Positions 1 to 64,000 of a DNA stretch of 64,000 bases are shown one piece after another. The notes beneath the pieces are model-generated. The model saw only the letters and a list, made by a program, of their open reading frames with translations, was not told the origin of the DNA and made no database searches. The position numbers and the translations under genes are program-made. This DNA comes from Rhina ancylostomus. Taxonomy: Eukaryota. Each line of letters opens with the position of its first letter. Position 1 is the stretch's first letter. The stretch spans positions 23,602,137 to 23,666,136 of the forward strand of contig JARFYF010000118.1 of NCBI GenBank assembly GCA_030265395.1, in the 5' to 3' direction.

Positions 1-840
1 ACAGGAAGGAGATAGAGAGCTTAGTGACATCGTGTCATGACAACAATCGTCCCCTCAAATGTCAGCAAAAAAAAAGAGCTGGTCATTGACTTCAGGAAGG
101 GGGGCAGTGCACATGCACCTGTCTACATCAATGGTGCTGAGGTCTGAGAGGTTTGAGAGCTTCAAGATCCTAGGAGTGAACATCACCAATTACCTGTCCT
201 GGTCCAACCAGGTAGACACCACGGCCAAGAAAGCTCACCAGTACCACCACTTCCTTAGGAGATTAAAGAAATTTGGCTCACCAACTTTTATCAATGCACC
301 AAAGAAAGCATCGTATCTGGATGCATCACGGCTTGGTATGGCAACTGCTCTACTCGGAACCGCAAAAAACTGCACAGAGTTGTGGACACAGCCTAGTACA
401 TCACAGAAACCAACCTCCCCTCCATGGATTCAGTCTATACTCCTCGCTGCCTCGGTGAAGCAGCCAGCATAGTCAAAGACCCTATCCATCTGGAACATTC
501 TCTCTTCTCCTCTCTCAGGAGATATAGGAGCCTGAGGGCACATACCACCAGGCTCAAGGACAGTTTCTATCCCGCTGCTATAAGACTATTGAATGGCTCT
601 GTTATACGATAAGATGGACTCTTGACCTCACAATCTACCTTGTTAATGATCTTGCACCTTATTGTCTCCCTGCACTGCACTTCCTCTGTCACTGTGATAC
701 TTTACTCTGTATTCTGTTATTGTTTTACCTTGTACTACCTCAATGCACTGTGTAATAAATTGACCTGTACGATCAGTTTGCAAGACAAGATTTTCCACTG
801 TCTCTTGGTACACGTGACAATGATAAACCAATTCCAATCC
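1..840 (+). mobile_element. Rex1/Babar-type LINE, degenerate 3' part (RT C-terminus plus 3' UTR)
   Basis: Frameshifted peptides ESFKILGVNIT..LSWS, KKAHQ..FLRRLKKF and RYRSLRAHTTRLKDSFYPAAIRLLN, followed by a tail ending ataaaccaattccaat. Confidence 0.85.
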
Positions 841-861
841 TCAGTCAGTCTGGCCTGTACT

Positions 862-978
862 TGAGTCCAGATCACCCATGTGATTGAATGGAAGTTCTTC
901 GGCCAGACACATTGACTTTTGTTTCTCTCTCCACGAATGCTGCCCATCCTGTCGAGTGTTTGTAGTACTTTCTGTTTT
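862..978 (+). mobile_element. Old, degenerate Penelope terminal-repeat arm
   Basis: tttctctctccacgaatgctgcccatcctgtcgagtg resembles the arm at 28755-28800. Confidence 0.5.
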
Positions 979-1726
979 CACTACCAATGTGGTTGGCTCT
1001 TCACCATCATCTGAAATGACCCAACATGCCATTCAATTCAAGGGGAAATGAGTGACAGAAAATAAGCAACATGAACAAAATTATGTGATACCCAACTATA
1101 GTGCAATCCTTACTCCAACACTCACTTCCTTGTCAATAGCCTCCTGTGACCACATGGTTGCAGCACCATCTTGCTAGCAGAATAAACTGAAGGTAGTGTG
1201 TGAAGAATTGCAAGCCAAACAACATGCCAACAACCTCTTCTTCCCCACTGCAGGAGCTGAGATGTAGCCTTACACTGACTTGGTCTAATCAAAGCAGCAC
1301 TATTTATTGCCCACTTTAAGATCATGGTGTATTAGGATGGATTGGCTTGGCTGCTAAAGTGCTGGCAATGTTGTTTTGGGCATCTTTTGCACCGCTCCCC
1401 CTCCTGCAAATGCTGATGCATATAAATAAAAGGCACAAACTGAAACATCCAAAGACTGGCAGTTCGGATTGCAAACTATAGTTTCCAATGTCCCCAGCCC
1501 TGCTAAAGAGGTACTGGCCTGCCACTGTCCCTCTTGTCTGTCATTTTCATCCCAAGGACCCAACACTGGAACTCCCTCACACACCCATCTCCTCCCTCGC
1601 AGGGTTTCATTCAGTTGAGTAGCAGCCAGCAATACTGAAGGATGCAGAAGAGGCTGAGATTTCCTTAAACTTACACCTCACAAATGGAGGTGGAGAAGGA
1701 GAGGCAAGCTGTGCTCTAAATATGCT

Positions 1727-1863
1727 AAAAGCAAACTGCTGGAGAAACTCAACAGGTCAGGCAGTGTCTGTAGAGAGAAATAGATAGTTGATGTTTGGGT
1801 TGAGAGTCCAGATGAAGAGTCTCAACCTGAAATGTTGACTGCCCATTTCTCTCCACAGATGCT
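1727..1863. mobile_element. Palindromic Penelope-derived element (two inverted terminal-repeat arms) with decayed hammerhead core
   Basis: Left arm gcagtgtctgtagagagaaatag is inverted relative to right arm catttctctccacagatgc. Centre reads agtc-cagatga-agagtctcaacct-gaaat-gtt-gact. Confidence 0.75.
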
Positions 1864-1989
1864 CTACTCTGCTTCCTATTAGCTCTTTAATCTCCCCCTA
1901 CTCTGCTTCCTGTTAGGTCTCCATTCCATGTTCTCAGTCTCTGTCATATCTGCACTAATCCCACTTTGATCTTTAAATTCCCCATGGTT

Positions 1990-2575
1990 TCCCCTCTATG
2001 GTAGTGGACGAGATTGAACTCTCAGCCACATCTGTTCCATTTCCTGCATTTCTGCTCTCACCCTGATGAGGGACAGGATTTCCCGTGCTCTCAGCTTCCA
2101 CCCCGCCGGCCCCCACATTCAATGGATCATCCTCCATAATTTCAAACGTGTCCCAGTGTAACGCATCACCATGCTGGGCATCACTTCTCCCATCTCACCG
2201 GTACCCACTGCCCCGCCCACACCACCTTCCCATGTAACACTTGCCCTTTTACCTCTTCTTTTCCCACCATCCCGAGACCCAAACACTTCCCCCAAGTAAA
2301 GCAGTGATAAACTTGCAGCTCCTCCAATATAGAGCAATACATTTGATGTGCATGATGTGATTTCCTCTGCACTGGAGAAACCAAACACAGTGCTCTAACT
2401 ATAAGGTCGATCCTGAGCTCGTCAATTTAATTCTGCACCGCACTCTGACCTATCACTCTAACTTCCTACAAGGTCTCAATCTTAGTTCAAGGAGTAATGC
2501 CTAATCTTCTAATGTGGTACATTACAGCCTTCAAGTCTCGACATTGAATTCAATGGTTTCAGATAATCAGCCATT
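1990..2575 (+). mobile_element. Degenerate Penelope-like ORF 3' end (GIY-YIG region)
   Basis: Colinear with 27878-28425 (ttcccatgtaac, ctctgcactggagaaaccaaac, ending acattgaattcaatggtttcagataa). Confidence 0.7.
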
Positions 2576-3400
2576 CCAAACTTGTATCTTCTACTTGCAA
2601 TAATATTTTTCCCCTCCCTCATCGTTGTATGTCAGACTTCATACAAGNNNNNNNNNNNNNNNNNNNNNNNNNNNNNNNNNNNNNNNNNNNNNNNNNNNNN
2701 NNNNNNNNNNNNNNNNNNNNNNNNNNNNNNNNNNNNNNNNNNNNNNNCAGCATTAAATTGGAAGGCCTAGAGCTAAGTAACATACTGAATTAAATCCTTG
2801 GCTTCTCCACTCCTCACAACACAGACTACACCTTCTTACCTACAAACAACTTATTCAATTTCCCCAAACCACCCTCTCCTCCCCCATGCCCCCCAAATAA
2901 TGTAGACATTCTCCACTCAAGTTCTCTTCATCCAGTAGTCTCCCCTTTCCTCACCAACCATTTTGCACTCTGCTTGAAGTGGTGATAATGAATCCAGGTA
3001 AGTTACTCTAAAGTTCCTCCACATCATCAGCCATAGCTCCAACTGAGCCTTGGGAAAAGAAGATTTGGTAGCATATTTGTGTGTAGTAATGTACAACTCC
3101 TGGTAAGCTAACTAAATTTTGACATGGTGGGATAACCAGAAAATGTGTTATTCTGTTGCATCAATTTTATTCCAGCATATCGTTTAGGTTGCACTGGGTC
3201 TTCAGGGCAATTATTGTTTACACTGGATGCTGCTTGGGATAAGTCGGAAGAACAACTTTTTATACAACATCTTTCATTTTCTCAAGAGGACTCAATATCA
3301 TTAATCAATTCTGGAGTGAAATCATTATTGTGTACAAGTCAAACATGCTAGACAGTCTATGCACATCAGCATAAAACAGCAAAGCTTACACATGCAACAT

Positions 3401-3497
3401 GAGCAAAAAAAAACTGCTGGAGGAATTCAGCGGGTCAAGCAGCATCTGTGGGGGGAAAGAATTGTCGACATTTTAGGTCGAAAGCCTGCATCAGTTC
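3401..3497 (-). mobile_element. Penelope terminal-repeat arm with decayed hammerhead core
   Basis: ctgctggaggaattcagcgggtcaagcagcatctgtgg. The minus strand reads ctgatgcaggctttcgacctaaaatgtcgac. Confidence 0.75.
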
Positions 3498-3506
3498 AGC
3501 ACCTGA

Positions 3507-4895
3507 CAGATTGATGGAGGATGTCAAGAAAATTCCACAGAAGTACAGTGCAGAAATGGCATTCCAAGAAAAAATATTGACTAATCTCAATAGAAAGTTG
3601 AACTGAGAGGAAAGAAATGAGGTAGTTCAGCTCCAGTAACAAAAAACATTGATCCCACAAAAGTCAGAGCTACCACTGAACTGTCATGCAAGGCAATGAA
3701 TTCACATAAATTGATACAGTTATTAACAGGACCAGCTAGAAAATTCACTTGCAAGGGAGGAATATGCAATAGTTCTTAGGCAGCACTCTGGAAAGATTCA
3801 ATCAGATAGTAAACTGAGGAACTGAACCATAGCAAAATATATAGTTTGAAGTTTGTTTTTGATGTTGGTTAGTTAATCCTAGATGAGAAACAAAGAGGTT
3901 AGCATTGGCCTTTAAGGTGGCAACCTTCACTCACTCGTGTCTCTCAGCTGTGTCAAATGTTTGCATGCTTAAGCCTCTTTCCAGAGATGGAGCACTATTT
4001 AGGATCAAAGTTGACTGGAATACTGAGGAAGCAATACACTGTCAAAGATGCCATCTGTCAGATGAAATATTAAATTGAGGATCCATCCTCTTAGATAGAT
4101 GTAAGACCTCATGGTGCAACCTGAAGAACATGGAAGTTCTGGCCAAGATTTAAACCTCAGCTGACATTATCAAGCTAATTCATTTGAACTACCTCATTTG
4201 TTTCCTCTCAGTTCCACCTTCTATTTAGATCAGTCAATATTTTTTCTTGGAATGGCACTGCTGCCCTGCACCTCTGTGGAATTTTCTTGACATCCTCCAT
4301 CAATCTGCCATATGCTATTATTTTGTAGGTTCTGTCCACTGGAACAGAAGATTTCAAAATCAATTCACGTGTGATTGGTTAGCTCATGGTTGAATTGCAT
4401 GCTACTACTTACTGTCTAGGTTCAAATGAAAAATGTTTTTTTTGGCAAGATACTAGTGGGCTGGCAGTACCCATGCATTTCCAGTATGTTAGCCTCTCTG
4501 CAAGAAAATTAGCACAGAAAATTCGTAGTTGGCCTATAGTTAAACACAATGTGTCTTTTAGTGAACTAACATGAATAGAAGATCCTATGGCACTTATGAA
4601 GCTGCACAGGGTGTTCTCCGATACAGTTTTATGACTACAGTTCATTTGGAAAGAAGTGTCTGATGCAAAAGTATAAAACTGACATGGGACTGGCCCAAAT
4701 GAAGCCATTCTAGAAATTCTATGAGATGACATTAGCAACTCTGAATGAAGTAGCTGAGGATCCAATTCTAGTATATGATGGATTGATGGAGCATGTCAAG
4801 GAAATTCCACAGAGGTTCACAGCAGGGCGGAAATGCCATTCCAAGAAAAAATATCGACTGATCTGAATAGAAAGTGGAACTGAGAGGGAACAAAA
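3507..4895. repeat. Three local copies of a ~120-bp sequence: 3507-3629 (+), 4185-4307 (-), 4781-4895 (+)
   Basis: All share gattgatggag.atgtcaag.aaattccacag...attccaagaaaaaatat.gact.atct.aatagaa.gt.gaactgagagg. Copies 1 and 2 differ at 11 of 123 positions by manual count. Confidence 0.95.
3925..4200 (+). mobile_element. DeuSINE (SacSINE1/AmnSINE-like) remnant
   Basis: Deu-domain-like tactgaggaagcaatacactgtcaaagatgccatctgtcagatgaaatattaaattgagg. Confidence 0.65.
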
Positions 4896-5657
4896 TATAT
4901 TATTCACGCATTAATGCAACTAATGTATGACGTGCTTCACTTCCTGTATTACATATTAACGAATTTCCAAAATTGCTGTTTGCACAGGAAAGCATAATGG
5001 ATTATTCAGGTAGCAAAGTAATTCTGCTAGTTTGCATATTAAGAAATGGAGTTGGTTGCAATATGATATCTAATTAAATGATTCTGGTGACTTTGTATAT
5101 GCGAAGATTTAATATATACAATAATGCAATAGATCGACATCTCAAAGTCAACTGGATAATCATGTAAGAAAATAGAAGACAACCAGAAATGTCTTCAAGG
5201 CAGAATTCTGAGTGAGTTAGATAGTTTATATGCATATTCTTACATGCATGTTATGTGCCATCTGACTGCAGTATTAAGGCAGTTGTCAGGGGATAAGGGC
5301 CTCCTTCAGCTGGGGGCCTGGCGAGTTAAGGGAACTGGTGTTGTAGAATCAAAGGTTTGGAGAATTGTGACTTTGGGAGAAATCAGGGCTAACAGGAATG
5401 CTACAGGAAAAAAAAAGTCACAATGTCCATCTGATGCAGAAATTATAGAAAATCCTTATAACAACCTAAGTAAAGCATGATGTATGACTGAGAATGCTGA
5501 TTACANNNNNNNNNNNNNNNNNNNNNNNNNNNNNNNNNNNNNNNNNNNNNNNNNNNNNNNNNNNNNNNNNNNNNNNNNNNNNNNNNNNNNNNNNNNNNNN
5601 NNNNNNNNNNNNNNNNNNNNNNNNNNNNNNNNNNNNNNNNNNNNNNNNNNNNNNNNC

Positions 5658-5930
5658 CACCAGACTCAGGGGTAGCTTCTATCCCGTGATTGAATGATCC
5701 CCTAGTATGATAAGGACACATTCTTGACCTCACAATCTACCTCGTTATGGCATTGCACCTTATTGTCTGCCTGCACTGCACTTTCCCTGCAACTATAGCA
5801 CTTTATTCAGTATTCTGTTGTCCTACGGCAATGCACTGATGTGATGAAATGATCTATATGGATGCTTGCAAAACAATGTTTTTCACTGTATCTCAGTGCA
5901 TGTGACAATAATAAACCAATTTACCAATTT
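5658..5930 (+). mobile_element. Rex1/Babar LINE 3' end
   Basis: TRLRGSFYP peptide and a 3' UTR near-identical to 545-840. Confidence 0.85.
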
Positions 5931-6189
5931 ATTTTCAATTGTGTAGCACTAAAAAGAAATGAATAAATTATCAAGTATATAACTAGGTGGGCCAAAAATG
6001 TTCCTATTCATTCCGAGTCTCAATATGTGCACCATAATTTTGAACTAATCAAAGTACCTTAGAATGCACCACAATTCCACTTGTTGTATTCAAGTTCACT
6101 GTAAACACTCTAAAAAAAAACACTCACTATTCTCAAATGTAAGAATCTTCACAATTAAACTCCTGCCAACTGTCTGATAACCCCTCTCC

Positions 6190-6610
6190 TCTACATGAGG
6201 CACTGCCTCAAGAAGGCAATATCTATTATCAAAGATTCCCACCATCTGGGCCATGCCATCTTCTCACAGCTACCATCAGGCAGGAGGTACAGAAGCCTGA
6301 AGTCCCATACCACCAGGTTCAAGAACAGCTATTTCCCTTTAACCATTCAGTTCCAGAACCAACCTGCACAGCCCTAATCACTACCTCAGTATAGCAACAC
6401 TAAGACAATTTTGCTCTACAATGGACTTTGCTTTTTCTTTGATTCTTTTTTTGTTCTAATTATGTTCTCTTGTAAAAACTGTGTACAATTTATGTTTTTC
6501 TTGTGAATGTTGTGTATCTGATGTTATATGTCTGTGATGCTGCTGCAAATAGGGTTCTTATTTCACTTGTGCTTACATGTACTTGTGCATATGACAATAA
6601 ACTTGACTTT
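6190..6610 (+). mobile_element. Rex1/Babar LINE 3' end, second subfamily
   Basis: RHCLKKAISIIKDSHHLGHAIFSQLPSGRRYRSLKSHTTRFKNSYFP, tail gacaataaacttgac. The same UTR recurs at 21925-22072 and 62430-62490. Confidence 0.85.
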
Positions 6611-8265
6611 TACTATCCCAAATTCCCTTGTGCAGATCTTTAGAATTATGGTCTATTATGCCTTTCCAGAGTGTCCAGTGAAATACAGTATATTTAATAA
6701 TCTCAGTCAACCTAGATCTCTGATACTGATTTCCATTCCTAAATTTATTGGTTGTTCGTGAAGAAGATAATCATGCCGGTTTCAATGAAACCTTCCAAAT
6801 ATCCATTATTCTGCAGTAATAACAAATCTGTTTTTTTGATCTTTCATTTAAAACTTGTTCACTTTAAACCCGTGCATCCGAGCTGACAAACCCAGCTGAA
6901 AATCCTGACAATTAATAGTCTAAATTGAGTAAAATATCCTATACTGGATAAGATTGTTGTGAGCATTGGGAGATCTGTGTTAGCTCCATGTCTTCAAGGT
7001 AAGCATGCCTTGGACCATCTTGACAAAGGCATATGGATGGGGGTAGGCTTCTGAGCAGATCATCAATGTTTGTTTAAACCAATGTCAAGCTACTCAACTA
7101 AATTGTTGCCTTAACTTGAGGAATGACATTTTTAAGTGAACCTTTCATAAAAAAGGATAGAGGTTAGAACTAATGAAATAATAGGAAGGGCAAGGACTTA
7201 GTGACGCCAACTCTCAACGTGGAGACGGGCTATAATTTCCTTCTCAAGAAATGAGTTGTACAGTCTAAAAGGTTTAGTTAGCAAGACATGCTTCTGTGGG
7301 GAATTTCATTAAATGACAAAAAGGAAAGGTATTAAGTGCACATAATGAAGGCAGGAGTAGGTACACTGCCTTAAGACACTTCTCTTCGTGTGGTGTAATG
7401 GGAGGCATGAACTCTAACTTCAAATCCATTTCTAATTCATTTGAAAGACTGCAGCAAATTATCTGCCTTCAATGCGAAAGCACCAAACCAATTTCCTCAA
7501 AATAGAAGTGACAATACTATAGAATTTATCACCATAACCTTGACTCAGAGGTTGTGTGGCATGCTGAAACCCTACACAAAGAGCAGTGAATAAGGGTCGG
7601 CGATAATAAACACAAGGGGAGACTCAGTAAAAATGATTAAAAAATCTGGTGGCAGAAAAAGATTGTCCAAGAGCAACATGGATCTATCACTTTACAAAGT
7701 GTAGTTTGCGGTCAATAGCAGTCAAAGTGTATGAGGGGTTTTCAATTCATTTCAGTACTGGAATCATTAATTGCACAAATAACCTCTAATGTCTTTTGAC
7801 AATTTAAGGCTTTTGAGTATTTTTCCCCCATGTGGCTATGTATTGCAGCTAGAAGCATATCAAAAGGTTTCTAAATTACAAAATAACCAGTACACTGCAA
7901 TTAAGACCAATATTCGTATCTTAATGATAGCCTTTTGTGCTCTTAATAAATGTTTTATATAAACCATGCCGCAGGGAGATACAGTGTTATGAGTGTGGTC
8001 AAAGGACAACAGTTTAGAAGCTATATATGAAAATTGTTAAAAATTGAAACAAACTACATTCAAAAATATCTGAACTTAATGATTTTTTTCATATATCAAC
8101 AGTAATATTTATCCTAACCTGTTTATGTTCATATAAATAATAATACAAACAAGAGTAAACCATTCATTTAGATTGTGGTTCACCTGTACTTCAGCTATAT
8201 TTAACTCCCTTTATTCCAAATCCTCTGATCCCCTTGACCAACACAACAGCTTGGTTAAGATTTTG

Positions 8266-8560
8266 GACAGCATGGTGACAACAGTTGGATTAAATTCTGA
8301 CCTCCACTGCTGTCTGCATGGAGTTTGCACATTCTCCCTATAACAAGGTGGGTTTTCTCTGGGTGTACCACAAGCTAAACACATGTGGGTTGATAGGTTA
8401 ACTGGCCATTGTCAATTTGTACTTGAATGATAGAATCTAGGGGCAGTTGAAGGGAACATGGGAGAACTAAAAGTGGGATTAGTGTAGGGTTAGTGTAAAT
8501 GGTGATAAATGGCATAGACAGTGGGTGAAGGTCCTATTTATGCATTGTACATTCTATGCT
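8266..8560 (+). mobile_element. HE1-type V-SINE with CR1-derived tail
   Basis: V-domain gctgtctgcatggagtttgcacattctccc...gggttttctctggg, and 3' end gaaggtcctattttatgcattgtacattctatg. Confidence 0.75.
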
Positions 8561-8806
8561 GTNNNNNNNNNNNNNNNNNNNNNNNNNNNNNNNNNNNNNN
8601 NNNNNNNNNNNNNNNNNNNNNNNNNNNNNNNNNNNNNNNNNNNNNNNNNNNNNNNNNNNNNNNNNNNNNNNNNNNNNNNNNNNNNNNNNNNNNNNNNNNN
8701 NNNNNNNNNNNNNNNNNNNNNNNNNNNNNNNNNNNNNNNNNNNNNNNNNNNNNNNNNNNNNNNNNNNNNNTGACTTTCTTTATCTTCTGTTGACGTAAGC
8801 ACGCCC

Positions 8807-8833
<27 letters not shown>
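8807..8833. repeat. (CA)n microsatellite
   Basis: Directly visible. Confidence 0.95.
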
Positions 8834-8837
<4 letters not shown>

Positions 8838-9414
8838 TTAAAGGAACCTTACTAATAGTCCTAGTCCGTAACAGTAGTATAAAGGTATGGAATTACTACA
8901 ATTATTTTTGAACCCATCCTTGAAGTCCTAAAAGCATTGTTGACCTCCTTATTCATGCAGCAGGTGCAATCAAGGTTCACAATGCAAAATGATGGATTTT
9001 TGGGCACAGATAAGGACATATTAGGACATGGATATAGTGTAGGAAAAGGCATGACATTCCCACGGCAATTATTTGAAAAATATGCCCTATAATACATAAC
9101 TGAGTGTGAAATGGTTGCTGTGTTTTTTCAATTAACACCTGAAAATAATTTATCTCTGAACTACTTTGAGATAATTCAGGTAAACAATGACAATGCAATA
9201 TCTAAATACAACTTCTTGCTAAGTGTCTTCCCTTCATCAGGTCTGGATCTCATGGTTTAATTCATAGGACACTTGGCAAACATACAGGAAGCACTGATGT
9301 TGCTCTGAAATAGACTTCAGGGATTTATAAACATTGCACCTGGGCCACTGCCTACTTTTCTATCCTATCAACCTTATCTTTGATGTTGGAGTTTCTGATA
9401 AATATAGAAATAAG

Positions 9415-9700
9415 TAACATGCATATTTATGGCATTACTAACATCCTCAGGACACTTAAAGTTAATTATTCACCAGTGAATTGGAGTGTGGGTTACAATG
9501 TATGAAAATGTGACAGGCAATTGACAAGGTTCCGTAATCTGCAAAGTAGTGAACAAACAATTAATCTTGATATTGGTTGAAGGATTAATATTGACCAAGA
9601 CAGCAGGAGAACACTAATGTCTGTATTTGAATAATGCTAAGGGAACCCTGAACTCTACATGAGGTGATAGGGCTTGGTATAGCATCCATGGGATTTTGCC
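9415..9700 (-). mobile_element. DeuSINE remnant
   Basis: Reverse Deu domain: ttggttgaaggattaatattgaccaagacagcaggagaac...tttgaataatgc. Confidence 0.6.
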
Positions 9701-10873
9701 ATTTGATACATTCAACATGAAGCCCTGCAGCATTATAATGTATCCGTTGTGGAACAGCAAGACCACTAATGGCACAAAAGCACCAAATAAGAAACAACAT
9801 TCTATTCAGGAATTTATTTCCAGATAGAATGAATAGATCAATTACCATTAAATAAGAAATAAATTAAAACTTATTGAAATGGAAAATTCATTTGTGCGAC
9901 AAGTCTTGCAAAGTTAATGCATCCTACTTAACTAATTTCAAATTGCAAAGAGGAAAAAGTTGAGTACCTGTGCTGCCTAATTCTTTATGCAAGAATTGGA
10001 AACAGATGGTAAATACGTTCCATATGGAGATATTTTATTCTTCTTATTGGTTCAGGACAAACACAAACCATCTCATTTGGGCCCAAGTCTATTAAATCAC
10101 ATGAAGGGCCGAATATGTTTCCATGTCTCAATGTGTTCAATTAATAATTATAACATATAATTATCCCAGCTCCTAATTTCTATCTATTGGAACACTGAGG
10201 GCACAAATCATTAGATCAGCAAGGGAATCTCACAAGTGGATTTATATATCATCATTTGAATACTTGGATTAATAGTACAGGTTAGCAAGCAGGAGGAGGG
10301 TGGGCTGCTGCTCGAGGTAGAAGAAAGCAGTTCAGAGGAGAAGACAAATGTAGATGTACTTTAAATATAACCAAATGTCTGGAGCAACTTTTGAAATCCT
10401 AGATCAGCAGCTAATTTAGATTAGCAACTATAAGAGTGATGGGTGAGTGGCTGATACTAAATTCCATTCAATACTTTACTGCTCTATCATCTTATCCTTC
10501 AATAAGCAAAGTACTTCATAAATAAGCTAACAATATCTTTTGGAATAACAAAGCAAACAACAATTTTCGTAAAAACTATCATCAGATAAGTAATTCTACA
10601 AAAATAGCCAAAGGCCATTCTTATGTTGAAATAAGGTAGTCCCATGCCTCAGACAAAAAGATCATGATCCAACCATGTTTCTTCACCCGGGCCACCAATT
10701 GTCAGATTCAAAGTTGTAACTGATGGAGTGCAGCATGAGGCAAAGGTTGTTTGAAAGGACGGCAGGGGCAGAAGTGGTACAAACATGAAGAGAAAGATTA
10801 GGAAGATTCAGCACTTTAAGAGAAAAGGAGAAAACAAGAGAGAAAAGTGATTCCTTTTTCTGTTGCTAGTATT

Positions 10874-11041
10874 ATAGAACCATAGAACAATACAGCACAA
10901 TAGAGGCCCTTTAGCCCACCATGTTGTGCTGCACGAGCTAACCCTTTCCTCCCGCATTCCTCCAATATGCCTATCCAACAATCTCTTGAACCTGTCCAAC
11001 GTATCTGCCTCCACCACCACCCCAGGCAGTGCATTCCATGC
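10874..11041 (-). mobile_element. Young CR1/HER1 LINE 3' end
   Basis: tagaaccatagaacaatacagcacaatagaggccc tail and VVEADTLDRFKRLLDRH. The same tail occurs at 32585, 40546-40681 and 56825. Confidence 0.85.
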
Positions 11042-11141
11042 NNNNNNNNNNNNNNNNNNNNNNNNNNNNNNNNNNNNNNNNNNNNNNNNNNNNNNNNNNN
11101 NNNNNNNNNNNNNNNNNNNNNNNNNNNNNNNNNNNNNNNNN

Positions 11142-11342
11142 CGAGTGTCGTCGGAAGCCCCGACACAAGATGGTGCAGGGCACTCCTTCTTTGTTGGGCT
11201 AGTGGAGCCCGCGCGCGGGAAGGTCGCATGACGTCAGCGTGGGAACTGTGTTTATTAAAGGGGCAGTGCACCCCAGTCGTTCATTCGACTCGGACTTCAA
11301 ACAAGTGTCTTGTGTCTTTATTCAGTGTAGCTAGCCACTACA
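11142..11342 (+). mobile_element. CpG-rich LTR 3' portion, probably a young solo LTR (5' end lost in a gap)
   Basis: Abruptly high CpG content, ATTAAA signal, and a terminus ...agtgtagctagccactACA. Perfect CRE TGACGTCA at 11229-11236. Confidence 0.6.
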
Positions 11343-11539
11343 ATATATCATTAATTCCAAAAGTCATCAATTTAAGAGAGATAGGAAATAAGCCTCTGAA
11401 TTCACCAAGAATCATGATGCTGTTTAAAAATATAAGCATTGTTTAAGACAGCACCAAAACGCATAATTGACCTTTTCTTTCCCTCAAAAGGGCCATGATC
11501 AATATATTTTGGACAGACAACCATATACAACATGGAAAC

Positions 11540-11955
11540 TTTGGGGGAAATAAAAAGTTGATTCAGCCCTTTGAACATGCCCAATCAATCTGAGCAGAGT
11601 TGATAGTCTATCTCCATACCATATTCCTACCTTCTCCTCATATCCTATATGTCTTTTATGTCAAGAAATCTATCATCTCCTTCTTAAATATATTCAACAA
11701 CCTGGCTTCCGCAGCTTGCTATTTTCACCACCCAATGAATAAGATATTTATCTACATCTCAACCTTTCAATGTCTTACTCTGCATCCTGAAATTGTGACC
11801 CCTGATTCAAGATACCCCAGCCATGGAAGAATCTTAAGACCTTCTCTCTCAATCTTCTAAACTCAAGTGAACACAGATCTAGCTGATCTAATCTTTGTTT
11901 ATACAACAGTCCTGTCGTCCCAGGAATCTGTCTGGTGAATCTTGTTGTAGTTCCC
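11540..11955 (-). mobile_element. Old CR1 fragment
   Basis: YKQRLDQLDLCSLEFRRLR-like peptide and CR1 3' UTR. Confidence 0.7.
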
Positions 11956-11964
11956 TGTTTTTTT

Positions 11965-12495
11965 CCCCCGAACATTGAATTCTCCCACTTTAAGTAATCC
12001 CTAGTTCTCTTCTCCACAACACCCTCCCCCCCACCATGCTTCTTTTCTTCTTCCCTTTCCTTGCCTCTCTCTCGTCTCTACCCCATTTCTTCCTTCTCTC
12101 CTTACCTTTGACTCATCCCCTGGCAGATATGCTCTCCACTCCTCCCCCGCACCTGCCTATCACTATCTTTTACCTGCATCTACCTATTACCACCTTGTGG
12201 CCACCCTGCCTCCCCTCTTTTGTCCACCTACCACTACTCTGCTTTTTCCCTCCTATATATTGGGCTTCCCCTTTTCCTATCTTCAGTCCTGAAGAAGGNN
12301 NNNNNNNNNNNNNNNNNNNNNNNNNNNNNNNNNNNNNNNNNNNNNNNNNNNNNNNNNNNNNNNNNNNNNNNNNNNNNNNNNNNNNNNNNNNNNNNNNNCC
12401 TGAAGAAGGGTCCTGACCAGAAACGTTGACCGCCTGCTTTTCTCCATGGATGCTGCCTGGCCTGCTGAGTTCCTCCAGCATCATAGTGTTTTTCA
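11965..12495 (+). mobile_element. Penelope-like element 3' end (ORF end, pyrimidine-rich UTR, terminal repeat)
   Basis: aacattgaattctcccactttaagtaa encodes NIEFSHFK*. Terminal repeat gatgctgcctggcctgctgagttcctccagca. Confidence 0.8.
12399..12431 (+). ncRNA. Minimal type I hammerhead ribozyme motif
   Basis: CTGAAGA-a-GGGTC ct GACCA-GAAAC-GTT-gac. The 5' stem I strand (agtc) is visible before the gap at ~12285. Confidence 0.6.
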
Positions 12496-12699
12496 CCCCA
12501 TTTTTTCCTCTTTTCTTCTCTCCTATTTTAAATAGTGGGGTTATATTTGCCACCCTCCAAGCTACAGGGACCCTTTGAAAATCTATAGAATTTTGGAAGA
12601 TGACTACCAATGCACCCATTTCCATGGCTACCTGGGATACAGATAATTGGGACTTCTCATCAATCAGTCCCATTAATTTCTCCTGCACTATTTTAAGGT

Positions 12700-13402
12700 T
12701 AAAATTTAATAAAATTTATTCCAGACAAGAGTGACGTAATGCACTTTGGGAAGTCAAATTCTGTTAGGAAACAGGAGTATTGATGCACAGAGGGACCTTG
12801 GGGTGCAAGTCCATAGCTCATTGAAAATGGGAACAAGGTATTGAAGAAGGCATTTGGTTTGGTTACCTTTATGGACTGAGGCACAGAATATAAAAGATAG
12901 GAAGTGATGTTGCAGCTGCACAAAACATTTGTTAGACTCCACTTGGATTATTCTATACAATTCTGATTGGTACAGAAGAGATTTACTCAGATGTTGCTTA
13001 GAATTGAGAGCTGCAGTTATAGGGAGAAAGTGGATCATCTGGGTTTATTCTCAGTGGAGTGTGGGAGGCTGAGGAGTGACCTCATAGAGGTTTATAAAAT
13101 TATGAGGCATAGCTAGGATAAATAGAGCTTTTTTTCCCCTAGGGCAGGGAAGTCTAGTATGACAGGGCAGGTACTAGTACTTAAGGTGAGAAGGGAGAAA
13201 TTTGAGGATCTGAGGGGTAAATTTTTCACATAGAGTGTGGTGGTTATCTGGAATGAGCTGCCAAAGGTGGTGGTAGAGGCAGATACAATTACAACTTTTA
13301 AAGGCACTTGGGCAGGTACTTAAATAGGAAAGGCATACAGGGATATGGGCCAAACACAGGCACATGGCATTAGGTGGACTGAAAGACTATATGATTCCAT
13401 GA
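12700..13402 (+). mobile_element. CR1 LINE 3' fragment
   Basis: gaggagtgacctcatagaggtttataaaattatgaggc and gtggtagaggcagatacaattacaacttttaa. Confidence 0.85.
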
Positions 13403-14239
13403 TTCACAGCCACACAATTCTTAAAAAAAGCATTGGAATACTGTTGTGATGGTTAGCAGCCATAATTTGGAAAGTGAAAATGTTGCCTTTTAAATATCTC
13501 CACTTTTCTTTTAAATCAACTTCAGCAGTTTCATAAACATACAGAAAAAAAATTGCAGTAAAGGATTTAAGGTTTGAGAGGTGCAAGGTATTGGCTTTAT
13601 TTCAGCATGCCACCCAGGCTGTGAAAGGTAGGAGATGATGCTAATTCAGGAAAAAAATGACAGTGATGATGAGAATTATTTTTATTTGCCTTTAATTTAC
13701 AGAATATAACCAATTTTGAAGTAATACTAAATAATGTAGGTTTGTTTGTGCACAGACTAATGCTTGACTGGATTCTTTTACAGACTTCTACTAGGAATAT
13801 GAGCAACTGAAGGTTGAGGTCTACCTTGGTGAGAGTTACAAAACTCTATCCTAAGTGGGCAGTTGTCAGAGAGCTCAAGACAGCCATCTTTTGAACCTTC
13901 CATTGTTAATGATTATCAATATCTCCACTTTCAGTGTAAATGTCCTCAGCCCACAACCCTGTTCTCAATCATTTGCTCAACCTAATACTGTCCATCATCA
14001 ATCCACCTCAACATTCACTTCCAATCATCTGCCTGACTGTCAAACCACCTATCTAACTACTAACCCCCACATTCTTTCCTGGCGAACATTTGCTCTGATA
14101 CGAAGACCAGAATGCAGTGTTCAGAGTGCAATCTAACCAAGATATATGGAAAACAAAGTTCTGCATAATACTCCAAGTACAAAAAGATCAAAACTGTGTG
14201 AAGTGCTTCCAATGTGCTTAGACCTAGATATACGGAGAC

Positions 14240-15020
14240 TAGAACTGTACATTGTTCTCAGTGCATTCTCACCATGAAATAAGAGCTCATAACTGTACGT
14301 TTCAAAATTGCTCTGAGCAAAGTATGTGGAGTCCAGAGGTATACTTCCAACATTGTCTTAAAGTACACCAAGATGACATAGATCAAATGACACAGATCTT
14401 ACTGGTAACTTGGTAGAGATGGACTTGGATGTATAGTCTATAAACATCTGAAAGTGGCATTGTATGTTAACAAACTACTGAGCAAAATTTTATGGAACCC
14501 TGCACTTCAGCTAAAAAGTTGGGAAGTTGAACACTGCTTAGGATATAGGTTTTGCCACTTCATTTTGAGAAGGTTGTGCAGGTCCATGAAAGAGGGTAAA
14601 ACTGATTTACTACAATTATTCCAGAAATGAGGAGTTTCAGCTGCATTAGATTGCAGAACTTAAGACTAGTCTTCTTGGTGTTCAAAGAAATTCAAAGAAT
14701 ACATTTTAAACAAGTATACAAGATCATGTTTAGATTGGATACACAATGAATAGTTGTTCCCTTCAGTGACTGGCTCAAGGACCAAAGTACACATTGCAAA
14801 GTACACAAAAGATGCAGGGAAAGGTGAGGAAAAAAAAATATTTTGTAGAGTATCACTCTCTGTCAGGATGATGGAAATAGAGTCAATCAAAGGTTTCAAA
14901 AGGGAATTGGATAGATATCTGAAGGAGAATAATTTGGCAGAGGAAAGAATAGTGAAGTGTGACTGACAAGGTTGCTCCAGTAGGATTCAAGGGGCCTAAT
15001 GACCTCCACCAGTGCGACTA
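14240..15020 (+). mobile_element. Old CR1 fragment
   Basis: ttcaaaagggaattggatagatatctgaagg and other degenerate CR1 3' motifs. Confidence 0.6.
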
Positions 15021-15130
15021 CAAATCCGTGCTCTCCCTGCAGAGCACTTTTTTTTAAACATACTTGATACAAACTGTGCTGTGAATTTGGGGAGATAAAA
15101 GATAGCCCAGATCTGTAAAAAACTCAGACC

Positions 15131-15290
15131 CTTACCTGTACTACCTCAATGCACTCTGTACTAACTCAATAAAACTGCACTGTGTAATGAATTGACCTGT
15201 ACGATTGGTATGCAAGACAAGTTTCTCACTGTACCTCAGTAAACCAATAATAAACCAATATCAAACCAATATCAATACCAATACCAAAAG
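15131..15290 (+). mobile_element. Rex1/Babar 3' UTR with (ACCAAT)n-like tail
   Basis: Matches 725-840. Tail aaaccaataataaaccaatatcaaaccaatatcaataccaatacc. Confidence 0.85.
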
Positions 15291-17709
15291 CATACTGCAA
15301 TTTACATTCCACTTTGTAACTACCTCCCCTAACCCCCAACAACCTGAATTTCAGGTTGGTGGGGGTTGAGGGAATTGGTTACAGGATGGAATATTCATTG
15401 TGTTAAGCTACTACCCCATTGGGTCAATGACAATTTTCAAATGCACAGTCTTCTAATTTTCACATTATATGTGCTAATTTCAAAGTTCATTAAACTCCAC
15501 TGCATTTTCATTTTACATGATAATTTTCACATACTCTTTAGATGGTTTGGGGTGAAAAACATTGATGACTGGATTGTTGTTTACAAATAATACTATTGAA
15601 CAAAATGTTTTTTAAAAATCTCCAAATATTGGGGATGCTCATTTTTTAAGAATGCATGATAATGTTTTCATATGTCAGAGGCACTTTTCCAGTTACATTA
15701 ATAACATTTACTGCCAGTTAATGACTGGAGAGCATCACTTTGACTCACAGAAATACTTGTGGAATGAGAGCAGTGTGACAGGAAAGAACACTGGGGTATG
15801 TTTAATGCTTCCAGAGAGGCAATGCTCGAAGGTAACCGAAGACAAAGATCCGGATTTAATCTATGGTTCTAATTTTCTGATTTATATTCTTGTGAGCACA
15901 CACTGCCACTGGGAATGCTGGATTGCTGAATTTACAGATGAATATGTATGAATAAGCAACATTAATGCAATCAACATATTCATGCTCTGAGCCCAGGGGA
16001 TGTCTAAATGTGTTAGAACTACCCATTTTATAACCTTCATATAATATGTAATGTTTTCAAGCAATGAATTCTGAGATCAAATAATCTTGGAATCTTTCTT
16101 TGATGTCAAAGTGTTTATTTGAGTTTGAGTCAGTCTCAGTCCTACAGATATTACCAGTTTAAGAATGCAAAACCCAAGGGTATATGACACAATAATCCAG
16201 GACAAACAGCGAAATGTAATTTTCAACTGCACATTACGAGAAAGTTCACTGGTTGATGAAAGTTGATGGAAAGGATGAACAAGCCTCAAATCCGTCACAT
16301 AATGAATTGGACTTGGAAATAGCTAAAAAGCAATTGCAAAGTTGTGAAGTTGTTTTACCAGTTGAAAAGACAGATGACAGAAAACTAGATGTTGGCTTTA
16401 TATACAGGTAATGAGAACCCAAACTGAGACAGTCAACAAAAAGGACAGGCAAAATCTGCAAAGTAGTCTCCAACCATCTAAAACTGAGAAAGCATGAGAT
16501 AAAATGTCAGCCCTCCAGTAAAGAGAAAGTGANNNNNNNNNNNNNNNNNNNNNNNNNNNNNNNNNNNNNNNNNNNNNNNNNNNNNNNNNNNNNNNNNNNN
16601 NNNNNNNNNNNNNNNNNNNNNNNNNNNNNNNNGACAATAATAAACCAATACCAATGGGACAGATTGTCTCTGTCTCTGACAGTAAATATCCATTTACCTA
16701 ACTTCCAGTTAGCTTTGCATCATGACAGGAGGGGGCATGACAGGAGGGGCCTTAAACGCAATGTTGAACTCTTCACTGATCCTAGTCCCAAGTGTTCTGA
16801 ACTGGCAATCTTCAGCCTACTAATTTAAATACCTCCAGGGAATGAGTACAATGATGGAAATTCAAGGTCCAAATGGAAAGAATATTCATAACATCTATTG
16901 TGCAACCAACTATTTGAAAGTGTTCAAATTAATTTGCCAACCTCTTTTTTCAATCCTTCTATGAGGGTAATTTTGCAAGGCTCGATTCTAGCTGCAAGTT
17001 CCTGGAGAATGGCTGATGAGGAGCTGCTGGCGATTGGCTACAGGTTACTCTTCTGCCTGGAAAAAGTTCTCACTCTGGAAGCAGTCTTAGAAAACAATCT
17101 TTTGTCTCTCAACCCCTTAATTCTCCAATGTGCTAAATAAATACAGAACTCTATCTTGAATTTTCAAATTTCCTGCATTCTACTTCATAGATCTTAAGGT
17201 GCTGGATATTCCACACAGCTCAACATGTATTTACTGTGGCACAATACACACTCTATAATGAAGCTCTTAGCAGAAAGTACTGGACAATATTTTAAATTAT
17301 GCATTGTTGATGCAATTACAAAATGACAAAAATGTTCAATACATTTTCTGTAGCATTTAATCATGGTCAAAATGATGTAGTTTTTCTTTTGTTAAAGTTA
17401 TCTGAAATATTTGCTGAATAAATAATGCTTATACAGGAACTATTTCAGGCAAATTAGAGACAACTACCTAAAAATTCAGTTGCAGAAAACAACATTTTTT
17501 CAGCATACTGAAATCGAAAACTTGATGTTTTACACTTGAAAAAAATTAAGACCATTTCCAAATTGTTTTGCATCATTTGAAAAAAATTCAAACAAGCAGT
17601 TAAGAGTTTTGCCGTTCTCTACGTAGTGGAAGCGCCTATCATTAGATATTCCACAGACGAGAGGGTTTTACTTGCACAGCACTGAACTAGAAGCCTGCAA
17701 GGTGCAAGC

Positions 17710-18420
17710 TCCACCCCCCCCACACTGAAATCACCCCCCTACCCCTACTTCTCCCAAAACATATGTTGCTAATTCCAATTCTTCCTCTTAACTACTAACC
17801 AACTGTTTTGCGAATGTGATGGTAGTCTTCCCATCTCCAACATCCCCCCACCCCCCAAAAAGACACTCCTGACTTCCCACTCCCAATCCCTTCCTAAATA
17901 GATTGCTGATATGCCAAATCCCTTCCCCAGACTGACTGGTGGTTTATCCAACCCATGATTTTCCCCACCAAACAAAGGAAATATTGTCTGTCTCCCACTC
18001 CTGAATCTCTCTCCCTCCAACCTCACCTTTGCACTGCCGGCTGCTGGTCTATTCGCAAACGTTTCACTAGAAACATTGCTCATCATCTGCTCCTGCTCTC
18101 TTCCCCAAACACACTGCCAATCTCCAACACCCACACCCCCAAACCATTAATTCCTCACACTAAACACACTATCAGTTTCCCATTCCCAATGCTTTCAACA
18201 AACACATTGCTGGTCTTCTAACCATGATCCCTTACCCAAATAGTTTGGTCTCCTGTTCCCGATCTTTTACTCAATTATACATTCCCAATTCCACCAACGT
18301 CTCAATATCCCAAACACACAGTCGGTCTCTTGCGCCCAATCCGAAAACCTCTCCTGACCCCTTCACTGCTCAGGCCACCATTTTGCCTGTGGCCAACCAT
18401 CACTCAAACCCATCCTGATA
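17710..18420. repeat. C-rich low-complexity tract
   Basis: Many C3-C7 runs and strong C-over-G skew. No clear repeat unit. Confidence 0.6.
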
Positions 18421-18786
18421 AAGGAAAAATCAGGCAACACATTTTTAGCAACTGGACGGTCAATTATTCAAGTGATTATATCAGACTATTAAAAGTAAAT
18501 GTGCTAATTCTGGCCAACAATGAAGTGCAAAAATGTAGTTTCATCAGCTTGAGTATGTAGCCTGTTTATTAAAAGGCTGTGCTTATGGCTCATTATAAAT
18601 ATGCATTGTTGCACTGAGGGTTCTAAATTAGGCATGGATTATACTGAGTTAGCTGATCTCAACAGAGCATTTGTAAGGTATTAAAAATAGTTTCCATATT
18701 CTGGGGAAAGGAAGTGGAAGAGGAACTGGTGGGAATGTACTCTTGACTCCTTATCCACTCCCTATCCACAGTTGGATAACTACATT

Positions 18787-18836
18787 TATTGTTAAAGTAT
18801 AAATACAATTATATTGTTAAAGAATAAATACAATTA
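18787..18836. repeat. 25-bp tandem duplication
   Basis: tattgttaaagtataaatacaatta followed by tattgttaaagaataaatacaatta. Confidence 0.9.
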
Positions 18837-18899
18837 AGGGCCACTTGGATAATGCGGCAGAGAACAAGTGTTGTGCAATGCATGAAGAAACCATGCCTG

Positions 18900-19200
18900 T
18901 AGTGGAGATAATTTCAGCACGTACTCAATGAAGAACAGTCACAAATATAATATAGGAACTGCTACAGCCCGTTTGCACAAAGCAAGCTCCCACAAACTGC
19001 ACTGTGGTCAAAGTATTTTACAAATGCATAGAGATATATTTTTGCCAAAACATCAGTGATAAATCTTCTACTCTTCTTTGAAATAATTCGCCAACCAGAG
19101 TAGATGCAGCCTCAGATTAATGAAAACCAACACATTCAAACTGTATTGTTCTGGAGTGTCAGCCTACATTTGTGTGCTCATCCCTTGAATCGACAACCAT
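18900..19200 (-). mobile_element. DeuSINE remnant
   Basis: tttgcacaaagcaagctcccacaaac...ctactcttctttgaaataa...ctggagtgtcagcctacatttgtgtgctca. Confidence 0.65.
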
Positions 19201-22200
19201 NNNNNNNNNNNNNNNNNNNNNNNNNNNNNNTGAACAAAAAAACTAAATGAAGAAGGAAAAGAAAACCAGAGGAGTAATTAGTATGTTAGATTTCAAATGG
19301 CAAAGTTTGAACATCTAGGTGATATGTTTTCACCTTCTCAAACATCCATTTTGCAAAGAAAAAACAGGCCTGAGTTGTAACAAATTACATTGATATCGTG
19401 GCTGTAGATTTCTATTGTGTACAACACCTCAAAGTCATGTGACTTGATTGTAGGAGTCACTTGCCCATCATTCTGGTTGTTATCTCTTTCACAGAAATAG
19501 ATTGCAAAGCTTGCTACATGTACTCATTGTTATCATACTGATTTGAGTATTAAGCAAGCCAGATTTCCTGCACCCCATCAACAGCAAATTAGCTACATGC
19601 AGCCAAAATTCTATAATTCCTTTTCTAAAGTTATTAACTTTCTCCCCCTGTCCTTCTTCCATCTATTAAGACAACTTTGAAATGAAATTCTTGACTAGCA
19701 TCTCCTGGTGTGGTTCACGTCAAATTCTGCGTGATAATGTTTCTCTGATGTCCTTGGGACATTTTATTATGTGCAAAGAACCATATAAATGCAATTTTTT
19801 GTAGCATATACAGTAGGTCTGTTAAGCTGAACATGGCTACTAAGTGCCTTAGGTGCTCTTGCACAGGAACAGGAACTGATTATAAACACCAATGCAGTGA
19901 CACTAATTAGTGGCTGGCAAAACCAATATCAATTTTACATTAAATGCAATTCATCATCTAATCTTTATATAGGTTCATGCTATACACAATAAAGAAAATA
20001 GCAGCCATATCAAAGGCATTTTATAGTGATGGCAATAACGGTTTCAATCTGTGCACTTTGCTAACTATTCTGTTTGAGGTTTTGGAGCTAATTGACAAAA
20101 TAAACAAAAACGGAGATTAAATTACAAGCAAGATGATAGACAGAGCTAAAGGGGTTTCATACCTAAAGATGTCAGTTCAGATTCACGATGGACAAAGTTA
20201 AGTTAAACAACAGTACAAGCAATCAACCTACTCTAATCTATATTACGGATTACTGGATGTGGGAAAAATTAAGTGAGTGAGACAATTTCACAGTTATACA
20301 GTACATTTAAAATATTCAGGGTTACTACAGTGGTGATCCTACACTTAAGTTTGACTCCTGTGGATCCAAGACGTTATTTGATCAAAATACTAAATGGAAA
20401 CTGAATTGGGAGGAGAACAAATAAAAGGCAAAAATCAGTGATTAAAACATACACACATTTACAAATAAATGTGCTTGATTAAATGGAAGTAAAACCAAAT
20501 TGAAATTGGAAACTAGGCAAGACCCACACTAAAAATTAAGTACTTTATTACTATGTTGGAGCAATTACCTTCAATTTCATATCCTGTTTAAATCAATATT
20601 GAAGCACTAAAACTGATTAAGCTAATTCTTAAGGTGCCTGGTAAAGTAGACACAAATTATTAGGTGTAGCCTGTGTGATTGCTGTTACCATAATGTAAAA
20701 CATGCAGATCAACCCAGCTAATCCAGCCTCATAATACTGGCTGTAATACATACAAGCTGAATTTCTTGATGGGTGTGAAAATTATGTGCAAGCACAAGAG
20801 GTGGATATAGTTTATAATCTTCTGAACAATGCTTTATGGCTCTCTTAATTCAACTTCTGATACTATTAATGTTGTTAATGTTAAGATTATATCTATATTT
20901 TTGAAGTCGGTGAAGTGATTTAAAGGTCTCATTTTTCCTGTCCCAGTTCCCTTGCTGTTAAATCAAACATCTTACCAATTAACTGCTGACTACTTCACAG
21001 TGTACATCTGAACAGATAGCTTATCCACAAATTAAACCTCTGGTCATTACACTCTACAGCATATTATAATCATGTGTGTAGTTTCTTTCATTTTACCAGT
21101 CTGTATTTTGATGGCTTCTATTTATGCTTTTCTACCACCAAAAATAGGATGGTAAGATACAGGAGTTTGGAGCAGCATTAGGGTTTTAGTGCTAACTGAC
21201 CAAAGCGCACTTCATATTTATGAAGTTGGTTAAAAGTGAGCAATAAGATAATTTCAATGTGCAGTAATATTTGAGTGTTCATGGAGTGCTCGTGGAGTAA
21301 TATGTGAGTGTTCATGTAATGTTACATGCATGTATAATATATAAATATATATGAAAAGTAAAACAAAACTGTGCAGCAACTATATATAAAAAAACCACCA
21401 AGGATGGGTTCCACTATTTCTTCAACCATAAAGGATGTTAGTTTTAAAATGCTTTCAATAATGGGACACTAGGGTGGGGGCTCAAAGACTTACAGCCCTT
21501 TTAATCTCTGCTTTTAGGCAAATTATTCCATGTTTGTTATCTAGACAATATCTATTTAAATAAGACCCATTTACTAAAAGACAAGTGAAGTCATTATTAA
21601 ACTGCAAATGTGAGGGAAATGGGAATCCAGACGTGGGCCAAGAATCCAATAAGGCCAGGGAGATGCAAGGACCACTTCATTTAATACAAGGGTCTTTAAA
21701 TAAACCAATGCAAATCACCACCTGAAACCTGGCCAGATGGTCTGCCTGGTTAGTGGATGGGTGGGAACAAAAATTAGCACGTGAAGCAGCAGGACTGAAC
21801 CTCCTTAGTCAGTAGGTGAGTTGGTGATGGGTGGGGAAGGATGGACTCCCTCAAGGAGAGGTTAAATATACAGGGATACTGAGGATATCAGTAGGCCATT
21901 ACTTTCACATCTTAAACAAGTCTAAGTTTTTTCTTGTTCTAATTGCATCTTTTATTGTAAACATTGTGTACAATTTATATTTAATTTATGTTTTGTGAAT
22001 GCTGCTTATCTGATGCTATGTGCCTGTGATGCTGCTGCAAGTTTTTCATTGCACCTGTGCATACATGTACTTNNNNNNNNNNNNNNNNNNNNNNNNNNNN
22101 NNNNNNNNNNNNNNNNNNNNNNNNNNNNNNNNNNNNNNNNNNNNNNNNNNNNNNNNNNNNNNNNNNNNNNNNNNNNNNNNNNNNNNNNNNNNNNNNNNNN

Positions 22201-22906
22201 NNNNNNNNNNNNNNNNNNNNNNNNNNNNNNNNNNNNNNNNNNNNNNNNNNNNNNNNNNNNNNNNNNNNNNNNNNNNNNNNNNNNNNNNNNNNNNNNNNNN
22301 NNNNNNNNNNNNNNNCCCCCCCCCCCCCCGCTGTCATATTTTTTCTAAAGAAACATTATATATTTAAGGAGTCAAAAATGTAACTGACTCAGTTCCCAAG
22401 ACATTTTACTTCAGTTCAGAACTAACAGAAAATCAATTGATAATCAGTTTAGAATATTTTTATATCTTTACAAAAAATAAACATCATAATTAATTTGTGG
22501 TTAAGTGAAGTAATAATGGACTGCACTGTCTAGAAGGAAGATATGAATATTAATCTGAAGGACAGGGTGCCAGTAGTATACCAGAAGACTTAAGATCAGC
22601 AAGTCTGTTTGAAGGACAATCCTGCATAAACAAGTCTATTAGTGAGGTTGCAACTTCCAATTTCCCAAAAATAATTGACAGCATTTTAAAGGACATTATC
22701 TAATAATCAAGTGTATGGAAAAGTTGAAACTGGAATATTACTTCAAATTATATATTGCAAATGTGGGACAAGGACACAAAGATAATTGCAAGTGAGAACT
22801 AACTTTTAAAGACAATCTCCTTCATGGCATGCATCTTTTTTTTGAAGAAGCAGAAACTGAAATCCTGAAACCATTTATACAATTAAAAGCTATTTAAGGG
22901 GATGGT

Positions 22907-23512
22907 GACATAAGAGATTGCTCCGATGTTGGAATCTGGAGCAACATGCACAAAAAAGTGCTGATGGAACTCAGCAGGTCAGGCAGCATCTATGGAGAGA
23001 AATAAACAGTCGAGGTTTCGTGTCGAGACCCTTCGTCAGGACTGGAAAGGAAGTGGGGAATAGATGGGCACATCATGAGGTGGGATGGCCAGGTCATGAG
23101 GGTGGGGGAAGGGAAAAGAGAAGGGNNNNNNNNNNNNNNNNNNNNNNNNNNNNNNNNNNNNNNNNNNNNNNNNNNNNNNNNNNNNNNNNNNNNNNNNNNN
23201 NNNNNNNNNNNNNNNNNNNNNNNNNNNNNNNNNNNNNNNNNNNNNNNNNNNNNNNNNNNNNNNNNNNNNNNNNNNNNNNNNNNNNNNNNNNNNNNNNNNN
23301 NNNNNNNNNNNNNNNNNNNNNNNNTGAGGGTGGGGGAAGGGAAAAGAGAAGGGCAGGAGGGGGCCACAGGAATGAGGGAAGACAAAGGAGGGAAAAAGGG
23401 CAGGGGTGGAGGTTGGGGGGTGGAGGGTTACCAGAAGGTAGAGAAATTGATGTTGAGGCCGTCAGGTTGGAGACCACCAAGGCGGAATTCGAGGAGTTGT
23501 TCCTCCATGGTC
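22907..23512 (-). mobile_element. Penelope-like element 3' end with terminal repeat
   Basis: Reverse counterpart of 28360-28851. The minus strand encodes ...GGLQPDGLNINFSTFW*. Confidence 0.85.
23007..23044 (-). ncRNA. Minimal type I hammerhead motif, sense to the ZC3H3 pre-mRNA
   Basis: Minus strand cagtc-CTGACGA-a-GGGTC tc GACAC-GAAAC-CTC-gactg. Two substitutions (stem II and stem III) affect pairing relative to the intact copy. Confidence 0.65.
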
Positions 23513-23599
23513 AAGTCTTTCTGAGTGGATGGACTGATCTAATAACTTTTGTCACTTAAAATGAGGCATACAATTAATATAAGGCTTTTGTTGAAAACA

Positions 23600-25680
23600 C
23601 CTGGGAGAACTCTGTGGTTATATTCTCTTCATCTGAGGATAGGTATAACAGAGAAGACAATGAACACATATTTCCTCTGACTGAAGAATAAGAATTAGAT
23701 TGCCAAATTTCAGGATGAGAGGTCAAGCCTTTATGCACAAGATGAGGTATAATTTCTTCACTTGGAAAGTTGAAACTGGTGGTATGTGTTCTCAAGCAAG
23801 AATATTGTTAATATCAGACAAAGAACACTGCTATAGGACCTCAACTATTCTATAAAGAATTTTTGAGCCACTTTTTGAGGAAGAAACTGTTAGATAATAT
23901 GTTTCTGGCCAAATGAGAAAGGAGACATTACTGGATTTGGTTCTGGGGAATGTGGTGAGTGAAGCAATCATTAGTGGGGAAGCATTTAATGTGCAGTGCC
24001 CATTGTATACTCTGAAATCTAGAAGGGAAATAGTATTTAATTGGACGGCCAACTTTGAGAGTTGACAGCTGATCTCCCAAGGATAAGTTGATATTGAAAT
24101 ATTGCCAGCAAAACCAGAAGTGAAAAATGGTTCATCATTAAACAAGACACAAGTTGGGTGACGTTAGGGACAATCCCATACAGGGGAAGGGTAAACCAAA
24201 CAAAACCTCTAGATCCTGAAGATTAGGATTCTAGGTTGCTGAGGAAATTTCAAGAGGTATTGGCAATTTTGGATTGAAATAAGGAAAAAAATTCTTCACA
24301 TGCAGATTTGTAAATCTGTGGAAAGTTTTAACTCAGAAGGCAGAGGACACTCAGTCATTGACTATATCCACAAATGATACACTAAGTGACTGGACAGCAT
24401 CAGGCATGTTCTTACTAAATGGATGAGAAGGTTCAGGGTGGGGAGAGAGATGAGGGGGCGGGGCAGTGGCATATAGCCTTTTACAAATTCTATTTTCCAT
24501 GTTATAGTCCACACATCTTTAAATCTAGGGTGGTAACAGAGGACCAGAGAAATGTGAACCTTATACCTTTGTACAGAAAAGAATGGAAGTAAATATTTAG
24601 CAAGTACAGACCATCTAACTTCAGTGGTGAAGATGCCAGAATCCAGTCAGGAACTAAATTAATAGTTACTTGGACAAATATAAATTAATAATGGAAACCC
24701 AGTACTTATTTGTTGAATTAAAATCTTGTTTAATTAATGACTGATATTTTTGATGAGAAAATGTAGTACAGAGACTTAATAAAACGTGTTTGATAAAAAA
24801 AGCTTGTCAGCACAATTGAAGTCATTGAGCAAAAGGGCAGCATGAATACAAAATTGGCTTGGGGATTAGAAACAAGAAAGGTGAATGCTTGCCTTTTGGA
24901 AAGGAAGGTGGTATGGAATGGTGTTCCCCAGAGATGGCTACTAGGATCATTCAATGTACGTCCCGGGTTTGGTTGTGCAGCACAAGAGGACATAAATCAG
25001 TGAAATAGGAAGACACACTTCAGAGGAAACTTATTGCAGAGAGATGTGAAGTCATGTGTTTGACTGAAAAATAAAAAGAGGAATATTTGGAGATTGTAAA
25101 TCTGAAAGATACAATTCTAAGTAGGGTTCAGGAACAGGGTATAGAAAGGAATAGAAATGACATAAATCAAATGTTCTATGTGTGTGCACAAATCTTTGGA
25201 AATGGGAGGTCAGGTTATAAAAGCAAATTTTAAACAAAACTGTCTTGGTCTTTGTATATGGAGGCACGGTATTTGAATGCAACAACATTTTGTTAAACCT
25301 ATAAAAATCACTGGGTAGATCACAAATGGAGCATTAAGCCCAATTTTGGGACTGCATTTTAGAAAGGATTTAGCAGAACAGTTTCAGGAATGAAGATAGA
25401 CTGTGAAAGGTGGTGTCATGCTCCTCAGACTACAGCAAATTCAGATGAAATTTGACTGAAGATTTAAAAATTATTAAGGGCCCAGACATACCATTCCTTT
25501 TGGTGGAAGAATTGAAAATCAGGCTGCAGATATTTAAGGTGATTATGACAAGAACCAATGAAGGCACATGGATACACCACAAAATGTTTAGTTATGATCT
25601 GTAATACAGGGCTTAAAGGGGTGGGGAAAGCAGACCCATTCATGCCTTTGCAAAAGGAATTGAAAGAAAAATGATTCTAT
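23600..25680 (+). mobile_element. Cluster of old, fragmented CR1 sequence
   Basis: Degenerate RT motifs (ctggatttggttctggggaatg, atggtgttccccagagatgg, caattttgggactgcattttagaaagga). Confidence 0.6.
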
Positions 25681-26807
25681 GATTTATCATTAGCCCTCTA
25701 CAACTAAGTATATACCACTTTTAGAATGCAGGGACAATTTTATCCACTCTACCTTCAGAGGGACTTCAGTGGGTTGTACATAGCCCAAAAAAAAGATATT
25801 GACTGAAATTTTAAAAAGCAATCAAAATAGAGGAATAAATGTTGAGAGGGGTTGGAATCTAGATTTATAGTATAGAAAGTCAGCCATCTTATATTAACTT
25901 CAACCATGACCACGGTTCTTGCAAACACTGGAATTGATTATTTGACTTACTCCTGCTCTTACTTAAAGGGAAACAGTTTGGGCAATCAACAGTGAACAAG
26001 TACACAAATGGAAGTTGTTAAACTAGATTAGAAAGAAGTGTACATGCATTTAGTACAGACAGTTAATCGTATTTATTCATATGCTATTTACTTTTAAGAT
26101 TCTATTAATTTTGGAACCAGACAAGCAATTCTTAGATGGAAATCTGTGACATTTTGCAAGTTTGAATCCAAATAAGTAAATTAAGGTTTAGTGTCTGGAT
26201 GTATTGGATTTCATTAGTACGTAAATTGTAAAAAAAATTATACAGGAAAGAACAAGAACCTCAACTTAAAACATAGATGCAGGAGTTGGCCATTCAGTCA
26301 CTTGTGCCTTCTCTGTCATTCGATAAGATCAAGGCTGATCTTTTATCTCAGTGCCACTTTGCTGCATTAACCCCATTTACCTTAATATCAAGAAATCTAT
26401 TGATCACTTTCTTGAATATACTCAGCAACTCTTTCTTGTCGATTAAAATGGATGAGATTTAGTGATCTAGGAAATCTTGCACCTAGGATATGCAACATAC
26501 ACAGAAACACTTACTGAAATTAATGTGGCCATTTGTGGATGCCCATTGGTCAATAACAATTCATATTTACAAGCAATCTTCATTATAGAAAAGCATTCCA
26601 AGATGCTTGAGAGGCATGAGGAAAGCGGGTGCTCACCATTTCAGAATGTTGGTGATCTCGACCTTGAGAAGCTATATGGAAAAAGTGGGTGATAATCATT
26701 CAGTATACATTTCCAAGCCACTCACAAAGAAAATAAATGGGGATTGCAGAAAGCAATAAAGAATCTGCTGGAGAAACTCAGTGGGTCGCGCAGCATCTGT
26801 GGGAGGA

Positions 26808-27569
26808 ATTGGATTAAGGTCTAATTTGTTATTTTTCTTGTAGTTTAACTTTCTTTATGCTTGCTTATATTTTTGTATAATCACCTGTTTGTAAATGTTC
26901 AGTAGATTTTCAGTCATTTGTAGTATAGCTGGTTCTGTACTTCTGTAGTTTCTTTGTCTGTAGTCTGAGATATCATGGCAGCGTAACTCAAGACAGTCCT
27001 TGTTAACTCACAGGCTGCTCTGTCAGGGAGGACTCCCTTATCTATCCAGCTTGAACTAGTTTTCAGTATAAAGGAGGACCTTGTGTTCTTTATTCGGTTA
27101 CTATTAGCTAGTCCTTTGTTCAGTTACTGTTAGTATGAGTAAGTTCTTATTAGAGTTAGTGTTGTTTGCTCGCAGCTCTTTAACTGCTATTTTTTTGTTA
27201 TGAATGTTATGTTTGTTCTTCATTAAGAGACAAAACTTGGCATGGGTTTTAACTTCTGAACTTTTTTAATATAACACAAAACTACAATGACTACATCTTA
27301 GCTATACAGCTGCTGCTCCAGACTGCAAAACAGAGAGGCTGCTAACTCATCTATTTGTTTACACAGCTTGCTTACTTACTCACAGTCACTTCCTGGTCCC
27401 CCATGTGACCCCTTGCATTGCCTACTGGGAACTGTAGTTCTTTATTATAATTACATAACAACACATAATAACACAATGAACATCTAATAAATGGCCATGA
27501 TCACAAGATTTATGCATCATTCTTGACTTCTGAAGAACCTTCTAGACAATATCATCTCCAGATCCAACA
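26808..27569 (+). mobile_element. Solo LTR (outer)
   Basis: 5-bp TSD gagga at 26803-26807 and 27570-27574. Termini (a)ttgga...tccaACA, TATA-like gtataaagg near 27066, AATAAA at 27486-27491. Confidence 0.7.
27205..27475 (-). mobile_element. Solo LTR (inner, Gypsy/BEL-like, 271 bp)
   Basis: TGT...ACA termini and 5-bp TSD atgaa at 27200-27204 and 27476-27480. Minus-strand ATTAAA at 27265-27270. Confidence 0.8.
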
Positions 27570-27877
27570 GAGGAGCTGATGCAGGATTCTGACCCAAAAC
27601 ATTAACAATTCATTTCCTCCCACAGATGCTGCTTGACCCACTGAGTTCCTTCAACAGACTGTTTGTTGCTCCAGATTCCAGCATCTGCAGGTTCTTATGT
27701 CTCCAGTGCAGAAAGCAATTATTGGAGTAATGTGGGAGTAGACTCCAGCTTAGTTCCTCTCCCCAAATTCTCAAGGATTGATGAAATAATTTCTTGAGGC
27801 TATCAGAAAATCTGAGTTCCTTGCAAGGAGATAAAGGCAAGATTTAAAGGTAGGATTGAAAGATATATTGTTGAAAA

Positions 27878-28851
27878 CGTCTCTGCATCCAACACATCAT
27901 TCTCTGCAAATTGTGCAACCTCCTACGGGATCCCACCTCCAGGTACATCTTCAACCCCCCTCTGCTTTCTGCAGGGATCACTCTCTCCACCACTCCCTTG
28001 TCCACTTGTCCCTCCCCACTAATGTCCCTCCCAGCACTTACCCCTGCAACCATGCAAAGTGCTACACCTGCCCCTACACCTCCTCCTTCACCAACATTCA
28101 GGGCCCTAGACAGTCTTTCCAAGTGAGGCAGTGATTCACCTGTGAATCTAAGGATGTCACTTATTGCATTTGGTGCTCCTGCTGTGGCCTCCTCTACATT
28201 GGTGAGACCCAATGCCGACTGGATAACAGCTTTGTCGACCACCTTTGCTCCATCCGCTTCAAAAGCAAGGATCTCCTGGTGGCCAAACACTTCAATTCCA
28301 CATCCTATTCCCACACTGAGATGTCCATCCACGGCCTCCTCTACTGCCACAGTGAACACCTGATACTCTGCCTTGGTAGTCTAAAACCTGACGGGTACAA
28401 CATTGAGTTCTCTAGCTTCCAGTAACCTGTCTACTCTCCCTGCACCCCCCCCACCCCTGCTTTGTCTTCCCTCATTCCTGTGGCTGCCTCACCCCTTCTC
28501 TTTCCCCTCCCCTGCGCTCATGACTTGNNNNNNNNNNNNNNNNNNNNNNNNNNNNNNNNNNNNNNNNNNNNNNNNNNNNNNNNNNNNNNNNNNNNNNNNN
28601 NNNNNNNNNNNNNNNNNNNNNNNNNNNNNNNNNNNNNNNNNNNNNNNNNNNNNNNNNNNNNNNNNNNNNNNNNNNNNNNNNNNNNNNNNNNNNNNNNNNN
28701 NNNNNCTTCTGCTTTACTAGTCCTGATGAAGGGTCTCGACCCGAAACGTCGACTGTTTATTTCTCTCCATTGATGCTGACGGACCTGCTGAGTTCCTCCA
28801 GCAGTTTGTGTGTGTTGCTCTAGATTCAAGCATCTGCAGAATCTCATGTCT
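27878..28851 (+). mobile_element. 5'-truncated Penelope-like retroelement with GIY-YIG endonuclease pseudo-ORF
   Basis: TYPCNHAKCYTC...FQVRQ*FTCESKDVTYCIWCSCCGLLYIGETQCRL...VAKHFNS...GSLKPDGYNIEFSSFQ* (stop at 28423-28425). 10-bp TSD ttgttgaaaa at 27868-27877 and 28852-28861. Confidence 0.9.
28719..28754 (+). ncRNA. Intact-looking minimal type I hammerhead ribozyme in the Penelope terminal repeat
   Basis: Stem I agtc/gact, core CTGATGA, stem II GGGTC-tc-GACCC, then GAAAC-GTC with palindromic ACGT stem III. Predicted cleavage after 28750. Confidence 0.8.
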
Positions 28852-29721
28852 TTGTTGAAAATGATGTAAAGTGTGCCAAGGGGAAAAATGAAAAAAAGGT
28901 ATATAATAAATCAGTAATAAAGGCTGTGAAAGAACCAGTATGGGGCAGTGACAACTTTGAGCACATTACTATCAGAAGAGGTGAAGTACATGTTCTCCAA
29001 AATGATACTGAGGCATATAAATAGCAGGTTGCATGCCTCTGCTTATCATCTCTTTGTGTAGAACAGGGGTGATTGGATTAATGAGTTTAAGAAGTTAAGA
29101 AGATTTGATGAAGTTGATCGGAAGAATTTAGAATAATGAGCTACTTAAATGAGAGCTGGACTTCTCAGGAGTGAAATCAGGAAACTAATTAACTGTATGG
29201 AGTTATCTTCATGAATCGGGTGAAATTTTCATACTTAATTTTTGCTTGAACAGCTTAATGATCCTGCCTATTTTCTACCTTTGCATTATATGTAACAACT
29301 TGAAGTTCCATTTACTGTGACCAATTCGATTGCTGATTTTCCCCCACCCTATTGTGCTACAGTGACCAGGACCGAGGATGACATTCAATCTGTGATTTGA
29401 CTTGTGCATTTCAAAACCTCGGCATATAAACCTATAAGGCGGTACTCCACAATGCAAGAAAACAAATGGCGAGGAAACCTCATATTTATCCATCTGTAGT
29501 GACCAATTGGTTAATTACTATTTCATGCTTACCCTCAGATCAAACACATTCACATCTGCTAATCTTTTAAAAGTTTCATCTCTTCTCCAACAGTCTCCTT
29601 ACTGTTTAGGTATTGAATTTTTGTTATGCTTAGTATCTAGGGCTATGGTTTTCTCCCTTGTCCTCTTGTTGCTCACTGATTAGCACTTTAATGTGTTTCT
29701 GTATTTTCATGCCAGTAAGAC

Positions 29722-29925
29722 ACAGAACATAGAATAGTACAGTGCAGGAGCAGGTGCTTCTACCCACTATTTCTGTGCTAACCATGATGCCAATCTAAAC
29801 TAGTCCCACTGTCTGTATCCCTCTATTCCCTCCCTGTTCATGTATCTGTCTAAATGCCTCTTAAATGTCACTATCTGCTTCTACCACCTCCCCTAGCAGC
29901 AGGTTCCAGGCACTCACCACTCTGT
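29722..29925 (-). mobile_element. CR1 3' end
   Basis: cagaacatagaatagtacagtgcagg...ctaccacctcccctagcagcaggttccagg. Confidence 0.8.
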
Positions 29926-30759
29926 TTTGTCCTTTCTCTTTGCAGGATTTATAAAGCTCATTTCATCATCATCCTATTTTTAATAGTTGATAATCATTAG
30001 CTCATGTTAGATCAGTTTGAGTTTGTTGGATTTGGGAATGTACTTATCCTATATGCTCAGCAAAAACATTAAAAAATTAGTTTTCTGAATTCTCAAATTT
30101 ATTNNNNNNNNNNCATTTTACTCCATTTATTCCTATTTTTCCTATTCTTAGATACTTCTGACTCTTGATCACATTAAACTTGGGTATTCCGTGGCTGTGG
30201 TCCTATCAGCTTCTATAACTGCCATTTTCTGGATCTCTCATGATTAATGGATCAAAAGGAGCATTCTTGTGGCTACTTTGACTCACTGAGTGAATCATAA
30301 AACATCTAGTAATGGCAACCCATGGATTTATGAGCTTATATTAAAATGGGTGAAGTCTCCAATTAAAATAAGTTTCTGTTTTCACATATTCTGACACTCT
30401 CTCAGAGCAAATGGTATCTTTCCTTTTGCTGGCTCATTGGTCTATTGCAATACCCATGTGTTGCCTTGGATACCTTTTTTTGCACTGGGAAAACAAAATC
30501 TGAATAGCTCATTTTGAAGCTTTGAAACTGCCACAGGATCAACTCAATCAATCTCACATCAGTACCTGATGTATTGGACAAACTCCATGCTTTCTTGTTC
30601 ACTTTTTAAATGCATGTTTGTTCTTTTTTAGCTTTAAGACAAAGCAAATAGGAAAGTAATTTTACAATGCCTCCAGAAGATTGCAGTCCTTTGGCTTTAC
30701 CTTGGCAGATTCTTCAGTGTTCAGCCAAATGAAATTCTTGAGGAAAGAAATGTACAAAA

Positions 30760-31170
30760 GAATGTAAGAAATAGAAGCAGGAGTAGGCCTTTTGACCCTT
30801 TGTCCTTGTTCTGCCATTCAATGAGATAAGGGCTGATCTTCCAGCTCATCACCATTTCTCTGCACTAACTTCATATGCCTCGATTCCCCTAATATCTACA
30901 GAATATATCGATCTGTGTTTTGAATATATTCACCACTGAGCTTCCACAACCCATGTGGGTAGATAGTTCCAAAGATAGTTTCCTCTGGGAGGAAGAAATT
31001 GCTCGTCTGTCTTAAATAGTTGACACTTTATTTTGAGTGTGACTTCTGGTTTTAGGTACCACAGCCAGAGGAAACATCAACAATGCATCTACCCTATCAA
31101 ACATCAACGAGACCACCTCTCATTCTTCTAAATTCCAGAGAGTATAGGCCAGTCTATTCAATTTCTCCTC
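30760..31170 (-). mobile_element. CR1 3' fragment
   Basis: taagaaatagaagcaggagtaggcc...cctctcattcttctaaattccagagagtataggcc. Confidence 0.8.
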
Positions 31171-31599
31171 AGCTTAACACCATCAATTGCCTTGCAATTA
31201 TTTCAATTTGTGCCTTCAATGGCACAAACATCACTCATCTGATTAAAAGAAATTTGACCAGCCAAAGTACATTACTAGCTAGCTTCAAGGTGATCCTATT
31301 AAACATACAGAAAATTTGGGAAGAGTAAACTGCTTCTGCACATTAAGCAAGGCCTTCCTATATTACCTGTGCTACAAAACATGACATAGCTTGGGTATGT
31401 ATATTCTATTCCAAATGCTTGTACCTCAAGAGATTCACCATTGCTTGCAAAAGGTAGCTTAAATAAAATCTTATTACTTTTTTTTATAAAGAAATGCTGA
31501 ATTCCAAATTACTGGTATTTCCAATTTATCAGTTATTAATAATTGAGTTTCAGGCGCAGATTTAATTCCCAGATTTTGTAATGACTATCATTACATCTG

Positions 31600-31725
31600 G
31601 TGCAAAAATCAAACTGCATCAGGACTCATGCAAGGTCTCAATCCTTTGTCATGACATATGCTACTTGACCCACTGAGCTCCTCCAGTAGTTTGCTTTATG
31701 CTCCAGATTACAGCATCTGCATTCT
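31600..31725 (+). mobile_element. Penelope terminal-repeat remnant
   Basis: tgacccactgagctcctccagtagtttgc...tccagattacagcatctgca. Confidence 0.65.
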
Positions 31726-32584
31726 TTTATGCCTTTTTGCCATTTTGAACTGTTAAAATTTATCTCTGCAAGAGTTGCATAATACACAATGGTATATAAA
31801 AATGAGAAGGATACAATGAATAGAAAAGTGTTAAGCAGGTGGTGAAATGAAAGCAAATCACTTTTAAGTTAAAGTTAACAGGAAACACTATTTAGAAGCA
31901 GCAAAAGTAACACCCAATTAAGCAACCTTTTAAAGATTCAACAGATACTGCAGAGCTGAAGCTCCAATCACAATAAGGAATTGGGAGTTTATAATCCATG
32001 TGTTTACACAAGAATCAACTTCACTCAGATAACTTTTATTGCCATTTCTGTCTGATGACATTGCTGGGATTATTTTTAACGGACAATAAAAAGAGAGAGA
32101 TCACCACACTGTTTAATATAGACAAACTGAAATAGGAAGAATTAAGGGCTGAAACAGATTCACACAAGGAGTATATTTTTGCTAAAAAAACATCTATTTA
32201 ATTGGACAAAACCTATCAACTGAAATGTAACCACAGAAAATGCACACAGTGTACAAAAATGCCCATTTGGTACAACTAAACAGCTCTACAGTTTGGAGGA
32301 AAACTCCAAGGATCAAATTGAGTTAAGATGATTAGACGCACAAGTCCATTTGATGGCTGTATGCAATCGATTAGGAACCAAGACCTTCAGAATAGGTTTG
32401 ATTAAACCAAAATAATGCAGCAATAGTGGTGTCACAATAGGTTATAATTGCCCTGTAACAAGGCAAATAAAAACCATCTGAAGATCTTATTGTCACTGAC
32501 ACTTTCCACTCAAAGAACACACTTATAGGCTAGGCAGAGAGTTGCATTTTGCCATCTGTACTATTTAAGTCTCCAACTCACAGA

Positions 32585-33548
32585 ACATTCATAGAATCAT
32601 AACATTACAGCACAATACAGGCCCTTCGGCCCACAATGTTGTGCCACCTTTAAACCTCGCCTAAGACTATCTGACCCCTTCCNNNNNNNNNNNNNNNNNN
32701 NNNNNNNNNNNNNNNNNNNNNNNNNNNNNNNNNNNNNNNNNNNNNNNNNNNNNNNNNNNNNNNNNNNNNNNNNNNNNNNNNNNNNNNNNNNNNNNNNNNN
32801 NNNNNNNNNNNNNNNNNNNNNNNNNNNNNNNNNNNNNNNNNNNNNNNNNNNNNNNNNNNNNNNNNNNNNNNNNNNNNNNNNNNNNNNNNNNNNNNNNNNN
32901 NNNNNNNNNNNNNNNNNNNNNNNNNNNNNNNNNNNNNNNNNNNNNNNNNNNNNNNNNNNNNNNNNNNNNNNNNNNNNNNNNNNNNNNNNNNNNNNNNNNN
33001 NNNNNNNNNNNNNNNNNNNNNNNNNNNNNNNNNNNNNNNNNNNNNNNNNNNNNNNNNNNNNNNNNNNNNNNNNNNNNNNNNNNNNNNNNNNNNNNNNNNN
33101 NNNNNNNNNNNNNNNNNNNNNNNNNNNNNNNNNNNNNNNNNNNNNNNNNNNNNNNNNNNNNNNNNNNNNNNNNNNNNNNNNNNNNNNNNNNNNNNNNNNN
33201 NNNNNNNNNNNNNNNNNNNNNNNNNNNNNNNNNNNNNNNNNNNNNNNNNNNNNNNNNNNNNNNNNNNNNNNNNNNNNNNNNNNNNNNNNNNNNNNNNNNN
33301 NNNNNNNNNNNNNNNNNNNNNNNNNNNNNNNNNNNNNNNNNNNNNNNNNNNNNNNNNNNNNNNNACCTCACACTTCTCCAGATTGAACTCCATCTGCCAC
33401 CTCTCAGCCCAGCTCTGCATCCTATCAATGTCCCTCTGCAACCTTCGACAATCCTCCACACTCTCCACAACACCAACCTTTGTGTCATCTGCAAACTTGC
33501 CAACCCACCCTTCTACCCCCTCATCCAAATCATTAATAAATATCACAG
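32585..33548 (-). mobile_element. Young CR1 LINE (RT region to 3' tail, mostly in a gap)
   Basis: IFINDLDEGVEGWVGKFADDTKVG...LQRDIDRMQSWAERWQMEFNLEKCE. Confidence 0.9.
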
Positions 33549-33606
33549 CACTGAACCAGCATCTGATGAAGCCACAAATACAGTTAGTTTTGAAACACAA
33601 GATTAC

Positions 33607-33763
33607 CTTAAGCAGGAGCTGTTGACCTTTTTAGTCTTCCAGGAAATGCCAGATGAGGCTGTTGGTAAATTATTCCAGCTTGCATTTTTCTTCACTATTT
33701 TATACCTTGTATTGATTAGTCTGTTACTTGAAGGGCTTTTCACTGAGAATGAGGAACTTAAAC
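33607..33763 (-). CDS. ZC3H3: Internal coding exon (157 nt, phase 1 to phase 2) of a ZC3H3 orthologue (CCCH zinc-finger protein, nuclear RNA processing/PAXT)
   Basis: Acceptor ttttatttatgtttacacag| and donor AG|gtaatc. Open frame (G)LSSSFSVKSPSSNRLINTRYKIVKKNASWNNLPTASSGISWKTKKVNSSCL(R) resembles the recalled human ZC3H3 segment ASSLHAVRTAPTSKVIKTRYRIVKKTPAS...SWRARRLSLSR, with similar exon size and phases. Identified from memory, not by search. Confidence 0.8.
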
Positions 33764-34639
33764 CTGTGTAAACATAAATAAAATGAACAAATAACTTAAA
33801 CCACATATTCACAATAATCGAGTAATGAAGACAAAAATACCAGAAAAAATCCTTCTTATGGTTATGCTAACTAAGTGGTGAAAATGATTTCAATAATCCA
33901 GAAGAGTGGCTGGAGAAATGTAACTTACCCTTGTGGGGGAGTCCAGATCAAGATACATAACCTTACAATTAGAGATGTGCTGCTTATTAGTGATATCAGG
34001 AAGGGTGGTAGAAGTTTTGTACTTTCTTACCCAAATGCCGTTGAGGTTCAATCATAAATTTCAAAACTGAGATTGCTAGATTTCAGTTAAGTTATGGCAT
34101 TCTGGGAAATGAAACCAGGCAAGGTAAATGAAATTTAGATATAGATCACACATGATTACCAGAATGGGAGCATGAACCTGAAATTGCCTACCCTACTATT
34201 CCTTTGTTAAATTGTTGACCAAGACCAGAAAGAATGACCATGAGGGCTGATAGATTGCTCACTTAAGTCAAAGACAACCTGCCAGCTCTGCTCAGCCTCA
34301 TCTATACCAAATGCAGGTCCTACTTGACTGACTCAATGCTTTTCTGTATACCCCATACCAACTGTACTCACTACTCAATAACCAATCGAACAAGACACAG
34401 TTGGCAGAAGTTTTATTTCCTTGTGGAATTGCAGCAGATCAATAAATTAACACTTTCAGAGATAATGGAAAGATAGGAAAACATTCTTACAGATGATTGC
34501 TTTAATACAAGTGATATTATTAGGATTTTACTATAAAGGGCCAACTCTTACTTTAATCAGACATGCCTAAAACCACTTGTTAGAATTGTATATATGCTTA
34601 AGAACAACTTTATATTGGAATTTTAATGTGGCAATTTTT

Positions 34640-36110
34640 CCTAGGCACTTCACTGGATTGCAGACAGTTCAGATAGGAGAATGTTACAGATATGGAGTAA
34701 TTTTTAAAATTAAAGCATTGCCTACCTGACAGTCAATACAGTTCAGCAACCACTTGGGTGAATGAGGTTTAGTGAGAGTTGGGACACAAGCAGGGACTTA
34801 GTTGAGCTCAAAGTTATAGTGAATGGAATGGGGCTACTGGCCAAAAGTGCAAGGGTAATAGTCAAGTTTAAAAATTATAATGGCACAAATGAGTGTTTCA
34901 GCAGCAAGGGTGCAGAGGCAGCAATGGAGTAAAATGATATTATGCATCTGGAAATGAAGTGTTTTAGAGATGACACCAATATGAGATCTAAAATTCAACC
35001 TGGGATCAAATATGACACTAAAGTTGCACAGTCCAGTTCAGTTTCAGGCTATTGCTATGGAGAGGATGGAATCGGTGACGGGAACAGTGCATGTGATGGG
35101 GACAGATGATGCTGGCTTTGGTCATCCCAATAGTCAGATGGTAGCTAATTTGTGTACACACAGTATTCAATGTTAGACAAGCACCTTCAGCATTCTCAAC
35201 TGCAGAGGGTTGTGGATGCTCAGTTGCTGAGTATGTTCAAGGCTGAGATCGATTTTGTTTTTAAAACCCTGAGAGAATGAAAATCTAAAAAATCAGGAGA
35301 GAAAGTTGATAATGCAAAAGATCAGCAATAAAACTGAATGGTGTAACAGGCTTGAGGCTCCATATGAGTGACAATTTCTCATGCACATTAATAAAAAGAT
35401 TAGAATTTAGACAGTGAGGACAAAGGAGGCTGTGGCAAGTTAGTTAGAACATAAGAAAACAGGTGCAGTAGGGCACTCAGCCCCTTAAGCCTGCCCTAAC
35501 ATTCAAATGATCATGGCCAATCTGCCTCAGGCTTCAACTTCTCTTCTATGCCAGATGCACATAGCCCACAATTCCTGACCTTTCAAGAATTTAAGTACCC
35601 TCATGATCTAGTCTCCACAACTCTCCAAAGTAGAGAAGTCCAGATGTCCACTACCTTCTGTGAGAAGAATGAAGTGTTCAACATATATGTGGAAACTCTC
35701 GCTGGATAAGAACTAGGAGACATCCAAAGGTAGAACCTTAGGAAACTTGAGATAACAAGTGAAAGTGTGGGAAGAGAGCAAGAGTAGAGATTCTATGGCT
35801 ACATATTAGAGTGGCACTAGGAAAATGTAGTCCTACCCCAGATAATTAAGGAGAAACATCAGAGGGGTATTATGTGGTTAACTGTATCCAAGGCTGCAGA
35901 CATTTGAGAACAATAGAAAGGGATTGATTGTTGTGATCAGACAGGGTGCCATGAAAAACTTTGGTAAAAGTAGTTTCAATATTTGGAAAATGTGAAAATC
36001 TGACTGACAGGATTCACACAGGAATTCTGGGAATGGTGGGCTCAAATCTGAGGGCCTACAACATGATTAAGGAGTGAAAACCAGGGTGGAATATGGACTG
36101 GCAGTTTGTA
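34640..36110 (-). mobile_element. Old L2-like LINE interrupted by CR1 3' ends (~35190-35380 and ~35445-35670)
   Basis: gggatcaaatatgacactaaagttgcac and tgtggttaactgtatccaaggctgcaga (reverse of an LSAALDTV-like motif). Confidence 0.55.
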
Positions 36111-39100
36111 AAACTGAGAGGACACAGATAAGCCAAGTAATAACAACCCATACATGATACTCTTCTGTATTTACACAGGCACTCTCCTTATAGAACAGCT
36201 ACAGAATGGGAAATCAACAAGTGCTTTGGAGAGCTGAAGCATTTTTCATGCATCCAAAGCATTCTTCTCTGAACCTGTGCAATCACTCCCAATCTGACTC
36301 AGAAAATTTACCATACCCAGAGCTCTAGAAACATGGTACATGATGCAACCTAGTAAAGAATTCTCCTCTGATGCAAGATCTGGGAAGTTTACCTTCACAA
36401 TAAGGGTTGCATTGGAGTGGGATCTCCATATTGGCAATGTGCAGCACCATCTCAGTGTTAGCACATTTCTATTTGACTATTGTTTGTTATAAAAGGCTCC
36501 AAATTCCACAATGACACATATCACTCTAATCAAGTGCTCACATTTTTATTACAAGTAATGTTCAGAGCTCCTGTTATCAGTTGAAAACACACCACAGGCC
36601 ATTGAGGTCAGGGCTAATGACTAATCGACCTCATTAGATTCTCCTAATTAAGAACATTATTGTAGCAAGAGAGGAAGAGCAATACCGTGCTGGTGTTATT
36701 TGAACATGTTATGAATACAATTCATCACTGCAAGAAAAAAATGATTGTGGCTCATAGGCGAGCAAGGTAAAAACTGCTGAAGCTGCAGACTGAGAGCTGT
36801 ATCCAATGCACAGGCTTTTGCTTATAAAGCTGCACTGTTGTTATTGCCAGACAAACACAACCCTTGTGACTTTTATAAATGCATACAGAAATCCTGGTAT
36901 GGGGATTAAACAACCTGTGGTCCAAGCTCTGCAATCTGGGAATGAGGATGGCATGATGCGTCCAAATTTTCACTATTTGAATAAATTAGGCAACTAGAAG
37001 TAAAAGGGAAGGCAGAAGAAACTCAAGTACTATTACAAAACATAATGAGAGGTAAAGCCAATGAGATAAATAGATAAAAGGCTGATCAAGTGGTAATTAG
37101 GCCTATTTCTGATGAAAAGATAAGCACAACTAAAAAGGCAGTTTGTAGGGACTGAGTGTTCAAGGATAAACATGGGAACAAACAACCAATATGTGTTGTT
37201 TTTGTTTTTCTTGAACTCTAGCATCAGCTGTAAATAAACCAGTGTGTGCTTTGGTGAACAAAAGCATTTTCCTATTCCTAAAATCTACTGTATTTACAGT
37301 CCATAAGAAATGCAATACAATTGTGACTTTTTCCAAACTGAAGAAAAAGATATNNNNNNNNNNNNNNNNNNNNNNNNNNNNNNNNNNNNNNNNNNNNNNN
37401 NNNNNNNNNNNNNNNNNNNNNNNNNNNNNNNNNNNNNNNNNNNNNNNNNNNNNATTGATCTAATTATGATAATAAATAGATTCAAAACAATAAAGGAAGA
37501 TAACATGAATCAGGATAAGATAATGGCATATTAAAATGATTGGTAAAGGAAAAGGACCAGGACACAGCCAAGAAGGCATAATAGCTTCTTTTTGCTGTAC
37601 GACTGAAGAGATGAGAGTCTCCTCCGTCCGAAAGGATGCACTACGAAATTGCTTTGTTCTGTCTCAACTCATTTCCTCAGGGGCAAGGGTCTACAGCATA
37701 GAACTATTCACAATTTGGCAAACTCACTCAGAAAGGCTGTTGTAGAAATGGAATTGTCACATTCCAGAGTTACTGCAAGCAGATCAATTTTTTTCCTGCA
37801 GTTTGAAAAAGATTCAATTGTGTTGCATTTTGAGTGGATCTGAAATACAAGAAACTTTAGGACTGGGAAAAGGCCATTAGGCCTAATAAACCCATTCCTT
37901 ACTGAAGTTGAGGGGTGTAAATCATGAGAGCAGATTGCTGCACACTCAAAGACCTTTCTATCATGAAGTATCAAACTGTCATATTGTACTTAACAATGGC
38001 TAACCAGTCAATAGATTGTAAAAAAAATCATAATTACTTATTTACTTTTGTACTCTACGCCAATCTATTAAACTCAAAACATTATTGGCCCTTTAATAGC
38101 TTTATCTACCTCTACTCAGTTTCAAGGAATTATGCATGTGAACTCCAAGGTCTTTGTATTCATCCATATATTCCAATGCATACTCATGATTTTGAGCTTC
38201 CTAAAAGCAACAATATACACTTGTCAACATTAAGTCCCACGCGCAAGATTATAGGCTTGATGGGCTGAAACTCCCACCCAGACTTTGTACCCATAACCCA
38301 TCTGTGTCTGTACCTACCTGGGTCAGATACAAAGGGTCATTTTGATCAGAGTTCAATATCATGCTCTGGAAAGTGACTTGGCCTTGGTTACCATTGTGAG
38401 GAAAACCCATTCTCAAAATGACCCTGTGTCAACAAGGCTAGTGGGTGCAGCTTTTGTTAGCTGTAGTGTATTAATAGATGGTAATACTTTAATGATTCTA
38501 CCACTGAGATACATTTTAAAATGGAGACCATCTAAGACTCATGTTTATATTCAAAAAGGTAACTAAAAATGTAAAAACGCAAATAATTAAAAATAGTTAA
38601 ATAAACATGATTAAAAACTAAGAGCTTATAGATCCATTTTTCTGCCCAAATCCCTACTGAAACTAATCAGGTGGTAATTCTGCTACTGGTGACCACATGG
38701 ACATCAGTGGAAGCACAAACTTACAGACTTGACCACCTGAATTTTTATGTATTCCAAACAGACACTCAACAGGGTGGACTTTTCAGTCAACATGAAAGGG
38801 TTAAGTTCACAGAAAGCTGACATCTAATCCACCAGTTGGCCCTTAATACAGGAATACATTTCCAGTACAGAGAGATGATAAATAGGTGCTGTCAAAAATC
38901 CATGTGCAGTACAGCAGAGAACTCATGTAACTCTGCTTTTCAACTCTCCTTCCTGTTTTATGCCACTTAATAGCAATACAGTTGGATGAGACAAACCCAC
39001 TTGGAGCATCTGTCAGAGATCTATTAAGCGAAAGATTGAGATCCTACTATGTTCAAACTTACTGAAGCAATGCAAAGGGTCTGTTTTTTGATAATTATTG

Positions 39101-40077
39101 CTGGAGATCAATCGATTGGCCTCTGACATTTTACCTATCTGCACAAAATGGTAGTGCTTTGCAGACTGATAGTCGCAGTAGATTATTTTGCAGTCGTAAG
39201 CTTGTGCAATTGTGGGCAGCGAAAGGGGCTACTACAAACTTAAAGTAGAATTACAGTAACAATGCAGAACTTGCACTATGCTGACATCATAACTTTATGA
39301 CTGAACTACGGCTAGCCATTGGTCAAGAAATCAGCTTTCCAATCTACTTCATCGGAAATGATCACATTTTGTGCTGAGCAGAGGCCCGTGCAGACGTCAC
39401 TAGGTTGCAATCTACAAATTACTATTCACAACATATGCCATATGCTAGTCACGTGCCCAAAATCCACTGTGTGACATTTTATAAGTGTCCATACGTGACC
39501 ACCATCATTTGTGTGCCAATCCCACTGTGATGTTTTGACAAATGGCTCAATAATATGTTAGAAGGAAACACTGGATTGGTCAAACCACAGCTTTTGGTCA
39601 GAAGTTTCTTTGGAAAAGTTGTGTTATAAATTTTAACCATTTCCAAAAACAATGAGGCCTGATATTTCCAACAAACCACTGTGAGCATGAAGTCACTAAC
39701 TAAGATTGACTTGAATGCCTTTTTAACTTGTATGAACTGTTATTTTTCTCTGCACAGAATGTATTCATCAGAAGTACCAGGCTGGAAAAATATCAATCCT
39801 CAACAGTGTGATGGAGATGAATTAACATCACAACATCACTACATGTAGTTATTAACCCAGGAGGGATTTCAGAGATCCTGCTGCTTTAACTATGTGTTGT
39901 CAATTTCACTTACTTGAAGTAGCAAGTTCAGCAACTTCTCCAGGAGAATATTTCTTTCCCTTGTTTAAAGGACAACTAAGTTGTGCATGGCTGGGGTGTG
40001 AAGTACTTGCAATTTTAATCATTCTACATCAAATTTAGGTTATGTGCTATCACAATGTTTTCTTTTATATCTGACCA

Positions 40078-40960
40078 TACAAATTAGAGTAGGACCAGGC
40101 CACTTAACTCCTCAAACCTGCTCCATCATGTGATAAGATCACATCTGCAACCTCAACTCTGCATTCTTGCTGACATCCAGTAACCTTTCACCACTTGCTT
40201 AATCAAGAATCTATCTAATTCCGTCTTAAAAATATTCCTACTCTGCCTCCACTATACTTCTTCAGGAAGAGAGGTCCAACAATTCTCAACATTAACAGAG
40301 AAAAAAAATCTCATCTCTCTCTCCCTCTCTCTCTGTGATCCCACTCTTATTTTTTTATATATATAAACAGTAACAGTAAACAGTAATCCCTAGTTCTAGA
40401 TTCACCCACAGGAAAAAATTATTTCTTGCATTCACCCTGTCCACAACCTTCAGGATCTTGTATGTTTCAATCTAGTCTCCCTCATATTCGTCTAAACTTT
40501 AGCAAATATAAACCTTGTCTGCCTGATCTTTTCTCATGAGATAACTAGATAAGCATATGGAGGAATTTAAAATAGAAGGATATGTGGGAGGAAAGGGTTA
40601 GATAGTCTTAGGCTAGGTTTAAAGATCGGCACGACATTGTGGACCGAAGGACCTGTATTGTGCTGTACTGTTCTATGTTCTATAACCTATCTATTCCAGT
40701 TGTGAATCTGGTAAATCTTCTCTGAAACATTTCCAATGCATTTACATCCTTCCTTAAACAAGAGACCAATATTGTACATGGTACTCCAGGTGAAGTCTTA
40801 CCCAATATAACTGAAGCATAACATCCTCCATATTTTTGTATTCGCTTCCCCGAGTAATAAACAATAATTTTCTCTGAGCTTTCTTAATTACTTGCTGCCA
40901 TCTGCAAACTGGCATTTTATTAATGTGTTCTAGATCATACTGCATCTCAGAGCTCTGCAA
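40078..40960 (-). mobile_element. CR1 fragment with a nested younger CR1 tail at 40546-40681 (+)
   Basis: VMLQLYWVRLHLEYHVQYWS peptide. The nested tail is flanked by ataac at 40541-40545 and 40682-40686. Confidence 0.8.
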
Positions 40961-40979
40961 ATGCAAGTCAAAGTAAAAA

Positions 40980-41780
40980 GCATGCATTCATATGGCATAT
41001 TTTACATTTTCAGGCTTCCCCAAATCCTCTGCATAATCAATAAATCATCCATTGAAATGTGATCACTGGCACAATGCAGGAGACATCACTACAAATTNNN
41101 NNNNNNNTTAATATGCAACCTAAATTAATAAGTAACCTACCATAGCTAAAGGCAATTATTGGTCTAAAACCTGGGAGAACATTTCTAATCTTCTTCAAAG
41201 AGAGCTCTGGGATCTTTTAATCCTTTTGTTTCATTTAAATGAATTTCATTTTAACCACAAAAAAAATTTGAACTAAAGGTACATGTTTTAATATAGCTCA
41301 GTTGGTAGCCCTTGCAATAAAAGCCAAATTATTGAGCCGTGACCTTGAACGTTAAATCACAATTGCAATTGACAATTTGGTCCAGTATTGATTATGGGTT
41401 TACTGGAAAAACTGCTGCTTTTATGAAATTTTGTTCAAAGTTTGCATATCTATACCTCTTTAAATTACCTTATAAAATCCCTAATGCCTTACAACCAATT
41501 AATTACTTTTGAAACTTAATTATTATGTGGGAAATTGCAAAGCCAATTTGAACTCAGTCAGTTCCCACATAATTTTGGATGCTGGTTGAGAGATAAACAT
41601 CATAGAAAGCTTCAGGACAAACTCTCATGCTCTTTCTCAAAAGTGGAATGTGAGATATAAACCTCAGATTGAAAATCACTCTTTCAGTAATGCACCACAG
41701 TCTATGAAATGAGATTTCAAATCACAACCTTCTGTCTAAGAGGTTAGAAGGGAATTATTGAAGCAAGGCTGGGTCTTAAC
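40980..41780 (-). mobile_element. Two degenerate DeuSINE remnants (~40980-41230 and ~41450-41780)
   Basis: tcttcttcaaagagagctctgggatctttt and gatgctggttgagagataaacatc...tgctctttctcaaaagtg. Confidence 0.5.
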
Positions 41781-42684
41781 TCAATTTGAAGAATCAATTG
41801 TTTCTCAGTCTTGCTCCCAAAATCATTCACATCAGGTACAAATTTTGGAAATCAATGCAAAACTACATTATTGCTTAAATTAACTGAATGTAAATGGAAT
41901 TTTATTAACTCCTCGAAAAATAATTTGAGTTTGTATTTTCACCAATTACACGTACTGTCAGACTACTTAACCAGTTGCCCCTTAGAATAGATTACGTCTG
42001 CGGTATTTGTGTTTCGAAGTGAGTGAGGAGAAGCCGACAATCTCTTAAACAGTACATTTATGTGCTGAAACTACCAAAGTCGTCTGTCTTAACTGAGTAG
42101 ATTCTGCTGGTGTTCACCTTTGTGGGGTGCAAANNNNNNNNNNNNNNAACAAAAAGCTCAAGCAGTCAAATTCTTGTGGAAAATGTGCAGTAAGGATGTA
42201 TACTTGCTTTCCAAAGCAGTTAACTTCTGTTTTAAAGGAACCCCAGACAGAACTGCCTACCGATTCAGGAAAAGGGGTAACAACCAGTCAGCTTATCTGA
42301 AACTGTTTCAACATCTAGTGAAAAAAACCACAAGGAACACACTGTTTCTTATCAGCAAATAGCTAAAAGTTGTTTGAATCTTTTTACTATCTGGTTACTT
42401 TTCACTTCAGCGAGTTCAATACTATATTATGCTTTGGACGATCCTTGGGTGCGCACAATACCACTGCAACCATTCTGGTCACGTTCCTAAAATGGTTCAA
42501 TCATCTTGCTAAATGGACTCCAGCATTGATACCTTGATAGTATGCTTAGAAATAGAATTCTAGCTAATAAGAACATCCCTGGATCCTGGGGTGATCATTA
42601 TTGCTTCCAGTGCTTAAATTAAGATATCTTTCAATTTTTTAATTACAAAATTGGTATAAATCCAGTAAGAGACTACAAATTAAT

Positions 42685-43030
42685 GGTCACAGAGTGCAGA
42701 AATAGGCCCTATCGCCCACCATGTCTGGCTCTGGCCATCAAGCATCCATTTAACTTCTATTTTTTTCTATGTATTATACTCTATAAAATTCCATTTTATT
42801 CTCCCCACATTGCATCAACTCTACCCAGATTCTACCACTCACCTGCATACTAGGGGCAATTTACAGTAGCCAACTTCCCTACTGACTCTTATGTTTTTAG
42901 GACATGGGAGGAAACCAGATCATTGGGAAGAAGCCCAGATAGTCACCGGCAGAATATATAAGCTCCACAGAGACAAATTCAGAGGTCAGGATTGAATCCA
43001 GGTCACAGGTACTATGAGGCAGCAGCTCTA
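42685..43030 (-). mobile_element. HE1-type V-SINE
   Basis: taggggcaatttacagtagccaa...gggaggaaaccag...aagctccacagagac...aggattgaatccaggtcac. Confidence 0.75.
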
Positions 43031-43129
43031 NNNNNNNNNNNNNNNNNNNNNNNNNNNNNNNNNNNNNNNNNNNCCAGTTCAGGCTGTTAACTTGCAGGAT
43101 ATCCAAACAAATGGCAATTTATTAAATTT

Positions 43130-44150
43130 ATTAAAAGGAATAGGGTATTTAGTCCCATGAGTCAATTTCACCATTCAGAAATCAGATCCAACCCAATGTA
43201 GCTGACTTTGCTCCAAAAGATTTGAATCCAAGAAATCAATTAAAATAATTATACTAGCATCATATGCCATTTGAGGAAGAAATATACCTTAACTTTCCAT
43301 TACATGCAAGAATATTTGCTAACTTTTTAGATAATGATCATCTAGTCTTCAATTTTCCAACAAGGAAAAATAGCTTCTTGTCATCTATCCAATCAGTTCC
43401 CATTGATCTCTCAAAACCTTTGTTCAAATCAACCCCTATTCTTTTAAAATCTAGGAAATCCAACCACAGTTTTATGTATCTTCTCCTTGTATTTATCCTC
43501 AGGTGTCCAGGTTAATCCACACTGCATATGCTCCAAGACTCATAAAATATGCTGGTATGTCTTCTAATTTTGGATCTAAAGACCAGATTTCATAAACTAT
43601 CTAGACAACCTATCTATGCCTCTATATTATCATGCTTCCTTCTACATTGTTTACAATGTCACCCATTTTTGTATCATCAGCAAACTTGGATATAGGACTT
43701 TCTATTCAGTCATCTGAGTTGTTAATAAATAGTGAACAGTTGAAAGCCTTACACAGATCCCAATGGATCACCAATAGTCTTATCTTACCAATTAGAGTAC
43801 CTGCTTATTATCCTTTCTCATTTCCTGCTGCTTCACCAATTTCCTAATCAGGTCAATAAACTGTGCTGAACTCTGAGAGTTCAGCTTTAACTAATAGCTT
43901 TTTATACAGAATTTTACTGAGTGCCTTCTGAAAGTCCAAATAAATAACACCCATAGTTCCCAGACTACTACTGAAATTACCTTTAAAATAAAAATCATCG
44001 GACAAGGCCCATCTTTCACAAATCCAAATTGCTTCTCTGAGATCAGTTGAAAACTTTTGAGATGTTCACCCACCCCATCCTCAATTAGTTTTTGCTAATT
44101 TCCCAGCCACAGATGTTAGGCTGAACAAGTTCCCTTGTTTCCCCTTCTTC
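43130..44150 (-). mobile_element. Old CR1 RT fragment
   Basis: LISEKQFGFVKD peptide and tttgtatcatcagcaaactt (reverse of KFADDTK). Confidence 0.75.
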
Positions 44151-44279
44151 TATTTTCAAGTAGCAGGATAGTATTCATCCTATTACAAATGTAACTTTTT
44201 TTTCTATATTCGTTTTTATAAGTCTTCTATAGTTGTAAAAATGACAGGTACTGGAAAAGTTGACAGGTAGCAGCTTGCC

Positions 44280-44550
44280 GACAATGTAAAACCACAAAGA
44301 TCTATCCCAGTGGTATTCTATATTTTATGGTGAGAGCTATTCCAATCTTGCTTTGAATAGAGATAAGGGAAAAGTTGGAAAGTGTTAAGAATAGAAAGAA
44401 ATGCTGAGGAATGGCACAGATCTGAGTCTCTCTGTATTGCACTGAACTGCTAACTCGATTTTTGTGCTTAGGACTCTGAAGTGTGATCTAAGCCCTCAAA
44501 ATTCCAACCAGGAAGCATGTCTACTATCAACTAATCCATAACTGACAGCC
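44280..44550 (-). mobile_element. DeuSINE remnant
   Basis: tattgcactgaactgctaactcgatttttgtgcttaggactctgaagtgtg. Confidence 0.45.
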
Positions 44551-44882
44551 TTAAAGTAGTCTGGTTTTCAATGCAATCATATGAGAAACACAGACTTGTA
44601 AAAATTCCAACCTAACAATCCAGTATGAACAGTAGAAATTATATATACAATGAGTGTATCCTGAACAAATATGTACATATGGAAATATATACTTTCAGAA
44701 TGAATTCCATGTACTTCGCTGAGGAACGATGGCTCTTTCTCTTGGAATAGAAATTTCTGCATCTTACTGGCTCATTTACAACAGAACACATATAGAACTA
44801 GGGATTTCCTTTGTCAACACAGTTGAATGTTAGATCAGATTTTATATTTTACAAAATTTGACTAAATGCATAAAGATTTCTG

Positions 44883-45083
44883 GAACAAGAAACAATCTGC
44901 TGGATGAACTCAGTGGGTTGAGCAACATCTGTAGGGGGAAAGGAAGTGTCAACATTTTGGGTCAAAACCCTGCATCAGGACTGTTAACAATTCCCTTTCC
45001 CCAATAGATGCTACTCGACCTTGAGCTCCTGCAGCAGGTTGTTTGTTGCTTGAGATTCTAGCATCTGCAGTCTCATATCTCTG
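44883..45083. mobile_element. Complete palindromic Penelope-derived element (~200 bp)
   Basis: Inverted arms and a 12-bp TSD taaagatttctg at 44871-44882 and 45084-45095. Decayed minus-strand hammerhead agtcctgatgcagggttttgacccaaaatgttgac. Confidence 0.85.
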
Positions 45084-46539
45084 TAAAGATTTCTGATCTG
45101 TAAATAGTTATTGTGTTCAAAGACATAACAATGTTAAGCTCAACACCAGGACAGGAGACGATGAGCTTTACAACTTTTTACCTTGTTATGGAATGTCACC
45201 AAATATAAGCTGCCCTCCAAGTCAAATAATATCCAATAATGACCACTCCCCTAAATACTGAAACTCCTTATCTAACAGCATTGTGGGAGTGACTTATAAC
45301 AAGGAGAGCAGAAGTTTAGATAAATGGCTTACCGCACATTCCAAGGGTAATTAGGGATGAGCATTAAATTGCATCGTTTGAAAGAATTTTAAAAAATGAC
45401 ACCGATCCACATATTGATCAAAGATAATGATCAGTTTGGTTAGAGGTAGCTTTTAAAGAGCATCTTTAATGCTGGACTGATTAAATTCAGGGATGATCAA
45501 GAACTAAGGTTGGGGTAGAGTTTGCAAATAGAGTTTGACAAGGACTGAAGGCAGTAGCTTACAATGTGCAGAGGCTCCTCGAGTCATTCAAACTAATAGG
45601 GAGAGGGCATCACACCACCACCCCATTACCTTACCCTATTTCCTCTTCACTCAGAAAATGCTCTTTCCTTGCCTGAATTACTCCTTATTTATCTCCTGAT
45701 CCAGGTAAAGATGTCACTGGTGTCAGTCATAATTAGATGTAACTGTGTCAAAAATACACAAAACTCAGAGCAGTTATCTATTTTTTGTCCATAAAGGAAT
45801 TTACAAATGGAAGTGAAACTGATGATTGAAAAGCATCTTGCAATCTGTAAACTTCCCTCACCAATAGCAATTAACTTATAACAGTTCTAATAACCACTTT
45901 GCTGTGCTCAATAGCCACATGTGGCCCAAAACAATAGATTGGACACACTGGTTAAGACTATAATCTGGCAATACCTCTTCAGTCACATGTACATCTCTTA
46001 TTTACTAGCTTGCTTTGACCTTTGTGGACCTAGAGTTTTAAGAAGTGCTGATCTCAAAACTTCAGAACAATAAAATCTATTGGCTGTAGCAGTTTGAATT
46101 ATACTGTGAAAATGGATTTAAATTTTATGTGTGGCCCTGAAACTTCAAAGTATGCACCCAACCAAAAACAAATATTTCGATTACCCTACCTTAAAGGGAC
46201 TGATCAGAGTACCAGTGAATAATAATCACATTCATGCTCCAAGAAGCATATGTTCTCCTTAGTTACAACCTAGAAGCTCAAATATTTCAAAATGAATCTC
46301 CCAGTCTATGATAAACCCAACTGGATAGCCTTTTTGTAAGGTCTTCATGTAGGGCACTTAATTAATTGAGGAACAAAATGTTAAACTGAGAACAAAATAT
46401 CAAAAATAATTAGATAAGGGTAAACATGCTAGGAGATAATATACCTTCAAAATGAATTCCACTTTAAAAATGGTTTCAGCTCTGCTTTTTCATCTACTTC
46501 ATACAATTATGACAGAAGAAAAGTGATCTCAATTTAAGA

Positions 46540-46850
46540 TTCTCAGGGGATTTGACATAGGAGATGCTGAGAGGGTGTTCCAACCCATCCCAGGGGAAAC
46601 CAGAACCAGAGGGCATTGCCTAAGAATAAGGAGTCATCCATGCAAGACAAAAATGAGGGAGAATTTTTCCTTTTAAAAAGGATTGTGGAATTTTGGAATT
46701 CTCTACTCCAAAGAGCGGTTGATCGACAAATAGATTTGAGACTGAATATTTTGTCAACAGGCAAATCACTTTATGGGGATCAGGCAGGAAAATGACCATG
46801 ATCTTATTGAATGGTAGTGCAAGGTTAAGAGGACAAATGGCCTACTCTTA
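46540..46850 (+). mobile_element. CR1 3' end
   Basis: ctcaggggatttgacatagg...ccatgatcttattgaatggtagtgcaagg...atggcctactc. Confidence 0.8.
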
Positions 46851-48280
46851 ATTAAAAATAAAACAAGAGGCAAGGAATCATCGCCTTAGCTATAAGCCTC
46901 ACTGAAGGAAGTTCCAAAGTTTAGCATTAAAACCTAATTTTAAAACTTTAAAAATAAGTAAAATGGCAACACTGATTCAGGATCTTCAGGAGGGTATAAT
47001 GGGTGGCTGATTCAACATTGCCCATTGTGCACCATCATTCAAAGCAAAATTATTCTAACATGCACAAGGAAGGTAGTTTTTACCCTACTGACCACACATT
47101 TCACTCTCTTCTGTGCCATGCCCAATGGTATGAAATAGAGCCAGATTTGTGCCATAAATTATTGCCTGTTATGAACTTCACTGAGGACATTCCAATTTAT
47201 TTAATACTGAGCAAACATCTCATCAGTCTAGGCTGAGTTTGATTCTAAAGTCATAAAGATGACAAGCTGGTGCACCTCCAGTTTTTTTAAAAATCCATTC
47301 TCAGCTGATATAACATCATCTTATAGAATGTAATGTTTTTAATTACCCAATTGTGGGATACTGATTAGGCTTAGTTTAACTGAAAAAGGCACAATTTATT
47401 GTGCAAGAGAACATTAATGTTGAAAAGTGATTCGGGTGACGTTTAAGTATTAACAACTGTTGGCTTAATATCCTTAACTTTGTGATCAGTAGCAAAGCAA
47501 CAGTGCTAGCCATGATCTTGCAGAAAGCTGCCCATACAGATTTACTAATCTCTGAGGCACAGATTCCAACACTCCTGACGACTTAGTTTGTTGTCAGGTG
47601 TCTGTTTCAAGGGATTACTGATATCCAGCAGCAGTGTTGTTGTCTATCTGGCTAAACAAATTATGTCAAAGAATTCTCAAAGATAATAAACTATTAAATA
47701 CATTCTTTTACTTTCTAAACAATTCACAATATGCAGAATCAACATACACAAGATTTAGAAAATGAAACATTAACAGTTAAAACAAAATTAATTTCAAAAT
47801 TTAAAATATTTAATCTTAATAGATGGCAATCCACACAAATTAATTATTTCCTGGGCCAGAGCAATAGTTAAGCAGTAATAATAGCTCAATGCATAATTAA
47901 AAGCTCACTCATATGGTAGCAAAGCAGAGCATTTTCAGGGTATTTTACAGAGGGAATAGTTCATAAATAACTGAAGCTTTTGTCAGTTCAGTGCATTCTG
48001 AAGTTTACACTGAAGACTAAAACAATGTGTCTAACAGAGATCTGGAAATCACTGACAGCAAAGGAAATCAATGACAAATTCTAGATTTCCATGTTTAACT
48101 AAGCATGTAGACATTCCAAAAGTAAATAATTTTCCTCCTTTATAACAGTGGATGCTGACTGCTCCAACCTTATTTTTCAGAGCACATTCCAGACTAATGA
48201 ATTTGAAGACTGTACATTGAAGGCAACATTAGGTCAATGACCTAAAATATTTAATCTGTTATCCTGACCAGCTAAGTATT

Positions 48281-48539
48281 TACAGTGGAGACACAAAAGA
48301 TGGCAAATGCTAGAATCTTGAGCAAAACACAGAAGACAGCGGTTGAGGCAGCATCTATGGAGGGAAATGAACAGTCAATGTTTCGGGTCAAGACTCTTCG
48401 TCTAGACTCCTTTATAACAATGGATGCTGACTGCCCCACCCTTATTTCATCGAGTGCATAGGATAACCCAGATAGGGTCTCAACCTAAAACACAGATGCT
48501 GCCTGATCTGCTTGAGTTCTTCCAGCATTTTGTGTGAGT
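48281..48539. mobile_element. Palindromic Penelope-derived element with captured local sequence in its loop
   Basis: Inverted arms and an 8-bp TSD taagtatt at 48273-48280 and 48540-48547. Loop 48407-48447 copies 48135-48175. Confidence 0.85.
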
Positions 48540-49334
48540 TAAGTATTGGCAATTTTTGCTCTTTTTGATATTTAATTTAAATTCCCCTTTCCCCTTCACT
48601 TTAGCTTTCTCAGTTAAACTAGAGCCAAGCAGTATCCCACCATTGGATAATTAGAAAAAACATTTCATTCTACAAGATGATACCGTATCAGTTGAGAATA
48701 AATATATAAAAAACTGGCGATGCACCAGCTTATCATCTTTATGACTTAAAATCAAACACATCATGAAAAACTATTTTTCATTCTATTGAAATTCAAGTCT
48801 CTACATCAATAGGCCAGAGAGCAGCTCTTTGGCCACTGGGAAGAAGCAATTTAGGAGGACCCTTGTAATGCTGGAAAGGAAGGTAACCCCTCTATAATTA
48901 TCACTATAGTAACTAATATAATATCCTATATCACAGTTTCTAATATTGTAATAGAAGCCATTTGGCCCTTCAAATCTATGCCAGATCTCAGAGAAATTTC
49001 TTTCCCCAACTTATTTCCTAATAATCTATTTTATTTCACNNNNNNNNNNNNNNNNNNNNNNNNNNNNNNNNNNNNNNNNNNNNNNNNNNNNNNNNNNNNN
49101 NNNNNNNNNNNNNNNNNNNNNNNNNNNNNNNNNNNNNNNNNNNNNNNNNNNNNNNNNNNNNNNNNNNNNNNNNNNNNNNNNNNNNNNNNNNNNNNNNNNN
49201 NNNNNNNNNNNNNNNNNNNNNNNNNNNNNNNNNNNNNNNNNNNNNNNNNNNNNNNNNNNNNNNNNNNNNNNNNNNNNNNNNNNNNNNNNNNNNNNNNNNN
49301 NNNNNNNNNNNNNNNNNNNNNNNNNNNNNNNNNN

Positions 49335-50140
49335 GACGAGGGAAATGATGCTGCGACTTTATGACAGAAGTTCTTTTCTGCCTAATTCTAGAACTTGAGG
49401 AAAAATACCATCTGCTCCAGAGGCCTTGTTTCTCAGTTTCATGCAACTCTTGCATCTTTTTATTGTTCTAGAGTGATTGATAGTGTTCTGTGGACTGGTC
49501 AAGGAATTCTTCAAAGTGCTCTTTCCAGTGAGCACTGCCTGCATCTGACCTTGCTGAGGTTTTTGCTTCTCAGCAAGTTGGGCTCTTGGGTATTTGGACT
49601 ATAGATAATCTTGACCACAGTGAAGAGTCTATGCATGCTGTGGTTATCAGCTAGTTGCTTGATCTCCCATGCATGTTCTACCCATCATCTGTTTTTTTAG
49701 TTTATGAGATTTTTTGATGGAAATCAGCCTTCAAGTGCATGGAGAGCATATTTTCCCCCCTCTGAGATGCCATGGAATTTCTAATCCAAGAATGTCTTGC
49801 TTTTGCTTTTAATTACTCCCTGGATCTTCTGGTTATTCTCATCAAAATATACTGATATTCTTTGATCAGAAAGTCAAGAGTCACTCCACAGGTGTTAATT
49901 ATAGTCAAGTTCAGAGCAGCCCTGGCACTTTGGGCATTGCGACAAGTGCTGCCAGGAGTTGTCAGATGGTCTGTGAGGGACATACTGAGACGTGCTTTCT
50001 TTGCTGGTCCTTATTTCATTTTTGCTGTCCTGGAAACAAAATCTATTTTTAAATTATTTACGTGCGGGGAGGAGTACAAGTGGAAGAGCTGGGGAATCTG
50101 CATGGAGTTAGTACATACTGAAAGAGCACTGACAAGTTAA
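49335..50140 (-). mobile_element. Degenerate RTE-clade LINE ORF fragment
   Basis: Minus-strand remnants YFDENNQKIQ, EIKQLADNH, WKEHFEEFL and RNKASGADGIFPQVLELG. Confidence 0.75.
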
Positions 50141-53100
50141 AGCAGCTCAGGATTAATTTCACTGGCAAATGGACAAGCCATGTCTTGTGCTGAACATCAG
50201 AATGCCCCATCAATCTCTCTAGCTGAATCCCTTTCTATTGCTTATGTTCAGAGTCCATTTCCAGCTCATTACTTCACCCACCTCCAGTCCTTTATTTACC
50301 AGCTGTACCTCCATCAGGCACTGCAGTAAGTACATTTAACCAACAGATGAACTGCCAGTCACTATCTTTCAATGCCTAACTGATAGTTTAATGCAAAATG
50401 TCAGTTTCCTGTTGCAAAATCAACATATTTAAATAATTGAAGTTTTAAATGTGTCTCTTGATTTTCAAGATCAGAAAACAGCAAAAATGTACAACAGCAA
50501 GACATTTGACAGATAAAGGCAGGCAATTTGTTTACGCTCCTTCTGTAGAATGGTTTAGATATGTCAACAGAACTAATCCACAATACATCAAGAAAACCAG
50601 TTTTCATTCTATTTTATAATCTCTACTCACATATTAGAAGCATGGCTTTCAAAGAGGGGTGAGATGGAACAAATAGGACAACTGAGTATGTTGTGAAGAG
50701 AACACTGAATGCATCATTGAAGGTAGGTAGGTTTCTTTTTAAAAGAAAAAGAGAAACATATTTATGGTTTGGAGAGGAAAGGTTGGGCTTAAGATGCTGT
50801 AAAATGACACTCGGTGATGGAAGTTTGTAATCCAAACTAGTCTACAGTATTTCAAGACACTGAGACAGCCTGGCTCTGTAACAAATTCAGGAAAAGTAGA
50901 CCTTCCAAAGGTGCTGTGATTCTGCTAGTAGTGAACTGCAGAAATCTGCAGAGATGCTATAAATATGTACTGTGCTGTCATATCATCTAAAGCAATGGTT
51001 ACAAAGGGAATGAGCACCACTAGCTAAGTTAAAGGTAAGGGAGGTAGAATCAAATTGTTTTCAACACTGATCAACATGTTGGCATCCCAAGTGGACACAG
51101 GATAGGAATGATACAAAAATCAGATATATAATAATTGGAAAATCTAACCACAATCTAGGATTACACATGCAGGGAAGACGCTTTGGAGTATAATTAAATG
51201 ATATTTATAGAGCTATACCTGTGGGTGAGGGGAAATTATCAGATGAGGAATCATTTAACTGATATTATACAAATCCATCTGGTAATACAATTATATGAAA
51301 ACTATAAATGGAAATCCATCCATTTTCAGTCAGTCCATGTTGACGTGCAATCTTTCAATCAAGATTCCGCCCCAAATGCATATGACTGCTCTTGTCCAAT
51401 ATCCCTTTAATTCAACTTTCCAATTTATTCTTAAGGCTAGACGTGGTCTTGTATTAACTTGCAGTGTCAATTCTGTGTAATTAAAAGAAGTTCTTCTGTT
51501 GTGTAACAAAATCTTACAAATAGGTCTCCTCATTCTAGACCCTTCAATCTACAGAAATACCATCTTATTTTATTCCATTCAGTCGCAATTTTTAAGTAAT
51601 CTGTTCCACTCAAATGAAATATTCTGAATTCCTTTTGCTTTTCTTGGAAGATGTTTTTCTGCACACCTGTTAGCAACTCAGCGATATGCTGTGCAATCTC
51701 TCTATTATCACAATATCCTCTTGGTAGTTTGGATGCCGAAACTATCCACACTCCTGTTCTTTCTCCCCCATATGGGTTTATCATTTCATCCTGCATTTTC
51801 ATTCTCAACAACTTCCTGAGGGTACAAATTAAAAGTTGGACACATGGGTAAAAAAAAAATCAAATAATCTAATCTCAACTATAACAACAAAAGCATGCAA
51901 CTTGCCTCAACAATCTTATATTAAGTAGAAAACAGGAAAAAGCAAGTTTTTCCTTTTACTGTTTAGCAATCCTCACACTGGATTCTCACAGATTTGAATA
52001 AGCTTTCAGGAAGGGAGTGGAATCAGCTACTATGTTACCTACTGTCCAACAATCAGCCAATACTCAATGTTCAGTTTCATACATTAGAAATATAGTCATT
52101 TTGGAGAGCAACTCATGGGCCCTTGGCATCTTACTCCAAAGGGAAGGCTATGACATCGAGTGGAGGAAAAAAAATTAGTGAAAATACATCAAGTAAACAA
52201 AAACACAATATCCTTACAATATTGCTGAAAAGTAGTTTTTATAATAAACTGTGTGCTGCCAGCTCCACCTAAAGGACTATGATGGAATATGGAGCAGCGA
52301 AAAAACCTCTGGCTTCACAATAAATGTCCAGAAATTCACTGTTTCCTGACTGGTATGAAAGAATATATCCTTGAATTAGTGAAAAAAACTAAAAACAATT
52401 ACTTTATTTTCTTACTGCAGAAATCATGTATTTTCAGGCTTTCTTCTGGAGAAATATTAAAAGACCAAATATTTTAAACATGTGTAATATTAAGTTGTTT
52501 AGCTGCAGGTCATCTTCTTTTGACAACTCAAACATATTAGTAGTAGTAGTGCTCTATTAAGAGATTAATAAAGATTTGATTACAGAAGTTTGCCTATAAT
52601 TTTGATTAAGGCTGCCCTATTGTCTTGCTTCTGTACTTTCCTTCGCTCATATATGACATTTGCATAGTGTTTTGACAAACAGCTCAATTCATCACCAGAT
52701 TAATCACGTGAAACCCTCTGTGCCTGAAACTGCCCTATGCAACACTGGCTGACATTTAAGAACACTAGAAGACAAAAAAAAATCATCACCCATATTTAGG
52801 GATAGTTGAAATTTGTTGAAACTTCTACAATCCAATAAACCAAATGCAGCTAAATAAAGAGACCACTAAACATATTTGCAAATTATTCTGGGGAAACAAA
52901 TCCTGGAATTTGTTTCCTTTACTAAATTAGGAGCAAAGTAAGTGCATGATCACATGGGTTCAAAATAAAAGCCAAACATCACCCTTTGAAGTATAGCCCA
53001 CAGTTCAACTGCATCATGTTCATCTCTGGGTCAAAAGGATGTTTTGGAGTTATTGTCTTTTGCTTTGACAACCACAACTATGGCCAAAGTGTGAAAAGAA

Positions 53101-54229
53101 AAATCAGACCTTTGCTAAAGAGAGTCTAATGACAACACCAGGCCAGGCAATGGAATTTTGTTGAACTTGTTTGTCTAAGCAGTCGCAGGAGACGCCTGAA
53201 AGCCAAAAAGACCAGTGGAATTGTACACCAGCACAATGAATGTTTTCAGAAGAATTAAAAAAAAGGATTAGTCCTGTTAAAAATTAGACATTCATGGTCT
53301 GCACAGTTCAACAGCATTGGACAGTATTCCAGTGCCATGCATTAAATCAGTCAACAGGTGTGCTGTTCTAGCACAGGATCTTGTGCAATAAGAGAACATA
53401 CTGGTATTAAACACTCAATTAATGAAGCTGTCATCGAGCTGCCTGGTATGGCCATGCTGCTCTACGATATGCACGTGACTCCATCACTCACATCTTTCGC
53501 GACACAGAACAGCTGGCATTTCTGCAATACCAAAACTGAAATACATCTTTCACCTTCAGTTATATGTCGGGTGATTGACATGTACATGTGCTGACTTAAA
53601 TAATCAGTCTAGTTCAAATTGCAGATTATCACTGCAGCATGCAAAACACAGCAATATTTAGAAGCTAACTCAAAATCAAATAATCATGCAGAACAGAAGG
53701 CCAGTAGAACCATCATGTTAGTGTCAGCTTCTTTGAAAGAGCTATCCCATTCCCTTGCCTCTATCCTCAAAGATCTGTAGTTTTTCCCTTTTCTATTTTG
53801 GAAGTTATTATTAGATCTGCTTCCATCACCCTTCCAGATCTTGGCAAGTCACTGAACAAAAAAAGTCATCTTTCTGTTGGTACTTCTGTCAATTACTTTC
53901 AAGCTGTGCCTTTTGGTTAGCCAAATACTCTGCCTACAGACAAGTTTGTTTTTTTTCCTCTTTTTCAATTGGAAAGAGTCCTGGCCCTAATATTACACTG
54001 TAAGTGTAAGCATTTCATTTTCTATTTATTTACAAAGAAATCCAGAAAATTTGAGAAGGTTGTTAAATTATGCTGTTTCTCATTTCACTTTTTTTCTAGC
54101 CACCAGTACATTTTCTATTACATTTCTCTCACTCCTCTATCTGAAAATTAACTAGGAGGGAGAGGGGAAGATGAACAGATCAGTAGTGAAAGATGTCAAC
54201 CTGATGCCATTTTATTTTGATATTCAATT

Positions 54230-54545
54230 ATAGAGCACTACAGCACAGAAACAGGCCCTTCAGCCCATCTAGTCCATGCCAGCTGGTTTTCTGCATAGTC
54301 CCATCACCTGCACCCGGACCATAGCCCTCCATACCTCTCTTATCNNNNNNNNNNNNNNNNNNNNNNNNNNNNNNNNNNNNNNNNNNNNNNNNNNNNNNNN
54401 NNNNNNNNNNNNNNNNNNNNNNNNNNNNNNNNNNNNNNNNNNNNCCCTATAGAGGTTTATAAAATTATAAGAGACATAGATAGGGTAGATAGTCTTTGTT
54501 CCCAAGGTACGAGAGTATAAAACCAGAGGGCATACATTTAAGGTA
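54230..54545. mobile_element. CR1 3' tail (-) and CR1 piece (+) on either side of a 100-N gap
   Basis: tagagcactacagcacagaaacaggccc before the gap and atagaggtttataaaattataagagac after it. Confidence 0.7.
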
Positions 54546-55227
54546 TGTTTAAGGTTCTATGTCTGTGTTTCAGGTCAAAACCCTGCATTCGATCCTGACA
54601 ATTCCTTTACTCCCACAGAGTCTTTTTTGGAAGGCCATAATCCTCAACTAGTAAGGTATCAAAGATATGCTCATACTTTAAAGGTATACTTACAGTTATA
54701 TACACTACATTAGTGTGACTTCTGGGAATCTGCAGAAAGTGGGTAGTCACCTTTGGCTTCCATAACTGGAGTGCAATCAAAACGACAGTGCAAAGCTCCT
54801 CTTAGGAGTGGACCCAACTTTTTCATCCGTGCATGCTTGCAGGAGGCCCAAAATTCCCAACAGTAAACCCAGCAAAGTCTTCTGTGGAACTGCCTACATC
54901 CCCCAAGGAATTCCAGGCTGTTGTGTTTGGTAGTTCTGCAGCATTGTGCAAGAAGAGGCACACAGCAGTGCTCCATTCACTCTGTCATCTGAAAGGGCAA
55001 GGTGACATTTTTCTGGCAACTTGATTCATAAACACCTTGCTGAACTGAGCCTCTCTGCTTACAATGTTCAAAGGCATTTGTGCAAGCCAAGAGGAGTGAA
55101 CAGAGCCTGAGCAAATTAAGGACAGTGTCTGTACTTGGCATAATGATGCATCTCAGCATCATTCAGTAATGGTATTTTCTTGTTCATTGGCAAACAAAAT
55201 TGCCAGCACTTATTCCGGTTGCTTTTT

Positions 55228-56379
55228 GAACATAGAGTCATAAAGTACTTCAGCACAGAAACAGGCCCTTGGGTCCAGGCAGAAGATCAGGTCGTCATGG
55301 ACTAGGTGGGCCAATCTACCTGCACCCGAACCATATCCCTCCAAACTCCTCCCATATGTACCTTTCCAAACCTCTCTTAAATGTTACAATTGAACCTGCA
55401 TCTACGACTTCTGCTGGCAGGTCATTCCACACTGACACCACCCTCTGAGTGAAGTAGTTCCCCCTCAGATTCCCCTTAAATATTTCACTTTTCACCCTAA
55501 ACCTATGACCTCTAGTTCTAGTCTCATCCAGCCTGAGGGGGAACAAGCCTGCATGCATTCACCCTATCTATACCCCTCATAATTTTGTATACTTCCATAG
55601 GATCTCCCCTCATTCTCCTGCGCTCCAGGGAATAAAGTTCTAAACTATTCAGCCTATGCCTGTAACTCAGGTCCCCAAGTCCCAGCAACTTCTGTATAAA
55701 TTTTCTCTGCACTCAATCCTCTAAGTTTTGACCAATGTCTTATACAACTTCAAAATAACATTCCAATGCCTGTACTCAATGCCTTGATTTATGAAGACCA
55801 AAATGCCAAAAGCTCTCTTGAGCCCTATCTACCTGTGAGGCCACTTTCAAAGAACTATGGACCTGTATTCCCAGGTCCCTTTTTCTACTGCACACCTCAG
55901 TACCCTACTATTCACTGTGCAAGTCCTACCCTGGTTTAGTTTTCCTCTCTGTCCACTATGCCCCCAATCTTGGTATCATCCGCAAATCTGCTGATCTAGA
56001 TTACCACATTATCATTTAAATCATTAATATAGATGATAAACAACAGCAGACCCAGCACCAATCCCTGCAGCACACCACTAGTTACAGACCTCCAGTCAGA
56101 GAGATAACCATCTACTACCACTCTCTGGCTTCCCCCACGAAGCAAACATTGAATCTAATTGACTACTCCATCCTGAATGCCAAGCGACTTAACCTTCTGG
56201 ACCAGCTTCCCATGCGGGACTTTGTCAAAGGCCTTGCTGAAGTCCACACAGATAACGTCCGCCAGCTTGTCTTTATCAACCTCCTCGAAAAACTCTATAA
56301 GATTGGTTAAACATGACCTGCCACACACAAAGCTATACTGACTACCCCTGACCAGGCCCTGTCTATCCAAGTACTTATA
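55228..56379 (-). mobile_element. CR1 LINE, RT domain to 3' tail
   Basis: GRSCLTNLIEFFEEV, VDFSKAFDKVPHGKLVQKV, LYSLERRRMRGD, TRGHRFRVK and NYFTQRVVSVWNDLP. Confidence 0.92.
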
Positions 56380-56724
56380 CAGTGGCATGCAAACGCTTGG
56401 GCACCCGTGGTCAAAATTTCTGTTACTGTGACTAGCTAAGCGAGTAAAAGATGACCTGATTTCCAAAAGGCATAAAGTTACAGATGACACATTTCTTTAA
56501 TATTTTAAACAAAATTATCTTTTTATTTCTATCTTTAACAGCTTCAAAACATCAAAAACAAAAGGGCCCAAAGCAAAAGTTTGGGCACCCTGCATGGTCA
56601 GTACTTAGTAAAACCCCCTTTGGCAAGTATCACAGCTTGTAAACACTTTCTGTAGCCAGCTAAGAGTCTTTCATTTCTTGTTTGGGGGATTTTCACCCAT
56701 TCTTCCTTGCAAAAGGCTTCTAGT
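56380..56724 (-). mobile_element. Tc1-family DNA transposon 3' end (IR/DR-type terminal repeat plus transposase C-terminus) inserted into the CR1
   Basis: TA|CAGTGGCATGCAAA terminus and direct repeats gcaaa....tgggcaccc at 56389-56406 and 56573-56590. Peptide LEAFCKEEWVKIPQTRNERLLAGYRKCLQAVILAKGGFTKY* (stop at 56598-56600). Confidence 0.9.
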
Positions 56725-56999
56725 NNNNNNNNNNNNNNNNNNNNNNNNNNNNNNNNNNNNNNNNNNNNNNNNNNNNNNNNNNNNNNNNNNNNNNNNNNNN
56801 NNNNNNNNNNNNNNNNNNNNNNNNCATAGAACCATAGAACAATACAGCACAATACAGGCCCTTCGGCCCACCATGTTGTGCCGTCCATCAAACCACACCT
56901 CCCACCATCTAACCCTTTTTTTTGCCGGGCGGGGTAATAATACAACTGTAATAGTTGTATGATAGTAAATAACCTAGAATAAAATTAAGAGATTTTAAA

Positions 57000-57430
57000 C
57001 CAACAGCAAAGCATGCCCCAAACCTCAATTATAACCTGCTTTAGCATTAGAGGTCTGTTTGGATTAGACAAGTACAGGGACAATAAAGACCCAGAGGAGG
57101 GTTTCAGCAGCAAATGTGCAATGGCCAGGAGTAATGTCCTCAAGCTGGAAACATGCAGTTGTAGTGACAGTGCAGATATCTGGTCTGAAGCTTGTCTTGA
57201 GGTCAACTATGAGAGCAAGGTGTGAACAGTTTGTTTCCATTTCAGAGAGTTGACAGGAAGAGGGACAGAGCTGGCAGCTAAGAAATGTAGTTCGCTGTGG
57301 TGACCATAGACAATGGTATCAAACAGAAGCATTTTTTTAAAATCCAAAAACACAGTCTGACAATTTAGAGACACTGAACAGGTTGAGAAAGGTGTCAGCG
57401 GGGGAAGAGCTTGGTGTTAACTCTATAAAT
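57000..57430 (-). mobile_element. Old L2-like fragment
   Basis: Colinear with 34850-35130 (gagggtttcagcagc...tgaggtcaactatgagagcaaggtgtgaacag). Confidence 0.55.
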
Positions 57431-57544
57431 CTGGCTGCATCAACTTTTAGAAACAGAAGAAAAATTAGCAAGAGTTCGGGGGGAGGCAGAAGGATGGAAG
57501 AATTTATAAGAGGGAGGGAAACAGAAAGTGATCAGATGGCTTCC

Positions 57545-57772
57545 TCCACTTGAATCTACCACTCACCTATACACTAGGGGTAATTTACAGTGCCAATTAA
57601 CCTACCAACCTCACACCTTTGGAATGTATGAGGAAACTGGAGCATCTGGAGAAAACCCATGTGGTTACAGGGAGAACGCGCAAGCTCTGACCAGGCAACA
57701 CCTGAAGTCAGGATTGAACCCCGGTCACTGGTGTTGTGAGGCAGCGTCTCTATTATCAGCACCTCTGTACCA
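57545..57772 (-). mobile_element. V-SINE (HE1-like)
   Basis: aggaaactggagcatctggagaaaacccatgtggttacagggagaacgcgcaagctc...ggattgaaccccggtc (reverse B box). Confidence 0.8.
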
Positions 57773-58381
57773 CCTTACAGAATGTAAACTTGTTGCATAT
57801 GTCTTTCTTTAAATGTCAGCCATTGCCTCTCTACTGTCATACCCTTTAATACTATCAGTACCTTTAATACAATCTATCACAACCAACCCATCCCTCATAC
57901 CTTTACAATCTCCTTAATTTAGATTCAAAACCTGGTTTCAATTACAACTATAATCTCTTATAAACTTGGAATAAAATTCTACCATATTATTGTTAGTCTT
58001 ATTTAGAGGCCCCTTAACAAGATAATTAATTAACCCTTTCTAATTATACAGTAACAGATCTAAAATAGCCTGTTCCTTAGTCAGATCTTCAACATACCAG
58101 TTTAGAAATCCATCTGAAATATACTTCAGGAATTCATTCATTACACCGTTAGTAATGATCTGATCAGTCGATATGAAGATCGAAGTCCATCATAATTACA
58201 TGTAACAGTCATTTTCTTACTTATACCATGCTCTACATCACAACTAATATTTGGAAACCTATGAATGTTTTGCCTGTACTTTCTGCATGTAGAAGACCTT
58301 GAACATTTAGTTTTCAGTTCTGAACACCCTGCGGTCACATTTCTGCAATCACAATTAAATTATTCCTATTTACCATACTGT

Positions 58382-59105
58382 ACATAGAATTGTACAGCAC
58401 AGAAATAGGCCTTTCGGCCCACCATGTCCATGTCAACCTTTTTGCCAATCTACACCAATCCCATTTGCCTGCATCAAGGCTGTAAGCTTTTACGTCTTCC
58501 TACTTAAGTGTCTGTCCAAATGTCTCTTAAACATAGTATCTGATTCTACCGCCTCCTCCGGCAGGCCGTTCCAGAAGAATAACCACTCTCTATTTAAAAA
58601 CTTACCCCTCAAATCTCCTTTAAAACTCCTTCCTCTCACCTTAAACCTATCCACTCTAGTTTTTGATACTCCTACCATGTCCACATCCATCTCCTTCAAA
58701 ACTCTCCGACGTAGGTCATCAGGTACTAATACTAATTTCTTTAAACTCATTCACTTTAGACCTCTGGTTCTCCAATATTTTTGGGAGGTTTCCTTTGCCT
58801 TCATCCATGAAGACAAACTACTTGTTTAACTTCCCTGTCATTTCCTATTGCCCAAAATAAGATGAGAAGAATTTCTTAACTCAGAAGGCCATGAACCTTT
58901 AAAATGTTCAACCCTGGAGAGCTGTAAGAGTTCAGTCATTATGTATATTGAAAACAAATAAAAATAGATTATTAGATATCAACAAAACCAAGGGATTTGA
59001 GTTTAGTGCTGGAGAATGGCATGATGGTAAAAGATCATGCATCTTCATATTGACATGTAGAGCAGCCACTGGAGTCCGAATGGCCGACTCCTGCCTCAAT
59101 TTCTT
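58382..59105. mobile_element. CR1 3' ends at 58382-58675 (-) and 58860-59105 (+)
   Basis: KTRVDRFKVRGRSFKGDLRGKF peptide and gaatggccgactcctgcctcaatttctta. Confidence 0.8.
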
Positions 59106-59977
59106 AAATACTTAGAAGCGCCAGTAAAGTCCCAATCTAGTCACTCATTCTGAAACATACAAGATAACAAGTTATCCTTGTTAAGTGCACAAATATTCCT
59201 GATCCAAGAATGCACCACCCCACCACCACTCTCATATTGGGCCCAAATTCCAGCCTCGGTGCCAATATCGGGTCAGCAGCTTACCGCCCTTTGAAGAGGT
59301 TGTTTGGGGTGTATCCTTTCAAATGAGAGATGTGCAACTCCAGATTTCTTGCTACTGAACTCTTTAAGCTGTGTTAAAGTTTTTAGACAATCAAGACTTA
59401 AAAGACATGAACCCTGCTGAAGGATCAGTTGGAAGATACCGAACTGTCCACAGGCACTCCTATATTTTGTGGCTCTGCAGAATCAGTTGACCTGCGATCT
59501 GGTTGCTATAACTTCCCACAGACAAGACGTGATCATCAACGAGATCTCAGATGGCAGGTGCTATGGCCCCAAGCGCACAGATGAGACATTGAAAAATAAA
59601 ATCGCTCAAAATAATTTAAAATGAAATAATTAATTTAAAACAATGAAAGATAAAGCTAACGACTTACCTGCATTAAACTTTTAAAATCAAGAGCAGCAAA
59701 CAATATGGTATCCTACTATCTGTACTAGATATGGCTGATGTAAAGCCGAGCGACCAAATGCAAATTGCATCTGGACTGTGAGCCAAGTGGTTCTCTATGG
59801 AACTGCTGGCCAGAGGCAAGTACATTATGGCCTACGATTACAAGGCTATTGCAAATGATGTGTTATGTACAATTTAGGACTAGTGTTTAAAATAAAAACT
59901 CATTATAACAAGGATGCATGTTCTTAAAATGGGTCAAGCTGATACCCTTTCCTGAATATTAGCCTAATGAATTAAAA

Positions 59978-60190
59978 GTAGAATATACTGGAAACACTCA
60001 ACAGATCAAGCAACAGCTTTGGAAAGAGAAACAGAATTAATATTTCAGATCAATGATTCTTCATTAAAGTTCTGACAACAGGACTTCAACCCTAAATATT
60101 AAATGTTTCTCTTTCCACAGATGCTGCCTGATCTGCTGAGTGTTTCCAGCATTTGATGTTTTTATTTCAGATTTCCAGCATCTGCAGATT
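59978..60190. mobile_element. Older palindromic Penelope-derived element
   Basis: ctggaaacactcaacagatcaagc is inverted relative to gcctgatctgctgagtgtttccag. The hammerhead core is decayed. Confidence 0.75.
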
Positions 60191-61794
60191 TTTTTAAAAT
60201 NNNNNNNNNNNNNNNNNNNNNNNNNNNNNNNNNNNNNNNNNNNNNNNNNNNNNNNNNNNNNNNNNNNNNNNNNNNNNNNNNNNNNNNNNNNNNNNNNNNN
60301 NNNNNNNNNNNNNNNNNNNNNNNNNNNNNNNNNNNNNNNNNNNNNNNNNNNNNNNNNNNNNNNNNNNNNNNNNNNNNNNNNNNNNAACATCATACACACT
60401 GCTTGGCCTCGCCACAACAATTTTTATTGCTTTCATTATGAGGTTTTAAAAAGCAAATTCAAAATAAATAAAACAGTAGCTGCAAATCTTGGTATGAATC
60501 TCATAAAAAAGTTAATTGAGAAATATACTGAAGTAAGAGTACTGTAACTCTAAACAAGTGCCTCCCAAAGGAGAGATTAATGACAGCACATGCACACTCA
60601 TGCTACATAATTGTACTTGCTCCAACACAGGTGAGGAAAAAACAATCAATTAATCATCTAGATCAAGGTGCCGGTTGTAATGTGTTGCCCATTATCATAG
60701 CACCAAGTGATAACAATCCTTATTCCCCAGAAACACACTTCATCAAACTTTCCATTTCAAGTTATCATTGTTTTCATGGCTGTAAAGAAATTATTACTGC
60801 ATTGGTCTATATACCACACTCAGGCATTTTATTATTACATTCCACTTAAAAGCTATTGTTAGCCAGCAGTTTCACGGTACTTTGACAGTGGGGAGAAGAT
60901 GATGGGTGGGAGAAGATGGAGAGAATATGTTCTAAGAAATAGAAAGGGATATAAAGTACAGATAAGAATATTTTAAAGTTGCCCAAACAACTGATATGTT
61001 GTAGGTTTGAGTACTAATCAAGAAATAAGAACAGCCTGTAACAAAGATAATTCAATAAATGTGTGGAACTTCCTCTTCATGTTGAAATGAAATAACAATA
61101 GGTTTAGAAGACAAGTTCACAAAATGCATTTAAAGCAATATCCTGGAACATTAAGTAAAGGAGCCAAGCTCCAAACAGGCTTGTTTCGATCTTCTCCAAC
61201 AAGACTGAGTTAATCAGTAATCTTTTAAGGAATGTTCTAAGTAAGAATGGTTGAAATATGATAAAAATTTTGTATTAATTTTGAGAATAATCTATTCAGG
61301 AGCAAAATTGGAATGTTTATTTGCGGTGGGGGGGAGGGGGTAGCTAAGATAGGTTGAAAATGAGAATAAAAAAGGTATGACATCCATTAAACAATCACAA
61401 ATGTTTAGGGAAATATTTTATTATTGTCAATGAAGATATAGTGAAAGAGATTTAGGTAGCTGACTAAAAAGTTTCAAGTTGGTATCCGATTATAAAAAGG
61501 ATCAGAAAAGTTTTTAGAAATCAGCAAAAGGTGATCAAAAATTAACAGAGGAAATAGTTTGAAAATAACAAGTAATAGAAAAATATATTGTAAGAGCATC
61601 TCAAAACTACTTCAAAGAGAGGCAAAAGTAAACACAGGTCCGTCCTGAACAGAGAAAATAGGGACACGATAAATATTTAATCAAATATTTTGTATTTGTC
61701 TTAATAGCCCAAAACACCAATTGAAAAAAAAAGTCAGAAAGCTTGAGGTCCAATGACAGCAAGGAACCCAAAATAATTAATATCACCACCTGGA

Positions 61795-62027
61795 AGTTGC
61801 CCTCCAAGCCACACACTATCATGACTTAGAAATATATTGCAGTGGCTTCACTGTCACTAGGTCAAAATCCAGGAACTCACTCTCCCAACAGCAATGTGTG
61901 TATACCCACACTTCAAGGACCTCAGCGGTTAAGAAGTGAGCTCACTACCACCTTCTCAAGAGTAACTAAAGATGGACAATTAAATACTGGCTCAGCCTGC
62001 CCTTGAATTCCCTTGAATGAATAAAAA
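61795..62027 (+). mobile_element. CR1/L2-group LINE 3' end (related piece at ~45215-45370)
   Basis: ccaagccacacactatcatgacttagaaatat...ccaccttctcaagag...tgaatgaataaaaa. Confidence 0.55.
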
Positions 62028-62559
62028 GAGGAAGCACTATAGAGATGAACGGGAATAAAAGTGAACAAATTTGCTAGGATTGATTGCCTACACTCTGGGT
62101 GATCCCAAAAGTGGCATGGGGGGCTGCAGAGATCATATGTACATTAATATTGACCTTTCATATCTGGTTATGAATCTTACAAAAAATATTGTTTAATTTT
62201 ATATAACAAAGATTACTTAACCAAACATCAATAGTTAGGAGGATACTGGAAACCAATATTAAGGAAGTTGTAACAAGGCACTCAGAAAATCAAAATATGA
62301 TCAGATAGATTCAGCATGTTTTTGTGAAAGAAAAAAATACATTTGTCAGGGTTTATCTGAGGGAACCAGAGGATGAAATGTATAAAATTCCTTTTGAAAA
62401 TCCAAATAAGGTACCAGATCAAAAAAAAGGTTTTCATTCTGCCTGTACTTCACCATACTTGTACATATGACAATAAACTCAACTTGACTAGACTGGAAGT
62501 GGTTGTTACACAAAGGGTGGAGGGTGCAGAACGGTGCAACAGATCAAGTAGGGGGAATC

Positions 62560-62990
62560 AGAATATAATGTTCAGTTCAGGAGTCTTGCATCAGGCATGC
62601 AGACTATATGAGTTTTTCACCAGAGGTGGTTGAGGATAATCAGAGCCACAATGCTGCGCATGTCTGCTGATTTGCTCATCTTGCCAGTAAATTTGAAGTA
62701 TCTTGGGAGACAAAATTGTAGTACCTCTGCAGTGCACTGAGGTGCCTGCTGTACATAGCTGTGATGCAGAAGTGTACAGGAGGGCAAGGATCACTGCTGC
62801 CCAATAGACTTTAAGCTTCATGCTGTGTTTTAGGTTGATCTTTAAACCATCCTTCTGTAACAACATCAAAACCTCTGCTGGCACACAAGAGNNNNNNNNN
62901 NNNNNNNNNNNNNNNNNNNNNNNNNNNGAGATGGATAAAGTGATCCTCATTTTTCAGGGTCATATCAAAAATCTTTGTTGGCAGAATGCA
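62560..62990 (-). mobile_element. Degenerate RTE-clade LINE C-terminal fragment
   Basis: MKLKVYWAAVILALLYTS and KILQIYWQD resemble the RTE motifs TKLKVYRAVVL.TLLY and IL.I.WQD. Confidence 0.7.
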
Positions 62991-63789
62991 CTAGATTGAG
63001 ATGAAAAAATTTTTGGACACAAAGGGAATTTAAGGAAATGGGGAATAGGCAAAATGAATGAAATGGGGCTAAGCCAAGATTGGTCTGAGTGCTAGAGCAG
63101 ACACAAAGTCACATGACCTACACCAGTTCCTATATTTTATGGTTTTTTGATTAGTATCATATCACAGAATTTCCTCTCATTTTTTTCTACTTGCTAAGTT
63201 TTTCCTCCTTGTGTGAAATACTAAGATATGGTATACAGGGACTGCGACCATCTAGTATCATGCCCAACTTGCTGTATGTCACCTAGGCAATAGTGAGTGC
63301 TGACAAGTCCAGTCAGAGATTCTCAGCCACTGCAAGGATTACTAACTTAAAGTTTGGATCTGTGTCCAATTTCCTCTTTTGCTGCCTCAGGTGCACCAAA
63401 ACCAATCAGTTATTTCGGCTGAGGTTAAGACAACTCAGCATAGAGCAGGAATTAACTTTGGGATATCACAGTTTGTTCATTTGCTGCTACTGAATTAAAA
63501 AAAACACAAGGCCTCAGGCGGTTAATGTAATTTGTGAACTAGTAATTACGTTACTGATTTTTCCCCTTTGAACCACATTTAATTTCTAAGGTTCACAGGA
63601 TCAATGAAGATTTTGGCTTTTCAGAAAACTAAATACATCTGGGAAAAAGCAAAATAACTGAAATTAAAGTGAACAGATTCATATAACTCATTAAATTAAG
63701 CAAATCAACCCCAGTAGTTAAGTATTCCCCTTTATCAAAATATTCCAACATTGAATGTTCCAACATTTGTTTGTGAATTGGATATTCAA

Positions 63790-64000
63790 GATTCTGAGGG
63801 GGATTAACTGGATAGATATTTCAAACTGGAGATGTTAGAAGTGGGAGCAAGGTCTTATCACATTCAGAACTGAGAAGAAGAATTATGTTGTGGGTTGTAA
63901 ATTGTTGGAATTTTCAACCTCTGAGAGGTGTGGATGCTCAGAGTATATTCAAGACTGAGATTAATCACTTGGACTCCAAGGGAACCAGAAAAGGAAGAGG
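63790..64000 (+). mobile_element. CR1 3' fragment
   Basis: gattctgagggggatt...ggtgtggatgctcagagtatattcaagactgag. Confidence 0.7.

What the first reader, a model, noticed from the sequence alone, without database searches (positions are those of the whole stretch)
1727..60190. Dense family of hammerhead-bearing palindromic mini-retroelements derived from Penelope terminal repeats
Seen: about ten copies of one ~130-bp repeat. In 27878-28851, 22907-23512 and 11965-12495 it ends a GIY-YIG PLE. At 1727, 26758, 44883, 48281 and 59978 it forms ORF-less elements of two inverted arms joined at or near the hammerhead core. Three of these have clean TSDs of 13, 12 and 8 bp. Known: PLE pseudo-LTRs carry minimal hammerheads and often have an inverted truncated copy at the 5' end. 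Inferred: these are either a non-autonomous, retrozyme-like hairpin family mobilised by the PLE enzyme, or a stereotyped product of abortive PLE insertion. They sit inside a pre-mRNA, where they would fold into long dsRNA stems.
Basis: partly seen in the sequence, partly recalled or inferred. Interest (0 to 1): 0.72.

Follow-up and report, generated by a model that had tools for sequence, protein, structure and literature searches.

The report
Penelope retrotransposon front-end stubs
These short mirror-image inserts are real and very common in this genome, but they are likely one-off leftovers of a known jumping gene (a Penelope-like element) rather than a self-copying family, and their ends likely mark where that element's RNA begins.

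Summary
The repeat is real: 17 arms of a ~133-bp terminal repeat (pLTR) of a Neptune/Nematis-type Penelope-like element (PLE). The 13-, 12- and 8-bp TSDs are exact.

Corrections:
- The window is not unusually dense (287 arms and 48 head-to-head pairs in 1.27 Mb sampled).
- No palindrome arm keeps an intact hammerhead core.
- The 26758 arms are split by nested LTR-like inserts.
- A host pre-mRNA is unproven.

A replicating palindrome family is not supported. Junctions mostly differ, and the recurrent ones sit on microhomologies. One junction shared by 27 copies has the tail on either arm and no arm-specific variant after correction. All seven sequence clusters make palindromes and also end PLE bodies. 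One window junction holds local DNA.

Inverted pLTR, one-sided tail and TSD are published PLE architecture. This scan noted the same thing in other genomes.

Added here: arms pile up at the hammerhead's 5' edge, not at its cut site. That edge has an Inr-like motif, a TATA-like motif at about -30, and an excess G just before it (16 of 24, p=2e-5). This suggests two cDNAs that ran off a capped RNA 5' end. Interest is modest.

The parts
1724..1863 (.). Head-to-head unit: minus arm (repeat positions 16-98) joined to plus arm (1-59); outer half of right arm missing; at most a 7-bp TSD
3375..3497 (-). Solo arm starting at the hammerhead edge (positions 2-130), no PLE body upstream
11965..12499 (+). 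5'-truncated PLE end of the youngest cluster: last ~10 codons, 3' UTR, hammerhead with matching core, short (tail-less) end; part withheld as N
22907..23512 (-). 5'-truncated PLE end: last ~30 codons, 3' UTR, pLTR with tail
26758..27706 (.). Head-to-head unit (short minus arm 38-100, long plus arm 2-132) with 13-bp TSD, later split at its junction
26813..27569 (.). Secondary insert: ~490-bp solo-LTR-like multicopy repeat with an apparent 4-bp TSD, holding a nested ~270-bp repeat at 27205-27475
27881..28851 (+). 5'-truncated Neptune/Nematis-type PLE: broken linker zinc finger and GIY-YIG end (stop-free stretch 28135-28422), 3' UTR, intact minimal hammerhead at 28719-28754, tail
31612..31732 (.).
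44883..45083 (.). Cleanest mini-palindrome: short minus arm 1-104, long plus arm ~29-130, 12-bp TSD; core decayed
48281..48539 (.). Head-to-head unit: long minus arm 2-132, 66-bp spacer including a 41-bp copy of 48135-48175, short plus arm 12-93 with a deletion, 8-bp TSD
59978..60195 (.). Head-to-head unit of an older cluster, both arms reaching the hammerhead edge (8-91; 2-126); right flank runs into N, so TSD not determinable
891..990 (+). Old, decayed solo arm
54560..54590 (-). Hammerhead-region fragment of the same repeat

Best explanation
The palindromes are head-to-head pairs of a Penelope-like element's terminal repeat, each likely made anew at one insertion when two short cDNA copies, likely primed from the two DNA ends of a staggered cut, were joined. 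SHOWN: the arms are pLTR ends of several clusters of a Neptune/Nematis-type element; both arms usually come from one cluster; one arm usually ends at ~+100 and the other at ~+133; TSDs flank the pairs; junctions vary, often with short microhomology or filler; one arm nearly always reaches the hammerhead's 5' edge (+1). INFERRED from published Anolis biochemistry: +100 and +133 are the two reverse-transcription start sites, and the enzyme cuts and extends both strands. INFERRED here (about 0.5): +1 is the capped transcription start. Priming in the 5' pLTR copy then gives a 100-133-nt run-off cDNA, like retroviral strong-stop DNA. One such cDNA gives a solo arm; two give a palindrome, joined by end-joining. 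The palindromes lack the upstream TATA-like motif and decay neutrally, so they are likely dead on arrival.
For: Sample of 141 stretches (1,266,575 non-N bases): 287 arms; neighbours within 150 bp are 48 head-to-head, 5 tail-to-tail and 6 direct; TSD of 7 bp or more in 17 of 48 vs 1 of 48 shifted controls. 32 of 48 pairs are long+short; the lower start is on the short arm in 15 and on the long arm in 13; 39 of 48 have an arm starting at position 10 or less, and 12 of 48 have both (counted by eye). Arm starts: 152 of 287 at positions 1-7, 11 of 287 at 30-36, the cut site. All 7 clusters contain both body-bearing and inverted arms; same cluster in 33 of 45 scorable pairs vs 18% expected; within-element identity 0.737 vs 0.736. 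Genome-wide junction pattern for one cluster: 223 matches; the first 100 listed span 25 lengths, with peaks of 29 and 18 on GAC and CT(GA) microhomologies. 27 copies with one junction carry the tail on one arm in 17, on the other in 5, on both in 2, unscorable in 3; minimum p=0.009 over 64 columns, not significant after correction. Local 41-bp capture at 48281. TATA-like words start at -31 to -28 in 20 of 33 hits among 40 body-bearing copies. G precedes +1 in 16 of 24 copies that lost the native C, against 25% expected (p=2e-5). Solo arms from about +1 directly inside 12-14-bp TSDs (L295, L297, L301, L311). The tail runs into shared downstream sequence in 4 of 100 listed young copies (by eye) and in L093/L233; in L233 the 5' pLTR of a deleted element starts at about +5 behind an inverted arm. 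RT then GIY-YIG order in longer copies. Literature.
Against: The edge pile-up is weak in the youngest cluster: 4 of 30 stop there, about twice the upstream rate; about 20 of 100 by eye. The G count is small, the cluster-4 copies were picked by eye, 2 of the 24 are coincidental, and several Gs also match the TSD or the partner arm. The same upstream features read equally well as branch point, pyrimidine tract and AG acceptor; in D. virilis the intron ends at the 5' end of helix I and the promoter is TATA-less, starting ~120 nt further upstream. 16 of 48 pairs do have look-alike junctions. Pfam support for RT and GIY-YIG is below cut-off. No full-length element was examined and no transcript end was seen. 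31 of 48 pairs show no TSD of 7 bp or more (old, 8-20% diverged copies).
Confidence: 0.72

Rival explanations
1. Solo-pLTR formation: a full-length unit (inverted pLTR, pLTR, ORF, pLTR) inserted first, and recombination between the two direct pLTRs later removed the body, leaving the palindrome and the TSD.
For: Also predicts an arm starting at the RNA 5' end and an extra G. The precursor layout exists (L233; Pen2a). Bodiless arms are rarer in the youngest cluster.
Against: Only 4 of 100 listed young tails continue into a body. 12 of 48 pairs have both arms ending at the edge, so at least one arm per pair must be a short cDNA. Only 100-133 bp of homology is available (inference).
Confidence: 0.12
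2. Self-priming (snap-back) at hammerhead-region palindromes, on the cDNA or on an antisense RNA as proposed for rotifer Penelopes, makes the second arm as a copy of the first.
For: Junction microhomologies are self-complementary stretches of the hammerhead region. Proposed in PMC3846280 Discussion.
Against: In 15 of 32 long+short pairs the arm with the lower start is the short one, so the long arm cannot be a copy of it. Both outer ends match the two 3' ends of ordinary direct copies. The antisense version is not excluded by this.
Confidence: 0.08
3. A replicating non-autonomous family: either master palindromes, or single arms transcribed and re-copied by the PLE enzyme like a SINE.
For: High copy number; recurrent junctions (29 and 18 of 100 listed); cluster 4 is mostly bodiless (4 of 29 edge-reaching arms have a body).
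Against: Tail on either arm and no significant arm-specific variant at the shared junction. Every cluster has body-bearing copies. Local DNA sits in one junction. Bodiless arms lack the TATA-like motif. Direct neighbours are rare (6 of 59) and cores are decayed.
Confidence: 0.08

Closest known systems
EN+ PLE insertion with inverted pLTR, one-sided tail and TSD (Adineta vaga Pen2a, PMC3846280; general scheme in PMC8557442 Fig. 2 legend)
   Same: Head-to-head inverted pLTR, ~30-35-nt tail usually on one side, TSD of 7-14 bp, palindromic or microhomology junctions, solo pLTRs, TATA/Inr-like motifs noted as putative in the rotifer pLTR.
   Different: Here both arms are reduced to the 100-133-nt hammerhead-plus-tail segment, the form is very abundant (about 38 pairs per Mb sampled), and the inner ends pile up at one position.
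Neptune/Nematis clades of PLEs (PMC8557442)
   Same: [quoted passage not shown]
   Different: Clade not placed by RT phylogeny here; all copies seen are broken.
Anolis Poseidon element PAc in vitro (PMC11167929)
   Same: Two internal RT start sites bracket the tail; both strands are cut and extended; hammerhead cleavage is not needed; product length is set by the RNA's 5' end.
   Different: Different clade; the parts I read do not describe palindromic products or map the start site.
Minimal hammerheads of metazoan PLEs (PMC4209133) and non-LTR retrozymes (bioRxiv 10.64898/2026.07.22.740005)
   Same: Same minimal type-I motif in the pLTR; PLE-derived and non-coding.
   Different: Retrozymes are tandem direct repeats with intact motifs in at least two consecutive units. 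These are inverted pairs with decayed cores, and junctions avoid the cut site.
L1 twin priming and retroviral minus-strand strong-stop DNA (both recalled, no call)
   Same: Two target-primed cDNAs joined by microhomology; a short cDNA that runs off the RNA 5' end; cap-templated extra G.
   Different: Here both cDNAs would copy the same short segment, giving a palindrome rather than an inversion. An analogy only.

Membership tests
EN+ Penelope-like element insertion | PLE-type RT followed by C-terminal GIY-YIG in the parent element | tested here: met
   RT-type motifs upstream of GIY-YIG in longer copies L112, L120, L122, L130 (motif recognition is recalled); Pfam RVT_1 E=0.06 and GIY-YIG E=0.05-0.07, all below cut-off
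EN+ Penelope-like element insertion | pLTR with minimal hammerhead | tested here: met
   Core pattern matches at 28723, 23039 and 12400; Rfam has no matching hammerhead model
EN+ Penelope-like element insertion | Optional 30-40-bp tail, usually on one end | tested here: met
   Bimodal 3' ends near 91-106 and 125-132; 32 of 48 pairs long+short
EN+ Penelope-like element insertion | Inverted 5'-truncated copy head-to-head, unit flanked by TSD | tested here: met
   48 head-to-head vs 5 tail-to-tail; TSD 17 of 48 vs 1 of 48 control
EN+ Penelope-like element insertion | Partial tandem: 5' pLTR followed by element body | tested here: inconclusive
   Shared continuation after the tail in 4 of 100 listed copies and in L093/L233; no full-length copy examined
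Neptune/Nematis clade | CX2-5CxxC linker finger plus CCHH motif | tested here: met
   Seen in the frame starting at 27781 and in L112-L130; definition
Neptune/Nematis clade | RT phylogenetic placement | not tested
   No reference PLE RT set was at hand
Non-LTR retrozyme | Tandem direct repeats, at least two consecutive units | tested here: not met
   6 of 59 close neighbours are direct; definition
Non-LTR retrozyme | Intact hammerhead in each unit | tested here: not met
   No palindrome-type arm in the window passes the core test
Non-LTR retrozyme | Circular RNA / rolling-circle intermediates | not testable with these tools
   No RNA holder listed
Replicating non-autonomous palindrome family | Shared junction with fixed arm polarity and arm-specific variants | tested here: not met
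   32 of 48 junctions without look-alike; shared junction has the tail on either arm and no significant arm-specific column
Replicating non-autonomous palindrome family | Sequence cluster found only without the autonomous body | tested here: not met
   All 7 clusters include body-bearing arms; clustering is coarse, so a small arm-only subclade could be missed

The most novel reading that the evidence does not exclude
The stubs are fossils of a strong-stop-like step in PLE replication. The pLTR is a TATA/Inr promoter whose capped RNA starts at the first base of the hammerhead. The enzyme primes both target ends at +100 and +133 on this sense RNA and runs off the cap, leaving an extra G. This would explain PLE inverted ends without an antisense template or ribozyme cleavage, and supply tens of thousands of natural footprints of the intermediate.
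Probability: 0.4. Interest if true: 0.55.

Novelty: new member of a known kind. Interest (0 to 1): 0.32.

Why it matters
As a repeat family it is ordinary: the architecture is in print, the window is typical of its genome, and the copies decay neutrally. Its value is mechanistic. How PLEs form their inverted ends is stated as unresolved (PMC8557442 passages), and PMC3846280 proposed antisense self-priming. The junction statistics here favour two separately primed cDNAs that stop at a fixed RNA 5' end rather than at the ribozyme cut site. That gives a sharp test: one CAGE/5'-RACE experiment or one in-vitro assay. Extrapolating the sample gives about 80,000 hairpins in the genome, a possible source of intronic dsRNA, but no expression or editing evidence was obtained.

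Tried and rejected
Rfam scan: no hammerhead model matched; the four sub-threshold hits (three miRNA, one snoRNA) are below gathering score, and two of them lie on these hairpins. The loose pattern CTGANGA..GAAA is not enriched in the window by itself (12 vs 6.75 expected, 4 of 100 shuffles as high). RNA evidence: no RNA holder listed, so small RNA, circRNA and A-to-I editing were not tested. Laying contigs of X1 and X2 showed the repeat's very high abundance and flanks shared with a related organism, but no empty site among the rows shown. Ribozyme cleavage as the junction-setter: rejected (11 of 287 arms start at 30-36). The 759-bp spacer at 26758 as a captured or transduced body of a non-autonomous PLE: rejected; in the 29 other copies examined the flanks printed show no pLTR arm joined to the LTR-like ends, and the ends look like a solo LTR. 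Selection or gene conversion keeping the stems paired: not supported (Wilcoxon p=0.99). Spliced RNA as template: not favoured, as no conserved upstream exon is seen and TSDs abut +1 in several solo arms, but not excluded. Inverted arms ahead of long GIY-YIG copies: within 1.5 kb only a few of 20 loci showed one, which is uninformative because many extend further. Host gene: not identified. PDB search of an RT fragment: 0 matches. The 11 loci with the shared downstream continuation were not examined, so the front of a full-length element was not read. Paper searches for a description of these mini-palindromes in cartilaginous fish, or of TSS run-off in PLEs: searches returned 0 papers; searches listed none on point by title or abstract; one search returned only unrelated papers. 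Repbase, Dfam, most subscription papers and all supplements were not seen and may describe them.
Full report
SETTING. The window is G000:C118:23602137-23666136 in a 2.2-Gb assembly. My reading of it as a cartilaginous fish is recalled from the look of its repeats; no call names the organism. Repeat positions below count from +1, the first base of hammerhead helix I, in a 133-position profile built from 38 near-full copies. Profile ends are good to a few bases.

1. OBSERVATION. Self-BLAST and a profile search find 17 arms in about 12 insertions. The TSDs of 13, 12 and 8 bp are exact. The three hairpins folded are far below shuffled energies, as expected for inverted repeats. Corrections: the 26758 unit is split by a solo-LTR-like repeat and a nested repeat; the 48281 junction contains a 41-bp copy of DNA 100-140 bp upstream of the insertion; no palindrome arm keeps an intact hammerhead core; only 27881-28851 carries GIY-YIG sequence. 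The host-gene claim is unproven.

2. PARENT ELEMENT. The fragment at 27881 encodes a broken CX4CxxC linker and GIY-YIG end. Longer relatives extend upstream into RT motifs, with weak Pfam hits only. By the definition in PMC8557442 (passages) this is the Neptune/Nematis architecture. Clade placement by tree was not done.

3. GENOME SAMPLE. I scanned the window plus 140 ten-kb stretches from eight large contigs, chosen by coordinate (20 of them flank the window): 1,266,575 non-N bases. There were 287 arms and none in the reversed control. Close neighbours were 48 head-to-head, 5 tail-to-tail and 6 direct; TSDs of 7 bp or more were found in 17 of 48 vs 1 of 48 controls. This extrapolates to roughly 5x10^5 arms and 8x10^4 pairs, so the window is typical. 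At least one of the 48 (L233) is the front of a longer deleted element.

4. FAMILY OR INSERTION PRODUCT. 32 of 48 pairs have no look-alike junction within 2 nt; 16 do. A genome-wide pattern for one cluster gave 223 junctions. The 100 listed (the first by contig order) fall into 25 lengths, with peaks of 29 and 18 on GAC and CT(GA) microhomologies. In all 27 exact copies of a pattern for the commoner junction the tail is on one arm in 17, on the other in 5, on both in 2 and unscorable in 3. The best of 64 columns has p=0.009, which does not survive correction. Seven sequence clusters (8-20% from their majority; clusters 1-3 are fuzzy parts of one old group) each contain body-bearing ends and palindromes. 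The two arms share a cluster in 33 of 45 scorable pairs (18% expected) but are no more alike than other members (0.737 vs 0.736). So palindromes arose repeatedly from several PLE lineages and decay neutrally.

5. WHERE THE ARMS END. Outer ends are bimodal, near +91-106 and +125-132, in paired, solo and body-bearing arms alike; 32 of 48 pairs have one of each. In Anolis PAc the tail lies between two RT start sites, both strands are cut and extended, and hammerhead cleavage is dispensable (PMC11167929, parts 1-2 of 4 read). Inner ends pile up at the hammerhead's 5' edge. Of 162 arms reaching position 10 or less (8 more dropped for N or locus edge), 48 continue into pyrimidine-rich body and 114 do not. 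None of the 114 matched a body profile, though roughly a dozen keep 10-25 upstream bases by eye. The cut site is not a hot-spot (11 of 287). The pile-up is strong in cluster 4 (about 60 of 100 listed, by eye) and weak in the youngest cluster (4 of 30).

6. WHY +1. Body-bearing copies show an Inr-like YYAGTYC at +1 and TATA-like words starting at -31 to -28 (20 of 33 hits in 40 copies; the Inr and TATA labels and spacing are recalled). Among copies that keep A at +1 but lost the native C before it, that base is G in 16 of 24 (25% expected, p=2e-5). This resembles the cap-templated G of full-length retrotransposon copies (recalled). The caveats are real: small numbers, cluster-4 copies picked by eye (15 of 100 listed, 13 kept), two coincidental entries, and several Gs that also match the TSD or partner arm. 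Solo arms from about +1 sit directly inside TSDs, and the tail continues into shared sequence in a few copies. Against this, the same features fit a 3' splice site. In D. virilis the intron ends at helix I (PMC4209133 passages) and the promoter is internal and TATA-less (PMC2377424 passages), while a putative TATA/Inr is noted in the rotifer pLTR (PMC3846280 passages).

7. MECHANISM. Shown: parentage, two outer ends, TSDs, variable junctions, edge pile-up. Inferred: a staggered cut; two cDNAs primed at +100 and +133; run-off at a capped +1; joining by end-joining with microhomology or filler. Simple cDNA snap-back cannot give the 15 of 32 pairs in which the short arm has the lower start. Recombination between direct pLTRs could make some units but not both arms of the 12 of 48 pairs that end at the edge on both sides (by eye). 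Confidence is about 0.8 that these are de novo PLE products and about 0.5 for the run-off step.

8. KNOWN SYSTEMS. Inverted pLTR, one-sided tail, 8-10-bp TSD, palindromic junctions and solo pLTRs are described in PMC3846280 (passages and Discussion), PMC8557442 (passages) and PMC8969392 (passages). Retrozymes require tandem units with intact motifs (bioRxiv 10.64898/2026.07.22.740005, part 1 of 5 and passages), which is not met. My searches found no paper on these minis or on run-off at the start site, but Repbase, Dfam and supplements were not seen. Earlier notes of this scan on other genomes reach the same general verdict, and one speaks of front-end copies made from both sides of a cut; I had noted the twin run-off idea before that look-up. 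They are not independent evidence.

VERDICT. Real and abundant, a new member of a known kind; interest 0.32. The one thing worth pursuing is the prediction that the element's capped RNA starts at the first base of the hammerhead.

Noticed in passing
window 26813-27569 and 27205-27475; L166, L172-L200: A ~490-bp solo-LTR-like repeat (TG...CA ends, 4-5-bp TSDs, 74-89% identity to other copies) with a younger ~270-bp repeat (90-94% identity) nested in it; superfamily not determined.
   Followed up: partly
L038:5172-5360 and 7697-7924, minus strand: Two BRO1-domain exons (Pfam E 7e-12 and 2e-7) about 75 kb right of the window, transcribed towards it; whether the gene spans the window is unknown.
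   Followed up: partly
window 48135-48175 and 48407-48447: 41-bp local sequence (93% identical) copied into the junction of the 48281 element, a likely templated insertion during end-joining.
   Followed up: partly
repeat positions ~30-55, e.g. window 28748-28773: Downstream of the hammerhead the repeat also reads like a 3' splice site (pyrimidine tract, YAG) followed by ATG; the many intronic copies could offer cryptic acceptors.
   Followed up: no
L325 (G000:C1:120933193-120935627): A short tandem array of ~35-nt hammerhead-region units, whose unit boundaries fall close to the predicted cut site; the one retrozyme-like arrangement seen.
   Followed up: no
L233:2047-3015: Internally deleted element with the canonical layout: inverted short arm, pLTR starting near +5, front-end sequence, microsatellite, 3' pLTR.
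   Followed up: partly
cluster 4 and cluster 6 arms (e.g. window 44982, 1805): Whole clusters carry fixed core changes (CUGAUGC, CAGAUGA) in place of CUGAUGA, so some lineages spread with a non-canonical hammerhead core.
   Followed up: no
window 3498-3629, 4185-4317, 4769-4894; 47234-47388 / 48605-48760; 15298-15400: Other local inverted or direct repeats from the self-BLAST, unrelated to the pLTR.
   Followed up: no
window 41-472, 12500-12715, 33366-33630, 56155-56496: Fragments that look like LINE (CR1/L2-type) coding ends, by recall; only 41-469 was scanned with Pfam (weak hits).
   Followed up: no
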